A DNA stretch of 64,000 bases from Dehalococcoidia bacterium (GCA_030612025.1 JAUWOR010000001.1:135234-199233), one strand, 5' to 3'; positions 1-64,000 are shown, numbered from the stretch's first letter. A program made the numbers and translations. The notes: a model not told the origin generated them from the sequence alone.

Positions 1-815
1 TAGAGACCACCAAGAAGATTCCTTCACTCGAGGTGCCCACTCGTATTTCACGCTCTACAGAGCTGGTACCGCTTAGCGCGTCCCGCGCCTCCGTCCAAAC
101 AACAAAACATCGAATTGTTGCATTCAATACATATTCTGTGGAAATAGTTGGTTAGCCTCATATTGCTAGTTCTAGAATGTCTTTGGACAGGGAGATTGCG
201 TATATGTGCTCCTCGATCCTCGCGTCGACGTGTCCTCTGTCCCTGTGTCCCTCCGCAGCGCGATAAACACAAAGGTACGATTTTCTTCGATAATCATAGG
301 TGATTTCCCTTTAGTCTTATCACTAGGCTTAACCAAATAGCCTACAACGCGATGCCTCAAGTAAGCATCCCCATTGTAACTTCTGCTTCGTGTACCTTCT
401 ATAGGCAAGACAACTAAAGACAATTGGAGGTAGTGAACTAACTAGCTACGGACCTAACCCGAAAGAGAGCCATCCCTTCCACCTTTCGCTTTTGTGTATT
501 TTCTATCTACACCTCTGCATCGCACTTTGCTAATCGCGCTTGTTCTACGTTGCACTTCTGGGATAATGTCGTATTGAACAACACCAACTGGAGAGCGGTA
601 TTTTCTATGGCGCTATTCAAGAGAGGAGGACTACCCTAAGTTAACAATACGTCATTTAGTGCAGTAACCTAGGTTCTGGTTTTCCGATTCCATTTATTGT
701 AGTAGAGTCTACTTCTTAGACAGCAAAACAATGCTCACCCAACAAGAAACATTGGGCTGCAGTGTGAATTGTATCACGCGGGTTCAGCGTGATAATATGT
801 TGGCAAGCTAGATGA

Positions 816-1433
816 ATGGACACAGCTCAACAAATAATCGGTTATGCCAGCCGGCTATTTGATGTCGTTGGTTGCAGTCGTAGGCTATCCAGCATTGATA
901 GACTACTGATTCTTGGCCTCGAGTCAACGCCGGAATGTAACCTTGACGAATTCGGCCATCTGGGAGGTCTTCCTCAGATGTATGGTTTTAAGAAGCACGT
1001 TAGCCCCAGGCTGGAGTCAATGCTGAATTTCATTCGTGGTAAGGGGTTTTGCGCCGAAGCGGTTGGACGATACGGCTATCCTCGCGATGGAATGCTCAAC
1101 CTAAAGGAAGAAGCAATACGAGCTGGCTTGGGTAAGCGGGGCAAGAACACTCTGGTATTGCATCCTAAATATGGCCCTAGGCTTCGTTTTGCGGCAATCA
1201 GAACAGATGCACCACTAGAGCCGACTGTGGACTCGGTTCTGACGGAGGAAGGCAGCCCATTTTGTAGCGGCTGCTCGATATGTATTGATGCCTGCCTGGT
1301 CAAAGCCATTGAACCGTATCGTATGCCAGATACGTCACTTTGTCTCTCAAACATTTCTATGATGGCCGAGGAGCATGGTCGGCTCATCCTATGCGACAAA
1401 TGCCTTAGCATGTGCCCGGCAGGCAAAAAGTGA
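816..1433 (+). CDS. QueG/RdhA-C-terminal-like 2x[4Fe-4S] protein (epoxyqueuosine reductase family)
   Basis: AGLGKRGKNTLVLHPKYGPRLRFAAIRTDAPL motif followed by CxxCxxCxxxC and CxxCxxxCP; no TAT signal. Confidence 0.75.
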   Translation: MDTAQQIIGYASRLFDVVGCSRRLSSIDRLLILGLESTPECNLDEFGHLGGLPQMYGFKKHVSPRLESMLNFIRGKGFCAEAVGRYGYPRDGMLNLKEEAIRAGLGKRGKNTLVLHPKYGPRLRFAAIRTDAPLEPTVDSVLTEEGSPFCSGCSICIDACLVKAIEPYRMPDTSLCLSNISMMAEEHGRLILCDKCLSMCPAGKK

Positions 1434-1608
1434 TAATCCCTCATATAAGCCAACTATCAAGTATTCGTATGCGGGATAATCTGACTTCTCAGCGTTAAAC
1501 ATTAAGCCCATTTGTGATGCATCAAATGTCCTTTGTTAAAACACCCCTACAATGTGAGTAGGAGATTAGCCAGTTAATTATTTTTCTACCTCTTCTAGTT
1601 CCTCTTGC

Positions 1609-2340
1609 TTATCCTGAGTCAGAATCACCAGCTACTGTTTCTACTCCTATCCCCTTCTTCAAATCCCTCTCCACTAGCTTCTTCAGCTTGTGCCCATCAT
1701 AATCCTTAGCCTTTCCCGGGATAATGCTAGTCACTAGCTCAGACCCAGCATTAAGACTCACCTGATCTTTACATCCATAGTAGTACTGCGTCTCCTTGTG
1801 CCTTTTGCCATCCTTACCTGCTACTAGCCTGTTACCCTTTGCTCCCCAGCATGCATCAGCATCCCTGGGAGGTTTCCCTTCCTGTTTCCTTCTCTCACCT
1901 TTAATCAGATTAACGTTGGCTATAGGTGTGGACACTATCCACTACCTGGAGCTTGCCAAATCTAATCCCTTTCTCTTGGGCTATGATGATTATTTCATTT
2001 AACACTAGCTATCAGCCTTCAGCTATCAGTTATCAGCTAATCTGCTGACCGCTGACTGCTCCTCTATTAAGCCAACAAAGAATTTTACCGGCATGTTTTC
2101 GTTGACCACTTCCTCTGTTTGCCTTTCTGAAATGCTAAATAAAAAGGAGATGAGAAGCATTTTGAGAATGCTGTGGGATTATAAGGAGCCTGACCTACCT
2201 TGCCTTTCCCTTTATAGTATTTAAGGAGCTTCTTAGTGAAGCGTTGCCAATCTATAACTTCCTTTAACTTGACCAAAAAGTGACCTCTGGGAACTACTTG
2301 TTCATAGAGAAAATTACCAAAGAAGGAATCTGTAGTGGTT
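1609..2340 (-). pseudogene. Fragmented IS5/IS1182-type DDE transposase
   Basis: Fragments FLVKLKEVIDWQRF..YNP (N-terminal), KLQVVDSVHT, and DADACWGAKG..YYGCKDQV; frameshifts, internal deletion, C-terminus missing. Confidence 0.75.
2003..2062. repeat. Converging heptamer repeats (TCAGCTA-type then GCTGACY)
   Basis: ctagcta tcagcct tcagcta tcagtta tcagcta ... gctgacc gctgact, sitting inside the transposase remnant. Confidence 0.7.
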
Positions 2341-2843
2341 TCTTTGCAAGGTGGATTCCCTATCTTGTATAATAAATGTAATAGTTTCAGTCTAGGTTAT
2401 TGCACACTTAAATCGCTTCATATTTACGTCAGTGTCGGATGACCGAAACTCTAACTATCTAAAAGAAAAGAGGGCGTCCGACGGGCTTTCAGGACGAGTG
2501 AATTAAATGTGTTATCGTTGGAACTACATTTACCTTCATCGCTTCCGAACAGGTGACCTTCACCAGTATACGCTTTGCTAACAGCGTAAAAACGCTGCCT
2601 CGATCGCTGAAGACCAGAGACAATAAAGTCGCATTTTGCATATTGCAATAACTATCGATAGCGAAGTGGAATACGCCACTGTCCTATGGAACTTCTCGTA
2701 AATACTACGAATTGTCCCATTTGAATTTGCCAAAGTCAGAACTGGCTATTGTGGCGATAACCCTGAAGCGATGACGCTGATGCAGAACATCGGTGGTTAT
2801 AGAATAGAAATAAGACTGAATAGATGAGAGGATTTTACTATAT

Positions 2844-4676
2844 ATGAATTATCGCAGTGACATAAGAAATATAGCTATTATCGCCCACGTTGACCATGGT
2901 AAGACTACTCTGGTAGACGCCATGCTTAAGCAAAGCAGGGTGTTTCGGGATAACCAGAACGTGGGCGAGTTAATAATGGACCAGGGCGTCCTGGAGCGAG
3001 AAAAAGGCATTACTATCATGGCTAAAAATACAGCCGTAGTTTACCGGGGAGTCAAAATCAATATCATCGATACTCCAGGCCATGTCGATTTCAGCGGAGA
3101 GGTGGAGCGCGTCATAAGTATGGCTGACGGTTGCCTGCTTCTAGTGGACTCTATAGAAGGTCCCATGCCCCAGACTAAGTTTGTGCTTCGCAAAGCTCTG
3201 GAAAGGGGTCTAAAACCCATTGTGGTTATTAACAAAATCGATAGGCAAAATTCGCGGATAGCAGAGGTGCTTCGGCTTATCCAGGACCTATTCTTAGAAT
3301 TAGCTACCAGTGCTGACCAGCTTGATTTCCCAGTGATATATGCCAGTGCGAGGGAAGGTATGGCCGTAACCGAGCTAAGTATGAAAAGCAAAGACATCAC
3401 CCCTCTCTTCGAATGCATCTTAGAAAAAGTACCACCACCGCAAATTGAAAGCGGGCCATTTCAAATGCTGGTTTCTAACCTGGACTATGAAAGCCACAAA
3501 GGTAAAATAGCTATTGGTAGAATCTGGAGAGGCAAAGTTGCCACCCACGACCCAGTAGTTAATATGAGTGCTGATGGGAGCATAACTCGTTATGAGATTA
3601 GTGAAGTATTTACGTATCTCGGTCTCAAGCACTTGGAGGTAGCAGAAGCCGAGGCGGGTGACATAGTAGCTGTAACCGGACTCGAAAAGGTCAGCATTGG
3701 AGATACCATTGCCAACCCGGAGCGGCCTGAAGCTCTACCGCGCATAGAAGTCGGCGAGCCTACAGTAGAGATGACCTTTGGAGTAAACACCTCACCGTTC
3801 GCCGGCCGTGAGGGGCGCTTTAGCGCCACGCGCCAGCTACGGGAGCGACTCTATAAAGAATTGGAGACTAATCTTAGTCTCAGAGTCCAAGATACAGATA
3901 GCCCAGACATTTTCCTAGTAAGAGGGAGAGGAGAACTACACTTGGCTATTCTCATTGAAACCATGCGTCGGGAGGGCTACGAATTTGAAGTCTCCAAGCC
4001 AGAAGCTATTACCAAAGTAATTGACGGCGAGCTTATGGAACCCATGGAGGTTCTTACCCTTGATACCAAAGATGAATATATTGGAGTTTTAACCGAGATG
4101 CTGAGCAAGCGGCAAGCTCAGCTTACGGATATGCGCAACGATGGCCATGATAATGTACATTTAGAATTCCGTGTACCTACAAAAGGACTCATTGGTTTCC
4201 GTAATTCATTTATTCCTGCTACCAGGGGTGAAGGAGTCATGAATACCACTTTTCTTGACTATCAACCCTGGCGTGGAGATATTGTTTCAACTCGTAATGG
4301 AGCACTGGTAGCATCGGAACAAGGTATAGCTGTTACCTATGGTCTAAATAACGCCCAGGGGCGGGGCTTAACCTTCGTTGAACCCGGTACACCAACCTAT
4401 GAAGGTATGATAGTGGGGCTGAATTCACGGCCACAGGACATAGCCATCAACGTATGCAAAGAAAAGAAGAAGACTAATGTACGCTCGTCAACGTCAGACA
4501 TCGCCGTAAGGCTGACTCCTCCCGTGAAACTAAGCTTGGAGCAAGCCATTGACTTTATCAATAAGGATGAACTGGTTGAGGTGACTCCTGAGAATATCAG
4601 ATTGAGGAAGAAGTTACTCACCCAGGCACAACGGCTGAGGAGTATCTCTCTTTCCCGTCGGAGCACAAAAGCATAG
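2844..4676 (+). CDS. typA: Translational GTPase TypA/BipA
   Basis: IRNIAIIAHVDHGKTTLVD, DTPGHVDFSGEVER, GRGELHLAILIETMRREG, ELVEVTPENIRLRK. Confidence 0.97.
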   Translation: MNYRSDIRNIAIIAHVDHGKTTLVDAMLKQSRVFRDNQNVGELIMDQGVLEREKGITIMAKNTAVVYRGVKINIIDTPGHVDFSGEVERVISMADGCLLLVDSIEGPMPQTKFVLRKALERGLKPIVVINKIDRQNSRIAEVLRLIQDLFLELATSADQLDFPVIYASAREGMAVTELSMKSKDITPLFECILEKVPPPQIESGPFQMLVSNLDYESHKGKIAIGRIWRGKVATHDPVVNMSADGSITRYEISEVFTYLGLKHLEVAEAEAGDIVAVTGLEKVSIGDTIANPERPEALPRIEVGEPTVEMTFGVNTSPFAGREGRFSATRQLRERLYKELETNLSLRVQDTDSPDIFLVRGRGELHLAILIETMRREGYEFEVSKPEAITKVIDGELMEPMEVLTLDTKDEYIGVLTEMLSKRQAQLTDMRNDGHDNVHLEFRVPTKGLIGFRNSFIPATRGEGVMNTTFLDYQPWRGDIVSTRNGALVASEQGIAVTYGLNNAQGRGLTFVEPGTPTYEGMIVGLNSRPQDIAINVCKEKKKTNVRSSTSDIAVRLTPPVKLSLEQAIDFINKDELVEVTPENIRLRKKLLTQAQRLRSISLSRRSTKA

Positions 4677-4882
4677 ACTATGGCCTACCATTAACGTACT
4701 TCAACGCTCGAATTGATACCCTAGTTCCCACGATATCCAATACGTCATCCCTGAAAACGCTGACTTTGTCAAGAGTTAATAAGTTAGGGTTCTACTAAGT
4801 TGTGATTGAGCTTGACAAAGAAGACGTTAACTGCTCAAAGTATATCTATTGCCAGTTTGTGCTAATATCCAATGAAAGAAGA

Positions 4883-5619
4883 ATGGCAGATATTATCGAG
4901 GGTAGAAATCCTGTAATTGAGGCACTGAAGACTGGCCGTCCCATAAATAAAGTATTGCTCGCCCGCAATATTAGGCTTCATTCGGCAGTTGCCGAAATAT
5001 TGAACCTTTCCAAATCTAGAAGGATCCCCGTTGAATACGTGGAAAGACGGTATATTGACAAGTTAAGCGCAACTTCCTCTCACCAAGGGGTTATTGCTTA
5101 TGCCTCAATCAAGGAATATGCCGCCTTGGAAGATTTACTCACCATCTCTAGCGAAAAAACGAATCGCCCTTTTATTGTATCCTGGATGGTATTGAAGACC
5201 CGCAGAATCTAGGAGCAATTATAAGAACTGCCGAAGCGAGCGGTACTCATGGTGTGATTATCCGCTCAAGAAGAGTTGTGGGACTCACCGCAACGGTGGC
5301 TAAGGCATCGGCTGGCGCTGTGGAGTATGTGCCGGTGGCACGGGTATCCAACATCTCCCAAGCCATGGTGGCATTGAAAAGAAGCGGTGTCTGGGTTGTT
5401 GGCATAGACCAGACTGGCGAAATCCTATACACCCAGGTGGATTTCAAATTGTCGACAGCGATTGTAATAGGTAGCGAGGGCAAGGGACTGTCAGATTTGG
5501 TCAAGCAAAGGTGCGATTCTCTGGCGTCTATGCCGATGCTAGGGAGAATTACCTCACTTAATGTCTCTGTCGCAGCAGCGTTAGTGATGTACGAAGCTTT
5601 CAAACAAAGAAGCTGCTAG
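4883..5619 (+). pseudogene. rlmB: 23S rRNA (G2251) 2'-O-methyltransferase, split by a 1-bp frameshift
   Basis: MADIIEGRNPVIEAL..HQGVIA in one frame; ILDGIEDPQNLGAIIR..GSEGKGLS..SLNVSVAAAL in the -1 frame; shift at the A6 run ~5154-5159. Confidence 0.85.
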
Positions 5620-6411
5620 TTTTTTATTCCTCCGTCCACACCTATTAGCATTGGCAGACAACAAAAAGCCAGACCGTTCAATTGAAAGTCCACTTATAAA
5701 AAGCACACCAAATCCGGTACCGTCCCAAATCTATTGATGTGTTTGAAGGAGTGAACATGGAAGAATCAATAGCAGAAGGATTAGTTGTATCAGAAGGTTT
5801 CTTTTACCTTGTACTTTTACTTCTTAGCTGAGGAGTTGCGTGGTCTGTATGTTTATTGAAACATATAGATAATAGACTTAAACAACTAAGCAGTAAGCTA
5901 GACATCGAAATACAACAAGATGTTAAAAAAGCTACGTAAATATTGAGCGTAGAACATTATAAATGCTATCAGACAATTGCGTTATAGATAACAATATGGC
6001 CTTTATCTTGTCCATTAGAGGAGGGTAGTATATCCTAATAACAATTAATACAATCAATATACCAAGCCCAATGATAAGTGCAATTATCCACTTAAACATT
6101 GTAAGATAATTCTATAGTGTAGTATTTGCTGAATCAAGAGCAATGGAACGGAACCTAACTTTCACACTTATTGACGTAGAACCTTATCGTCTGAAGTACG
6201 TTTTTCAAGGCAGTACGCATTTATCCTGACTCATACTATCGTCTGGATAAGTGCGACACGTTTGACGGAAAGATGATGTAGCCCTTAGATTTAAGATGTG
6301 GGATTGATAAGCCAAAAGAGCAGAGAAAGACGGCTTTAAAGAGGCCGCAGGTAACCCATCCCAAAACAGTTCTCAGCTTCTATCTTCCCAGTGTGCTCCT
6401 GTTTTGTTCAT

Positions 6412-6485
<74 letters not shown>

Positions 6486-6744
6486 AAGAACAGTCAGTTA
6501 TTATACCAGATTATTGTGCAGCGAGGTAACTTTCAATATAGGGCAGATTATGCTGGAAAGGGCAAGCCTGCTATGAGGAAATCTGGCTATATCTGGCAGT
6601 CCTCATTTGATTTGATTATAGTATAATAGGGCTTTAATCTTAATCAGCAATAACCGCTTCTCAGGACAACTTATTCCCTGTGATGTTGGTAGGAATTCTA
6701 TTTAACAAGAAGGAACTATAATCGGATAGTTAGGAGATGCCTAG

Positions 6745-7425
6745 ATGTTAAACATAACTTTCCCGGTAGCTTTTGCTGCGGGAATACTTTCCTTTCTATC
6801 ACCTTGTGTGCTGCCACTGGTTCCAGTGTACCTGGCCAACATAGCCGGTATGTCGGTTCTCAGTTCTGACCCTCCAGGTCGGAGGCATATTATGCTTCAT
6901 ACCATTAGCTTTGTAGGTGGTTTTTCCTTAGTTTTCACTGCCATGGGAGCCTCATTGGGCTTATTGGGAGCCATGGCACCTTTTGGACTATTGCGTAATA
7001 TAGCTGGCGTGTTATTAATCTTACTCGGAGTATTTTTATTAGCTGCTACTAAGTTGCCCTGGCTCAATTATGAAAAACGCCTTAATCTCACCCAAGCCAA
7101 GGGCTCAGGGTATTTGAGGTCTCTGTCAATAGGAGCAATATTCTCCCTTGGCTGGACTCCCTGTGTCGGACCAGTATTAGGAGGCATACTAGCTCTAGCC
7201 TGGGGCTCACAAACAGTATGGCACGGAATTTACCTTTTGCTTGCTTATTGCTTAGGCTTCGGATTGCCTTTCATTGGTGTAAGTCTAACCTTAGGGGCAG
7301 CCTCACGCTACCTCCGTTGGCTTAACCGCCATGCCTTCATTACCGCTGCAGTAAGTGCAGCTTTATTAATCACCGTGGGAATTTTAATGTTGACCGGTCA
7401 CTTAGCCTACATCAGCAGTCTATGA
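6745..7425 (+). CDS. ccdA: Cytochrome c biogenesis protein CcdA (DsbD TM domain)
   Basis: AGILSFLSPCVLPLVPVY and GWTPCVGPVLG motifs; about 6 TM helices. Confidence 0.92.
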   Translation: MLNITFPVAFAAGILSFLSPCVLPLVPVYLANIAGMSVLSSDPPGRRHIMLHTISFVGGFSLVFTAMGASLGLLGAMAPFGLLRNIAGVLLILLGVFLLAATKLPWLNYEKRLNLTQAKGSGYLRSLSIGAIFSLGWTPCVGPVLGGILALAWGSQTVWHGIYLLLAYCLGFGLPFIGVSLTLGAASRYLRWLNRHAFITAAVSAALLITVGILMLTGHLAYISSL

Positions 7426-7441
7426 ACAGAGGTTGAATAAT

Positions 7442-7981
7442 ATGACTAGGAAGCGATTGAAAAGTTGCTTATTGAGGGCAAGCTTATTCTTTATTGTATT
7501 TGCCTTGACCTGTGGTGCTCTAAGTTGCAGCTCGCCTACCCCACCAGACCTGATAGAAGTGGACATCGTGGCACCAGACTTTACACTACCCACTATGACA
7601 GGCACGGAAATAACCTTATCAGAGTTACAGGGAACGCCAGTAGTGCTCAACTTCTGGGCTATCAGTTGTCCTGCCTGCAGAGCGGGATTGCCCTATTTTG
7701 ATGTAGTAGCTAAAGAGTATGCTGACAAGGTAACAATCGTGGCTGTTAATATAGGGGAGAGCGTTTCACAGGTGAAAGGATTTTTCGGCGACAGTAAAGT
7801 AAGCTTCACCGTTGCTCTAGATAAGAATGCTCAGATGACCTCAAGTTATGCTACAGGGTATATCCCCACCACTTTTTTCATAGATAGCCAGGGCATCATT
7901 CGGTATATAAAAGTGGGGGCATTTGCTGACGAGAAGCAACTACAGGCTAGCATAGATAAACTATTAAACAAAGGAGGATAA
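7442..7981 (+). CDS. TlpA/ResA-family thiol-disulfide reductase, probable lipoprotein
   Basis: APDFTL, VVLNFWAISCPAC, IPTTFFID; lipobox-like ALSC. Confidence 0.9.
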   Translation: MTRKRLKSCLLRASLFFIVFALTCGALSCSSPTPPDLIEVDIVAPDFTLPTMTGTEITLSELQGTPVVLNFWAISCPACRAGLPYFDVVAKEYADKVTIVAVNIGESVSQVKGFFGDSKVSFTVALDKNAQMTSSYATGYIPTTFFIDSQGIIRYIKVGAFADEKQLQASIDKLLNKGG

Positions 7982-8019
7982 TCCATGACCGCTAAAGTCG
8001 TAACCGATAGCACTTTTGA

Positions 8020-9261
8020 CTAGCCGCTGAATTTTCTGAAGACTAGGGCAGCGTTAGCCCCACCAAAGCCGAAGGAATTGGAAAGAACAATGTTCACTTC
8101 GGCTTTTCTAGCTACATTAGGGACACAGTCTAAGTCGCATTCAGGGTCTGGGGTATCATAATTTATAGTAGGAGGGATTATGCCATCCCTGATAGTCAGG
8201 ACGGTGAAAATAGCTTCCACGGCGCCGGCTCCGGCCAATAAATGACCAATCATAGATTTATTGGAGCTTACAGCCACTTTCCCAGCATGCTTCCCTAAAG
8301 CAATCTTTATAGCCTTAGTCTCAGATGTATCATTGAGGGGAGTAGATGTGCCATGAGCATTGATATAATCGATATCACCAGCCGAGATAGCAGCCTCACT
8401 CAAAGCTAACTTGATACACTTTGCTTGATTTTCTGGATCGGGCTCCGTTATGTGAAAGCCATCAATGTTAGAACCAAAGCCTACAAGCTCAGCATAAATC
8501 TTAGCTCCTTTTTTCATAGCTGAGCCAAGCTCCTCCAGGATAACAATCCCAGCACCTTCTCCAAGCACAAAGCCATCGCGGTTTTTATCAAAGGGACGCG
8601 ATGCTTTTTCTGGCTCATCATTCCGGCGAGATATGGCTCCCATCCTACCCAGTCCAGCGACACCTACAGGAAGAATATAGGCATCGCTCCCTCCAGCAAT
8701 CACGGCATCTGCCTCGCCATATTGAATAAGTCTGAAAGCATCACCGATAGCATGACTGCCACTGGCGCAGGCGGTAACTACACACTGGCTCGGTCCCTTA
8801 GCACCAGAAACGATGGAGATCTCCCCTACTGCCATGTTGGGTATGAAGCCGGGGATAAAGAAGGGAGAAACCTTATCTGGCCCCTCCTCTCGAAGAGTAA
8901 AAAGATTCTTTTCATAAGTACTCATGCCACCAACACATGTGCCCACCACTATCCCCACTCTATCAGCATTGCTATCGTTGATAATCAATCCAGAGTCATC
9001 CAGCGCCATGCGAGTAGCCACCAGGGCATAGTGAATAAAGGGGTCAGTTCTTCTTATCCTCTTCCTATCCAGAAAGTCCTCGGGATGGAAATCTTTTATC
9101 TCAGCAGCAATTTGCGTCCTAAAACCGGTGGGGTCAAACTTAGTAATTCTTGCTATCCCTGATTTGCCCTGGCATAAAGCCTGCCATGACTGCTCAGCAC
9201 CGGTTGCCAGAGGAGTAACGGCGCCAATGCCGGTAACAACTACTCTCCTCTTATGGTTCAT
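8020..9261 (-). CDS. fabF: Beta-ketoacyl-ACP synthase II
   Basis: RRVVVTGIGAVTPL, TACASG, INAHGTST, KSMIGHLL, SNSFGFGG. Confidence 0.95.
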   Translation of the reverse strand: MNHKRRVVVTGIGAVTPLATGAEQSWQALCQGKSGIARITKFDPTGFRTQIAAEIKDFHPEDFLDRKRIRRTDPFIHYALVATRMALDDSGLIINDSNADRVGIVVGTCVGGMSTYEKNLFTLREEGPDKVSPFFIPGFIPNMAVGEISIVSGAKGPSQCVVTACASGSHAIGDAFRLIQYGEADAVIAGGSDAYILPVGVAGLGRMGAISRRNDEPEKASRPFDKNRDGFVLGEGAGIVILEELGSAMKKGAKIYAELVGFGSNIDGFHITEPDPENQAKCIKLALSEAAISAGDIDYINAHGTSTPLNDTSETKAIKIALGKHAGKVAVSSNKSMIGHLLAGAGAVEAIFTVLTIRDGIIPPTINYDTPDPECDLDCVPNVARKAEVNIVLSNSFGFGGANAALVFRKFSG

Positions 9262-9263
9262 TG

Positions 9264-9503
9264 TTAACTTTTTAACTCGATGTAATTAAGTGCATCCTGG
9301 ACGGTTTGTATTTTCTCCGCATCCTCGTCTGGGATTTCAATCCCGAAGGTATCTTCTGCTGCGGTAATAAACTCTATCAGATCTAAGCTATCAGCACCAA
9401 GATCATCAATAAATGAGGCTTCGGGAACTACTTTTGTTTCCTCAACTTCCAATAGCTCTACTATTAACTTTTTTAACCTTTCAAGGATATTTCCATCACT
9501 CAT
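9264..9503 (-). CDS. acpP: Acyl carrier protein
   Basis: [11 protein letters not shown] phosphopantetheine-site motif. Confidence 0.95.
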
Positions 9504-9524
9504 TTTTTACCTCACTTCTGGGCT

Positions 9525-9663
9525 GAGGCTGTTTAATTTTGCCTCATCCGGATTCTCGTAGTGCGACCCTTTAGGGTCGTGCACGAGGCTAAAGTAGTTG
9601 CCTGATTTATCAGGCTCTTATTGCCCAATAAATTGGGCAACTACTACATTTTTAAACACCCTC
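9525..9663. mobile_element. REP-carrying MITE-like element with chimeric REP cargo
   Basis: TIR GAGGCTGTTTAA / TTAAACACCCTC; flanks GGGCT/AGGCT; family-2 REP doublet nested inside a family-1 doublet. Confidence 0.75.
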
Positions 9664-11155
9664 AGGCTGTCCTCCCTTCTTTGAGTCGCCTCCGGTCTAT
9701 TTTACCCGAGCCAGTCTTGGGTATGCTTTCTACAAGTTCAATTTTATGGGGCAACTTATAATTAGCTAAGCTTTGACGGCAAAATTCGCGTATTCCCTTC
9801 TTACTAATAGTCTGTCCTTCCTTGGGCACTACAAACAGTGTCGGGATTTGCCCTTTAAGCTCATCCATAACACCGACATATGCTGCTTCGGCAACACTGG
9901 GATGCTTTAAAAGCACATCCTCAACCTCTGTGGGGGGGATTTTGACTCCAGCCGAGGTTACTATAATAAATGATTTCTTCTCGATATAGTCTATATAGCC
10001 ATCTTCATCTATGCGGACTAAGTCGCCAGTATGAAACCAGCCGCCCTTAAGAACTTGAGCCGTGAGCTCAGGCACTTTATAATATTTCTTCATTACCTGA
10101 GGACTCCGACAAACAATTTCTCCTATTTCACCCTGGGGAACTTCCTTGCCAGCGGCATCTATTATCTTGATATCCTCAATTGGCTTACCTGCTGTCCCTA
10201 GCTTACGGTTGTGAATATCACCAAGGGTAGTAGCAATAGCCTCAGTAGTCCCGTATATCTCACAAAGGGTCAAGCCAAACTTCTCCTCCAAAGCCTTCAT
10301 AAGATGAGCCGAGGCTTTTGCCCCGGCAGTACACGCCACCCGTAAGGAACTGAGGTCATAACTCTTAAGGGTCTCATCATCTAACATGGCTAGGGCATTA
10401 TACATAGCTGGGACGCCCACCAGTATAGTTGCCTTCTCCTGCTCTACAACCTCTAAAAAATTCTTGGGAGTGAAACGAGGAAGAATTACTATAGTGGACC
10501 CTTTCATAGACGAAATAAGCCCAACAACTAACAAACCTAGGGCGTAAAAGAAGGGAATCATACCTACGGTGATATCTTCTCTCTCTTGCCCCAAACCAGG
10601 AGCCACAGTGGTAGCAGCTACCATGAGCGAACTATGAGTATGCACTACACCCTTTTGCTTCCCTAAAACACCAGAGGTGTATATGATGGCAGTCTCATCG
10701 TCATCTTTCATATCAACAACTGGTGATGTAGAAGAGCTATCAGCTATCATCTTGGTATAAGAGTCGCTATCAACTTCGATAATGTGTTTCAGTAAAGGGA
10801 TGTTGGGGAGGATCGAAAATAGCATCTCAGAAAAACTTTTTTCTGTTAGCAAGATCGTAGAATCGGAGTCACGGAGTAAGAAATCATATTCAGGCGCCTT
10901 AAGCATAGCATTAAGGATTACAGTCTTGCCTCCAGCTTTGACAACTCCAAAGTAGTTAATAAGCCACTCTGGATTATAGGACATTAAAATAGCTACATGG
11001 TCGCCTTTCTTCATCCCTAGCCCCATAAGGGCGTTGGCTATCCTATTAGAGCGTTCGTCTAATTCTTGATAACTAACTCTTTCAGGGCCAAGGACAATAG
11101 CAGTCTTCTGCGGCACCTCCCTGGCAGTTCTCTCCAGCATCTGTTTGATATTCAT
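9662..11155 (-). CDS. Long-chain acyl-CoA/AMP-dependent ligase
   Basis: IIYTSGVLGKQKGV, YGTTE, GWFHTGD, KTGSGKI. Confidence 0.9.
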   Translation of the reverse strand: MNIKQMLERTAREVPQKTAIVLGPERVSYQELDERSNRIANALMGLGMKKGDHVAILMSYNPEWLINYFGVVKAGGKTVILNAMLKAPEYDFLLRDSDSTILLTEKSFSEMLFSILPNIPLLKHIIEVDSDSYTKMIADSSSTSPVVDMKDDDETAIIYTSGVLGKQKGVVHTHSSLMVAATTVAPGLGQEREDITVGMIPFFYALGLLVVGLISSMKGSTIVILPRFTPKNFLEVVEQEKATILVGVPAMYNALAMLDDETLKSYDLSSLRVACTAGAKASAHLMKALEEKFGLTLCEIYGTTEAIATTLGDIHNRKLGTAGKPIEDIKIIDAAGKEVPQGEIGEIVCRSPQVMKKYYKVPELTAQVLKGGWFHTGDLVRIDEDGYIDYIEKKSFIIVTSAGVKIPPTEVEDVLLKHPSVAEAAYVGVMDELKGQIPTLFVVPKEGQTISKKGIREFCRQSLANYKLPHKIELVESIPKTGSGKIDRRRLKEGRTA

Positions 11156-11633
11156 TTTTCACCTCCAAAACTTCTCTTTCAATTATATAAAACTACTAGT
11201 TCTGGAGGCAATACAATTTGGGGGCTAAGGCTTTTCCATTTTGGTTGATTTGGCATATATAGCATCATCCAAGTACGGAGAATATGAAAAGGCCACAGTG
11301 GCCAAGAGAGTTAATTGTCGCGGTACAGAGTCAGCTTTGTCTACCTAGCAGTTATCATGGATGCTTTCTCCCTTAAAGCGACGGTTCCGTGTTATCTTCA
11401 CCAGTATTGACATAGAACTCACACTGAATACATATATGATATACTGGCTCTTGTGAAGAGTAGCCTACGCTATTTGTGGAGACATTCATGATTTAAAGAG
11501 GCTTCACTCGACACTAGACTACTGCTCACTAAATGAGTTTGAAGATAAATCGCTATAAAACAAAACAAGGGCCATCTTGCCGGATCGGTCAAACCCTTTT
11601 TGCCCAAACACTGGTGTGTAGTCCGACAGCTTG

Positions 11634-12584
11634 CTACCCTTGTGCTCGAGCTTCTACAAGATTCTGACCATGCTTTGGAAAGCTATCTCCCTCAACTATA
11701 GATAGCCAGCCACTGAAAGACGAGCCAATTCCAGCTTTTTCTGCCGGAGTCCAATAGTTCAAATCTTTATGGGGCTTGAAGAAGTTATAATGAACTAAGC
11801 AGCCGTTTAGCAATAACCTAGAGTTCTTTTCCTTCTTCACCTTTTGTACTAGCTTATTACCACGCATTAGAGGTTTGTTAACCTTCTTTGTCATAGCTTT
11901 GCTGGGTTTAATTATAAATCCTATATGTTGACAGCCTTCCATACCCTCTTTAAGCATCAATTCAATGTTGTTTAGATACATTTCCAGTGTGTTCGTGATA
12001 ACTCTTCGTGGAAATTTGCCAGCTTTTTCAGTTGCCTGCCACGTAAGCGCCTGGAAATTTTGCATGGTGCGTGACTGCGACATGCAGGAAGCTAACAAAA
12101 ATCTAGTCCTGGAGTCTATTATATGCCAAATCCACCACTTTTCACCTCTTATCTTTAGAGACGTTTCAGCGGCGATCCAAACATCCCCCACCTTTGGTTT
12201 GTAGGCTTTGGTTTTTTCAATAGCCACTTTAGTAAAACGAATTATCCACCTGTAGATGGTAGAGGTAGAAGGATAGTTCCTATATTGTTGTTCTATATGC
12301 CGACGAATAGCACAGATAGACCTTCTTTCGTAAAACATATTCAGAGCTGAGGCTACCTGAAATGAAGGTGTCTTCATATGAGGCAAGGCATCATTGTCAG
12401 CAAACTTTCTTCCACAGTCCTTACAAAAGTATCTTTGCAGACCTTGGTATTGCCCGTATTTCACTATGTTTTTCGAGTCACAGAGCTTGCACTTCAGATC
12501 TGTTCCGCTGTCTAAACTGCGTCTAAAAAAGCCAGTTATAGCACTATTTATTGTCATTCCTATTTCGCTACTTCTCTTAGCCAT
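11634..12584 (-). CDS. IS1/IS6-like transposase homologue with Zn ribbon; DDE triad apparently lost
   Basis: CxxC..QRYFCKDCGRKF, STIYRWI, IDSRTRFLLAS, HYNFFKPH..TPAEKAG; AET replaces DET and ITN replaces ITD. Confidence 0.75.
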   Translation of the reverse strand: MAKRSSEIGMTINSAITGFFRRSLDSGTDLKCKLCDSKNIVKYGQYQGLQRYFCKDCGRKFADNDALPHMKTPSFQVASALNMFYERRSICAIRRHIEQQYRNYPSTSTIYRWIIRFTKVAIEKTKAYKPKVGDVWIAAETSLKIRGEKWWIWHIIDSRTRFLLASCMSQSRTMQNFQALTWQATEKAGKFPRRVITNTLEMYLNNIELMLKEGMEGCQHIGFIIKPSKAMTKKVNKPLMRGNKLVQKVKKEKNSRLLLNGCLVHYNFFKPHKDLNYWTPAEKAGIGSSFSGWLSIVEGDSFPKHGQNLVEARAQG

Positions 12585-12597
12585 TAGTGCCTCTTAT

Positions 12598-12933
12598 CTA
12601 ACAACCCTTCACCGACACCCTTATTCCCACTCTATCAGCATTGCTATCGTTGATAATTAGTCCGGAATCATCCAGCGCTATACGAGTAGCCACCAGAGCA
12701 TAGTGAATAAAGGGGTCGGTTCTCCTTATCCTCTTTTTATCCAAGAAATCTTCAGGATGGAAATCTTTTATCTCAGCAGCGATTTGCGTCTTAAAACCGG
12801 TAGGGTCAAACTTGGTGATTCTCGCTACCCCTGATTTGCCCCGGCATAAAGCCTGCCATGACTGCTCAGTACCAGTTGCCAGGGGAGTAACGGCACCAAC
12901 GCCGGTAACGGCTACTCTCCTCTTATGGTTCAT
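12598..12933 (-). pseudogene. fabF: Truncated second copy of fabF (N-terminal ~105 aa)
   Basis: Near-identical to the N-terminus of 8020..9261 up to DRVGI, then diverges and stops. Confidence 0.9.
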
Positions 12934-12935
12934 TG

Positions 12936-13175
12936 TTAACTTTTTAACTCGATGTAGTTAACTGCGTCCTGGACAGTTTGTATTTTCTCCGCATCCTCGT
13001 CTGGGATTTCAATCCCGAAGGTATCTTCCGCTGCGGTAATAAACTCTATCAAATCTAAGCTATCAGCACCAAGATCATCAATAAATGAGGCTTCGGGAAC
13101 TACTTTTGTTTCCTCAACTTCCAATAGCTCTACGATTAACTTTTTTAACCTTTCAAGGATATTTCCATCACTCAC
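12936..13175 (-). CDS. acpP: Acyl carrier protein, second copy
   Basis: One amino-acid difference from 9264..9503; GTG start. Confidence 0.92.
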
Positions 13176-13196
13176 TTTTTACCTCATTTCTGGGCT

Positions 13197-13335
13197 GAGA
13201 CTGTTTAATTTTGCCTCATCCGGATTCTCGTAGTGCGACCCTTTAGGGTCGTGCTCGAGGCTAAAGTAGTTGCCTGATTTATCAGGCTCTTATTGCCCAA
13301 TAAATTGGGCAACTACTACATTTTTAAACACCCTC
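13197..13335. mobile_element. REP-carrying MITE-like element (copy of 9525-9663)
   Basis: Same TIRs and chimeric cargo; right flank TCCTA does not match left GGGCT. Confidence 0.75.
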
Positions 13336-13474
13336 TCCTAATGCTACTTCCTCCTACCACCTCCGTCAATATATCATGTCACGATGTATACCCTGTCCAA
13401 AACTGCTAGTGCATAAATGACGAAAAGGTGAACCATCCTCGTAAGTATCCGAACATTTAACTGAGCCGCTAAAA

Positions 13475-14353
13475 TTAAATCTCAAATCGCATGCCGGTGC
13501 GCAAAGGCGAGAATCTTTCTTTAAAGGTAAGGTAAAGCTCAACTTGCGCTTTGAACCCTGTGCAATGACCGGCGCCTATCCGTGCCACACTCAACTTAGA
13601 AAGCTCCTCAACCGTTCTCTTTATTCGAGCCTCAGGTGCCTCCACAAGATGGAAACCGCCGATAATAGCCCCTATTTTCTCACAGCCGGTTAACTCTATG
13701 GCCTGGTTCACAATATTAACGATCCCAGCATGGCTGCAACCTGTGACAATTACCAAACCTTTCTCTTTAACATTTGCTACCACAGAAATATCGTCGAGCA
13801 TCTGGTCATCTTTGACCCTCCCATTTTCTATCGTCTTCACCCCTATCCCTACTTCCTCAAACTCAGTTTGCCTCTTTACTTCGCCGGTCGTCATAATCCC
13901 GGGCATTATCACAAGAGGGTCTCTAGTGAGAAGAAGTCTCCCCCCAGCTTTTTCTATGTTCTCCTTCGAATCATCTGGCATAATGCCTACATACTTAAAA
14001 TAGGTATCAATAACAAAATTTGGACGGAAGATATCTGGATGAGCAATTACCCGGATATCCCTTTTACCTATTTCTCTGAGCATATTCACTACTCCTTTGG
14101 TGTGGTCATAGTGGCAATGAGTTAGAGCGATCACATCAATAGCCGATGGGGAAATATTCATGATTCTCATATTGCTAAGAAGGGCTTGTGAGTTTTGACC
14201 AACATCAACGAGGATTCTCCTAATATTCGAGTCCTTTGTTCCTTCAAGAAGAAAAGAGACCCCGTGTTGTCCTAAATATGGGCTTTCATAAAGGACAGAA
14301 TCCTCTGCCAAGACTGTAATTTTAAGACTGTCTAGCTCGCTGGTTTCTGCCAT
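13475..14353 (-). CDS. MBL-fold metallo-hydrolase
   Basis: LTHCHYDHTKG, TGCSHAGI, IGGFHL, AGHCTG. Confidence 0.85.
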   Translation of the reverse strand: MAETSELDSLKITVLAEDSVLYESPYLGQHGVSFLLEGTKDSNIRRILVDVGQNSQALLSNMRIMNISPSAIDVIALTHCHYDHTKGVVNMLREIGKRDIRVIAHPDIFRPNFVIDTYFKYVGIMPDDSKENIEKAGGRLLLTRDPLVIMPGIMTTGEVKRQTEFEEVGIGVKTIENGRVKDDQMLDDISVVANVKEKGLVIVTGCSHAGIVNIVNQAIELTGCEKIGAIIGGFHLVEAPEARIKRTVEELSKLSVARIGAGHCTGFKAQVELYLTFKERFSPLRTGMRFEI

Positions 14354-14434
14354 CTTCAAAATTCTCTTAGACAAAATTAGGGCACCACCCTATAAGACAG
14401 CAGCGCCCTAATCTATCTTCAGCCCACTACTTAC

Positions 14435-15601
14435 TTATTTACTAACTACCTTTATTCTAGCATTCTTATAACCAGTTTCAGTTGCAGGATCCTTAACCAC
14501 TTCCCAAATTTCAAAGGTGCCCGAAGTGCGGTCACCCACCTCGTCAAAAGCAATAGGGCCAGTGACACCCTCAAATTCCAGCCCGGTCAAGGCAGCCCTT
14601 ATAGCCTCGCCATCATAGACACCGGCTTTTTCTATTGCCTTGACTGCTGTCCGCACGGCATCATAAGTAGTATCGCAGTAAATCTCAGGAGCCTCGCCAA
14701 ACTTATCAGTGTATTTAGCAACAAACTGTTCATAAGCTGATCCTGAGCCAACAGTTCTAGTCCCAGCAACAATGGCTTTCTCCATGAACTCAGCACTCTT
14801 CGGTTCTTTAAAGAGACCTGAACCGTAGTTACCATCACAGCCAAGCCAGGCGATGTTATCCAAACCCATCTCTAAGGCCTGCTTGAAGACTATAATGCCA
14901 TCATCACAATAGCTAACAATAAGGACTGCATCAGGGTTGCTGCCCTTAATTTGCTGTAGCTCAGTGCGATAATCCTTTTTAGCCTCAGCATAGTGTATTG
15001 ATACCACATGCTCCCCTTGCCATCCTGCCTCTTGAAGCCCTTCAATAAGCGCTTCTTCTACACCTTTGCCGTATAGGTTATCCAGTACTATAGAAGCTAG
15101 CCTGGTATAGCCTTCCTCCATAGCGATGCTGGCTAGCACCCGGCCTTGGGCATCATCAAGAAGACATGCGCGGAAGAACCACTCAGTACCCTCCATTTCA
15201 GAAAGCTCAAATGCTGTAGCTGACATTGTTATCAGAGGAACCTTGTGCTCTTTCGCATATGGGATGGCAAGCTTAGAAGAACCTGAGATCATAGGGCCAA
15301 CGATTACTTGTACCCCGTCTATCTCTATCAGCTTCTTAACTCTTTCCAAACCTGCCGCTGGGTCTGTCTTGCCATCCTCTTCCACCAATTCCACCTGTTT
15401 TCCCAACACCCCACCAGCAGCATTGATTTCCTCAACTGCTAGCTTGGCACCATTCAGCATCCTAGCCCCCATGGCAGCCAAGTCCCCACTGAGGTCCATT
15501 ACACAGCCTACCTTGATTGTTTCAGCCTCCTTCGGCGCGCAGGCCACCGCTGGAATAAGCAAACTCAGGGCAGCTACCACTAATAATAGTTTTTTAATCA
15601 T
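14435..15601 (-). CDS. Branched-chain amino acid-type ABC substrate-binding lipoprotein
   Basis: Lipobox AVAC; GAKLAVEEINAAGGVLGK; FEGVTGPIAFD. Confidence 0.9.
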   Translation of the reverse strand: MIKKLLLVVAALSLLIPAVACAPKEAETIKVGCVMDLSGDLAAMGARMLNGAKLAVEEINAAGGVLGKQVELVEEDGKTDPAAGLERVKKLIEIDGVQVIVGPMISGSSKLAIPYAKEHKVPLITMSATAFELSEMEGTEWFFRACLLDDAQGRVLASIAMEEGYTRLASIVLDNLYGKGVEEALIEGLQEAGWQGEHVVSIHYAEAKKDYRTELQQIKGSNPDAVLIVSYCDDGIIVFKQALEMGLDNIAWLGCDGNYGSGLFKEPKSAEFMEKAIVAGTRTVGSGSAYEQFVAKYTDKFGEAPEIYCDTTYDAVRTAVKAIEKAGVYDGEAIRAALTGLEFEGVTGPIAFDEVGDRTSGTFEIWEVVKDPATETGYKNARIKVVSK

Positions 15602-15630
15602 GTTTCACTCCTTTCATGGAAATTTAATTG

Positions 15631-16386
15631 TTAATTGTGCACGGAAGATAAATCCGTGTCAATACCCTTAGGCTCTAAACCTAAAAATCGATGCTTAGAG
15701 GATTCTTCAGTAAATAGGGAAGCAGCTTCTCCTTCCATAGCACAAGTGCCATTAACTAAAACATAACCCCGGCTAGAAACACTCAAAGCCTTTTTGACAT
15801 TTTGCTCCACTATTACTATAGCTACGCCAGCTTCTTTTATCCTCTCCATCTTAGATAAAATGGCTGAAGTCGGCTTAGGAGATAGGGAAGCTAATGGCTC
15901 ATCAAGCAGCAGGACTTTTGGTTCTGCCATCATAGCTCTAGCTATAGCTAACATTTGCCTTTCCCCACCACTTAAGCTTCCCGCCAAGGCATTTTTTCTC
16001 ACCTCAAGCTCGGGGAACATCTCATATATCTCCGCCATCCCAGCTTTAATAGAAGCTTTACCCTTCCTATGATAGGCTCCCATATCTAAATTCTCTCTTA
16101 TGGTGAGATTGGGGAAAATATTGTTTATTTGAGGCACATAGCCTATGCCCATACTTACCACCCGATCAGAAGCTATTCCAGTAATATCCTTGCCTTGATA
16201 AAAAACACTACCTCGAAATAGCTTGACAAAGCCAAGACAGCTTTTGATCAAGGTTGATTTGCCACTGCCATTAGGTCCCACGATAGCCACAATCTCACCC
16301 TCAGCTATCCTGACGGAGACATCATGGACAATAATGACGTCGCCATAGCCAGCATCAATGTTTTCAGCCGCGAAGATAGGTTCCAC
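15631..16386 (-). CDS. livF: ABC ATP-binding protein, LivF-type
   Basis: GPNGSGKST, LSGGERQMLAIARA, IVEQN. Confidence 0.9.
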   Translation of the reverse strand: MEPIFAAENIDAGYGDVIIVHDVSVRIAEGEIVAIVGPNGSGKSTLIKSCLGFVKLFRGSVFYQGKDITGIASDRVVSMGIGYVPQINNIFPNLTIRENLDMGAYHRKGKASIKAGMAEIYEMFPELEVRKNALAGSLSGGERQMLAIARAMMAEPKVLLLDEPLASLSPKPTSAILSKMERIKEAGVAIVIVEQNVKKALSVSSRGYVLVNGTCAMEGEAASLFTEESSKHRFLGLEPKGIDTDLSSVHN

Positions 16387-17163
16387 TTATTCTTCCCCCA
16401 GATATGCCTGATAAAAAGCAGGGTCATCAATTATGGCTTGAGGTTGTCCCGTAGCCACCATCTTTCCTTTATCCATAACATAAACCCAGGAGGCAAACTC
16501 AAACAATATCTCCAGCCTATGCTCCACAATGAAAAAAGTCGTGCCATTATAAGAGAAATCTTTTAATTTCTGAAATATGCTCCTGCCCAACACAGGATTT
16601 ATTCCCGCGGCTGGTTCGTCAAGAAGCAAAAGCGTCGGCTTAGCCATAAGCCCCCTGGCAACTTCCAGAAGCTTTCTCTGTCCTCCAGAAAGCTCACCAG
16701 CAGGGGAAAAAGCCCATTGAGCCAGCTCCGCAAGCTCCAGGATATCTAGAGCTTCTTGGATTAGTCCTTTTTCCTGCTCCTGCCACTTCCTCCTCAGGAA
16801 AAGGCTATTTAATAATCTATCGCCCTGGTGTCCACGTGCTGCCACCAGCATATTGTCTAATACGCTCATTTGAAGAAAGAGGCGCGGCAATTGAAAGGCA
16901 TTAACCAGCCCCAAAGCATAAATTTGGTGAGGAGCTAAGTTGCTGATGCAGTTACTATTGAAATAAATATTTCCCTGATCAGGTCTGTAGAGACCGAGGA
17001 TGGTATTAAACAAGGTAGTCTTGCCACTGCCATTAGGTCCCACCAAGCCACAAATGCCACCCTGTTTGACATCCAGGCTTACACCATTGACGGCATAAAC
17101 GCCACCAAAATGCTTGCTAACTTCTTCTATCTTTAATAATGTTTCTTCCATATAAATCGCCAT
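16387..17163 (-). CDS. livG: ABC ATP-binding protein, LivG-type
   Basis: GPNGSGKTTLFN, LLLDEPAAGIN, C-terminal AYLGE. Confidence 0.9.
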   Translation of the reverse strand: MAIYMEETLLKIEEVSKHFGGVYAVNGVSLDVKQGGICGLVGPNGSGKTTLFNTILGLYRPDQGNIYFNSNCISNLAPHQIYALGLVNAFQLPRLFLQMSVLDNMLVAARGHQGDRLLNSLFLRRKWQEQEKGLIQEALDILELAELAQWAFSPAGELSGGQRKLLEVARGLMAKPTLLLLDEPAAGINPVLGRSIFQKLKDFSYNGTTFFIVEHRLEILFEFASWVYVMDKGKMVATGQPQAIIDDPAFYQAYLGEE

Positions 17164-17296
17164 GACCTTGCCAATTTTCGTCTGTCGGGATGCATGCTAT
17201 CAAGATGGATGAGATTATATCGCTAAAACTTCTTTATATCTAGCCCCTTTTTACAGGGGCCATATAAAGACAAAGAGACGAATACCAAAGTGCTTG

Positions 17297-18241
17297 CTAA
17301 CTTCCCTTATTTTTAGTAGCGCTTCTTTCATAGCGAGCTAACTCTATTGCCTTTGTCTTAATCCGGCTTTCCTTTAACAAACCCTGTGGTCGGTAAAGCA
17401 AAACAAAGATAATTAAAGCACCAAATAAAATATATTGCAAGCTACTGGGGTCAATGGGCAAAACTAAATAATCCTTAGCCATATTCGCCCCTCGATCGAA
17501 TAGCTCCACCAGCCCAGCACCTAACAATACTCCCCAGTTATTAGCTGGTCCTCCCAAAAGAACCATTATCCACACGGTAAAGGTAACCATAGGCATAAAC
17601 ATGCCAGGGAGGACGCACTGAAGATATTGAGCATAAAGCCCACCAGCTACTCCGGCTATAGCCGAACCTAACATAAGTGCTTGAGCTTTGTATTTAGCCC
17701 TATCCTTTCCCAATGCTTCAGCAGCTACCTCATCCTCCCTTATGGCTCGCATTGCCCTACCATAAGGGGAGTTGGCCAAAAGTTGAACCACGAGGAAACA
17801 GATAAACAAACAAAAATAGACCAGGCCTATATTCACTAGAGCGTCAACACGATGAGAGGCGCCCATCAGAGAAATAGCTGGTGAAACTGTTACCCCCCAA
17901 TCACCCCCAGCAATCCAATCTTCAGATTTAACAATCAATCTCAAGATTTCACCAAAAGCTAAGACTACTATAGCTAAGTAATCCGCTCTCAACCTCAGAG
18001 CAGGCAAAGAAATAAGCAAGCCAAAAATAGCTGAGATTAAGGCGCCAGCGATAAGGCAAAGATAAAAGGGAAGACCAGTTTGAGACAGGAGGGCATAGGT
18101 GTAAGCACCAATGAGAAAGAAAGCCACCTTACCAAAATTGGCAAGCCCGGCAAAGCCAAACTCCAGGTTCAGGCTCAGAGCTACTATGCCAAAGATGCCA
18201 ATATAGACAATAAGGTCGAGAACATAAAGTAGGGGATCCAA
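17297..18241 (-). CDS. livM: ABC permease, LivM-type
   Basis: LRLRADYLAIVVLAFGEI, SPYGRAMRAIREDEVAA. Confidence 0.9.
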   Translation of the reverse strand: MDPLLYVLDLIVYIGIFGIVALSLNLEFGFAGLANFGKVAFFLIGAYTYALLSQTGLPFYLCLIAGALISAIFGLLISLPALRLRADYLAIVVLAFGEILRLIVKSEDWIAGGDWGVTVSPAISLMGASHRVDALVNIGLVYFCLFICFLVVQLLANSPYGRAMRAIREDEVAAEALGKDRAKYKAQALMLGSAIAGVAGGLYAQYLQCVLPGMFMPMVTFTVWIMVLLGGPANNWGVLLGAGLVELFDRGANMAKDYLVLPIDPSSLQYILFGALIIFVLLYRPQGLLKESRIKTKAIELARYERSATKNKGS

Positions 18242-18242
18242 A

Positions 18243-19130
18243 TCAAGCTCTCCTAAACAACATAGCTAATCCCTGCGGCCTCACAATTAGAGTTATTATC
18301 AAAATCAAGAAAGCTATACCTATACGATATGCCGTAGAAAGCCCCAGAGCTATCAACCCTACCACCCCAATATTTTCAGCTAGTCCAATGATGAAGGCTG
18401 CGGCTATGGCACCATAAAAGTTGCCAATGCCGCCAAGTATAGCAACGGCGAACATAGGTAATATGATATCCCATCCCGTCATAGGCCAGATCTGGGTATC
18501 GGCAGCGCGAAATATGCCAGCAATGGCTGCCAGTCCGGCACCAATAAACCAGGTTAGCCAGATCACCCGGTCAACACTGATTCCCGAGGCCAAGGCAAGC
18601 TCTGGATTGCTAGAAGTCGCCCTTATTGCCTTGCCTATCTTGGTTTTCACCAAAATAAAGTGCATGATAACTGCTAGAGCTAGGGCAGTAAAAATAAGCC
18701 ATAGCCATAGACCAGTAACCCTTAGTGGACCTACAGCATAAGAAGACCAGGTAGTGGTAAAATACAAAGGTCTCCAAGTCCAAATGCCGCCAATGGAATG
18801 CCTCAGGATAAAGCCCAAGGCAATGGAAGCCACCATAAGGTGGATGATGGTAGCTCCCTTTTTGGCTAAAGGCTGGAAGATGCCACGGTAACATAAAAAA
18901 CCCACTATCCCAGTGACCAAGAAGGCAACAATAAGAGCTGCTGGCAAACCTAACCCTAATTGCTCCGCCACAAAGTAGCCGATAAAAGCACCTAAGGTAA
19001 TAAGCTCCGCATGGGCAAAATTGGGGAAATTAGACAGACCATAGGTTAAGGTAAGCCCTACCGCCCCAATGAGATAAAGGCTTCCCGTAATCACGGAATT
19101 AAATAGCACTTGTGCCCAGTTGACTGTCAT
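18243..19130 (-). CDS. livH: ABC permease, LivH-type
   Basis: GLTLTYG..NFAHAE, TKIGKAIRATS, AILGGIG. Confidence 0.9.
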   Translation of the reverse strand: MTVNWAQVLFNSVITGSLYLIGAVGLTLTYGLSNFPNFAHAELITLGAFIGYFVAEQLGLGLPAALIVAFLVTGIVGFLCYRGIFQPLAKKGATIIHLMVASIALGFILRHSIGGIWTWRPLYFTTTWSSYAVGPLRVTGLWLWLIFTALALAVIMHFILVKTKIGKAIRATSSNPELALASGISVDRVIWLTWFIGAGLAAIAGIFRAADTQIWPMTGWDIILPMFAVAILGGIGNFYGAIAAAFIIGLAENIGVVGLIALGLSTAYRIGIAFLILIITLIVRPQGLAMLFRRA

Positions 19131-19138
19131 AGCTAGGG

Positions 19139-19203
19139 TAATAAATAAGATTTTAGCTCAGTTAAGTTGCTAATAGCCTCCTGATGGTCATCCCCAGCCC
19201 TAT
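19139..19203. repeat. 65-bp direct repeat of 26747-26811 (HAD gene 3' end)
   Basis: TAATAAATAAGATTTTAGCTCAGTTAAGTTGCTAATAG..CTCCTGATGGTCATCCCC; about 3 mismatches. Confidence 0.9.
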
Positions 19204-19400
19204 GGAGCCAGAAAGTGCCCTCAGGAGCCAAGTTTCCAGCCGTGGTCAACACGCTCCAAATATAACAAAGTTACCACCAGCTTGAGTAGACAAGAGCAAC
19301 ACCCTGCTAGGTTACTTCCACAAAATTTGACCAAGAGCCTAGTTTTTCAAAGAATATTTAGCAGTTTTCTCCACGATACATTAGCACACTTTTGGGCAAA

Positions 19401-20441
19401 TTAAATTAGGATTTTCCCGTTCTCTATAACTGCCTTGCCATCAAATTTCAGTGTTGGTTTTGGAATCACAAAGTCTTGATGGAGATCTGCTGTTACCTTC
19501 CCACCCATGTGCGAGCTGTCCCCTACCGCGATATGAACTGTTTCCCTTATTTTTTCTGCTTCAAGTACATTGTCAGGACGCCTTGCGTTGGGATTCGTGC
19601 CAATGCCCAGCTCGGCGCAATTTCTGCGGGAGAGATAAGGTTCCTCATTTTTCCCACAGGCTAGCATCTCTCTGAACTCATTACCCACCTTACCCCCACT
19701 GATAACTTTTGTCACCTGCCCATCTTGGAAAACAAAGGTCATATCTTTTTCCAGATTTGCGTACCAGCCTTTTTCCACCACCAAATTTCCATTCGTCGTC
19801 CCTTCCAGGGGCACAGAAAAAACCTCGCCAGAGGGCAGATTTCCAAAGGCACCTTTTTCGGTAAATATACCATCATCTATCAGCCCTTTTCTTCCTTCCA
19901 AGCTGAATCTTAGGTCTGTGCCGCCTGGGGATGTTACCGTGACCTCTCTTGCTTGGTCAACCAGTTTTGCTATCCTCTGGCATTCCTCGTGTACCTTGGT
20001 GAAGTCTGTCGCCATCGGCCCTCCGGGATAGAACATCTCGGGAAGAAACATAGGCATGCTCGCAATGCGCGTGCCCGATTTGGTAGCGTTCTCTCGTGCT
20101 TCTGTATGGGAAAGTGAGTAACTCGTTATAGCAATGGCTACATCAGCTTCCTTCAATTTTTCTTCTACTTCTTTTCCAGGCTCTGCGCCATGCCTTCCCA
20201 CAGAGGGATAGGCGTAAAATTGCACCTTGCAACTTGGGAACTTCTCACCTGCTATCTCGCTCACCATCCTGGCGAGGAGGGACCTTTCCACCACTTCAGC
20301 AAGTTCTTTGCTTTCCTTCTTTACCCACTCCTCGGTGGTTGGCACATCTGTAATTACAAGTAGCCTCTCACCACTTTTGACGCCCATATTCACTTTGAAC
20401 ATGTTTATCACACCTGGTGCAACTTTTTCCCTCTCTACCAT
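19401..20441 (-). CDS. M29/thermophilic-metalloprotease-like aminopeptidase
   Basis: GNLPSGEVF, AELGIGTNP, EAEKIRETVHIAVGDS, HQD. Confidence 0.85.
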   Translation of the reverse strand: MVEREKVAPGVINMFKVNMGVKSGERLLVITDVPTTEEWVKKESKELAEVVERSLLARMVSEIAGEKFPSCKVQFYAYPSVGRHGAEPGKEVEEKLKEADVAIAITSYSLSHTEARENATKSGTRIASMPMFLPEMFYPGGPMATDFTKVHEECQRIAKLVDQAREVTVTSPGGTDLRFSLEGRKGLIDDGIFTEKGAFGNLPSGEVFSVPLEGTTNGNLVVEKGWYANLEKDMTFVFQDGQVTKVISGGKVGNEFREMLACGKNEEPYLSRRNCAELGIGTNPNARRPDNVLEAEKIRETVHIAVGDSSHMGGKVTADLHQDFVIPKPTLKFDGKAVIENGKILI

Positions 20442-20445
20442 GTTA

Positions 20446-20763
20446 TCAGCCTCCTGTGCTTTTCAATTTATCAACAAAATCCAGGATTAAACTATCGAGA
20501 AACTTGATGAACTCGTCTTTATCGCCCATTACAGAATACTTGTTATCGTTTATTTTCTTTCTTATCTCCACCAAGAATTCATCCGCTATATCTGCCTCTT
20601 CAAGAATCTCAATTAATCTGCTCGCCCCGTCGATCAATCTGAATGGGCCATATAGCTTTGGTTCCTCAACACAGTTTCTTGCCGAGGTTACCAGAAAGGC
20701 GAGCAGATTAAAAAAATCACCTTTTAGTTGACCCTTATCTATTGTGCCAGTGGACGACTTCAC
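20446..20763 (-). CDS. DUF6092-like small protein
   Basis: LVTSAR..EPKLYGPFRLIDGASRL. Confidence 0.6.
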   Translation of the reverse strand: MKSSTGTIDKGQLKGDFFNLLAFLVTSARNCVEEPKLYGPFRLIDGASRLIEILEEADIADEFLVEIRKKINDNKYSVMGDKDEFIKFLDSLILDFVDKLKSTGG

Positions 20764-21250
20764 TAACTCCCCTTCTTCTTGGCGGTTTTGGTATCTTTTC
20801 AGGATAGCCCAATGTGATCAGCAGTTCTGGATTTATGTGCTCTGGCAGGTCAAATAACCTCTTTATGGCACTTATGCCAAAAGACCTTACGGTGCAAGAA
20901 CCGATTCCAAGGTCATGGCTAGCCAGCATGATGTTCTGGCTAGCCATGGAGATGTCCATTAGAGATAATGTGTCTCTGCCAAGTTCACCGCAAAGCTCAT
21001 ATGCTCTTTTCAAGTCCCTGCAGACGATTACTATCGCTGCCGGATTCCCAAATATCCCCGGCGAGAAAGTCTTTATCTTTTTGATGTCATCGTCATTCTC
21101 TACCACAATAAATTCCCACGCCTGGGCATTACCTCCAGAGGGAGACCAGATGGCAGCCTCCACTATCTTCTCAAGCTGTTCCTTGGGAATTTTTCTATCC
21201 TGGTAGCTTCTTACGCTTCTTCTCCCCTTTATGGCGTCAAAGGTTTTCAT
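20735..21250 (-). CDS. Nitroreductase-family flavoprotein
   Basis: RRSVRSY, SPSGGNAQAWEF, ASQNIMLASHDLGIGSC, ITLGYP. Confidence 0.9.
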   Translation of the reverse strand: MKTFDAIKGRRSVRSYQDRKIPKEQLEKIVEAAIWSPSGGNAQAWEFIVVENDDDIKKIKTFSPGIFGNPAAIVIVCRDLKRAYELCGELGRDTLSLMDISMASQNIMLASHDLGIGSCTVRSFGISAIKRLFDLPEHINPELLITLGYPEKIPKPPRRRGVSEVVHWHNR

Positions 21251-21284
21251 TAAATTCCCCCATGTGCCCAAGAAAAGGGTGAGT

Positions 21285-21686
21285 TTACACAATCAGTCGT
21301 GCTTTGGCCTCTCTTACTGCCTTGTAGAGGTTGAAAATGCTCCACAAAAGTGTAACTAGACAAACCGCGAACGCTACGTATGGAACTGCCGTCCCTACAC
21401 CTTCAGTGAAGAAAGGAGCCAAAAACATAGCACATCCAGTAAGCCCCAATGAGAGCACAATCCAGTTATGCTGTACGCATTTATTGCCAAGCTCCCATAA
21501 ATCTTCTTCCTTGCTAATGCGCGGGAATATCAATGCCATACCTACCAACTGGATTATACCTATCGCCAGATAGACAATCCCGGTAAAGACGTTTTGAGAC
21601 CATGCCACGGCTGCCAATACCAAAAGCACAATGGGAAAAATCAGGATTATGCCACTGGAAATTTTTACATATCTTTTGAATTCCAT
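21285..21686 (-). CDS. Hypothetical 4-TM membrane protein
   Basis: Four hydrophobic segments; operon-like spacing to neighbours. Confidence 0.7.
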   Translation of the reverse strand: MEFKRYVKISSGIILIFPIVLLVLAAVAWSQNVFTGIVYLAIGIIQLVGMALIFPRISKEEDLWELGNKCVQHNWIVLSLGLTGCAMFLAPFFTEGVGTAVPYVAFAVCLVTLLWSIFNLYKAVREAKARLIV

Positions 21687-21692
21687 TCTATA

Positions 21693-23060
21693 TCACGCTC
21701 CTGTCTTGTCTATTGTGTGTTCTCCCAGATCCATCTTTGCGCCAGCTTTGTCGCATGCGATGGCAATTACAATGTAAAGCACCACTCCAAGTATCAAGCA
21801 AGTAAGGCACATTATTCCCCAACTTTCAGGTATAACCCATTTACCTAGCACCGTTGCCAGAATAGCTGAAAACCATCCAATCCAGTTTACCTTACCAAAT
21901 TTCATGCCTGGCTGGAACTGATATCTCTCTCTAAGAGGCACTCCTTTGTACCAGCGGTACAACCAAAAGTCAGCGATCAAAACTCCACCCGCCGCAGGCA
22001 GGAATGTTCCGAGGAGCGTCAAAAATGCCATGAAGGGGTCCATAGCCGCCCCCCAAACACGTGCGATCACTGCCGCTAGCGCTACGCCTATTGCCCCGGC
22101 AATGAGGACGATGTACTTCCTTTGAATGGGTAACCATAGATTTATAGCTAGGGAGGTGCTATATATATTGTTGTCATTGGTTGACCATTGCCCTAGAATC
22201 GCCATCAGGAATGCACCGATACCGGCTCCGGCAGCAAGCAACGCCCCGGCAATATTCGCCTCACCTGTTACCAAGGTTATCGCGGCTGCCCCTGAAAGCA
22301 TGTAAACCTGCAAAATCATAAGTTGAATTGTCCATGCTGCAGCACCATGCCAAATCTTTTTCGCGAACCGACAGATATCGGCTGTAATGATAGCTCCCAC
22401 AACATACATACCGACAACTTCGGTCACACCTACACCAAAGGGAACTGGGCTTACTGGTGCGATACTGGCAAGTCCGGCGAAGCCGCCCCCCTGTTGCACG
22501 CCTATCATGACTCCGAAGCCTGCGAGCAACATAAAGAAAGGGACCGCTAAATAACTGAAAAATGCCAGACCTCTAAAACCGATGTAGGCTGTAATTAGCA
22601 TTAATATGCCGCCCCATATTGAGGCCCAAAACACAGTAGCCCACGGTGCCTCGGGGAAAATGGTGCTCATGATAACGCCAAACAGCCACGTCTGTACAGT
22701 GAACCAACCAAGGGCAGGTATACCAGAAACAATTGTCCCCCACACTTGTGAACCTACATTTCCAAATGCGGGTCTCAAGTTTACATATGTAGAGCATCTA
22801 GAGATTCCACCAATTGGAGCCGTAAGCCCTCCTATAACTGCCAATATCGCCGAACCCACAACCGCAACCCATATCGCATCCTTGAGATAAAACTGCAGAC
22901 CGAGTACTGACCCTCCCCATAGCGCGGCGATACAACACAACACACCTGTATAGGTATAAAACATGGTAAGAAGAGACCTAGTCTCTTTCTTTGGTACAGG
23001 CACCAGTGCGTAATCGCCATACTTATCTTCCCAGGGCCAAACTTCTTTATTCTTTCTCAT
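21693..23060 (-). CDS. NCS1/cytosine-purine permease (CodB-like)
   Basis: DYALVPVP, LGWFTVQ, ADICRFAK, QWSTNDNNIYS; about 12 TM. Confidence 0.9.
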   Translation of the reverse strand: MRKNKEVWPWEDKYGDYALVPVPKKETRSLLTMFYTYTGVLCCIAALWGGSVLGLQFYLKDAIWVAVVGSAILAVIGGLTAPIGGISRCSTYVNLRPAFGNVGSQVWGTIVSGIPALGWFTVQTWLFGVIMSTIFPEAPWATVFWASIWGGILMLITAYIGFRGLAFFSYLAVPFFMLLAGFGVMIGVQQGGGFAGLASIAPVSPVPFGVGVTEVVGMYVVGAIITADICRFAKKIWHGAAAWTIQLMILQVYMLSGAAAITLVTGEANIAGALLAAGAGIGAFLMAILGQWSTNDNNIYSTSLAINLWLPIQRKYIVLIAGAIGVALAAVIARVWGAAMDPFMAFLTLLGTFLPAAGGVLIADFWLYRWYKGVPLRERYQFQPGMKFGKVNWIGWFSAILATVLGKWVIPESWGIMCLTCLILGVVLYIVIAIACDKAGAKMDLGEHTIDKTGA

Positions 23061-23169
23061 GTTAACACCTCTTCAATTAGTTCTCGTTTTTCCCTTCCTT
23101 CCCTGACAGTCCCTTCACCATCTTAGTAGCTACCTATTATGTTTTTTATATCTACATCTTAATCTATCA

Positions 23170-23901
23170 TCACAACCTCCCCAATATATTCCTTTCTTTA
23201 TCCGGCGGAGGCATATATGTTTTTTTGCTCTGCTTCAAACCGAGGGCTATTAGCATCTCGAGATATTTTACCGCGACTGCCACGGGATATATTACCGGGA
23301 CTCCATAACCTTTCTTCTTCAGGGCGTCCGATAAATCATCTGCTACCCCAAGCATCCCTGTGCACCCTAAGACGATAGCATGCGCACCATCCTCCGCTAT
23401 TGCCTTTATTGACTCGTCAACTAAAGCGCTTGTCAGCTTTTTGACATCCGTTAGATCAAGAACTGGTATGTTAATAAATCTTACAGATGCCAGCTTGCTG
23501 CCCAATCCAACTTCCATAACCCTATTTTCGAAAACTGTCAATGCGTTCTCCAATACGGTTACAATAGAGAATCTGTGTGCCAAATCCGCAGCACAAAGCA
23601 TGGATATACTGCCAGGACCTACCACCGGGATATCAAGTTTTTCTCTCAGTGCATCCAGAGCAGGATCACACATACAGTCTGTAATTACCCCATCGAAACC
23701 ATCGGACTGGGCCTTCTCTGCCACCTTTATGATTCCGGGAGCAACCAGCATCTCATCATAGCTCGATTCTATCGATGCCGTCCCATATTCGATAGCTTCA
23801 ACATCAATTTCTGTGCCTTTAGAGGCAAACTTTTCTACCTCTTCTCGAGTGGGTGCTACAAATTCTTTTGTCGTTACCGGCACTATTACCTTAATTTTCA
23901 T
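23170..23901 (-). CDS. Asp/Glu/hydantoin racemase family
   Basis: SIESSYDE, DCMCDPALDALRE, IVLGCTGM. Confidence 0.88.
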   Translation of the reverse strand: MKIKVIVPVTTKEFVAPTREEVEKFASKGTEIDVEAIEYGTASIESSYDEMLVAPGIIKVAEKAQSDGFDGVITDCMCDPALDALREKLDIPVVGPGSISMLCAADLAHRFSIVTVLENALTVFENRVMEVGLGSKLASVRFINIPVLDLTDVKKLTSALVDESIKAIAEDGAHAIVLGCTGMLGVADDLSDALKKKGYGVPVIYPVAVAVKYLEMLIALGLKQSKKTYMPPPDKERNILGRL

Positions 23902-24010
23902 GCTGATTCATCCCTTGCTTGCTCTCCTGTTATCTTTTCACCTCAAATTCGTACTTCAACTCTATAGTAGGAAATAAGATATAAGAGGAAACTTCATGCA
24001 GTTTTCCTCA

Positions 24011-25048
24011 TTACCCTACCGGAACATACCCACCTTTATATCCGATACTTTCAAGGACATGCTTAAATACTTGGAATCCTTCAGGCGGCCTCCACTTCTC
24101 GTGGGCTTTTTTCCCTATTACTGCTACATCCATTCCTTCCGCTACGTCCGCATTTGTAAGAGGTTCTCCATCTGTTCTCAACCAACAGATAGAGTCAGGC
24201 ACTGTTACCAGTGGCTTGTCCTTTCTCCATGCCATCATATTCTCGTTTTTGTAGTCCACAATGATGTCTTCTACAAAGACCCTACCATAATCAAAGCCTG
24301 CCTTAACCTCTTCCGTCTTCTTGGCAATCTTCCCCCTGGCAAGTACAATACCATCTATAGCTTCTGTTGCTGCCTCGACCACATCTCTTCCAGATGCTTT
24401 TGCTTCTCTTATACCTTTTCCCACTTTCTCTGCTAGCGACAGTGCACCTGGTATCACCACCTCTTTAAGTTGTTTTCCTGTCATTAGATGACAGGCTAAC
24501 CCAGCAGTCATACCAAATACTGTGGTTACCGCCCTGCCCAGCTCTTCACCCATGTAGGCATCAGTTACGTATAGAATGGCAGAATTCCCTTTTGAATCTG
24601 CCAGCGAAATTGGAGAAACAGGAATGCCGTGAATATAAAACATGGTCATTTCCAGTTCTGGTACCGCTCTTCCAGCACCATCACCGTCTACGACCGGCAA
24701 ACCTTTAACAGCCCCCGCATGTAATGGAGTCACAGAATTAAAACCGCCCGTTTCTACAGGAACCACGTAGTCTATTTTCTTGCCTGTCACCTCCGCCAAT
24801 CTTTCCAGTGCGGGTACCTCTTCTCCCTTCCACCCTTCCTTAAGCAGGACAACAGGGGAGCCCATGCCAGCCACAACAGCCACCGCACTATCATCAGGTA
24901 CGTCGCCCGGTTCAACCAAAATAACCTCTCTTATTTCTTCTACAAGTTGTAAACCTGTTCTTGAAGATCCACCTCCACCCGCCCCGAGTAGTGTTGCTCC
25001 TCTTATTATGTCCTCTATTTCTTGTTGGTGTAATATTCTCTTCATCAC
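24011..25048 (-). CDS. DUF917 / S-methyl-thiohydantoin-desulfurase-like protein
   Basis: GATLLGAGGGG, GMGSP, ETGGFNS, DGDGAGRAVPEL, NENM, VPDSI. Confidence 0.85.
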   Translation of the reverse strand: MMKRILHQQEIEDIIRGATLLGAGGGGSSRTGLQLVEEIREVILVEPGDVPDDSAVAVVAGMGSPVVLLKEGWKGEEVPALERLAEVTGKKIDYVVPVETGGFNSVTPLHAGAVKGLPVVDGDGAGRAVPELEMTMFYIHGIPVSPISLADSKGNSAILYVTDAYMGEELGRAVTTVFGMTAGLACHLMTGKQLKEVVIPGALSLAEKVGKGIREAKASGRDVVEAATEAIDGIVLARGKIAKKTEEVKAGFDYGRVFVEDIIVDYKNENMMAWRKDKPLVTVPDSICWLRTDGEPLTNADVAEGMDVAVIGKKAHEKWRPPEGFQVFKHVLESIGYKGGYVPVG

Positions 25049-25201
25049 TTCCCTCCTTCAAGAAATATGCCTGTTTCGGTTTTAACATGAACACTAGAGT
25101 AAGTCAAGAGGGTGTACTCGTTCATTGATTAGTTACACTTTAGCTCCTTTCAACTTCAGCTTGGCATTAAATAAATTTTTCCTCGATATGCCTCACCCCC
25201 T

Positions 25202-26287
25202 TTATAACAAGGTTAGATAATCACCCTTGTAGCCTAGTCTCACCAATATATGTTTCCAGCAATTAAATCCGTCGGGGGTTCTCCTCCAGGGTTCCGGGGC
25301 AGAAATTCCCAAAATAGCTATTTCCATACCTTCCTTGGTATCTGCATTTGTAACAGGCTCTCCTGCGGTTGTCATCATAGCTATCAAGTCAGGAACCATT
25401 ATTACCGGCTTTTCATCTTGCCAGGCAATCATATTCTCGTTGACTGAGTCTATAATGAATATTTTGCCTTGGTAATTTGTAATACCCTCGATAGTTGTCC
25501 GGCCAATGTCAAACCCTTCAGCTGTTCTTGTCTCAATTTTCTTGATATTGCCCCTAAAAATCTCTTTCCCCCCAGTAATGCTTATAACCTCTTTCACAGT
25601 GTCCCTGCCGCTAGCTTTTGCTTTTCTTATCGCCTTGCCTACTTCTTCACATTTCGAAATAGAGTTTGGCACAAGGCAATTTCTTATAGTGGCAATGTCA
25701 ACTATCCAGGTGGCAAATGCGGCTAACATTCCGAACGAGACTGCCGCGGTTCTAGCCATCTTCTCTGCTGAGGCAGTATCAAGCGGGTCTTTTAAGTATG
25801 CCACCAGAACATCCCCGGCCTTATTGGCAACCACCAGCGGGCTAGTAGGAATCCTGTATATGGGATAAAGCCCGGTGCTTAGCTCGGGAACAGCACGTCC
25901 ATTACCATCAGCATCAACAACAGGGATGCCTTTTTGTGATGCTACATAAAGTGGTGTCATGGTATTGAGACCACCAATTTCACCTGGCATCAAATAAGCT
26001 AGATTGATTCCCCCTACGGCAGCCATATTCCTGATTGCTTCATAGGCAAATATAGCCTCAGGACCGAAGCCCCTTTCAATCATGACTTTTGGGGAGCCTA
26101 TCCCAGCTACTACCACTGCATTGGCTCTATCTGGCAAGTCTTCTATATTAAACATTTCTATTTCATTTTCTATTTGTTTAACAAGATTTAAGCCATCACG
26201 AGGAGAACCACCTCCGCCAGCACCAAAAATTGTTGAACCCCAGACTATATCCTCTAGCGCTGTTTTCCCTAATAACCTCCTTGCCAT
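25202..26287 (-). CDS. DUF917 / S-methyl-thiohydantoin-desulfurase-like protein, paralogue
   Basis: GAGGGGSP, EIGGLNT, DADGNGRAVPEL, NENM, VPDLI. Confidence 0.85.
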   Translation of the reverse strand: MARRLLGKTALEDIVWGSTIFGAGGGGSPRDGLNLVKQIENEIEMFNIEDLPDRANAVVVAGIGSPKVMIERGFGPEAIFAYEAIRNMAAVGGINLAYLMPGEIGGLNTMTPLYVASQKGIPVVDADGNGRAVPELSTGLYPIYRIPTSPLVVANKAGDVLVAYLKDPLDTASAEKMARTAAVSFGMLAAFATWIVDIATIRNCLVPNSISKCEEVGKAIRKAKASGRDTVKEVISITGGKEIFRGNIKKIETRTAEGFDIGRTTIEGITNYQGKIFIIDSVNENMIAWQDEKPVIMVPDLIAMMTTAGEPVTNADTKEGMEIAILGISAPEPWRRTPDGFNCWKHILVRLGYKGDYLTLL

Positions 26288-26740
26288 TTTATACCTCCTA
26301 AATCAGATGCTTTCCATCCTTAATTCCGGTTTTACCATCAATTACTAGAGTTGGATTTCCCATAATCCCATCCAGACGCGCTGGTGCTTTTACCTTGCCA
26401 CCAATTGTGCTGTTATCTCCTATAGCTATTTTGTCGCCTCTATCCTTGCCGCTTCTACCATTGCATCTGCCTTCAGTTTAGTTAATCACCTTATTATCTC
26501 TACCTTATAATCTCCTCTTAGCACAAGAGGCTAATTTAAACACTAACAAAATGTACTGTAAGTTGTAAAGAAAGATGGTTGAATTTTTATATTGAACTAA
26601 TTAGAGACGCCCATCATGCGATGGGCCAGCTAAATATGAAGGTAGTTAGAGGCTCCTGCGATTCTAGATAACTTAGTAGCATCGCTGTCTTCATTTAATG
26701 CCAAAAATTATAAACGCTACTCCAATTTTAGGCAAGCATA

Positions 26741-27412
26741 TTAGGCTAATAAATAAGATTTTAGCTCAGTTAAGTTGCTAATAGACTCCTGATGGTCATC
26801 CCCTGCTCTATCAATATGGAAAGCGTTTATACCCACCTGCTTGGGGTTAAGAAAATCGAATTGCCAGTTATCGCCTACATGGACAACCTGACTTGGCTTG
26901 ACATTCATCGCCTGGCACATCTGGAGATAAAAAGCGGGGGTCTTTAATTGCCTATAATGCGAGGTTGAAGAAAAAACCTGAGTAAAATAAGGTTCCACAT
27001 CCGGTAATAAATAATGCAACAGTTCCAATGGCGTGCCTGAGGCAATGATTAACTTATATTGATTAGCTAAAGAGGAAAGGACTTCTGTTACCTCAGGATA
27101 ATAGAATACTTTATCCTGGCAACTTTGTATCACTGGTTCAGGAGCGCCTAAGTGCAAATACCTAAACCAGTAGTTTATATCATACCACTCCAGCCTTTGG
27201 TCACCGATTCTATCATACTCCATAGCCACGATTTCCTTCGCCTGGACAAGCTCAATGCCTTTCTTTTGGGCATAAATGGCTGGTATAGCCTCATGCCAAA
27301 CAGCCTGACTGAAATCAGGCGTCACTAGCGTTCCTTCGGCATCAAAGGAGACTATTCTGATACACCCTGGAAAAATTCCATCTCTCAGGTGACCCCAACC
27401 AATTTGGTTCAT
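26741..27412 (-). CDS. HAD-family hydrolase (start uncertain; possible 5' frameshift near 27363)
   Basis: SFDAEGTL motif I, VHVGDNWQFD motif IV. Confidence 0.85.
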   Translation of the reverse strand: MNQIGWGHLRDGIFPGCIRIVSFDAEGTLVTPDFSQAVWHEAIPAIYAQKKGIELVQAKEIVAMEYDRIGDQRLEWYDINYWFRYLHLGAPEPVIQSCQDKVFYYPEVTEVLSSLANQYKLIIASGTPLELLHYLLPDVEPYFTQVFSSTSHYRQLKTPAFYLQMCQAMNVKPSQVVHVGDNWQFDFLNPKQVGINAFHIDRAGDDHQESISNLTELKSYLLA

Positions 27413-27699
27413 TTAAGTTGCTAATATTAGCATAATTAGAAGCCAGAGGTCTATTTGCTAACTTATGCTTAGCAAAGGTAAAATAGCTTGAGGGAGTTAT
27501 GATGAAGGGTTTTTTGAACTTAAACCGCTTCAAACATGGCAGGGCGATAAAGCAAGGTAGTAAACAAAAGGCTAATCTGCAAGGCAAGAAGAAAGTTAAA
27601 GGAAAAGTGTTTAAACTGTCACCCTGAGCGCTAGCGAAGGGTCTAGATTCTTCGCGGAGCCTGTTCTGAGCGGCGTGAGATTCTTCGCTACACTCAGAA

Positions 27700-27833
27700 G
27701 AGACCGTTTAAAAATGTAGTTGCCTGATTTATCAGGCACAGTCGCCCAATAAATTGGGCAACTACAAAAATTTGGGGGTGAAACGCCTCTGAGATGGCTG
27801 AAATTGAACGGGGAATCAAAATTAAACAGCATG
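27700..27833. mobile_element. REP-carrying MITE-like element inserted into a GTCA..CAGAATGACA-type palindrome
   Basis: TIR GAGACCGTTTAA / TTAAACAGCATG; TCAGAA on both sides. Confidence 0.75.
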
Positions 27834-27917
27834 TCAGAATGACAGGAGGCGAAGGGCTCAAAATAACAAGGCCACAGGCAAAATTAAAGAGCTTCTCAGA
27901 GGAAAGGGGTAAATTTT

Positions 27918-28277
27918 GTGGCTAAGATAGATAAGCTTAGCTTTGGCTCTATAGTTATCGATGGTAAGAAGTACTCTCAAGATGTCCTCATCTTCGCCGA
28001 TGGCATGGTAAAGAAAAGAAAGGGCGGCTTTTTAATGTTTGGCAGCCACGGTATCAAAAAAGAAGAAATCGAAGAACTGGCCGAGGATAGTCCTGAGGCA
28101 GTAATCATCGGCACTGGCACTAGCGGCAAAGCCAGTTTAGCCCCTGAGGTAGAGGACTGGGCCAAGGAAAAGAATTTGAACCTGATAGTTCAACCATCCC
28201 ACAAAGCTGTAGCCAAGCTGAATGAACTTATAGAGCAGAAGAAAAAGGTTGCCGCCTTGATTCACATAACCTGCTAG
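27918..28277 (+). CDS. Mth938-like domain protein
   Basis: FGSIVIDGKKY, VIIGTG, C-terminal AALIHITC. Confidence 0.85.
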   Translation: MAKIDKLSFGSIVIDGKKYSQDVLIFADGMVKKRKGGFLMFGSHGIKKEEIEELAEDSPEAVIIGTGTSGKASLAPEVEDWAKEKNLNLIVQPSHKAVAKLNELIEQKKKVAALIHITC

Positions 28278-28286
28278 TGGGGGGAT

Positions 28287-28613
28287 TTATTCGAATTCGC
28301 CCTTCCCCATGGCCACAAATATAACAGCTGGTACCCCTAGAAACCAGGGGCCGAAGAGGGAGCAAATACATCCGGCAAGCGCTAACCCCCAAATTTTTCT
28401 TCTCAGGGCATAAATACCGCCTACTATGGCTACTATCCCTAGTATAATTATGGGAATAGCAATAATACCAAAAATCCGAGGCATAATTGGGACAGCTGGC
28501 AGCCTTGCGATGGTTCCTCCCACTACGGCGGCTACTATGCCGCCGATCGTTTGCATGGCTCCGGCAATAATGCTCAGGATCCCTGCAGTTGTCGGTTTCC
28601 AAGTCTTCTCCAT
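28287..28613 (-). CDS. Small hypothetical membrane protein
   Basis: MEKTWKPTTAGILSIIAG; 3-4 TM; RBS present. Confidence 0.75.
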   Translation of the reverse strand: MEKTWKPTTAGILSIIAGAMQTIGGIVAAVVGGTIARLPAVPIMPRIFGIIAIPIIILGIVAIVGGIYALRRKIWGLALAGCICSLFGPWFLGVPAVIFVAMGKGEFE

Positions 28614-28636
28614 TTCTCACTCCTCCCTACTTTTTA

Positions 28637-28801
28637 GAGGCCGTTTAATTTTGCCTCATCCAGTTTTAATACTCTTCACCTCCAAGATTTTCGTAGTGCG
28701 ACCCTTTAGGGTCGTGCACGAGGCTACCCCGTGTAGTAATCTTCGCTACTACACAGGGCTAAAGCCTCGCACTACATTTTTAAACACCTTTAAACACCCT
28801 C
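28637..28801. mobile_element. REP-carrying MITE-like element with a nested 30-bp insert
   Basis: TIR GAGGCCGTTTAA / TTAAACACCCTC; perfect TSD TTTTA. Confidence 0.8.
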
Positions 28802-28971
28802 TTTTAGTAAGGATATTCTTAATAGCATCTCGTTGTCAATATCCAAGAAAACCCAGATGGCGTCGTAGCTGTGGGGTTTTAGACCTGTTCTCCGCCTAAT
28901 TACGTAGCTATGGGTCTAAAAGACCCATAGGTCGAGGCTTCAGCCCCGACCCTACGATTAGTTTATATTGT

Positions 28972-30321
28972 TCAAGGTTGAAGCTCTTTGACCATATAAG
29001 CGATTTCTAATCTATAGCCAAGTGAGCGAAAGTAATCTCTACTTCCAACGCCACTCAAAACACTCAGCTTCCCAGCAAGGAATTCCTCCCGAGCAATTCT
29101 CTCTGCTTCTCGAAGCAACTTTTCCCCTAAACCCCTGTGCTGAGCAGCCCGCTCTCGCTTTTCCCCTAAGGGGACCTCAGAACCAAAGACATGTAGCTCC
29201 CTGATTAAAGCTGAGCCAATATTGATCCTGAGCCTTAATAAGCCAAATAAGGTCTCATTGGCATCCTCGTAGGAAAGAAAAATTTCCTTCCCTCCGTAAG
29301 TTTCATAGTCCATCCTGAATAGCCAAGGCTCGCCAATCATCCAGCCATCCCTTAACCTATGCCCATATTCCCGACAGCGAATACAGCGACAATGAAGGCC
29401 CAACTCGCTCATCCGCTTCCTGACGCTCCCCCGCAACGCCAGGTCTCTGCTGCCAGCAATGATAAATTTGCTGGGGATATCCCGCATCAGCCTGGGTATT
29501 CTGACATATTTGGGAATCAGGGTTTTGATATTCACCAGTAAATCTATCATCTCCCCATCCTCATAAGGCTGGTATTTGTTATCTCGATACCATTCCTCTA
29601 GCTCACTTCCTACAACCACCAGCGTAGGGTAAAGCTTGAGCCCATCGGGTCGGAAATATTCATCAGCGAATAATTTCCGTGATAGCTCCAGGTCATGCTC
29701 CGGCGTCGAGCCAGGCAGACCAGGCATCCAATGATAGTAGACCTTAAAGCCATAATCCCTCAGTAACCTGGTGGCAGAGATGACCTCAGCTACTCCATGC
29801 CCTCTCTTCGTTAAACGGTGAATGTCATCATCCAGCGTCTGTACCCCAAGCTCCACCCTGGTAGTGCCAAAATCAAGCATACTCTTTATCTCCACCTCTC
29901 CACACCAATCAGGCCTGGTCTCAATACATAATCCCACACAGCGACGCTCAGCAGTTTCATTCATTTTCTTGGCTTCCTCTAAGTTAGCCGAAGGAACACC
30001 ATTGAGAGCATCATAGCAGTCCTTAACAAATTGATATTGATACTCACAAGGGTAAGCTAGAAAGGTGCCTCCCATGATGATGAGCTCTATTTTATCCACT
30101 GGATGTCCCATATCAGCCAATGTCCTGAGCCGGAACTCCACTTGCCTTTTGGCATCAAAGTTACATTTCCTGGCGCGAAGAACCGCCGGAGATTCTATGG
30201 TGTAGCTCTTTGGTGCTTCAGGAGAGCTGGGGCAATAAACGCATTTGCCAGGGCAGGGGAATGGCTTGGCCATAACCGCCACCGGTGTTACCCCGGAAAT
30301 AGTGCGCGATATTTTCTTCAT
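28972..30321 (-). CDS. elp3: Elp3 radical SAM/KAT tRNA U34 carboxymethyltransferase
   Basis: SGVTPVAVM, CPGKCVYCP, GGTF, ETRPDW, RVELGVQT, CIRCRE, RELHVFG, QHRGLG. Confidence 0.93.
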   Translation of the reverse strand: MKKISRTISGVTPVAVMAKPFPCPGKCVYCPSSPEAPKSYTIESPAVLRARKCNFDAKRQVEFRLRTLADMGHPVDKIELIIMGGTFLAYPCEYQYQFVKDCYDALNGVPSANLEEAKKMNETAERRCVGLCIETRPDWCGEVEIKSMLDFGTTRVELGVQTLDDDIHRLTKRGHGVAEVISATRLLRDYGFKVYYHWMPGLPGSTPEHDLELSRKLFADEYFRPDGLKLYPTLVVVGSELEEWYRDNKYQPYEDGEMIDLLVNIKTLIPKYVRIPRLMRDIPSKFIIAGSRDLALRGSVRKRMSELGLHCRCIRCREYGHRLRDGWMIGEPWLFRMDYETYGGKEIFLSYEDANETLFGLLRLRINIGSALIRELHVFGSEVPLGEKRERAAQHRGLGEKLLREAERIAREEFLAGKLSVLSGVGSRDYFRSLGYRLEIAYMVKELQP

Positions 30322-30351
30322 GCTACACTAAAGTTTAGCAGAGCTTATTCT

Positions 30352-31002
30352 ATGACCACAAATAGAGAAGTATTCGACCAAATAGCTGAAAGCTGGTATC
30401 GGGTAAGACACTGGCCCCGGTTAAGGAAAGAGCTGGAAGAACTAGCCCAAAGGTGGCAAAGGGGGGAATTGCTTAATGTTGGCTGCGCCCACGGTCCCGA
30501 CTTCCTGTCTTTCACACAGGGCTTCGGACTGTGGGGGATAGATTTCTCTTCACAAATGCTCAAGCAAGCACAGAGATATTCACTTAAATTCAATTTTTAT
30601 GTCAACCTAATAGCAGCTGATATGCTTTCGCTACCCTTCCCTGACAACACCTTCGACTGGGCAATCGCAGTGGCCGCTTATCACCACATAAAGGGCAAGA
30701 ACAACAGAGAAAAGGCATTTTGTGAATTAAAACGGGTGCTAAAACCGGGAGGCGAAGCTTTCCTGACCGTATGGAACCGGGGGCAGCCAAGGTTCTGGCT
30801 AAAATCCAAAGAGCAAGAAGTTCCCTGGAGGCTAAGAGGTAAAACCGTTTACCGCTATTACCACCTCTTCTCCTATGGCGAGTTAAAAAAACTACTCACC
30901 CAGGTTGGCTTTGAAATTATCACCATCTCTCCCGAGAGATCCTACCACTTCCCCATAAAGAACTTCTCCCGCAATATATGCATCCTGCTAAAGAAATCCT
31001 AA
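30352..31002 (+). CDS. Class I SAM methyltransferase, Trm9/ALKBH8-like
   Basis: VFDQIAESWYRVRHWP, LNVGCAHG, AIAVAAYHHI, ELKRVLKPGG..TVW, VPW, RYYHLF..GEL. Confidence 0.75.
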   Translation: MTTNREVFDQIAESWYRVRHWPRLRKELEELAQRWQRGELLNVGCAHGPDFLSFTQGFGLWGIDFSSQMLKQAQRYSLKFNFYVNLIAADMLSLPFPDNTFDWAIAVAAYHHIKGKNNREKAFCELKRVLKPGGEAFLTVWNRGQPRFWLKSKEQEVPWRLRGKTVYRYYHLFSYGELKKLLTQVGFEIITISPERSYHFPIKNFSRNICILLKKS

Positions 31003-31520
31003 ATCCTAAGCACTAAATTCTAAACAAAATCAATAAATATCAAAAATCAAAGATAAAAAATCAAAGTGACAAATTAAAATGCAAAGATGTTTCATTTTCT
31101 TCCTTTCAGAGTTAGTATGCTAGTGGCGAGTATATTAGCAATCTCTGTGGCCTCTTTTAGAAGTTTATTAACGGTGTCTTTGTCACCTCTGTCGGAATCT
31201 CTGAGCAGTCCTAACCAGAACTTGCATTCATTTGCCGACTTCAGTGCATAAGCGAAGAAGTTGGTATAATCCTTCCTTGAAGAGGCTGCCTGAGCCTCGA
31301 TTACATTAGCACCAATACTGGTAGTGCTTCGTAAAAGCTGGTCACTGATGATCCTCGAGGTTTGCTCCACTGACAGCTTATCCACAAATCCGATTACATC
31401 CAGTGCAAATTTATAGACACGTCTCTTGAATTCATTTTTAAATTTTGCCTTGTCATTTTGCATTTTTACTTTTACATTTTTATTTCGTTTTGGGCATTTG
31501 ATGTTGCTTAGGATTTCTAA
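30994..31520. repeat. Inward-facing heptamer arrays with 12-bp inverted repeat flanking the four-helix-bundle gene
   Basis: AAATCCTAAGCA at 31001-31012 and its reverse complement at 31505-31516; AAATCCT/AAAAATC/AAAAATG periodicity. Confidence 0.75.
31092..31463 (-). CDS. Four-helix-bundle (23S rRNA IVP-like) protein
   Basis: QLLRSTTSIGANVIEAQAASSRKDY..ALKSANECKFWL. Confidence 0.9.
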   Translation of the reverse strand: MQNDKAKFKNEFKRRVYKFALDVIGFVDKLSVEQTSRIISDQLLRSTTSIGANVIEAQAASSRKDYTNFFAYALKSANECKFWLGLLRDSDRGDKDTVNKLLKEATEIANILATSILTLKGRK

Positions 31521-31525
31521 CTGTA

Positions 31526-34500
31526 TTACGGACTTGGTTGCTCACTGGATGGGTCTTGACCCACCTTCACCTTCTCAGGAAAGCCAGCTTCGACAAGGCC
31601 AATGAAAACCTCCACCAGCTGGGGGTCAAACTGCTTACCAGCGCCTTGCCTAAGCTGTTTTATCACTTTGTCATCGCAGAAGGCATCACGATAAGGGCGA
31701 GCAGAAGTCATGGCAGCGAAGGCGTCAGCTATAGCCAGAATGCGAGCATCCAAAGGAATAGTCTCGCCTTTAAGCCCCTCAGGATAGCCAGTGCCATCCC
31801 ACCTCTCATGGTGGTATAAAATGGCAGGCAAACAAGAAACTAAACTAGGCACATTACCAACAATGTTGGCCCCAAATTTGGGATGAGACTTAATTGCTTC
31901 CCAGTCCTCAGTAGTAAGCTTCCCCTTTTTGTTCAGTACCTTATCAGGAATACCAATCTTACCAATATCATGAAGCAAAGCAGCCGTGCTTACTCTAGAC
32001 ACCTCGTCAGGTGACAAGCCGATCGCCTCAGCCAAAGCCACAGCATAAGTGTTAACTTTCCTGGAATGACCATAAGTATAATGGTCTCTAGCATCCACTG
32101 CTGAGACCAAGGCATAGACAGCGCTTAAGCCACCTCCTCTGGCATTAGCCCCTGCCTCGATTGGTGGCTCAGACAAAATTTTAGCCGAGAGATAAGTTCG
32201 ATTGCCGCCGGTGCGCTTGGCATAATAAAGAGCAGTATCACTTGCAGTGATCAACTCACCGGACATCACTCCATCAGAAGGATAGCTAGCCAAACCAATG
32301 CTGCAAGTTATGGCGACTTCCTTAGCTTTCATTTCGCTGGCAATCTGCTCCCGAACTCTTTCAGCTACCACGTAAGCATCTTCGCTAATTGTCTGAGGCA
32401 AAATGACGATAAACTCATCACCACCATACCGGAAAGCCTGGTCAGCATTCCTGATAGAGCTCTTGATGATACTACCTATTTGGTCCAGAAGCTCATCGCC
32501 AGCAGGGTGTCCATATATATCGTTGTAGGTCTTAAAGCCATCGAGGTCGAGCATGAGCAAGGAGAATATATTACCGTAGCGGGAATGTCGGGCAATTTCT
32601 TCTTTAAGCCGCTCTTCAAAATGGCGACGGTTAAATAGCCCGGTGAGCTCATCAATGCGAGCCCTCTGCTCCGCCCTAGCATAGAGCTGGGAGTTCTCAA
32701 TGGGTGTAGCAATCTGCAAAGCCAAGTGCTCCAGAAGTCGTATTTGCTCGGTATTATAGGCAGCAGCTCGGCGACTGGCCACAATCAAGCTGCCGATACC
32801 CCCACCCCGGACAACCAGGGGCAGGTAAACAATAGAGCGAACTCCCCGTCTCAGATGATGCTCTCCAGTCCAGAATCTTTTATGTCGTGCCAGATTAGCT
32901 TCATATAAGCTCCTCTTCTCCTTAGCCACCCACTCAGTAGCTGTGCCCTCAAGTGGTATCCTCTCCCCTACTTTCCACGCTGAACCGATAGTGCTAGATA
33001 GAGCTAAGAAACGAAGCTCAACTCCTTCAATCAAAGCAATTGTGCCCCAGTCAACATCAACTACCTCCTTTAGCGCTTGAGCAAAACCTTCAAATATCTC
33101 CTCGATGTTCATACTCGAGGTTATAATTGTAGTTAAACGATTGACGAGGGTTAATTCTTTGTCCTGCTGTTCCAATTGCTCATGGAGATATTCTTTTTCC
33201 ATACTGGCGGCCACCTGGCCAGCAATGGACTCCATTAAATCAAGCTCTTCAAGGCGATAAAGCTTTCCATTTCGCTTGTTGCCCACCGCCAAAATAGCCA
33301 CAAGCTCACCCCTATTTATTAAAGGAACGAGCATTTGTACTTTTGCCGATTGAATATCTTCTTTTTCCTCTTGCCACAAACCTTGAAATTCGGGGAGGAT
33401 GCTGAGGTTCCTTTCAGGTAGTGTTTGAGCCTCCCGCTTCAGCCAGGCCACAATAGGGCTATCATGCCTCACTTTCAACTTCGCTACAGGATTATCTTCC
33501 ACAGGAGGATAGCTAAATCGGGGAGCAAAATCTCCACTCTCAGTTTGGGGTAAAAGCAAACAGGCTCGGTGACAATCAATCGATTGAGAGAGTAAGGACA
33601 CAAGCTGGCTGCCAAACTGTTCCAGAGTGGGAACACTGTGTATTTTGGCGATAAAGTCATGTAATCTGTGCCGGGGCTCAATTCTCTCACCGTAGAAGAC
33701 TCGATCCACTCTCCCAAAAATTTTGTTACGCACCCGATACCAAAAAGGGGCTGCTATAGCTCCTGTGCATAACATGGCAATAATAATAGTAGGAAAGCCG
33801 AGCTCAAAGCCAAACGCTTTTAGGAGCAAGAGAAGCCCGGCAAAAAAGGTAACTACGAGTAAGGCAGCCATGCCGCTGAAACTCAACGCCTCACGGAGAA
33901 CAACTCTGACATCGAGCAACTTATGCCTTACCACAGCATAGGTCAAGATACCAGCATTGAGTAAATTGCCAACATGGGCAAAAGGATACCCCCTTCCAAA
34001 AGGAAAGAAAGTGCTCGAGGTAAAAGTAATCAAAATAGCAACACCCATGAATAAATAAACAATTTGGTTGCGCTCTGCTGGGTCAGCTAAAACCCTGTGC
34101 CGGCGAGCTAAAGAATATATGTCTCTGCCACCCAAGGCGAAGATGCCGGAAACTATGAGAATATACCAACTACCATACTGAACATTGATGCCGCTAGCAG
34201 TAATATCCATACCCTGTGGGATATAGCCCAGCGCTGCCAACACAATCATGCTTACTACCAAAACGTAGGCCAAGGGTATTTTGATGTGCTGACGCCGATA
34301 AAAAGAACATAAAAAGTAATGATATTGAACCCCCATCCAGATGCCAAAGCAGATGCCAACTTTAGTCAGAAGGAGCCTATGCGGCACAAGAAAGCCGCTG
34401 CGGAAGAAAAAGCCGCTAAGGCTCCACAGCACGGCAGGAATCAGCAATAGAAGGAAAAACTTTTGTTTTCTACCCCAGGGGCGGTTGCTTAACAAAACGA

Positions 34501-34558
34501 CAAACAGGGGGATATAAGCAATGGTGGCAATTAAAGGGATTAAAGCCTGAATATTCAT
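31526..34558 (-). CDS. Membrane sensor with 2 GAF, GGDEF and HD-GYP domains
   Basis: N-terminal multi-TM region; RNAD..RYGGDEF; LLHDIGK, HHERWDGTGYP. Confidence 0.92.
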   Translation of the reverse strand: MNIQALIPLIATIAYIPLFVVLLSNRPWGRKQKFFLLLLIPAVLWSLSGFFFRSGFLVPHRLLLTKVGICFGIWMGVQYHYFLCSFYRRQHIKIPLAYVLVVSMIVLAALGYIPQGMDITASGINVQYGSWYILIVSGIFALGGRDIYSLARRHRVLADPAERNQIVYLFMGVAILITFTSSTFFPFGRGYPFAHVGNLLNAGILTYAVVRHKLLDVRVVLREALSFSGMAALLVVTFFAGLLLLLKAFGFELGFPTIIIAMLCTGAIAAPFWYRVRNKIFGRVDRVFYGERIEPRHRLHDFIAKIHSVPTLEQFGSQLVSLLSQSIDCHRACLLLPQTESGDFAPRFSYPPVEDNPVAKLKVRHDSPIVAWLKREAQTLPERNLSILPEFQGLWQEEKEDIQSAKVQMLVPLINRGELVAILAVGNKRNGKLYRLEELDLMESIAGQVAASMEKEYLHEQLEQQDKELTLVNRLTTIITSSMNIEEIFEGFAQALKEVVDVDWGTIALIEGVELRFLALSSTIGSAWKVGERIPLEGTATEWVAKEKRSLYEANLARHKRFWTGEHHLRRGVRSIVYLPLVVRGGGIGSLIVASRRAAAYNTEQIRLLEHLALQIATPIENSQLYARAEQRARIDELTGLFNRRHFEERLKEEIARHSRYGNIFSLLMLDLDGFKTYNDIYGHPAGDELLDQIGSIIKSSIRNADQAFRYGGDEFIVILPQTISEDAYVVAERVREQIASEMKAKEVAITCSIGLASYPSDGVMSGELITASDTALYYAKRTGGNRTYLSAKILSEPPIEAGANARGGGLSAVYALVSAVDARDHYTYGHSRKVNTYAVALAEAIGLSPDEVSRVSTAALLHDIGKIGIPDKVLNKKGKLTTEDWEAIKSHPKFGANIVGNVPSLVSCLPAILYHHERWDGTGYPEGLKGETIPLDARILAIADAFAAMTSARPYRDAFCDDKVIKQLRQGAGKQFDPQLVEVFIGLVEAGFPEKVKVGQDPSSEQPSP

Positions 34559-34625
34559 AATGTGAGGCTATTATTGACATAAATGTGGAAGCTGTCAAGG
34601 GAGACTAAAGTAATACAAAAAGATT

Positions 34626-34867
34626 CGTAGCGCAGGGGCTTGTCCCCGCATGTTCCTCGCCAAATAAGGGGCGGACAAGGGCCTTCCCCATAATGGCCGA
34701 GGACAAGCCGCGGCACTACATTTGTACATCACATTGTAGTGCGTGGCTTTAGCCTCGTGCCCGGTAACGATGCACGACCCTAAAGGGTCGTACTACATTT
34801 ATGAGATTGCCATGCTTCGCTCGCAGTGACGAAAAGGAGAGGGGCGAGGCTTTAGCCTCGCCCCTAC
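34626..34867. repeat. Mixed REP/palindrome cluster
   Basis: GTAGCGCAGGGGCTTGTCCCCGC; family-1 doublet 34736-34796; GAGATTGCC..CGCAGTGAC; GGGGCGAGGCTTTAGCCTCGCCCCTAC. Confidence 0.75.
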
Positions 34868-34891
34868 GATTGTTTGGCTGCTAGGCTCAGT

Positions 34892-36562
34892 TCAGCGAGT
34901 AGCGGCTCGCTCGGCTTCAGTTACCGGCACAGCCTCCACTACAACCCTGGGAGCTCCAAGCAAGGAAAGCACTCTATCTGAAAGGTTAATATGCGGCGGC
35001 TTCAGGCTGCCCAAATCAGCACCCTCAGCCTGACGTTGAGAGATATAGCGAGCAAAAGCACCTTGAGGAAGAAAGGTAACCTCTATAGGCTTTAGGCCAA
35101 GCACAGTCTCCGGGTCACCGTAGACCCTGTATTGGTTATAGTGGTATACGCTATCCAGCTTTTGCAGTTCGCCATATACAGTTGCCGCTACAGCTTTTTC
35201 GCTGGCAATATAATTTTCCTTGAGTTCCAGATAGAGATGTAATATTGCCCCGTCTCCGATTGCTTCTTTACGGGCTGTCCAATCTTTATAAGGAATGCCG
35301 CTGTTTTCAATCGCTTCCCAAATCACTTTTTCTGTAAGACGCCCAAATCCGGAAATATCAATACGGTCATCAGCCCGGCTATAAAACAGCACCTGGGGGA
35401 TATCAATGTTCAACTTCTCATTTCGCCGCGAAGTTATCCTTATTATATCGCCAATCCTATACCTGACAAAGGCCCCACCATGAAAATTAGTAAGAACTAT
35501 CTCATAATTCTCACCCTCTTTTACTTCATCCAGTAAAATAGTTTTCGGCTGGTAAGAATGGTCTAATTGCCACTTGAAGCATTCCCCTTCAGGGATAAAT
35601 TCAAAGAAGCTGAAAGTGGGGATAAAAGTCATGCCTTCGTAATCCCAGGTTTGTATAGCACAATAGCCTCCTTCACAACTGGCATAATGCTCCAGAGGGC
35701 GTCTGCCCCATAACTCCTCCACTCTTTTCTTGAAAATTGTGGCATCACTGCCAGCGCATATTATCCCTCGCACTGCCCACAGGTCTTTGGGCAACAAAGA
35801 GCGACGAGCCAGCTTGCTCCTAACTAATCCTCTGGCTACTCGAAATAGTGCCCCGGGATGAGCTAACAAAAAACGGATGCTTATGTCTCCCGTTCCCCTC
35901 TTAATTTGCTCTCCCACATAGACTAATGCCGAGCCTAGGCCACCGAAACCATCAAGGCCACGGTATAGAGCTTCCTGGAAGCCAAGCTTTATGCACTGCT
36001 CAAAAGATAACTCTTCTCCCTGGGAAGGCAACAAGTCGCAGTTGATTGTTTCTTTTGTTAAGCAACCTAAAAAACCCGTCCCATACTCTGGAGCCCCTGT
36101 AGTATGCAACACCTTTAAGTGTTCCTTAAGCCTGGAGAGATCACCTTTACTCTTACAGGTGGAAAAAATAATCTCGGCTACCAGCACCCTCTCTAATTCA
36201 CGAACAAAACCCACCGAGAAGGGTATCCATTTAATATAGGATTTTTCCGACGTACCTGAAGTTCTCACCCATCTGGCAACCTTGGCTGGTAAGACGTCCT
36301 CCCTTCTTTCTATAAGTTCAGGGCAATAATCAGCATAGATGGTTAATGGCACCTGCTCTCGGAACTCCTCCACCGTGGTAGGCATGGCACCACGCATGAC
36401 CTTCTTGCCGAGCTTACAATTTTTCAGCAGCTCAATCTGCTCCAAAAGCAACCTCTTCTGGATATTCATAAATCGCTCCAAGCTGACGTCAATAAAACCA
36501 CAGCACGTCTGCCATAATTCTTCCTTTTCCCCCCGGCGTAATAACTCAATTGGCCTGGTCAT
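34892..36562 (-). CDS. GH3 (acyl-acid amido synthetase) family protein
   Basis: EFREQVPLT.Y, RTSGTS, YASCEG, FFEFIP, RYRIGDII. Confidence 0.85.
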   Translation of the reverse strand: MTRPIELLRRGEKEELWQTCCGFIDVSLERFMNIQKRLLLEQIELLKNCKLGKKVMRGAMPTTVEEFREQVPLTIYADYCPELIERREDVLPAKVARWVRTSGTSEKSYIKWIPFSVGFVRELERVLVAEIIFSTCKSKGDLSRLKEHLKVLHTTGAPEYGTGFLGCLTKETINCDLLPSQGEELSFEQCIKLGFQEALYRGLDGFGGLGSALVYVGEQIKRGTGDISIRFLLAHPGALFRVARGLVRSKLARRSLLPKDLWAVRGIICAGSDATIFKKRVEELWGRRPLEHYASCEGGYCAIQTWDYEGMTFIPTFSFFEFIPEGECFKWQLDHSYQPKTILLDEVKEGENYEIVLTNFHGGAFVRYRIGDIIRITSRRNEKLNIDIPQVLFYSRADDRIDISGFGRLTEKVIWEAIENSGIPYKDWTARKEAIGDGAILHLYLELKENYIASEKAVAATVYGELQKLDSVYHYNQYRVYGDPETVLGLKPIEVTFLPQGAFARYISQRQAEGADLGSLKPPHINLSDRVLSLLGAPRVVVEAVPVTEAERAATR

Positions 36563-36601
36563 AGCACACCTCCTATACCGTTTGCCATATTGCCATCCAG
36601 C

Positions 36602-38275
36602 TCAGCGAGCAGCGGCTCGCTCAGCTTCGGTTGTCGGCACAGCTTCCACCACAACCCTGGGAGCTCCGAGCAAGGAAAGCACTTTATCAGAGGGATTAAT
36701 ATGCGGCGGCTTCAGATGCCCTAAATCGGCTCCTTCAGCCTGCCGCTGGGAGATATAGCTGGAAGAGGCACCTTGAGGAAGGAAAGTAACCTGTATCGGC
36801 TTTAGATCAAGCAGTTTTGCCGCCTCACCATAGGCAAACTTATAAAGATTGAAATTATATATGCTATCTAATTTCTGAAACTCCTCGTACACCGCGGCTG
36901 TCACGGCTTGTTCGCTGGCGATGTAGTCATCTTTAAGCTCAAGATAGATGTGCAATGCCGGCTTGTCACCAATTACTTCCTTACGGGCTACCCAATCGGC
37001 ATAAGGAATGCCCGTGTTTTCAATCGCCTCCCAGATGAGTTTCTCAGTAATGTGGCCGAAGCCAAATATATCAATAAGTTCATCAGCTCGCCTCTCAAAT
37101 ACCATTTGGGGGATATCAATATTCAGCTTTTCATCTCGCAGTGAAGTTATCCTGACCATATCACCGATTCTATATCTAACCAAGGCACCACCATGAAAAT
37201 TGGTGATGACTATCTCATAATTCTCACCAGCTTTCACCTCTTCCAGCAAAACAGTCTTGGGTTGATATGAGCGGTCTAATTGCCACTTGAACCATTCCCT
37301 CTCTGGAACAAACTCATAAAAGTTAAGGCTGGGAACAAAAGTCATCCCTTCATAATCCCAGGCCTGCATAGCACAAATACCGCCTTCTGTGCTGCTATAG
37401 ATCTCGAGCGGAAATTTTCCCCAAAGTTCCTCCACCCTCTTCTTAAATACTCCTGCATCTACGCCGCTACCCGCAATCCCTTTGATTGACCATAGGTCTT
37501 TGGGCAACATAGGACGACGAGCTAATTTGCTTTTGACTAATGCCTTTGTCACGCGGAACAGCGCCCTAGGATGAGACAACAGAGGGCGAATATTTGTCTT
37601 TCCTCTTTTCTGTTTGAACCGCTCCCCGATAGCGACTAGGACAGAGGGCAAGCCACCGAAGACATCAATTCCTTGATACAACCCCTCCTCAAAGCCAGCT
37701 TTTATCCTCTGCTCAAAAGACATCTCTTCCCCTTTAGAAGGCAACAAATCACAACCTATAGCCTGTCGCACTAAGCAAGCCATTATACCTGATGCATACT
37801 CTGGAGGTCCCATGGTGAATAACATTCTTAAGTGCTCTTTAAGTCTGGAAGTATCACCTCGACTGCTACAGATCCCAAGGAGAGCAAGCCCTCCGGCCAC
37901 TTTTTCATATTCACGGGCAAAATCCTCCGACATAGGCACCCACTTAACATCATACTCTCCGGTCTTGCCCGAAGTACGCACCCAGTGAGCAACCTTGGCT
38001 GGCAAGACATCTTCCCTTTTCTCCACCAGCTCAGGGAGATAATCACCATAGGTGGTTAAAGGCACCTGCTCTCGAAATTCCTCCACAGTCTCGGGCATAG
38101 CCCCACGCATTACCTTCCGGCCCAACTCACAATTCTTTAATAGCTCAATTTGCTCCAGCAGCAATCGTTTCTGGATGTCCATAAACTGCTCCAAGCTGAG
38201 GTCAATAAAGCCGCAGCACATCTGCCATAGTTCCTCTTTTCTCCCCTGCCGCAGTAAATCAATCGGCCTAATCAT
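36602..38275 (-). CDS. GH3 family protein, tandem paralogue
   Basis: RTSGKTG, YSSTEG, FYEFVP, LVRYRIGDMV. Confidence 0.85.
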   Translation of the reverse strand: MIRPIDLLRQGRKEELWQMCCGFIDLSLEQFMDIQKRLLLEQIELLKNCELGRKVMRGAMPETVEEFREQVPLTTYGDYLPELVEKREDVLPAKVAHWVRTSGKTGEYDVKWVPMSEDFAREYEKVAGGLALLGICSSRGDTSRLKEHLRMLFTMGPPEYASGIMACLVRQAIGCDLLPSKGEEMSFEQRIKAGFEEGLYQGIDVFGGLPSVLVAIGERFKQKRGKTNIRPLLSHPRALFRVTKALVKSKLARRPMLPKDLWSIKGIAGSGVDAGVFKKRVEELWGKFPLEIYSSTEGGICAMQAWDYEGMTFVPSLNFYEFVPEREWFKWQLDRSYQPKTVLLEEVKAGENYEIVITNFHGGALVRYRIGDMVRITSLRDEKLNIDIPQMVFERRADELIDIFGFGHITEKLIWEAIENTGIPYADWVARKEVIGDKPALHIYLELKDDYIASEQAVTAAVYEEFQKLDSIYNFNLYKFAYGEAAKLLDLKPIQVTFLPQGASSSYISQRQAEGADLGHLKPPHINPSDKVLSLLGAPRVVVEAVPTTEAERAAAR

Positions 38276-38297
38276 AGTTACACCTCCTACTAAATTT

Positions 38298-38420
38298 GAG
38301 GCTATTCATTTCATTCCTCTAAGACGCATCTGTTTTCCTAACGTAGTGCGACCCTTCAGGGTCGTGCATCGCTAACCGGGCACGAGGCTAAAGCCTCGCA
38401 CTACGTTTTTGAACAGCCTC
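38298..38420. mobile_element. REP-carrying MITE-like element
   Basis: TIR GAGGCTATTCAT / TTGAACAGCCTC; flanks AATTT/AATTA. Confidence 0.65.
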
Positions 38421-38545
38421 AATTATTAGCTTGAGGACACTATGACAGGGCTTAATTTAATTGGGAAGTGATTATGTTCTAGAAGATAGTTCTATTTGAA
38501 GCTGTAAAAAGTATGACTGCGGGGAAAATGTGGGAAAGGTGTTTC

Positions 38546-38866
38546 TTAACCGCTCTTGCCTTTTTGGGAGCTGCCCAGAGCTTGTAACCTCTGGCTTAAT
38601 TGCTCGAATTCCTTATCCTTAGGCTGCTTGCCTAGTTCCAGCCCATAGCTAATGAAGAACTCCAGGAAATTACGTAATAGCTCTTTCGTTCCTTCCTGAA
38701 ACTGGCGAAACTCTTCTCTGCTTACCCCATCATGCCTCTTACTTTCTTCTTTCAATTGGTTATCAATGAGAAAGTCAATGAACTCGGAACGACCCAGGTC
38801 ACCACGATTGTCGTCTATCTTTTTCACCAGTTCAGCATCTACTATCAGCATTCTTTTTTCAGACAT
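38546..38866 (-). CDS. Hypothetical protein, possible ribbon-helix-helix N-terminus
   Basis: RMLIVDAELVKKIDDNRGDLGRSEFIDFLI; RBS GAGGAG. Confidence 0.7.
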   Translation of the reverse strand: MSEKRMLIVDAELVKKIDDNRGDLGRSEFIDFLIDNQLKEESKRHDGVSREEFRQFQEGTKELLRNFLEFFISYGLELGKQPKDKEFEQLSQRLQALGSSQKGKSG

Positions 38867-38907
38867 ATAACGCTCCTCTCAAATCATGATACCCCCTACA
38901 TTTTATT

Positions 38908-39004
38908 CAGGCTGTTTAATTTTGCCTCATCCGGATTCTCGTAGTGCGACCCTTTAGGGTCGTGCACGAGGCTAAAGCCTCGCACTACATTTTTAAACAC
39001 CTTC
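38908..39004. mobile_element. REP-carrying MITE-like element with a minimal family-1 doublet
   Basis: CAGGCTGTTTAATTTTGCCTCATCCGGATTCTC-[REP doublet]-ATTTTTAAACACCTTC; no clear TSD. Confidence 0.7.
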
Positions 39005-39077
39005 ATGTTAAATAGGGGGTGACCTTTACAACCTTCTTGTTCTCAGGCACCCCCACGATAACCGCAATGCTCAAGCC

Positions 39078-39362
39078 CTAAGCTCCATTGCCATCCCGGA
39101 ACCCGAGCACTTCCATTATACTATCTATATTCCTAAGCAGCCCCAACCCCTTGTCGGTCACCCGGTAGGTAACTATTGGGTTACCCACCTCCACTTTATT
39201 AATAAACCCATGACTCAACAGAAAACCAAGATATTTCTGTATCTGGCTGTAGCTCATATTGGCGCTATACATAATCTCCGTTTTGCCAGCACCATTTTCG
39301 CCTACCTTGAGCATATCAGCTATTATCTCGATGTTAGACCGACGCCGATTCATTGTCACCAC
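39078..39362 (-). CDS. Archaeal-type winged-helix regulator
   Basis: RRSNIEIIADML..GKTEIMYSANMSY..YL..YRVTDKG. Confidence 0.8.
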   Translation of the reverse strand: MVTMNRRRSNIEIIADMLKVGENGAGKTEIMYSANMSYSQIQKYLGFLLSHGFINKVEVGNPIVTYRVTDKGLGLLRNIDSIMEVLGFRDGNGA

Positions 39363-39379
39363 TCCACTCCTATCACCTA

Positions 39380-39513
39380 TAGGCTATCTAATTTTGGTTC
39401 CCCATTCAAGTTCAGCCATCTCAGAGGTGTTTCACCCCCAAATTTTTGTAGTTGCCTGATTTATCAGGCACAGTCGCCCAATAAATTGGGCACCTACATT
39501 TTTAAACGGCCTT
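39380..39513. mobile_element. REP-carrying MITE-like element with family-2 cargo
   Basis: Shell matches 27700-27833 in the opposite orientation; TIR ..TTAAACGGCCTT. Confidence 0.7.
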
Positions 39514-39755
39514 ATTACTATCGTCCTATGACCATTTTACCACAGGCAGAAAAGTTGTCAATAGAACAATGTTCTACCTTGTCTAATGTGGCGGGCGAAC
39601 CTTTAGGTTCGCCCATTGACACTGGAGCCTTGACATTACGAGACTCCCTTGTCATTGCGCTCCTCGCAATGACTAAGCAATCTCATTGGGTTGGGACTCG
39701 TCGCTACTCACCGCCCTATCAATGGTAATTAGCTGACCTAAGAGGGAGTGTCAAT

Positions 39756-39804
39756 TGACCTAGGACTAAAAGGTCATTGACAAGGCGGCAGATTATGTTA
39801 ATGT
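39756..39804 (+). promoter_or_regulatory. pilB promoter with upstream palindromic operator
   Basis: TGACCT-N9-AGGTCA abutting TTGACA-16-TAATGT (extended TG); ATG 6 nt downstream. Confidence 0.6.
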
Positions 39805-39810
39805 TCAATC

Positions 39811-42093
39811 ATGCTGCAATTAAGATCCCTAGAGCAAGTGGAGCAGCTCAAGAGCCAATTTATTGAGCGGCTCAGAAACCAGGGCTACGAGGTAGAGCAA
39901 AACGCCACCCTTACAGGCGAGTCCGGCGGTGAGCACTCCTTCGACATTCTAGCCCGTAAAAGTCAAGGTTTTACTGTCTATACTATGACCATAGACATTG
40001 TTGTGCACGATGATAATCAAGAAATAAGCTTGGCTGAAGTCTTCGCTTTTGATGACAAATGCTATGACTGTGGCATTAAAGATAAAATCCTCATTGCCCT
40101 TCCCAGACTTGACTCTACAGCGGCCCACTTTACTCAGAGGCAGCGAATAAAGGTTTTCGATAACGAAAGCCTGGGAATATTTTTAGCCTCACCATCACCA
40201 TCGCCCCCTCCTCCAGCCAAAAAGGGCGCTCTCAATTGGGAAACGAAGCCTCAATTTCTAGAATCTTTAGCTGCCACTGGCTACAAAGTTGAGGAGAACG
40301 CCAGGGTCAAGGGAAGGTCAGGAGCTGAGTATACTTTTAACATTCTAGCTCAGCTAGAAGATGGTTTTATAGCACACAAGGTAGGTATAGATGTAATAAC
40401 CAGAGATGAAGTAAGCTTACCCCAAGTATACCTATTCGATACCAAAGCCTACGATGCTGGAATTCAGGAGAAGGTTCTTTTGTACTTGGGGGAGCTTGTT
40501 CCCGAAGCCAGGCAATTCGCTCAGCAGCAGGGAATAAAGCTCATCAAGATTAAAAGCCACGCTACCGAGGACTTGCTAAGCACAGCACCAGAGGTAAAGC
40601 CAGGGAAAAAATCCCTTAGGCGTAGAATTCAGCCTGAAGTGTTGCAGCTAATTCCAGAAGATATGGCAAGAAAATTTAGTGCCATGCCGCTAGCTACTAT
40701 GAACAGCGTGCTGCAAGTAGCTATAGCAAATCCCGCTGATATCTTCGCCCTAGAAGCTTTGGCATTACAAACCAGAATGAGAATAGAGCCTATAGTTGCC
40801 AGCGAAAAGGAAATTCGGGAAGCCATTGACTTTAATTACAAAGGCTTCGGACAAATTGAAGAGCAAATATCTCGTATCCCCACAGGTGCTGAGGCAGTTG
40901 ATGAACAAGCCTTGATTGAAGCTGCCGAGGATACTCCAGTGGCTAGTGCTTTGCGCCTGATTATCGATGAGGCGGCTAAAGCCAGAGCCTCGGATATCCA
41001 TCTTGAGCCGGAAGAAGATAGATTAAGAATCCGCTATCGCATTGACGGCGCCCTCCAGGATGTTATGTCCCTGCCCTTAAAAATACATCCTCCCCTCACC
41101 TCAAGAATAAAGATAATGGCTGATATGAATATCGCCGACCATCTCCGTCCCCAAGATGGGCAATTTTCCACCGAGGCTAAAGGCAGAGCTATAGATATCC
41201 GTGTGGCTACCTCTCCTACTGTCCACGGCGAGACGACGGTCTTGCGTCTCCTGGATAAATCATTAGGCATTATAGATTTACCTCAGTTAGGTTTTTCTCC
41301 CGATACTCTAGCTAAGTATGAAAACATGCTTAAAGTTCCCTTCGGCATGATTTTAATTAGCGGTCCCACCGGGGCAGGCAAAACTACCACCCTTTACGCC
41401 TCAGTCAATAAGCTGGATAAGATATCCCGCAATATCATCACTATTGAGGATCCGGTGGAATACCGCTTTGCCAACATGAATCAAATTCAGGTTAATCCCA
41501 GGGCAGGGCTTGTCTTTGCCAGCGGGCTGAGGTCCATATTGCGTCTCGACCCCGATGTTATACTAGTAGGCGAGATTCGTGATGCTGAGACCGCCAGGAT
41601 AGCGATTCAGGCAGCTTTAACGGGACATCTAGTCCTCTCTTCTATCCATGCCAATAATGCCATTGGTGTCATCTTTCGTCTCCTTGACCTGGGCATAGAG
41701 CCCTTCTTAGTATCATCGGCAGTTATCGGTGTAGTGGCGCAGAGAATGGTGCGACGCATCTGCCCTGATTGTTGCGACTACAAGGAAGCTCCTTTGATGG
41801 AGCAATTAGCTTATGCTAAAGAAACAGGCGAAAAACGGACTGAGCTCCTCTATGGCACCGGCTGCGAGCTATGTTCCTATACTGGATACCGAGGCAGAAC
41901 AGGAATTTTCGAAGTTCTGCCCATAAGCGATGAAATAAGAATGCAAATACTGAACCACACCAGCACTGCTGAGATTCGAAAGCAGACAATTAAGGAGGGA
42001 ATGATACCACTAATCAAAGATGGCATGCTCAAAGTGAAGGCAGGTATCACCACCCCCTCGGAAGTCCTGCGCAACGCTTACTTTATAGAGTAA
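39811..42093 (+). CDS. pilB: PilB/GspE assembly ATPase with two N-terminal restriction-endonuclease-like repeats
   Basis: ASDIHLEP, GPTGAGKTT, TIEDPVE, LRLDPDVILVGEIRD, Zn CxxC pairs, GRTGIFE. Confidence 0.9.
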   Translation: MLQLRSLEQVEQLKSQFIERLRNQGYEVEQNATLTGESGGEHSFDILARKSQGFTVYTMTIDIVVHDDNQEISLAEVFAFDDKCYDCGIKDKILIALPRLDSTAAHFTQRQRIKVFDNESLGIFLASPSPSPPPPAKKGALNWETKPQFLESLAATGYKVEENARVKGRSGAEYTFNILAQLEDGFIAHKVGIDVITRDEVSLPQVYLFDTKAYDAGIQEKVLLYLGELVPEARQFAQQQGIKLIKIKSHATEDLLSTAPEVKPGKKSLRRRIQPEVLQLIPEDMARKFSAMPLATMNSVLQVAIANPADIFALEALALQTRMRIEPIVASEKEIREAIDFNYKGFGQIEEQISRIPTGAEAVDEQALIEAAEDTPVASALRLIIDEAAKARASDIHLEPEEDRLRIRYRIDGALQDVMSLPLKIHPPLTSRIKIMADMNIADHLRPQDGQFSTEAKGRAIDIRVATSPTVHGETTVLRLLDKSLGIIDLPQLGFSPDTLAKYENMLKVPFGMILISGPTGAGKTTTLYASVNKLDKISRNIITIEDPVEYRFANMNQIQVNPRAGLVFASGLRSILRLDPDVILVGEIRDAETARIAIQAALTGHLVLSSIHANNAIGVIFRLLDLGIEPFLVSSAVIGVVAQRMVRRICPDCCDYKEAPLMEQLAYAKETGEKRTELLYGTGCELCSYTGYRGRTGIFEVLPISDEIRMQILNHTSTAEIRKQTIKEGMIPLIKDGMLKVKAGITTPSEVLRNAYFIE

Positions 42094-42101
42094 AGGTTGT
42101 T

Positions 42102-43313
42102 ATGCAATATTCCTATGTTGCCGGCACCGAAGATAATAGAATAGTTAAAGGCAGGCTTTCTGCAGTTAACGAGGAAGCCGCCGGTGACATACTGTCTGCC
42201 AGTGGCTATCGAGTGCTTAGCCTAAAAGAAGCTACGCCGTTTTTACCGGCAACGAAATTAACCACCCGATTTCGCCCCATAAACCCAACCGAAATAATAA
42301 TGTTTTCCCGGCAACTAGCTTTGCTTTTAGAATCAGGCACTGATGTCGTTACTTCTTTAGAGTTACTAAAGGCTCAAGTAACCAGCCGCACCTTAAAAAA
42401 GATAATTGACGAGGTAGTCTCTGATGTTCGAAGTGGTAGCCCTATATCACAGGCTCTAAGTAAGTATCCCCACACCTTTTCCCCCATTTACCATCGGCTG
42501 GTATCCGTAGGAGAAAAAAGTGGCAATCTGGAAGTGGTATTAAGGCGCGCCGCTAATTATATAGAAAGGGTAGCTACAACTCGAAAAAGCATCAAGAGTG
42601 CCTTAGTTTATCCTACCATCGTTTTTATCGTCGCCATCGTAGTCATTGCAGTATTAATAGCCTTCGTTTTCCCTGCCTTCTCTGGTTTTTATGCCTTATT
42701 TGGCGTCCAGTTACCAGCATCAACTAAAGCACTTATCGCCATCACTGATTGGCTGCACCACTATGGTCTTTGGCTCCTGGCAGGAATAGTGGCTGCTTTA
42801 GTTATAGGATATGCCTATACCAAGACTCCGGCTGGTAGATATCAATGGGGCAAATTAGCCCTCAGCCTACCTCGCATCGGACGTATCAATCTCCTTAACG
42901 AGCTTTCCAGGTGTTGCCACACTATAGCATTGTTGTATAGCAGCGGTTTGCCCTTGCCTGAAATAATGACCTTAATTATCCAGGGAACCAACAATAAGGC
43001 CATGGCAAAGGCATTGACCCAAGTTCAACAAGATATGATTGCTGGCCAAGGCCTATCCCGTCCCATGGCCAAAAACAAGCTTTTCCTGCCCCTTACGGTG
43101 CAAATGGCTGCCGTGGGTGAGGAGACCGGCAATCTGGACAAGACATTAACCGCTGTAGCCGAAAGCTATGAAATTGAAGCCGATGATAAAACTAAAGCTA
43201 TGGTGGCCCTTATTACCCCGGCTATGACCATAATCATCGGCCTGATAGTGGGCTTTATCGCTCTATCTCTGCTTTCAGCTATGTACTCCATCTACGGGCA
43301 GGTAGGTTTCTAA
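42102..43313 (+). CDS. pilC: PilC/GspF platform protein
   Basis: FSRQLALLLESG, GEKSGNL, IKSALVYP, VGEETGNLD. Confidence 0.9.
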   Translation: MQYSYVAGTEDNRIVKGRLSAVNEEAAGDILSASGYRVLSLKEATPFLPATKLTTRFRPINPTEIIMFSRQLALLLESGTDVVTSLELLKAQVTSRTLKKIIDEVVSDVRSGSPISQALSKYPHTFSPIYHRLVSVGEKSGNLEVVLRRAANYIERVATTRKSIKSALVYPTIVFIVAIVVIAVLIAFVFPAFSGFYALFGVQLPASTKALIAITDWLHHYGLWLLAGIVAALVIGYAYTKTPAGRYQWGKLALSLPRIGRINLLNELSRCCHTIALLYSSGLPLPEIMTLIIQGTNNKAMAKALTQVQQDMIAGQGLSRPMAKNKLFLPLTVQMAAVGEETGNLDKTLTAVAESYEIEADDKTKAMVALITPAMTIIIGLIVGFIALSLLSAMYSIYGQVGF

Positions 43314-43314
43314 G

Positions 43315-43698
43315 ATGGATAAAATAACCAAGGTTTTCAAGGGTAGCTCTAAGGGCGCAGGCGCTATTGAAGCCATAATAGCCTTGGGTATCCTGGGCAT
43401 AGTTGCCCTTGCCTTCCTTGGCGGTCTATCCACCGCACTCAAAGCCGTCTCTATCGCTGATGAGAGGTCGGTAGCCCAAAGTCTAGCCCAGAGCCAGGTG
43501 GAGTATGTTAAGAGCCAGAATTATATCAATTATAGTGAGACGGGGCACGAAAATTATGCCTTAATAACCACTCCTGATAACTATGATTTAAGCCTCTCTG
43601 TGGTGCAACTTAACGATGGACTCCAGAAGATAACAGTTATCGCTAAACATAACTATAAGGAAGTGCTTACACTAGAAGACTATAAGGTAGACCGATGA
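43315..43698 (+). CDS. Minor pilin-like protein
   Basis: KG|AGAIEAIIALGILG: class III-like signal with E5. Confidence 0.7.
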   Translation: MDKITKVFKGSSKGAGAIEAIIALGILGIVALAFLGGLSTALKAVSIADERSVAQSLAQSQVEYVKSQNYINYSETGHENYALITTPDNYDLSLSVVQLNDGLQKITVIAKHNYKEVLTLEDYKVDR

Positions 43699-43802
43699 AC
43701 CCTTTTGTCATTGCGAGCCCTTGGGTTTCTGTCATTCTGAGGGAGAGAAGCGATCGAAGAATCTCGTTCAGGACGGGCTCAATAAAGCAATATCGTAGAT
43801 AA

Positions 43803-44399
43803 ATGAAAGTGGAAAAAAAATCAATACTAAAGAAATTAAAGAGCAGCCAAAAAGGCTTCACCATGATTGAACTAATAATAGCTATTGCCTTAACAGGCAT
43901 CATTGGTGCTGCTGCCACTATGAGCATACATCAAGTGATTACCAGCACCGCCCTCAGTAATAACGAAAACACCGCCATAAACCAGGTGCGCAATGCCGGT
44001 TACTGGATTAGCCGAGATGCTCAGATGGCTCAAAGCATAGTGGCCGAGAACCTTACCGCTCCAAAAATCCTGGTCTTAGACTGGGTAGGTTTGGAGTGGA
44101 AGGAGGGGTCTAGTCAAGATGAGAGACAATGCACTAATGTTTATCACGTCGAATACCTCTATGATGGTAACGAGCTTAAGCGCCACCAGAAGATAACCAC
44201 CTATAAATATACCACTGCAGGTCAGCTTGTGGAGACGGTTGAGAGCGAAAGCACTATGTTAGTTGCCGACCACATTACCTCCATATCTACTCTTGACCCG
44301 GCGCTGAGCGGTGGCAAACTGGTAGTAACCATAAAAGCTGAGTGCCATGAGGTTGAGGAGGAGAGAAGCTACGAAATCAAACCCAGACCCACTGTCTGA
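43803..44399 (+). CDS. Prepilin-type minor pilin
   Basis: QKG|FTMIELIIAIAL. Confidence 0.88.
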   Translation: MKVEKKSILKKLKSSQKGFTMIELIIAIALTGIIGAAATMSIHQVITSTALSNNENTAINQVRNAGYWISRDAQMAQSIVAENLTAPKILVLDWVGLEWKEGSSQDERQCTNVYHVEYLYDGNELKRHQKITTYKYTTAGQLVETVESESTMLVADHITSISTLDPALSGGKLVVTIKAECHEVEEERSYEIKPRPTV

Positions 44400-44421
44400 T
44401 ACCTGAAAATAGGGGCTAAAA

Positions 44422-45342
44422 ATGAAGTTGCTAAAGAAAATAATCAAGGGGGAAAGCGGGCAAGCCTTGCCAATAGTCCTGATTTTGCTGGTTCTGGGTG
44501 GATTACTCATTGCTCCTGTTCTTGGCTACGCCTCTACCACGCTTAAAGTTGGTCAGATGCACGAGCAAAAAATGGCTGCGCTCTACGCCGCTGATGCTGG
44601 AATAGAAGATGCCATACATAAGATAGTAACTGACGATGCATCATTGGAAGACTTAGAAATGGGGAAACCTTACAACTACCCTCCAGAAAGCTTGCCGGTG
44701 ATAAACAATTTAGCACTAGCTTCTATCACCGTAACCAAGTGGCCACTTGTGTATAGTATTCTTGGTGAAAAGGAGTATAAGTTGAGCCAGCCCCATTCCG
44801 GATGGATTCAGCATGAGATGCCGATTGAAGTGAGCCGAACCGAGGACTATGTTGAATATGCCTGTGATATTACTATTGCGTATAATGAAACAGGAGACAG
44901 GCGGCTATCAGGCATAGGTGCCTTTTTCTCCCCCCTTCCTGGCAATGAGAATTTAATTGACTGTCCGTATGATGTCAACCCCTCAGGTGTCATTACTTTG
45001 GACAAACTTACCAGTACCTCTCCCGAGGTGAAACCCACCACTGGAGGATGGGCAGTAGTCTGGAGGTGGGAGAAAGACCAAGGTCCAATATTTGATACCA
45101 CTAATAATGAGGGGGGCCTCAGCTTTAAGTTTAAGATATGGGATCCTGACTGGGAACTAGGACTCTATTTTACCTTCCTGACCACGCAATCGCAGGATAT
45201 ATCCTACTCAGCCAGCAGAGACCTATACAGGTGGGTAATCAAAGCGGAGGCTGGAGATACCATTGTCAGGTCATGTGTGATAGAAGAAGGGGAAAATAAT
45301 AGCTTGGACGTTCTAACCTGGGAAATCAACCCACCAGCATAA
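44422..45342 (+). CDS. PilX/TadG-like pilin-type protein
   Basis: ESG|QALPIVLILLVLG, ALYAADAGIEDA. Confidence 0.75.
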   Translation: MKLLKKIIKGESGQALPIVLILLVLGGLLIAPVLGYASTTLKVGQMHEQKMAALYAADAGIEDAIHKIVTDDASLEDLEMGKPYNYPPESLPVINNLALASITVTKWPLVYSILGEKEYKLSQPHSGWIQHEMPIEVSRTEDYVEYACDITIAYNETGDRRLSGIGAFFSPLPGNENLIDCPYDVNPSGVITLDKLTSTSPEVKPTTGGWAVVWRWEKDQGPIFDTTNNEGGLSFKFKIWDPDWELGLYFTFLTTQSQDISYSASRDLYRWVIKAEAGDTIVRSCVIEEGENNSLDVLTWEINPPA

Positions 45343-45362
45343 TAGTTAAGCTTTAATGCCAA

Positions 45363-45968
45363 GTGAGGAGTATTCAGGTAAAAGAATGGCAATTAAAGAC
45401 ACAGGGCAGAAGAGAAAGGCTAAATTCATTGAAGATAAGTAAAACAGTGCGATGGATTTTAACCCTTGGCATCCTGGCTATTCTCCTTGTCAGCCTGGGT
45501 ATCAGCTATTCGCACCGGAAAACGGAGCAAGATGAGCTAAGTTCTTCTATAGCTCAGGCTAAGCAAGAGCTCATCCAATTGATCGAATACACCAAGCAGG
45601 GGAACGGATTAGAAACGAGGCTTAGCCAAGCCAATTCGCGGCTTGCAAGTGTTAAGGAAGAGTTTCACAAGCCCACTCAGTCTGTGGAGATCAGCGATGT
45701 CCTGTTTCAAGCGGCTAACGATGCCAATGTGACCATTACCAGGCTTAGCTCTTCAACCCCGGCCAGTGAGGAGGTAAATGGCATTGGCTTTCGTGTCTTC
45801 TCCCTGGGCATCACTGCAGAAGGTGAGGTAGTAGCGCTGCTCAACTTTATGAGGAAGCTGAGCGATAGATTCCCCAACAGTAGCATAAGCTCAGCAAGGG
45901 TTACCATTTCTCAGGGAAAGGGCTCACTGGGTTTGAGCATGAAAATTTATGCTTATGAGGTTAAATAA
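45363..45968 (+). CDS. PilO-like assembly protein
   Basis: TM, coiled coil and ferredoxin-like C-terminus (AEGEVVALLNFM); gene position. Confidence 0.6.
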   Translation: MRSIQVKEWQLKTQGRRERLNSLKISKTVRWILTLGILAILLVSLGISYSHRKTEQDELSSSIAQAKQELIQLIEYTKQGNGLETRLSQANSRLASVKEEFHKPTQSVEISDVLFQAANDANVTITRLSSSTPASEEVNGIGFRVFSLGITAEGEVVALLNFMRKLSDRFPNSSISSARVTISQGKGSLGLSMKIYAYEVK

Positions 45969-47407
45969 TGGCGAAAAAGGCGACTACCATATACATAGAT
46001 GATTCTGCTATCTGGGTGTTGGTGACTAAGGGAAAGCAACCACGAAAATGGTCCAGCACGCCTCTGGAGCCTGGCATGGTCAAGGGTGGAGTTGTTCATG
46101 ATGAAGATGCCGTAGCTGCCAAGCTAAGGGAGTTGTGGAAAGATAAGAGGATAGAAAAAAGACGGGTAATCGCCGGCGTCAGTGGCATCAACTGCCTCTA
46201 TCGTTTAATTACCCTTCCCGAACTGCCAAAAGACATGCTGCCCGAGGCAGTGAGGAGGGAGGCAGCCAGGATTCTAGCCGTCCCTCTGGAGCAGCTTTAT
46301 CTTTCCTGGCAAACTCTTCCTTCCCCAAGGGGCGAAGCTTTAATCTACCTGGCAGCCTCTCCACGGAATTCCGTGGATACCTTAATCTCCACCCTGCGCA
46401 AGGCAAGATTAAAACCTCGTCTTATGGACTTAAAGCCCCTGGCTTTAGCCAGGACGGTGACCGAGCCCCGAGCTATCATCATTGATGTCCAGCCGGCCAG
46501 TTTTGATATCGTAATCATGGCAGAAAGAATCCCCCAGGTGGTACGTAGCTTGCCTTTGAGCGTGAAAGCTTTGCCGGAGGAGAAGATATCCCTCGTCAGA
46601 GAGGAACTGGATAGAGCTATCACCTTTTATAATTCCAGCCATACGGGTAAACCTGTTGAGGCTGCTACCCCTCTGCTGGTCAGCGGGGAGCTTGCCGAAA
46701 AGCAAGATACTTGGAAGCATCTCTGGGAAAAACCACCGCACCCTGTCCAGGTATTGCCCTCGCCCTTGAAAACCCCAAAAGGCTTCCCCTCAAGTCAATA
46801 TATGACCAATATTGGCCTGGCTCTCAAGGAGGTAGCGGTTTCGGACAAGGGTGCCATTGCTTATTCCCTGGTCAACTTCGATGCTCTTCCTGAAGTTTAC
46901 CGTCCTAAGCCTCGCCCTATGTCTGAAATTCTCTTTATACCCACTATTGTGGTCGGCATTGCCCTGGTGGCTTTTGGCACCTTCTTCAACTATACTGCTT
47001 CTACTCATACCTCCTACTTGCGTGCTGAGCTGGCGAGCATAAACCGCATGGTTGCTTCCAAGCAGGCTCAAGCTAAGGATATAACCGCCCTGAATAAACA
47101 GGTTTCTTCCCTGGAAGCCACGGCTAACGCCTTTACTGCCACACTTCACGGCTTCGCCGCTGGCCGAGATGAAATCAATGGCGATTTAGGTGAGATAAAT
47201 AAGCTACCCGGAGGGGTAGATTTGCAGAGTGTAACTGCTGGCGGCAGTACTCTAACGGTGCAGGGCTCAGCTGACAATGAGGATGCCGTCTTCGGCTATG
47301 CTGAAGATTTGAGAGCCAGCGGCAGATTTGCCCTCGTGGTCATCACCGATATGCAACCCAAAGAGCAGCAAATAGGCTTTACCTTAATGCTTACCAAAGG
47401 TGTCTGA
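45968..47407 (+). CDS. PilM-PilN fusion-like protein
   Basis: Actin-like N-terminus (LEPGMVKGG, DLKPLALAR, NIGLALK), then VNF motif, TM, coiled coil and LTVQGSA. Confidence 0.75.
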   Translation: MAKKATTIYIDDSAIWVLVTKGKQPRKWSSTPLEPGMVKGGVVHDEDAVAAKLRELWKDKRIEKRRVIAGVSGINCLYRLITLPELPKDMLPEAVRREAARILAVPLEQLYLSWQTLPSPRGEALIYLAASPRNSVDTLISTLRKARLKPRLMDLKPLALARTVTEPRAIIIDVQPASFDIVIMAERIPQVVRSLPLSVKALPEEKISLVREELDRAITFYNSSHTGKPVEAATPLLVSGELAEKQDTWKHLWEKPPHPVQVLPSPLKTPKGFPSSQYMTNIGLALKEVAVSDKGAIAYSLVNFDALPEVYRPKPRPMSEILFIPTIVVGIALVAFGTFFNYTASTHTSYLRAELASINRMVASKQAQAKDITALNKQVSSLEATANAFTATLHGFAAGRDEINGDLGEINKLPGGVDLQSVTAGGSTLTVQGSADNEDAVFGYAEDLRASGRFALVVITDMQPKEQQIGFTLMLTKGV

Positions 47408-47544
47408 ACTTGGTACTCCATGTCATTGCGAGGCACAAAGTGCCGAAGCAATCTCGGTGGGATGCGGTAGCCTCCGTAAGGGATTGCCACGCCTTCGGCT
47501 CGCAATGACAAGCGGTCGCCGGGTACCAAAATACCCCCAGCACC

Positions 47545-47587
47545 AGGACTAAAAGGTCATTAAAGCGATAGTTTTTTATGTTAATAT
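47545..47587 (+). promoter_or_regulatory. pilT promoter sharing a 17-mer with the pilB promoter
   Basis: AGGACTAAAAGGTCATT, then 16-nt spacing to TG-n-TAATAT. Confidence 0.6.
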
Positions 47588-47595
47588 GAGATGTC

Positions 47596-48675
47596 ATGAC
47601 AAATATCATTGATTTGCTTCGGCTAGCTAAGGAGAAAAAAGCTTCAGATTTGCACCTCGTGGTTGGTTCACCACCTCTGTTGCGCATAAATGGCTCCCTG
47701 GGTTCCGTAGAGGGAATGGCACTGCTATCCCCGGAGGAAATAAGCGAAGCTTTTGTCCAGCTAACTACGCCGAAGCAAAGGGAGGAGTTCCAGCACACCT
47801 TAGAGCTTGATTTCGGCTATACCCTCCCCGGCGTTGGCCGGCTTCGCTGCAATGTCGCTCAGCAAAGGGGAGCTCTCAGTTTTGCTATCCGCCTCTTGCC
47901 ACCAGAGATTCCTACTGTAGACGAACTGGAGTTGCCTCAGGTGTGCAAGGAATTAGCCTTGAGGCCCAGAGGTTTGGTGATAGTTTCTGGACCCACAGGA
48001 AGCGGCAAAACTACTACCCTGGCAGCCATGATACATCACATCAACGCTAATAGAAGCTGCCACATAGTAACCATTGAAGACCCGGTGGAATATAACCACC
48101 CTAACCTCAAGTCTGCCATTACGCAGCGCGAGCTTGGCACCGACACCCTTTCTTTTGCCGCTGCCTTGAAGCATGTATTGAGACAGGACCCTGATGTCAT
48201 ACTTGTGGGGGAGATGAGAGATTTGGAAACCGCCGCTGCTGTCCTTACTGTGGCAGAGACAGGACATCTGGTTCTCAGCACCGGGCATGCCCCCAGCGCA
48301 CCACAGGCTATAGAAAGGGTGGTAGACTTATTCCCACCCCACGAGAGGTACCTCGCCCAGTCAAGGTTAGCTTCCCTTATCAGCGGCGTCCTGTGTCAGA
48401 CGCTGGTGCCACGGGTTGATGGCTCAGGAAGGATAGCCGTGGTGGAAATCATGCTGGGCAGCCCAGCAGTGAGAAACCTCATTCGAGAGGGCAAAATCCA
48501 TCAACTCCCCAACATCATCCGCACCAGCAACCAGGAGGGTATGGAGACGCTGGATCAATCGCTGGTCAGCCTTTATCTCAAGGGAATCATCACCGGGGAG
48601 AACCTGGTCAAATTCTGTCAAAACAAGGATGAAGTAGAGGACATGGTTGGCAAATTGCCATCCCTGGCGAGATAA
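47596..48675 (+). CDS. pilT: Retraction ATPase PilT
   Basis: ASDLHL, GPTGSGKTTTLAAM, LRQDPDVILVGEMRD, AETGHLV, AVRNLIREGK. Confidence 0.93.
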   Translation: MTNIIDLLRLAKEKKASDLHLVVGSPPLLRINGSLGSVEGMALLSPEEISEAFVQLTTPKQREEFQHTLELDFGYTLPGVGRLRCNVAQQRGALSFAIRLLPPEIPTVDELELPQVCKELALRPRGLVIVSGPTGSGKTTTLAAMIHHINANRSCHIVTIEDPVEYNHPNLKSAITQRELGTDTLSFAAALKHVLRQDPDVILVGEMRDLETAAAVLTVAETGHLVLSTGHAPSAPQAIERVVDLFPPHERYLAQSRLASLISGVLCQTLVPRVDGSGRIAVVEIMLGSPAVRNLIREGKIHQLPNIIRTSNQEGMETLDQSLVSLYLKGIITGENLVKFCQNKDEVEDMVGKLPSLAR

Positions 48676-48725
48676 CGAGATAAAATGGCTTTTAGGGTTA
48701 GAGCAAGAAGCCAGCGTTGCTCAGG

Positions 48726-48954
48726 TCAGAGAAATCTACTGAATTCCTCAATAGTAAAGCCAGCCTCTTTGATAATCCGGTTTTGCAAGCTACGCTTAAA
48801 CTCCTTGGGATGTTTGGGGACGGGAATAGGCCTGAGCAACCCCTTCTTATACATATATTACATGGCTACCGGTTTGGCGAACAATATAAAAGCCCGCTTC
48901 CTGGAGCGCTCTGATTAGCTCAGCAGGGGTTAGTGCTGGTAATCTCTGGCTCAC
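48726..48954 (-). pseudogene. hicA: HicA toxin, frameshifted
   Basis: MSQRLPALTPAELIRALQEAGFYIVRQTGSHVI / MYKKG..IPVPKHPKEFKRSLQNRIIKEAG; one extra base in the ATATAT run ~48853-48858. Confidence 0.8.
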
Positions 48955-48961
48955 TAGAGCC

Positions 48962-49219
48962 TCAAGACCTTACCTGCTGATGTAGCAGTGGCTCTAATTC
49001 TTGCGGAATGGGTAGACTTAGGTCCCGAGCAGCAGCGAGACAGCCTAAAAGCGCATCTTCAATATTGTCCAATGCCTCTTCCAGTGTCTCACCCTGAGAA
49101 ACGCAGGAGGGATAAAGCGATACACTGGCGATATAGCCTCCCTCTTCAGCAGGCTCAACCTCATATTCAATATTGCCCTTGATCACTTTTAATTTTTCCC
49201 GGTGCTCTGTTTTTGCCAT
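48962..49219 (-). CDS. hicB: HicB antitoxin
   Basis: EPAEEGGYIA..PSCVSQGETLEEALDNIEDA. Confidence 0.85.
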   Translation of the reverse strand: MAKTEHREKLKVIKGNIEYEVEPAEEGGYIASVSLYPSCVSQGETLEEALDNIEDALLGCLAAARDLSLPIPQELEPLLHQQVRS

Positions 49220-49282
49220 CTTTGATTGTTATTATAGCACACATTAAAAAAATAAGGGCAAGGTTCCAAAATTAGCCCTTCC

Positions 49283-49852
49283 TGTCATCGCAAGCCCCTC
49301 GCCTTCCTGTCATTCTGAACCTCCCCCTTGTCATTCTGAGCACTTCGGCTTCGCTCAGTATAAACTCAGCGAAGAATCTAACCTCTCATTTCCATAGGGA
49401 GATTCTTCGGTCGCTTCCCCTTCCTCTTCACTTCGTTCAGAGTCAGGGCTTCGGCTCACCCCTCAGAATGACGACGCGCAAAGGGCTCAGGGGAGGCTCC
49501 GCGTGGCAATCTCCAGGCAAAATCCCCCCTCCCTCTAACTCCCTTCCACCAGGGGAGGGAGCATCAGTATAGATTGCTTTGGATAGCAGAGGCTGTTTAA
49601 AAATGTAGTTGCCCAATTTATTGGGCGGACTGTGCCTGATAAATCAGGCAACTACAAAATTTTGGGGTGAAGCATCTCTAAAATGCCCGAAATTGAACGA
49701 TAAATCAAAATCATAGTATTCTGCATAAGTGTCTGCCCAGGTTCCTCTCCCTTGATGGGAGACCCCTCTCTACCTGCTGGAGAGGGTAGAGTGAGGCAAG
49801 GTGAGGGTGAATTTCCCCCTCCCTCTAACTCCCTCCCACCAGGGGAGGGAGG
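49283..49852. repeat. Cluster of nested palindromic repeats and a MITE shell
   Basis: GTCATTCTGA..GAAGAATCT family; CCCCCTCCCTCTAACTCCCT..GGGGAGGGAG family; MITE starting at 49589. Confidence 0.8.
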
Positions 49853-49895
49853 ATTATAACAAGTTTTGCCGTTAACTATGGACAGCCTCGCCAAA

Positions 49896-49929
49896 TAAAA
49901 AGAGGGGAATGCTTTGCATTCCCCTCTTT
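49896..49929 (-). terminator. Intrinsic terminator of the pilin gene
   Basis: AAGAGGGGAATGC-TTT-GCATTCCCCTCTT hairpin with T-run on the minus strand. Confidence 0.8.
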
Positions 49930-49988
49930 CTCGCCCTGATAAATTGGCTCTCAGGGGCAGGTGAAGTGAATCAACTATTTAAGCTGCC

Positions 49989-50432
49989 TTAAGTTGTTGG
50001 TTCAGCCCAGCCTGCATCGGTCCACTCAAGCCCTGCCCACTTACCCTCGGCGGTAGCATTTGCACTGCTTATTTCACCATTTCCGATATGGTAGACTGCT
50101 TGCAGCATGCCGGTGAAGAAATCATGGGGATTTGTCCCATCTGCTGGCGAACCAGTAGGGCCTGTGATAACAGAGGCATTACCATCGCCAACCGTGCCGT
50201 CACAGGCACTCCAGTTGTTCTCCACCATGCAGGCGGTGACCGCTGTCTGGACATTGTGAGCCTCGGTATTGGCGGCCTCTACTTTTCCTCGCCCCATGAA
50301 TCTGCCCAGGTTAGGGATGACCACGGCAGCGATGATACCCAGAATGGCAATGACGATGAGCAGCTCAATCAGAGTGAAGCCCTTCTGTCCACGGTGCAGG
50401 CACTTAAAAATGGGATATTTTGTCTTTGGCAT
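49989..50432 (-). CDS. Type IV major pilin candidate
   Basis: QKG|FTLIELLIVIAILGIIAAVVIP; own promoter and terminator. Confidence 0.9.
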   Translation of the reverse strand: MPKTKYPIFKCLHRGQKGFTLIELLIVIAILGIIAAVVIPNLGRFMGRGKVEAANTEAHNVQTAVTACMVENNWSACDGTVGDGNASVITGPTGSPADGTNPHDFFTGMLQAVYHIGNGEISSANATAEGKWAGLEWTDAGWAEPTT

Positions 50433-50894
50433 TTCTTAACCTCCTTTCCTTGTTATTCACCCTCACCTTAAACCTCTCCCTTGAAGAGAGAGGTTAATGC
50501 AGGGTATTGTTGGAATGCGCCTTTATTTTTGTTCTCGAACTTCACCTCCCTCTCTTGGTTTTATTTCACTTCATTCTAATTTCGCCTATAGCTAATGTAA
50601 ATAGGCTTTTAGTAATAGTTTACATAAGAAAATGGTCATAGGTAGTTAAACCCTAAATTCTAAATCCGAAACAAAATCCAATGTGCAAAATTCAAAACAG
50701 AGATTCTTCGCCTTCGGCTCAGAATGACAGCCACTTTGTCACCCTGAACGAAGTGAAGGGTCTAAAGGACTCTGTATGACAGCGGGCAAAAAGTTGAGAG
50801 TAACAATTAGGGGGAGGATAAAAAAAGAACGATGGTTGAATGGTGCTACGAAGTTGCTCAACGTCGGAAAGTTTGTTATCATTGCCTAAAGTTT

Positions 50895-51182
50895 ATGGCC
50901 AAGTTCATAGTTTATCTAGAGCCAGCAGAAGAAGGGGGCTACATAGTTAGTTGTCCTCAGTTGCCAGGATGTGTTACCCAAGGTGAGACGGTGGAGGAAG
51001 CTCTAGAGATGATTAAAGATGCCATTCAAGAGTATATAGCCTCCTTGCAAAAGCATGGCGAACCTATCCCTCCAAGCCTTGAAGAGAGTATAGAAAAGGC
51101 TAAAGACATCAAGAGAGGCGTTCTACACTCTATCATTAAGCGATCCGGGATGAGCCAGCAGGAATTCCTCTCCCGGCGATAA
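50895..51182 (+). CDS. hicB: HicB antitoxin fused to a HicA C-terminal remnant
   Basis: HicB (PGCVTQGETVEEA..HGEPIP) followed by KDIKRGVLHSIIKRSGMSQQEFL, typical of a HicA C-terminus. Confidence 0.75.
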   Translation: MAKFIVYLEPAEEGGYIVSCPQLPGCVTQGETVEEALEMIKDAIQEYIASLQKHGEPIPPSLEESIEKAKDIKRGVLHSIIKRSGMSQQEFLSRR

Positions 51183-51209
51183 CTTGATAGCTATCTAGAG
51201 GCATTAAGG

Positions 51210-51527
51210 TTAAAGCAATTTCTTCCCTTTTGCTGCCTCAGCTACTATACCAATTTCCTTTACTCTTTCCCTGAATTCCTCCTCGGTATAGCACAGCAGC
51301 TCAACTCTCCTCAAGGGAATTCTCTTAAGCAGCATAGCAGCCCTTTGGGGGAAAGGAATATTAGCGAACTCGGGGGAAACAATCATAATGTCCCAATCGC
51401 TTTCCTCAAGCCAGTCTCCCCTAGCTCTTGAGCCAAAGAGGAAGGCACTCTTTATTTGAATGGACGAATTATGGAGCAGTTCCCTCAGATGCTCTATATC
51501 TATAATCCTAATTCCTTTTTCGCCCAT
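51210..51527 (-). CDS. Minimal nucleotidyltransferase (MNT)
   Basis: LFGSRARGDWLEESDWDIMIVS. Confidence 0.88.
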   Translation of the reverse strand: MGEKGIRIIDIEHLRELLHNSSIQIKSAFLFGSRARGDWLEESDWDIMIVSPEFANIPFPQRAAMLLKRIPLRRVELLCYTEEEFRERVKEIGIVAEAAKGKKLL

Positions 51528-51880
51528 TGTAATACTTCTCGACTCAGCCCGAGATGCATCTTGGCCGAGGCGACATCATACAATTTTGCTGGCACTGCAT
51601 TGGCAGCATTGGGATAGCGAGTGGTGAGATAGTCAGGACTTAATTCAGCAGCAGCGTGAGACACATTCTCTGGTGTTCCCAGCTCCTCAGCTAGTTCTAC
51701 CAAGTCATGGGTAAACGCCACTCGTCGTTTTTCTTCCAGATACACTACCTTAAGCGCTTTCTCTGCTGCTTGCTCCGAGAAAAACACCGAGGCGTAGTAC
51801 TTTCCCACATTTATCAGCTTGTCGGCAGTATCAAGATCCTCTTGCGACTGCTCCCACAGCCTGGCACTTTCTTTACGCAT
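51500..51880 (-). CDS. HEPN domain protein
   Basis: FFSEQAAEKALK, THDLVEL, YLTTRYP. Confidence 0.88.
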   Translation of the reverse strand: MRKESARLWEQSQEDLDTADKLINVGKYYASVFFSEQAAEKALKVVYLEEKRRVAFTHDLVELAEELGTPENVSHAAAELSPDYLTTRYPNAANAVPAKLYDVASAKMHLGLSREVLQWAKKELGL

Positions 51881-52106
51881 TGCCAGAATTATAACACAGT
51901 GGCAAATTATACTAACGTCATTGTGAGCCCTTCGCTTGCTGTCATTCTGAGGGAGAGAAGCGACCGAAGAATCTCCCCTTCACTTCGTTCAGGGCTTCGG
52001 CTTACCAGGACAGGCTCCGCGTGGCAATCTCTAGTCAAAATCCCCCCTCCCTCTAACTCCCTCCCACCAGGGGAGGGAGTATCAGTATAGATTGCTTTGG
52101 ATAGCA

Positions 52107-52251
52107 GAGGCCGTTTAAAAATGTAGTTGCCCAATTTATTGGGCGGCTGTGCCTGATAAATCAGGCAACTACGAAAATTTTGGGGGTGAAGGTTACTAAA
52201 ACTAAATGAGGCAAATCTAGTTTTGAATCTGGGGCAAAATTAAACGGCCTG
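52107..52251. mobile_element. REP-carrying MITE-like element abutting the truncated GIY-YIG gene
   Basis: TIR GAGGCCGTTTAA / TTAAACGGCCTG; no TSD. Confidence 0.7.
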
Positions 52252-52469
52252 ACAACCTGAAAAGAGGTATCTACGCGCACAAAGAAAAACTGGCTAGCGG
52301 ATTTACCACAAAATACAACATTATCAAACTACTATATTATGAACTCTTCGAGGACATAGAAAATGGCATTTGGAGGGAGAAGCAAATCGAGGCTGGCTCA
52401 AGGCAAAAGAAAAATGAATTACTCGATGGTATGAACAGAGAATGGCCTGACCTGTATGAGGAACTGTAA
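52251..52469 (+). pseudogene. 5'-truncated small GIY-YIG nuclease
   Basis: DNLKRGIYAHKEKLASGFTTKYNIIKLLYYELFEDIENGIWREKQIEAGSRQKKNELLDGMNREWPDLYEEL*. Confidence 0.8.
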
Positions 52470-52527
52470 GAGATTGCTTCGGCACTCTGTGCCTCGCAAT
52501 GACACCGCACGAGGCTAAAGCCTCGCA

Positions 52528-53010
52528 CTACAAGTTACAAATGTCCTCTAATTCAAATGAGCCTGAATAAGGATAACTGCTATAATCCTCTACTAGCCCT
52601 TTCCTAACAGGGTTTCTAAAAATGTAGTGAGCTACGGCTATAGTAGCCTCATCATTTCTCAACACACGCTCATAATAATTTGGTTCCCATAGCTTCTCAC
52701 CATAAATGCCTTTAAACCAATAGCTAGTTTTTTGTTTGAGCAAGGTAATGAATCTCCTCATATCAGCAGCGCTATTTCTGCCTTCTATTAGCAAATGCAA
52801 ATGATCAGGCATAAAGCAATATGCCCAAACAGCAAAGCCTTCCTGCTCAGCCACATTCCTTAGAACTTCAACTACCTTAGTGACGACCTTGCCACGAATG
52901 AAGTGAGGTTTCAAATTATGTGAGCGTATAGTAATGAAGTATCGATAGTAGCCTTGATAGGAGAAGCTTTTCAGTCTCGATGGCTTTCTGTGTTCAACGC
53001 TTGGCTTCAT
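52528..53010 (-). CDS. REP-associated tyrosine transposase (RAYT / TnpA-REP, HUH Y1)
   Basis: RLKSFSY..YFITI, YCFMPDHLHLL (HUH), LWEPNYYERVLR, YIFRNPVRKGLV, YPYS; REPs on both sides. Confidence 0.9.
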   Translation of the reverse strand: MKPSVEHRKPSRLKSFSYQGYYRYFITIRSHNLKPHFIRGKVVTKVVEVLRNVAEQEGFAVWAYCFMPDHLHLLIEGRNSAADMRRFITLLKQKTSYWFKGIYGEKLWEPNYYERVLRNDEATIAVAHYIFRNPVRKGLVEDYSSYPYSGSFELEDICNL

Positions 53011-53041
53011 TGATAGGTAGATCGTAGCATAGCCATGACGT

Positions 53042-53200
53042 GTAGTGCGACCCTTTAGGGTCGCGCCCGGGGTTGACATCACTCGCCCCAGATGGCACGA
53101 GGCTAAAGCCTCGCACTACGGAGTTGCATATAATCTCAAACCAATCGTAGTGCGACCCTTTAGGGTCGTGCCACCGCACGAGGCTAAAGCCTCGCACTAC
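53042..53200. repeat. Two family-1 REP doublets upstream of RAYT
   Basis: GTAGTGCGACCCTTTAGGGTCG paired with GCACGAGGCTAAAGCCTCGCACTAC. Confidence 0.92.
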
Positions 53201-53303
53201 AAGCCTTGTACGACAAAGTCCGGCCTATTGACTTAAGGCTACCAAATAGCCACAATGAGAGACGGGGTGGCCCACGTTTGCCCCCTTTATTTGGTGGGGA
53301 CTT

Positions 53304-54080
53304 ATGGAGATTACTTACACAATCGTTTTTGCTTTTTTGGGATTTGCCGTGGGCAGCTTCCTCAACGTGTGCCTTGACCGCCTGCCACGAAACGAATCCA
53401 TCCTGAGCCCGCCATCACACTGCCAGGACTGCCATCATCGCTTAGCCGCTAAGGACCTTATCCCAGTATTCAGCTACCTGCAACTCCGTGGCCACTGCCG
53501 CTATTGTCAGGCTCCCATACCCAAGCGTCTCCTCTGGGTGGAGCTTGCCACCGGTGGCTTGTTCGCTTTCTTGTATGGCAACTATGGCTTGACCCCAGAG
53601 CTGGGTGTTATGGCTTTCTATACTTGCCTATTTATTATCATATTCGTGGTTGACCTGGAGCAGGGGCTTATCCTAAACAAGGTAGTTTATCCCGGGATGG
53701 CGGTAGCTTTGCTCTTTGCTTTATTCTTGCCACAGTCCTGGATTGGGCAATGGCCCGCTCCCCAGATTGCTAACGCCGCTATCGGTGGCGGCATCGGCTT
53801 CGTGCTACTCCTGCTAATAGCTATTATCTCCCGCGGGGGGATGGGATGGGGAGATGTCAAGCTGGCAGCCCTCATCGGCTTAGCCACCGGCTTCCCCCTG
53901 GTATTGGTTGCCCTGGTTATAGGAGCCATCATAGGTGGCCTGGTAGCTGTAGCCTTGTTGATAGCCAAAAAGAGAGGACGCAAGGAGGCAATACCCTTTG
54001 GTCCTTTCCTCTCCCTGGCTACTTTAGTCACCCTGCTATGGGGAAGCAGCATACTTGACTGGTACTTGGGGCTTATGTGA
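53304..54080 (+). CDS. pilD: Prepilin peptidase
   Basis: GSFLNVC, PPSHC..C, GHCRYC, VDLE, GGMGWGDVKL, IPFGPFL. Confidence 0.93.
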   Translation: MEITYTIVFAFLGFAVGSFLNVCLDRLPRNESILSPPSHCQDCHHRLAAKDLIPVFSYLQLRGHCRYCQAPIPKRLLWVELATGGLFAFLYGNYGLTPELGVMAFYTCLFIIIFVVDLEQGLILNKVVYPGMAVALLFALFLPQSWIGQWPAPQIANAAIGGGIGFVLLLLIAIISRGGMGWGDVKLAALIGLATGFPLVLVALVIGAIIGGLVAVALLIAKKRGRKEAIPFGPFLSLATLVTLLWGSSILDWYLGLM

Positions 54081-54136
54081 GAGCACTGCTTCAGAGGTAA
54101 CACTCTTCGCAATGACAAAGGCGGATATGCCATAAT

Positions 54137-54265
54137 GAGGTCGTTTAAGAATGTAGTTGCCCAATTTATTGGGCGACCGTGCCTGATAAATCAGGCAACT
54201 ACAAAAATCCGGGGGTGAATGGCTGCCAAAATCCCCCAGAACGGAAATCAAAATTAAACAACCTA
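54137..54265. mobile_element. REP-carrying MITE-like element
   Basis: TIR GAGGTCGTTTAA / TTAAACAACCTA; perfect TSD ATAAT. Confidence 0.8.
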
Positions 54266-54288
54266 ATAATTATACTAAGGGGAATAAG

Positions 54289-54642
54289 ATGGAAAAGGTA
54301 AATAATTATGTCGGCCTGAATAATAAGTATCTAAGGGAAGCTGACACCTTAGTCAGACAAGGCGATTATGTCCAGGCATCAGAGAAATTTTGGAGAGCAG
54401 CCGCTGAGATGGTCACGGCTGTAGCAGCCAAAAGAGGAATTGACCTAAGGTCTCACAGTGAACTTTACCGATTTGCCACCAAGCTCAGCCAGGAACTAAA
54501 TAATCGGGAGCTTATCAGACTCTTCGGGCTGGCTTCGGCTCTTCACCAGAACTTTTATGAGAGCTGGCTTCCTGCCGAGATGGTAATCGACTACGGCGAG
54601 GCAGTAAAAGAGCTAGTGGAGTTGCTAAGAAAGCTAGTCTAG
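54289..54642 (+). CDS. PaREP1-family (HEPN-like) protein
   Basis: GDYVQASEKFWRAA, SHSEL, ALHQNFYE. Confidence 0.8.
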   Translation: MEKVNNYVGLNNKYLREADTLVRQGDYVQASEKFWRAAAEMVTAVAAKRGIDLRSHSELYRFATKLSQELNNRELIRLFGLASALHQNFYESWLPAEMVIDYGEAVKELVELLRKLV

Positions 54643-55317
54643 TTATCTCCCTCGGAACAGGGCAAAAAAACTATCTTGATATTCCGGAAACAGCCCCCAC
54701 CTATTTAACTCTGCCACCAATTCCGGGGCATGAGAAACATCTCTCCTCACCTGGGCAAAAAGCTCCTCAATGTGATTTCGGGCATCTTTGGGCACCCCGC
54801 TGGCATCTATATTGAGAAAGCCTCTGCGGCGAAACTCAGCTACATTGGTGTGAATAGACCGGCTAGTTAGGTGATAGATAAACATAAGGAGCGATACATC
54901 CCATAATTCTTCCACTCCCTTAATTATGGCGCTCAACGGGTCAGGCTCCTCCTCTAGCTGGGCATTGAGCTTACTTATCACCTGCCTTAGAGATTCGGAG
55001 ACAACGTTCATCTCCTTAGGTTGATTCTTATAGCGGTAGAAAACGCCCGGCTCATCGGGCTGCTCTCTAGCCATAATGCTAAGGTATTTTCTCGACTCCT
55101 CGCTGAAGCCTTCCAACTTAACCAGATAAGAAGGAGTAACAATCCTTGGCCTTTCCGCGATCACCTTCCCATCCCGGACCACACTGAGATTTTCCGCCAA
55201 GCCAGTGACCACATAGTAATTCATAGTGGTGCTGCCAAAAGTAGCCAGGTGTTGCTGCGGAGGCCGGATTAGCTCAGTGTGCTCCACAGCATATCTAATT
55301 CTTTCGTCCATATTCAT
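54643..55317 (-). CDS. Hypothetical protein
   Basis: Long ORF with natural composition (LATFGST, IIKGVEELWDVSL); function not recognised. Confidence 0.75.
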   Translation of the reverse strand: MNMDERIRYAVEHTELIRPPQQHLATFGSTTMNYYVVTGLAENLSVVRDGKVIAERPRIVTPSYLVKLEGFSEESRKYLSIMAREQPDEPGVFYRYKNQPKEMNVVSESLRQVISKLNAQLEEEPDPLSAIIKGVEELWDVSLLMFIYHLTSRSIHTNVAEFRRRGFLNIDASGVPKDARNHIEELFAQVRRDVSHAPELVAELNRWGLFPEYQDSFFALFRGR

Positions 55318-55333
55318 AGCCCCAGACATTCCT

Positions 55334-55733
55334 GTAGTGCGACCCTTCAGGGTCGTGCGCTTAAGCTCGCACGAGGCTAAAGCCTCGTACTACGGACTTG
55401 CATATAATCTCAAACCTACCGTAGTGCGTCCCACATTCTCACCCTGTCGTAGTGCGACCCTTCAGGGTCGTGCCCTGTCTTAACATCACTCGCCCCAGAT
55501 GGCACGAGGCTAAAGCCTCGTACTACGGACTTGCATATGTTCTCAGCCTATCGTAGTGCGACCCTTCAGGGTCGTGCCCTGGCTTAACATCACTCGCCCC
55601 AGATGGCACGAGGCTAAAGCCTCGTACTACGGACTTGCATATAATCTCAAACCTACCGTAGTGCGTCCCACATTCTCAACCAATCGTAGTGCGACCCTTC
55701 AGGGTCGTGCACGAGGCTAAAGCCTCGTACTAC
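55334..55733. repeat. BIME/REPIN-like array of four family-1 doublets
   Basis: Repeated doublets with recurring linkers GGACTTGCATAT..CTCA and AACATCACTCGCCCCAGATG. Confidence 0.92.
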
Positions 55734-55750
55734 GTGATGACCGCTCCTGC

Positions 55751-56476
55751 CTAAATAAACATCTTGACCAGGTGGAAATTACGTGCCACCTTTTCCTTGC
55801 CAGCAATTATGCTGCCTGGCTCGGTGCTATGACCGGGAACCAGGTATTCCACATCAAGCTGAGATAGCCTGTCAATGCTCTTCCTTAATAAAGAAGGACT
55901 GCCGCCGGGAAAATCTGTCCGGCCAATGCTACCAGCAAAGACCACATCACCACTTATCAATATCTTCTCCTCCTCCAGGTAAAGGGAAATTGAACCCGGA
56001 GTATGCCCCGGGGTAAGCAAAACCTTGATAGCTAACCTATTCTTAGCACCCAGGCTCAAATCGCCTTCCCTGAGGTAGAAAAAGGGCTTGATGGCTGGTG
56101 CCTTACTCCCAAACACATCGTAGAAATGCTTCCCCATGTTACCATAAAATTCGTCCTCCTCGAGAGATAAAGTCATTAAAGCACCGCTTCTTTCCACTAC
56201 AGGCTCAACAGCCTCAAAATGGTCCGGATGACTATGAGTGCCGATTACCAAGCCCACCTCTTCTACCCTGAAGCCATCCTTCTCCATAGCTTTGGCCAAG
56301 GAATCGAAACAAGTCTCCCCAAGTTCGTCCTTGATGTGCCCCGGGTCAACCAATACGTGAGGTCGCTCTCCCCGTAAAACATGACACAAAAGGCTGGCAT
56401 TGCAGTTATTTCCCCTTCCGGCCCAGACATAGCAGTAAAAGTTCTCCGCTAACCTTACAGTTTTATGATAAATCAA
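55751..56476 (-). CDS. MBL-fold hydrolase (glyoxalase II-like)
   Basis: THSHPDH, TPGHTPGS, SGD, GRTDFPGG, PGH. Confidence 0.88.
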   Translation of the reverse strand: MIYHKTVRLAENFYCYVWAGRGNNCNASLLCHVLRGERPHVLVDPGHIKDELGETCFDSLAKAMEKDGFRVEEVGLVIGTHSHPDHFEAVEPVVERSGALMTLSLEEDEFYGNMGKHFYDVFGSKAPAIKPFFYLREGDLSLGAKNRLAIKVLLTPGHTPGSISLYLEEEKILISGDVVFAGSIGRTDFPGGSPSLLRKSIDRLSQLDVEYLVPGHSTEPGSIIAGKEKVARNFHLVKMFI

Positions 56477-56503
56477 AATTTTAACCTCCTCTACCTCGCA
56501 AGC

Positions 56504-56660
56504 GTAGTGCGACCCACATTCTCAACCAATTGTAGTGCGACCCTTCAGGGTCGTGCCCACCGCACGAGGCTAAAGCCTCGTACTACGGAGTTGCATATGT
56601 TCTCAACCAAGTGTAGTGCGACCCTTCAGGGTCGTGCACGAGGCTAAAGCCTCGCACTAC
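56504..56660. repeat. Family-1 REP array
   Basis: Two doublets plus a half-REP, same linkers. Confidence 0.9.
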
Positions 56661-56772
56661 AAAGTAAAGGGCAAGGTGGTGAGGGCAGCCATCCTTTGAC
56701 CCTTTCAATATTATAAGCTAAAATGCCGTCTAAATGAAATTCAAAGACGAATTCAAGAGGCGTGTTTATAGT

Positions 56773-56949
56773 GAGAGTGTTTAGAAATGTAGTTGCCCAA
56801 TTTATTGGGCTATTGTGCCTGATGAATCAGGCAACTTTGGCCCTCCATTCATTAAGGCCTGATTCACATCAGGCAACTACGAAAATTTGGGGGTGGAAGC
56901 ATCTCCAAAATGCCCAAAATTGAACAAGAAATCAAAATTATACAGCCTA
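56773..56949. mobile_element. REP-carrying MITE-like element
   Basis: TIR GAGAGTGTTTAG / TTATACAGCCTA; flanks ATAGT/ATAAT. Confidence 0.7.
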
Positions 56950-56968
56950 ATAATGACAGGGGAGTCAA

Positions 56969-57544
56969 ATGGGTAAGCTAAAGAGCGCCTGGGAAATTGC
57001 CCAAGAAAAAGCTGACAGGCTGGGCAAGCTATCGCCTGCGGAAATGCAGCGGCAAAGGGAGCAAGAATGCCGTCAGATTGGCCGGGCAATAGCCCAAAGA
57101 TATCTTGATAATCCCGAGCCGCTAAGTTTAGCCATAGAGCTAAACAAGTACCAAGAGAAAAAAGACCTGGTGCGACAAGCAACCCTAACTCACCTGACAC
57201 AAGCTATCGATTTAAGATTCCTCACTTCGTTCGGAATGACAAGCAAGCCGGAGAGAATTATCCAGGGAATAGCCACTGTCGAGCCGAAATCACAGTCAAT
57301 CATAGAACGAATAAGGGGGCTAGCCCAAGAATATGAGCCGCTGGCAGATAAGACAAGGCGAGCCATAGAAATCAAATGTCGGGAAACCTTGCATCAACTG
57401 AGAATCTCAGGAACAGCGGTGGGCAATATCAATATCGAGGCCACACCTCAGTGGCAACAAAGCTGGCACCTATTAACCGAACCTCTTGAACCAAGGCTTG
57501 ATAGCCTCAAACAGGAGCTAATTAATAGCATTTCCTCAGGTTAG
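56969..57544 (+). CDS. Hypothetical helical protein
   Basis: MGKLKSAWEIAQEK..LRISGTAV..NIEATPQW; RBS GGGGAG. Confidence 0.75.
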   Translation: MGKLKSAWEIAQEKADRLGKLSPAEMQRQREQECRQIGRAIAQRYLDNPEPLSLAIELNKYQEKKDLVRQATLTHLTQAIDLRFLTSFGMTSKPERIIQGIATVEPKSQSIIERIRGLAQEYEPLADKTRRAIEIKCRETLHQLRISGTAVGNINIEATPQWQQSWHLLTEPLEPRLDSLKQELINSISSG

Positions 57545-57604
57545 CCTCCGCTAGCAATCCCTCCGTCATATAGACATAGTATTGCTTATCCATGGCTACA
57601 TTAT

Positions 57605-58171
57605 GAAGGTGTTTGAAAATGTAGTTGCCCAATTTATTGGGCGACTGTGCCTGATAAATCAGGCAACTACACGGGGTAGCCTCGTACACGACATGAGGGT
57701 GTTTGAAAATGTGGCACGAGGCTTTAGCCTCGTGCACGCCCCTGAAGGGTCGCACTACGATTGGTTGAGAACATGTGGAACTCCGTAGTGCGAGGCTTTA
57801 GCCTCGTGCACAACCCGAGGGTGTTTGAAAATGTAGTTGCCCAATTTATTGGGCGGCTGTGCCTGATAAATCAGGCAACTACAAAATTTTGGGGGTGGGG
57901 TCGCACTACGATGGTTTGAGATTATATGCAACTCCGTAGTGCGAGGCTTTAGCCTCGTGCCATCTGGGGCGAGTGATGTCAACCCCGGGCACGACCCTGA
58001 AGGGTCGCACTACGATTGGTTGAGAATGTGGGACGCATTACGGTAGGGTGAGAACATATGCAACTCTGTAGTGCGAGGCTTTAGCCTCGTGCACGACCCT
58101 GAAGGGTCGCACTACAAGAACCCGGATGAGGCAAACCTAACTTTGAATCTGCGGGAAAATTAGACCGCCTC
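57605..58171. mobile_element. Expanded composite MITE (567 bp) filled with family-1 and family-2 REP doublets
   Basis: TIR GAAGGTGTTTGA / TTAGACCGCCTC; perfect TSD ATTAT; extra internal TIR ends. Confidence 0.75.
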
Positions 58172-58295
58172 ATTATACTAGAGATCGCGGAGCTTGTTCC
58201 GAGCCTAAGCGAGGAATCTCGCTCCTCGTAATAACCTGCCCAGATAGATTTGCATTTTACGCCAGATGTGCTAAACTAAAGTAAGAGGACATAAG

Positions 58296-58429
58296 GAGGG
58301 TATTTGGAAATGTAGTTGCCCAATTTATTGGGCAGCTCTGCCTGATGAATCAGGCAACTACAGAATTTGGCGGCAAAGGATTTCCAAAAATACCCGAAAT
58401 TGAACGAGCAATCAAAATTAAACAGCCTC
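58296..58429. mobile_element. REP-carrying MITE-like element in the response-regulator leader
   Basis: TIR GAGGGTATTTGG / TTAAACAGCCTC; flanks ATAAG/TTAAG. Confidence 0.75.
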
Positions 58430-58448
58430 TTAAGGGCTGGAGGATAAA

Positions 58449-59123
58449 ATGACTAAGGTATTCATAATTGACCAACAACCCCTGTTCCGCCAGGGCATAC
58501 GTGCCTCTCTTTCCCACACGACGGATATAGAGGTATCAGGGGAGGCTGATGCCAATGAAGAAATACTCTCTACGATTGAGACTTCGCCTCCCGATGTGGT
58601 GCTTTTAGGTACCAATGCTGCCTTTCTCGATAGCTTAGAACTATGCCATACCATAAAGCAACGCCTTCCCAGTGTGGCTACTATCATCCTCACTCCACAG
58701 CTAGAAGACAAGCAGCTTTTCCAGGCAATCAAAGCCCAAGCTTCGGCTTACCTGAGCCGGGATGTCGATGTCAATGAGCTGACGCAAGCTATCAGACGAT
58801 GCGCCCGCGGCGAGCACCCCATAAATGAAAACCTTGCCGACCGACCAAAGGTGGCCGAGCAGATACTACAGCAGTTTCACGAGCTCTCCAGGGAAAGAGA
58901 GGCAGCCACTTTCATCTCACCGCTCACCCCCAGAGAAAAAGAGATTCTTGACTATATGGCTCAGGGCTATCTCAATAAACAAATCGCTGAGGTGCTAAAT
59001 GTCAGCGAGCAGACCATCAAAAATCACATAACCTCTATTCTCCGCAAGCTCAATGCCAATGCTCGCACTCACGCAGTAGTGATAGCCATAAAGAAAGGCC
59101 TGGTCTCCATCATCCGGGAATAG
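58449..59123 (+). CDS. NarL/LuxR-family response regulator with pseudo-receiver domain
   Basis: LTPREKEIL..NKQIA..SEQTIKNHITSILRKL; REC reads DQQ, VVLLG, YLSR. Confidence 0.9.
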   Translation: MTKVFIIDQQPLFRQGIRASLSHTTDIEVSGEADANEEILSTIETSPPDVVLLGTNAAFLDSLELCHTIKQRLPSVATIILTPQLEDKQLFQAIKAQASAYLSRDVDVNELTQAIRRCARGEHPINENLADRPKVAEQILQQFHELSREREAATFISPLTPREKEILDYMAQGYLNKQIAEVLNVSEQTIKNHITSILRKLNANARTHAVVIAIKKGLVSIIRE

Positions 59124-59272
59124 CCTGGTCCCACCTGTTGTTGCCAGACACACTTTTCTCTTGTTATCGTGGGCTTGTCCCCGACCAAGCTGGGCTGGCA
59201 ACTTCCATATCTCCCTCTTGCTTTTCCTTGTCACTGAGGATAAACCTTGGCGCTACCCTCAGAAAGAACCTC

Positions 59273-59506
59273 GTAGTGCGAGGCTTTAGCCTCGTGCGGT
59301 GGGCACGACCCGAGGGTGTTTGAAAATGTAGTTGCCCAATTTATTGGGCGACTGTGCCTGATAAATCAGGCAACTACAAAATTTTGGGGGTGGGGTCGCA
59401 CTACATTTGTTGAGAACATTTGTGACTTGTAGTGCGAGGCTTTAGCCTCGTGCCATCTGGGGCGAGTGATGCTAACCCTGGGCACGACCCTGAAGGGTCG
59501 CACTAC
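59273..59506. repeat. Family-1 REP array with a nested MITE half and family-2 doublet
   Basis: GAGGGTGTTTGAAAAT+family-2 doublet replaces the loop of a family-1 hairpin. Confidence 0.85.
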
Positions 59507-59529
59507 ATAAGAAAATAACCCTTACTTAA

Positions 59530-59579
59530 ATACCTCGTACTAATAGGTATATTGACAAAGCAAACCTGGTTGATATAAT
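59530..59579 (+). promoter_or_regulatory. Sigma70-type promoter with palindromic operator upstream of the dockerin gene
   Basis: ATACCT-N9-AGGTAT, then TTGACA(59552)-16-TATAAT(59574). Confidence 0.7.
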
Positions 59580-60056
59580 AGGAATAAAGCAAAGTTAAAG
59601 CTAATTTAAATTTTTCGCCCTTTACCTCTTGACAAAATATAATAATAAATGTAAGGTAGAGTAAACCTTTTGGTTTAGTATATGTTTTTGTAATTAAATA
59701 GGCTTTGAAGGAGGTGATGCCTACGGAACAGTCCCAAAGGAATCTCGGGTTACCTTTGAATTCCTCTCCCTCGAAAGGAGTTCCCTCTCCACTTGATGGA
59801 CAGGGACAGGGTGAGGATAAAGTGAGGGTGCGAGAGACTTTCAGCGGGGAAGCGAAACAAGCCCTGGCCCGGGGATGAAAGTAGTGCGAGGCTTTAGCCT
59901 CGGGCACGACCCTGAAGGGTCGCACTACAGAAAGGGCAGCCCGGTATGAGGCGGGCTTTAAATGCCTCAATAACAAGCTTGAAAACCGGAAACTGAGGAG
60001 GTCGACTTCAGCTGAAGGTTGAAGTAAATCAAATTTTTGAAAGGAGAAATAAGTAA

Positions 60057-63000
60057 ATGAGTAAAAGAAAATGGCATGCCAGGGCAATCCATTTAGCAGT
60101 TGCCTTGGCACTGACCCTAGGACTGTTGATGGTCCCGGCGGCGAGCGCTCAGGTGACCGAAACGGAAGTCTGCGGCTGCCTTGGTGCTGACAATGGTGCC
60201 GATACAGCAGAGTGGTCAACTACAGAAGAGCACCCAGACCCAGAGACCTTAACGGTGATGGGTGCCTACTCGGCGCTCCTTGATAAGGATGCTGGAACCG
60301 TAGGTCCCACCTACGTGCAGTTCATTCCACCGGCGGGGACAACGTTCGGCGACCTTCAAGATGCTATCACTGCCGCAGCCCCCAAGTGGAGCTTCTGGCA
60401 CTTCCTAGAAAGCACTGGCGTGACCAATGGCCCACAATTTGAGCTGCGCTTCGAAGACCCTAATAGTGTTGGCTGGCTCGAGGTAACGGCTGTGGGGCTA
60501 CAAGGCACTACCGGAACAGACGCGTGGGTTGAGGAGACACTGGCCGGTGCCACGCTCGCCGGATACGGCGGTATTGGTGAAGCTGGTGTTTCGTTCTTTA
60601 AGTGGGCCCCTTTGACTGCTCTTAGTGGCATTGAAGCCGCAGTTAACGCTGAAACACCCGTTACTAGTGCTAGTGATTGGGTGCTCGAGAGGGTTCGAGT
60701 CGAGCTCTGGGAGGCTCACGATCACTCTTGCTACATCGACGACATCACCCTTGACGGCGAGAGATACGACCTGGAGCCGTGCTACTACCTGGATCCCAGC
60801 ATTGCCAAGAACGTGAAGACCGCAGAAGCGACCTTCACCGTGGTGGATGTCTGTGGCAATGCGATAGGTAATACTACAGCAGTAAGCAACTGGATTGTCA
60901 TCAAGGGAGAGGGAGCAGGTGAGGTCGTAACCGTTGGCGGTGGAGCAGATCTGAACGACTTTATCACGGTTAACATGGGCACTACCGGTGACTGTCTCAT
61001 CACCTGTGATGTTGATTATGATGGCACGGGTGGCAAAGACGTTACCCTCCATGCCGAGAAGAAGTGGGGCGAGATCTACTATACCGAGCTGACTGCCTGG
61101 AGTGACACTCCTTGTGAACAGCGCCCAACCGGTGCTGCCGACACGGAGATTTCTCGGGTGATTGACCTGGGTGGTGCTGCTTCGTTTGACGTCCTTGTTC
61201 AGGAAGCCGTAATAGCGGAGTTCCTTCCTGGGCCAGTTCCGGCATACGCCGGTGGCGCCAAGATTACCTGGTGGCTGCTGAAGAATGATGCGGCCGGGCT
61301 TTGCCAGGACGAGCTGGAAGAACTGGTCGAGCTGTTCGACAGTTACGACTACGTATCAGGTGAGCTGGGCTATGGCCACGGCTGTGGTCAGTACGCCGAG
61401 TGGGCTATTACTAACCCTGACCCTGACTTCATACCCGAAGACCTCATTGATGCAATTTATGCCCTGTATCCGGCAGTTGATACGCTGTTCACCGATGCAG
61501 AGTGCGACGCTGCTCTCGTAGACACGACCAAGACTGTAACCCATACCGACCACGCTGGGGACCCACTGGGAGAGGGCTTCACCAATGTCCTTGTGGAGTT
61601 CTCTGAGGTCGGCACTACGGACCTGGCTGAGCCGGCCATCGTGGTGGTCTTAGCGGATTACCCCATAGACAAGAACGGCCAGAATGCGGTGTGCGTGGAG
61701 TACTTTAAATTCAAGTCCACCATAGTCGTAATACCGGAAGTATGCCAGGTTAAGGTACCTCAGGTGAGATGGGCTGGCGAGAAAATCGTCCTGGAGAAAG
61801 ACTGGGAAACTGATCCTAGCCAGCTTGTAGGCTTCTTCCTGGAAGAGGGCTGCATTGGCAACATGATTCCCCTTAGCGACCAGAACAGTTGGGGTTCAGA
61901 GGATGCCCGCACTGTATTCACCAAGACCGACTCTTATGGCGTAGCTCGAGCCATGTTCGAGACCGAGCAGCAGGGACAGGTGGATGTTAAGTGCGTGCTC
62001 TATGGAGTGGTTAACGACCTGGGGGAAATGACTTTCGACGACATAGTTGCCCAGACGTCGTCGGATGAACTTGAAGTGGTGGGCAACCACGGCTTCCTGG
62101 TCTACTACCTGGCGCTGGAGGAAGTTGCTGTGGATCCGGCGCTTTCTGACCTGACAGCGATTGATGCTGGTGACGATGCCGATGTCCTGGTTAAGGTCAA
62201 AGGCTGGTTCACCTCAGATGCTCTACCTGGAACCAGCAGACTGCCGGTAGATGCTAATGGCGACCTGGTGTATGAACTACCTGCCGGTCGTTATGTGCTA
62301 CCCGATGACTGGTCGGCATTAGCTGGCAGCGACGAAGCCACCAGCAACATGGCTTCCCGACCACAGTACGACCTGATGAACACACCGGGCGATGGTGTTG
62401 ACAGCTCGGCTGAGCTGGGTCCTTACGACAGCGGTGTGAGAACAACCACACCTCCGGGTGAGGCTGACAACCCCGTTATCGGACCTTTCAACACGCTCCA
62501 GCCCTGGAACTGTGTTGATGATGAGGGCGACCCGACTAACATGTGGATCGCTGATGATGTCGTGCCGGCGGACTACACTGTCGCGGTTGCAATAACCGGT
62601 CCGCGGAATGCTGCTGACATGCGGAACACGGTGGTCCCTGATACCACCATTGACGAGTTTGACTGTCCTATGCCGCAGGCTCTGGTTACCTTCGATGTTG
62701 ATGACACCGAAGTACTGGCTGCGCTGGACAAGGGCAACGTATTCTTCAGCGGCACCGGAGTCGATAAGGTCTACACTGCCCCGTTCTACTCCATGGAGAT
62801 TCCCAGCCACTGGCTTATTCCGGTGGGTGGCTATCGCTGGGATAGCTGGGGACTGTGGACCACAACTACAGCTGACGACGGTCCTTATGACTTCTGGGCT
62901 GACCTGGGCATAACACCGACCGCTGACGACATACTCGAGGTCTACACTGACAACCACGGCTACGCTGGAGTTACCATTGATGGTGAGGACCTGGCTGATG

Positions 63001-63608
63001 AATGCGTGACCCTGGACGTTATCGCTGACTTCCCCGTCATGGCTGCCAAGTACCCCGCCGTTGATACCACGAGGGAAGTTTGCTGGGGCATAGCTGTAGA
63101 GCACCTCAACGCCGACTTCGAGGTTAGCGACAGGACTGGTGAAGCTTCCATTACGATAAGCTTCTACGGTCTCAGGACTGCGGGCACGGGTGCCCCCTGG
63201 ACTACCGGTGGAACAACGCCGTACGTCAAGGCAGAGTGGGACTTCGACGGCGATGGCGGTATTGACGCCACTATCGAAGGTGCTACCAGCGCTGTGACCC
63301 TGGCAACTCAGACGTTCGAGTTCACTGCGGCTGGCAGCTACTCGCCATGGCTGCGCGTCACCGACGACAATGGCCTGGTTGACATCTGCGAGAAGCCGAA
63401 CTACATCATCCTAACTAACGAGGGCAACACAGCATTGCCCGGTGATGCCAACGGAGACGGTGAGGTCAATATTTTCGACATCACCTACCTGGAGAGGATT
63501 CTTGTTGGGCTAGAAGATGAGACACCCGGAGCTGACGCTAACCAGGATGGTGACGTCAATATTTTCGACATCACCTACCTGGAGATGATTATCGTTGGAA
63601 TAGTTTAG
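60057..63608 (+). CDS. Large acidic secreted/surface protein with PKD domain and C-terminal type I-like dockerin
   Basis: Signal peptide ..PAASA; EWDFDGDG..LRVTDDNG (PKD); duplicated GDANGDGEVNIFDITYLE / ADANQDGDVNIFDITYLE. Confidence 0.88.
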   Translation: MSKRKWHARAIHLAVALALTLGLLMVPAASAQVTETEVCGCLGADNGADTAEWSTTEEHPDPETLTVMGAYSALLDKDAGTVGPTYVQFIPPAGTTFGDLQDAITAAAPKWSFWHFLESTGVTNGPQFELRFEDPNSVGWLEVTAVGLQGTTGTDAWVEETLAGATLAGYGGIGEAGVSFFKWAPLTALSGIEAAVNAETPVTSASDWVLERVRVELWEAHDHSCYIDDITLDGERYDLEPCYYLDPSIAKNVKTAEATFTVVDVCGNAIGNTTAVSNWIVIKGEGAGEVVTVGGGADLNDFITVNMGTTGDCLITCDVDYDGTGGKDVTLHAEKKWGEIYYTELTAWSDTPCEQRPTGAADTEISRVIDLGGAASFDVLVQEAVIAEFLPGPVPAYAGGAKITWWLLKNDAAGLCQDELEELVELFDSYDYVSGELGYGHGCGQYAEWAITNPDPDFIPEDLIDAIYALYPAVDTLFTDAECDAALVDTTKTVTHTDHAGDPLGEGFTNVLVEFSEVGTTDLAEPAIVVVLADYPIDKNGQNAVCVEYFKFKSTIVVIPEVCQVKVPQVRWAGEKIVLEKDWETDPSQLVGFFLEEGCIGNMIPLSDQNSWGSEDARTVFTKTDSYGVARAMFETEQQGQVDVKCVLYGVVNDLGEMTFDDIVAQTSSDELEVVGNHGFLVYYLALEEVAVDPALSDLTAIDAGDDADVLVKVKGWFTSDALPGTSRLPVDANGDLVYELPAGRYVLPDDWSALAGSDEATSNMASRPQYDLMNTPGDGVDSSAELGPYDSGVRTTTPPGEADNPVIGPFNTLQPWNCVDDEGDPTNMWIADDVVPADYTVAVAITGPRNAADMRNTVVPDTTIDEFDCPMPQALVTFDVDDTEVLAALDKGNVFFSGTGVDKVYTAPFYSMEIPSHWLIPVGGYRWDSWGLWTTTTADDGPYDFWADLGITPTADDILEVYTDNHGYAGVTIDGEDLADECVTLDVIADFPVMAAKYPAVDTTREVCWGIAVEHLNADFEVSDRTGEASITISFYGLRTAGTGAPWTTGGTTPYVKAEWDFDGDGGIDATIEGATSAVTLATQTFEFTAAGSYSPWLRVTDDNGLVDICEKPNYIILTNEGNTALPGDANGDGEVNIFDITYLERILVGLEDETPGADANQDGDVNIFDITYLEMIIVGIV

Positions 63609-63701
63609 GCGCTAGGTACTTTAGATGCTTCCTGGGGCGGGGGTAGTTTGAAACCCCTACCCAGGGGCATCTTGAGAATAGCGGCTAGAAGGAGGATATA
63701 T

Positions 63702-64000
63702 ATGAGAAGAAAAATCATAGGAATTCTAGGGATAACAGCCTTACTGGCGGCCTTGATTGTTCCAGCATCAGTGGTATTGGCTCAGGATGTTGATGTCAGC
63801 GTTAATGCTCCAGCCGAGGTAGACGCAGGTGATGATTTTACTGCCACGGTTGACATTGCCAATGTGGAGAACTTTAATGCTGGCCAGTATGATGTCGTCT
63901 TCGACGACACGGTGCTCCGGCTGGATGACGTAACCGCTGGTGAGATAGATGGAACGGCGATACCCGTTGGGGCCTGGAACCTAATAGAGGCCGGGCGAGC
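63702..64000 (+). CDS. Secreted cohesin-domain protein (runs off the window)
   Basis: RBS AAGGAGG; signal peptide; FTATVDIANVENFNAGQYDVVFDDTVLRLDDVTAG cohesin-like beta pattern. Confidence 0.72.
   Translation, partial: MRRKIIGILGITALLAALIVPASVVLAQDVDVSVNAPAEVDAGDDFTATVDIANVENFNAGQYDVVFDDTVLRLDDVTAGEIDGTAIPVGAWNLIEAGR

Follow-up and report, generated by a model that had tools for sequence, protein, structure and literature searches.

The analysed window, a stretch of 64,000 nucleotides from an uncultured Dehalococcoidia bacterium, contains a gene for a REP-associated tyrosine transposase (RAYT; 52528–53013, minus strand) with HUH and YY motifs, together with members of a family of short two-ended elements of approximately 97–180 bp. 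The 12-nt element end, GAGGCTGTTTAA, was matched 31 times in the window with up to two mismatches, against 6.98 matches expected, and none of 100 shuffles reached 31. The repeats REP 1a and REP 2a were matched 19 and 12 times, respectively, with 0 expected for each. Across the whole genome, 50 two-ended elements were identified, as well as 117 doublets, each a pair of inversely oriented REPs. The four REP types, consisting of a GTAG tag followed by a palindrome, have 67–69 copies each in 1.4 Mb. A doublet is predicted to fold into one long hairpin or, alternatively, two small ones, and the element cores are true GTAG REP doublets, similar to REPINs. The original prediction had listed 13 starts as elements, of which 11 correspond to complete, two-ended elements of 97–177 bp, whereas those at 49589 and 57605 do not. 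Its description of a 4-nt spacer between one end and the GTAG, and of a cargo comprising family 1, family 2 or both, was borne out.

A chimeric element of 139 bp (9525–9663, plus strand) consists of a short family-1 arm and REP 1a, followed by a whole family-2 doublet (GTAG...CTAC) that replaces 9 nt of REP 1b. Its duplicate (13197–13335, plus strand) belongs to a segmental duplication in which the acyl-carrier-protein (ACP) gene and the element were copied together, so that the pair represents one event and not two independent insertions. The family-1 elements comprise one of 165 bp (28637–28801, plus strand) in which the loop of REP 1b harbours a third hairpin, termed F3; a diverged one of 123 bp (38298–38420, plus strand) with three mismatches in the left end; and a short-arm one of 97 bp (38908–39004, plus strand), orthologous copies of which are found in genomes G201 and G203. 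Family 2 is represented by elements of 134 bp at 27700–27833 (minus strand), with the doublet flipped relative to the shell, at 39380–39513 (plus strand), with three mismatches in the left end, and at 58296–58429 (minus strand), as well as by one of 129 bp (54137–54265, minus strand) and one of 177 bp (56773–56949, minus strand) with an additional 2b-like hairpin. A hybrid of 145 bp (52107–52251, minus strand), located 277 nt from the RAYT gene, combines a family-1-type arm with a family-2 doublet. The truncated family-2 element at 49589–49715 (minus strand) retains one good end, a doublet and an arm, its second end being unrecognisable, and the start at 57605, for which an ATTAT duplication had been claimed, belongs to a fragment without the partner end needed to assess it, within a complex cluster of element fragments and doublets of both families (57605–58171).

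Doublets also occur outside shells. Family-1 REPs are found around the RAYT gene (52510–53200), with one REP downstream (52510–52531) and two doublets upstream (53042–53200). A tandem array of four family-1 doublets (55334–55733, plus strand) and a further two (56532–56658, plus strand) likewise have no shell, and more REP doublets and one element fragment are located at 59273–59928. In total, 13 shell-less family-1 doublets lie between 53042 and 59928, beside the RAYT gene. Genome-wide, 29 of 58 family-1 doublets and 8 of 59 family-2 doublets were scored as lacking shell parts.

Target-site duplications (TSDs) were assessed for the 50 two-ended elements, with 2450 cross-paired flanks from the same elements serving as the control. 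Perfect abutting direct repeats of at least 5 bp were found at 19/50 elements, compared with 0.9% in the control; 13 of these repeats are 5 bp long, five are 6 bp and one is 8 bp. Exact 5-mer flank matches occurred at 13/50 elements (0.45% in the control) and matches in at least four of five positions at 21/50 (5.0%), and sliding the element boundaries by 1–3 nt left at most six TSD matches. The frequency of duplications flanking the terminal-inverted-repeat pairs is thus far above chance genome-wide, and the sequence of the duplicated 5-bp flanks varies between elements. Within the window, the perfect 5-bp duplications claimed at 28637 (TTTTA) and 54137 (ATAAT), the 6-bp TCAGAA at 27700 and the four-of-five matches at four further sites (9525, 38298, 56773 and 58296) were all recovered. 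Empty orthologous sites, which would be expected for mobile DNA, were found in same-genus genomes for two elements. That at 54137 has a precise empty counterpart with a single ATAAT in G203, and the element is also absent from G201 and G202; that at 27700 is absent from the orthologous site in G203 and G201, and a contig from run X10 spans this region without it. The G203 ortholog of the element at 28637 has the same TSD and a longer arm, and lacks F3.

A full-size insertion sequence (IS) of approximately 1.6 kb, with the same 17-nt left end, an inverted right end and a DDE transposase, was found in other Dehalococcoidia. The copy at L069 spans 1613 bp with both ends present, matches the left end at 17/17 nt and contains an ORF of 422 aa, and that in G149 spans 1582 bp, matches at 16/17 nt and has an open copy of 417 aa that is 78% identical. 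Among the 80 stretches listed in a scan for the 17-nt left end, 36 came from Chloroflexi or Dehalococcoidia records. The L069 transposase matched the Pfam families DDE_Tnp_1 (69.5 bits), DUF772 (47.1) and DDE_Tnp_1_6 (27.5), all above their cut-offs, and IS1182 was by far its best NCBIfam family, with a score of 220.7 bits that lies below the equivalog cut-off of 270. Derivatives of the IS with internal deletions measure 550, 554 and 1209 bp. From the IS, the short element keeps the 17-nt left end, a CACCCCCA box approximately 60–80 nt inwards and approximately 16 nt of the right end. Outside the ends and this box, the similarity between the arm middles and the IS left end was not significant, as 83/500 and 39/500 shuffles reached the score. 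No GTAG REP was found inside the IS, and the doublet is therefore taken as an addition. No perfect TSD was present at any of the five IS or IS-derivative copies examined.

Searches of this genome (G000; 95.6% complete, draft assembly) with the transposase protein and PF01609, and of four same-genus draft genomes with the transposase protein, found no autonomous IS; as these are draft assemblies, its absence is not proven. The element is held by 9 of 201 genomes of the class, among which a close homologue of the transposase was found in G149 only. The anticipated autonomous IS with the same ends thus exists in other Dehalococcoidia (L069 and G149), although this genome and the four same-genus genomes gave no match. 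The proposal of a DDE-type shell, possibly IS5/IS1182-like, is supported by the IS ends, the DDE domains and the best NCBIfam match.

The elements occupy a particular type of site. Outward of the element, the first 25 nt contain a GGAGG motif at the left end in 29/50 cases and at the right end in 1/50. In the flank profile (n = 50), position 12 is G in 33 elements, position 13 is A in 27, position 14 is G in 33 and position 15 is G in 40. Five nucleotides separate the duplicated 5-mer from the GGAGG downstream of it, which puts the end of the element at a distance of 10 nt from the ribosome-binding site. Both the elements and the full IS are found in one orientation at this distance, and the same arrangement recurs at the IS-type copies L062, L103, L111, L069 and G149 and at two derivatives in G018. 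Because the full IS is placed likewise, we read the placement as target choice by the transposase; the fixed orientation could instead result from selection. A co-directional gene is present upstream of 40/50 elements, and on the strand opposite to that of the gene a T-run comes after the doublet, an arrangement similar to a terminator.

Such a constant position and orientation, together with very stable predicted folds (z-scores of −5.3 to −8.8), would also suit conserved 5'-leader RNA structures, with a regulatory role for the genes downstream, in place of mobile DNA. We consider this explanation extremely improbable, given the TSDs and given that it is contradicted by the precise presence or absence of elements at orthologous sites within the genus. 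The downstream genes are, moreover, unrelated to one another; a few GGAGG motifs, that at 27700 among them, lack a start codon at working distance; and the full-size IS occupies the same type of site.

Turning to the cores, two Y1_Tnp genes were found in the genome, one in the window and one on contig C18, with REP_Tyr_transpos scores of 95.8 and 69.7 bits, respectively, against a cut-off of 80. Both protein sequences contain HUH-like and YY motifs, and the best PDB match of the window RAYT is E. coli TnpA-REP (4er8). The association of two REP families with RAYTs held, in that family 1 flanks the window gene and family 2 the gene on C18. In another genome (G135), a RAYT is flanked by a GCAGGTC REP, which is related to the GCAGACC family mentioned below.

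We also weighed whether RAYT enzymes, with no DDE enzyme involved, move the element in its entirety as a BIME-like REP composite of which the terminal repeats are a part. IS200/IS605-type single-strand transposition is not known to give 5-bp flanking duplications of varying sequence, and the duplications observed here do vary. Furthermore, the gene enclosed by the same ends in L069 and G149 codes for a DDE transposase, and the REPs around the window RAYT lack these ends. A composite would account for the family-2 doublets beside the C18 RAYT, which are tandemly repeated together with the 16-nt right-end sequence, and would have a precedent in PMC3733652, which reports RAYT-like genes within terminal inverted repeats and GTAG units joined to other stem-loops. 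The relation of RAYTs to the IS200/IS605 family is stated in PMC3116915. On balance, we regard this composite as highly unlikely.

A part for RAYTs in exchanging the cargo is inferred. Arm type and cargo family agree in 44/50 elements, from which it follows that swapping is rare in this genome. The mixed forms comprise one clean swap (52107), chimeras and flipped cargos (three of each), as well as the nesting of a third hairpin. Each chimera has received an exact GTAG...CTAC unit, which in those at 9525 and C6:7801 lies within REP 1b and has junctions at which no sequence is shared; the flipped cargos are bounded by 8–9-bp inverted repeats; and the 32-nt F3 hairpin is found in three different contexts. 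The shell-less array at 55334 varies from four doublets here to a single one at the orthologous locus of G203, and G201 and G202 have none there. Elsewhere, arm-2-type shells were found with family 2 (L087), family 1 (L071), the GCAGACC family (L101), the GCTCCGAT family (L060), a GCCCCGAC REP (L122) and a non-GTAG hairpin (L063), so that at least five REP families are found in one shell type across genomes. The prediction of a swappable cargo is only partly supported, as the cargo differs across genomes and is mixed in individual elements here, but it is largely congruent with its arm in this genome; full congruence of shell and cargo, which would have argued against any swapping, was not observed.

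These patterns may have arisen with no part for a RAYT. Two subfamilies of an IS-derived miniature transposable element with inverted repeats (MITE) would then have fixed their hairpin cores long ago, the mixed, flipped and nested forms being produced by homologous recombination, gene conversion or template switching at hairpins, and the link between the RAYT genes and the REPs would reflect no more than common descent, or a RAYT action restricted to shell-less REPs. The prevailing agreement between arm and cargo fits this account. Both arm types have approximately 20 nt next to the GTAG and an identical right end in common, which is enough for recombination, and the swap at 52107 can also be explained by recombination within these nucleotides; more generally, swap and flips can arise between shared or inverted short sequences, such as the inverted repeats that bound the flipped cargos. 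The only Y1_Tnp gene of G149 has no family-1-like REPs within approximately 1.5 kb, although the elements of this genome carry family-1-like cargo, and no Y1_Tnp match was obtained in G208 (82% complete) or G054 (98% complete), genomes that contain many elements, or REPs of such elements. Against it stand the exact units in the 9525 and C6:7801 chimeras, with their junctions devoid of shared sequence, and the range of REP families that occupy one position of a given shell type. A Y1_Tnp gene was also detected in 8/9 genomes with the element versus 48/192 without it, but the query itself contained REPs and the element-holding genomes are related, so this association is not an independent test. 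Overall, an exchange free of RAYTs appears possible but doubtful.

We favour, with a probability of roughly 0.6, that the elements are MITEs, namely non-autonomous derivatives of an IS1182/IS5-like DDE IS that survives elsewhere in Dehalococcoidia, with REP doublets of the RAYT system as an exchangeable core. This builds on the anatomy, the TSDs, the empty sites, the autonomous relative, the RAYT–REP linkage and the GGAGG placement, each of which is supported directly. A REPIN-like doublet, made up of two REP hairpins with GTAG tags, would have taken the place of the transposase gene. A DDE transposase would act in trans on the shell, the insertion of which would duplicate an AT-rich 5-mer, with target choice by the enzyme setting the site near GGAGG and the left end towards the gene. 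In this manner, the MITE would carry REP doublets to new loci. The core would be a separate module of the REP/RAYT system that also exists shell-less in tandem arrays; in a few shells, the doublet is flipped, has been replaced or harbours a third hairpin. RAYT-type single-strand cutting at GTAG/CTAC boundaries probably produces these exchanges, as suggested by the exact units in the chimeras.

No published description of this element family was found in the literature. In Nostoc, small dispersed repeats nested within other repeats were reportedly described by Elhai and colleagues in 2008; as a lead only, they resemble the 32-nt F3 in being very small hairpins in the loops of other repeats, but differ in organism and sequence. 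Classical MITEs such as NEMIS/Correia, ERIC, RUP and Nezha, which are listed in PMC3733652, are likewise short, non-coding, gene-adjacent and strongly folded, with terminal inverted repeats, and are derived from and dependent on ISs. The present elements differ from them in having as their core a REP doublet of a second transposase system, and in being inserted at a fixed distance of approximately 10 nt from a ribosome-binding site in one orientation. The same article describes degenerate GTAG-1 units that are joined to unrelated stem-loops as composite terminal repeats around RAYT genes in P. putida and P. fluorescens, and also 'TIRYT' genes. These composites share with our elements the fusion of GTAG REPs to another repeated module and the amplification as a unit; the terms 'target site' and 'duplication' do not occur in the main text of that article, which links no DDE insertion sequence to them.

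The transposase of the related IS shares the DUF772, DDE_Tnp_1 and DDE_Tnp_1_6 domain set with the IS1182 family, including staphylococcal IS1272 (PMC5678879). According to that article, members of this family interact with palindromic DNA; IS1272 takes the place of a stem-loop in its target without generating a TSD. Unlike this, the elements studied here have a 5-bp TSD and an AT-rich target without excess palindromy, and their position is constant with respect to GGAGG. The cores resemble the REPINs and RAYTs described for Pseudomonas fluorescens SBW25 (PMC3116915) and the TnpA-REP/BIME system of E. coli (PDB 4er8), with which they share paired inverted GTAG palindromes that form one long or two small hairpins, a single-copy RAYT gene with REPs of its own family around it, and shell-less tandem arrays. 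In contrast to those systems, the two REPs of a doublet here have different stems, most doublets lie within a shell with DDE-type terminal inverted repeats and a 5-bp TSD, and dispersal to new loci appears tied to that shell.

The 12-nt end GAGGCTGTTTAA had 31 matches in the window at up to two mismatches, compared with 7 expected, and two REP consensus strings had 19 and 12 matches, compared with none expected. The ends and REPs were then mapped as tokens across the genome holding the window (1.4 Mb in 19 contigs, 95.6% complete), in which REP types 1a, 1b, 2a and 2b were each present in 67–69 copies, and two canonical builds were derived. The family-2 build, with a total length of 134 bp, comprises the end, a 56-nt arm (the stretch between the left end and the first REP), REP 2b, 6 nt, inverted REP 2a, 4 nt and the inverted end. 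The family-1 build comprises the end, an arm of 67, 44 or 21 nt, REP 1a, 4 nt, inverted REP 1b, 4 nt and the inverted end, resulting in 143, 120 or 97 bp. The architecture described in the original prediction, namely two-ended shells with cores made of a REP doublet, is real, with 50 such elements genome-wide. Eleven of the 13 sites that it had listed are two-ended elements, whereas the site at 49589 has no second end and that at 57605 is a fragment within a cluster. The elements at 9525 and 13197 represent a single event, within a duplicated ACP-gene segment. An IS6-like transposase gene (11634–12584, minus strand; DDE_Tnp_IS240, 38.2 bits) adjoins a truncated ketoacyl-synthase (KS) fragment and a second ACP gene (12598–12933 and 12939–13178), and the regions 8020–9506 and 11634–13178 look like a segmental duplication of KS–ACP plus the mini-element, associated with the IS6-like IS.

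Several further arrangements were recorded. In a variant of the family-2 element, the arm contains an additional AT-rich insert of ~190 nt, as a further nesting layer (contig C18:17938–18194, corresponding to 139–395 of record L005; also in record L108 and, at the 56773 locus, in the same-genus genome G202). Contig C8 holds two composites in which a family-2 element continues into a short family-1 element (30603–30822 and 32208–32443), with the abutting ends missing, which would match the remnant expected from insertion beside another element's end followed by deletion of the palindromic junction. Three elements have a common upstream flank of ~25 nt ending in ...TTGGATAGCA (window 49562–49588 and 52080–52106, and contig C12 near 162138), and several have a common downstream leader, ATAGCAACAAAGGAGG..., before a small repeated ORF, so some copies may have spread via duplication of a larger unit. 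Another short repeat family, whose units contain GTCATTCTGAGC/GCTCAGGGTGACAG-like inverted pieces, occupies variable intergenic spots of the genus (window 27638–27699; also around the 55334 locus in the same-genus genomes G201 and G202).

The mobile shell predicted from terminal inverted repeats and target duplications was borne out. Perfect abutting direct repeats of at least 5 bp flank 19 of the 50 elements (13 of 5 bp, five of 6 bp and one of 8 bp), compared with 0.9% in a control that matched the left flank of one element with the right flank of another. With an exact 5-mer test, the figures were 13/50 and 0.45%, and the count fell to six or fewer when one or the other boundary was slid. 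The duplicated repeats vary between copies and are 84% A+T. Empty orthologous sites were found at 54137, where the flanks in the same-genus genome G203 are 97% identical and enclose a single ATAAT and no element (the element is also absent from G201 and G202), and at 27700, where the site is present without the element in G203 and G201. A contig of metagenome run X10 likewise bridges the 27700 region without the element, with differences wider than the element alone. Over window 26500–30500 in runs X5, X10, X11 and X12, the summed contig depth of element bins was 10–100 times that of the flanks (22470 versus ~300 in X5), indicating that these cold-seep and marine-sediment metagenomes contain the repeat family at very high abundance; joints inside elements in the run contigs come mostly from other repeat copies and are uninformative on this locus.

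A search for a full-size parent used the 17-nt left end as the query against one genome per species and yielded at least 108 stretches; among the 80 matches listed, 36 lay in Chloroflexi or Dehalococcoidia records. By our own arithmetic, ~69 chance matches to a 17-mer are expected in 596 Gb, so non-Chloroflexi matches were treated as chance. A Limosilactobacillus record with four 17-mer matches at contig ends was rejected, as these correspond to a terminator-like hairpin and not to this IS. Among the Dehalococcoidia matches listed, six begin with a subterminal sequence of a third type, and in three of these six an ORF follows. The element at locus L069 spans 1613 bp and has the identical 17-nt left end, an inverted right end and a 422-aa ORF, which matched the Pfam models DDE_Tnp_1 (69.5 bits), DUF772 (47.1) and DDE_Tnp_1_6 (27.5). 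Its top NCBIfam model was IS1182 family transposase, at 220.7 bits and thus below the cut-off of 270; IS5 models ranked next. The IS5/IS1182-like DDE enzyme guessed earlier is consistent with this, in that the same ends bound a DDE transposase gene whose top NCBIfam model is IS1182. An open 417-aa copy, 78% identical, lies in a 1582-bp element with the same ends in G149, a genome of the same order, and internal-deletion derivatives of 1209, 554 and 550 bp were found in genome G018 and locus L111. Homologues of the transposase at E ≤ 1e-20 occur in 10 of 201 sampled genomes of the class, with a close homologue in only one of the nine element-bearing genomes of this sample.

Common to the small elements and the IS are the 17-nt left end, a CACCCCCA box ~60–80 nt in, and ~16 nt of the right end. 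Elsewhere, the arms show no significant similarity to the IS left end (the score was attained in 83 and 39 of 500 shuffles), and no GTAG REP was found inside the IS. The small element thus consists of an IS left end plus a REP doublet plus an IS right end, and the DDE-type shell can be linked to an insertion sequence of named type (IS1182-like). Searches of this genome and four same-genus genomes did not reveal the IS, and none of their matches to PF01609, PF00665, PF13359 or PF00872 had matching ends. Pairs of ends 400–5000 bp apart in this genome were all neighbouring MITEs, with no autonomous IS among them, and perfect target duplications were found at none of five copies of the IS and its deletion derivatives. 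The IS6-like transposase of the window was discarded as the autonomous partner, as its ends differ.

The assignment of the core as REP is upheld by two RAYT loci, each flanked by one REP family, which harbour the two Y1_Tnp genes of the genome. The window RAYT (52528–53013, minus strand) scored 95.8 bits with the NCBI REP-associated tyrosine transposase model (cut-off 80), has E. coli TnpA-REP as its best solved relative, and is flanked by family-1 REPs. The protein on contig C18, 31% identical to it, scored 69.7 bits with the same model, below the cut-off of 80; its gene has family-2 doublets on its flanks, and these recur at that locus along with the 16-nt right-end sequence. The doublets fold as one long hairpin or two small ones. 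A RAYT homologue in G203 (C114:7001–7427 against window 52539–52965; 74.8% DNA identity) occupies another position, bordered by regions syntenic with window 30997 and 31534, so the RAYT cassette itself was either moved or replaced.

The flank beyond the left end nearly always carries the reverse complement of GGAGG. Within 25 nt outward, GGAGG was found at 29/50 left ends and 1/50 right ends, and an ORF of at least 60 aa starts within 60 nt of 34/50 left ends versus 6/50 right ends. In the flank profile after the element, positions 12–15 are G, A, G and G in 33, 27, 33 and 40 of the 50 elements; this sharpness indicates the duplicated 5-mer, then 5 nt, then the ribosome-binding site. Because the IS-type copies (L062, L103, L111, L069, G149 and G018) have the same GGAGG arrangement on the same side, we attribute the placement, ~10 nt upstream of GGAGG, to a presumed target choice by the transposase. 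At some sites, including 27700, GGAGG is found without a start codon at working distance, which argues for DNA recognition rather than functional selection. Selection could also contribute to the orientation, as a T-run comes after the doublet when the strand opposite the gene is read and 40/50 elements have a co-directional ORF upstream. A palindromic target, as for IS1272, was rejected when reconstructed empty sites were compared with 350 control sites upstream of GGAGG (means of 4.37 and 4.17, respectively); the reconstructed sites are more AT-rich than the controls (84% versus 60%). If the DDE enzyme truly selects sites located 10 nt before GGAGG, this would be a rare transposon aimed at a translation signal. 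In small Dehalococcoidia genomes, dozens of genes have their leaders occupied by these elements, which annotation can confuse with riboswitches or leaders.

The cargo had been proposed to be swappable: exchange does occur but is rare in this genome, where arm type and cargo family agree in 44/50 elements (25 combine arm 2 with family 2, and 19 combine arm 1 with family 1). The six mixed elements are 52107, in which arm 1 precedes a family-2 doublet; 9525, its duplicate 13197 and C6:7801, in which an exact GTAG...CTAC family-2 unit stands in place of 9 nt of REP 1b; and two composites. The doublet is flipped in the congruent elements C4:125550, C14:646 and 27700. A third hairpin of 32 nt, F3, has 16 copies, 13 of them in the REP 1b loop, with one in an arm, one replacing the REP 2a tip and one in a variant junction. 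The element at 28637 carries F3, and its orthologue in G203, flanked by the same TTTTA repeat, has no F3 and a longer arm. Among 117 doublets, 29/58 of family 1 and 8/59 of family 2 were scored as having no shell parts. Thirteen shell-less family-1 doublets lie at window 53042–59928, beside the RAYT gene, and the array at 55334 comprises four doublets in this genome, compared with a single one in G203 and zero in G201 and G202. In other genomes, for which the comparison of arm and cargo was based on the first 90 nt of listed loci and on individual loci, arm-2-type shells enclose family 2, family 1, three more GTAG families and one non-GTAG hairpin. The 56773 locus in G202 was dismissed as a case of different cargo at an orthologous site, as its flanks are rearranged and orthology cannot be called.

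RAYT is the putative agent of cargo exchange. A REP closely related to one of the external cargo families flanks a RAYT in genome G135. Y1_Tnp is present in 8/9 genomes with the element versus 48/192 without it, an association of little weight, given the relatedness of the genomes and the presence of REPs in the query. Against a necessary role of RAYT, the only Y1 gene of G149 has no such REPs nearby, and genomes G208 and G054 contain elements or their REPs and gave no Y1_Tnp match.

In the main texts of the literature searched, we found no description of a MITE with a REP core or of insertion at ribosome-binding sites, nor was such an element found in the portions consulted of PMC3733652, PMC3116915 and PMC5678879. 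The most far-reaching reading considered, to which we tentatively assign a probability of roughly 0.3, is a three-party system. An IS1182-like transposase would use ribosome-binding-site DNA (GGAGG) as its landmark; a miniature derivative would be the vehicle carrying REP doublets to new loci, within the genome and between lineages; and the resident RAYT would reload its own REP family into this vehicle at GTAG/CTAC boundaries. Elsewhere, a link to a vertically inherited RAYT is assumed for REP doublets. If true, the three-party reading would mean that REPINs disperse by a novel route and that a translation-start signal sets the target of a transposon. Reloading of the shell by RAYT, if it takes place, would provide a handle on the movement of REPINs. 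REPs and MITEs are textbook examples of separate small bacterial repeats, associated with HUH tyrosine and DDE transposases, respectively, which are unrelated enzyme classes; in the present elements, both kinds are joined in one physical unit that is amplified as a whole, and a name can be given to the shell's full-size parent.
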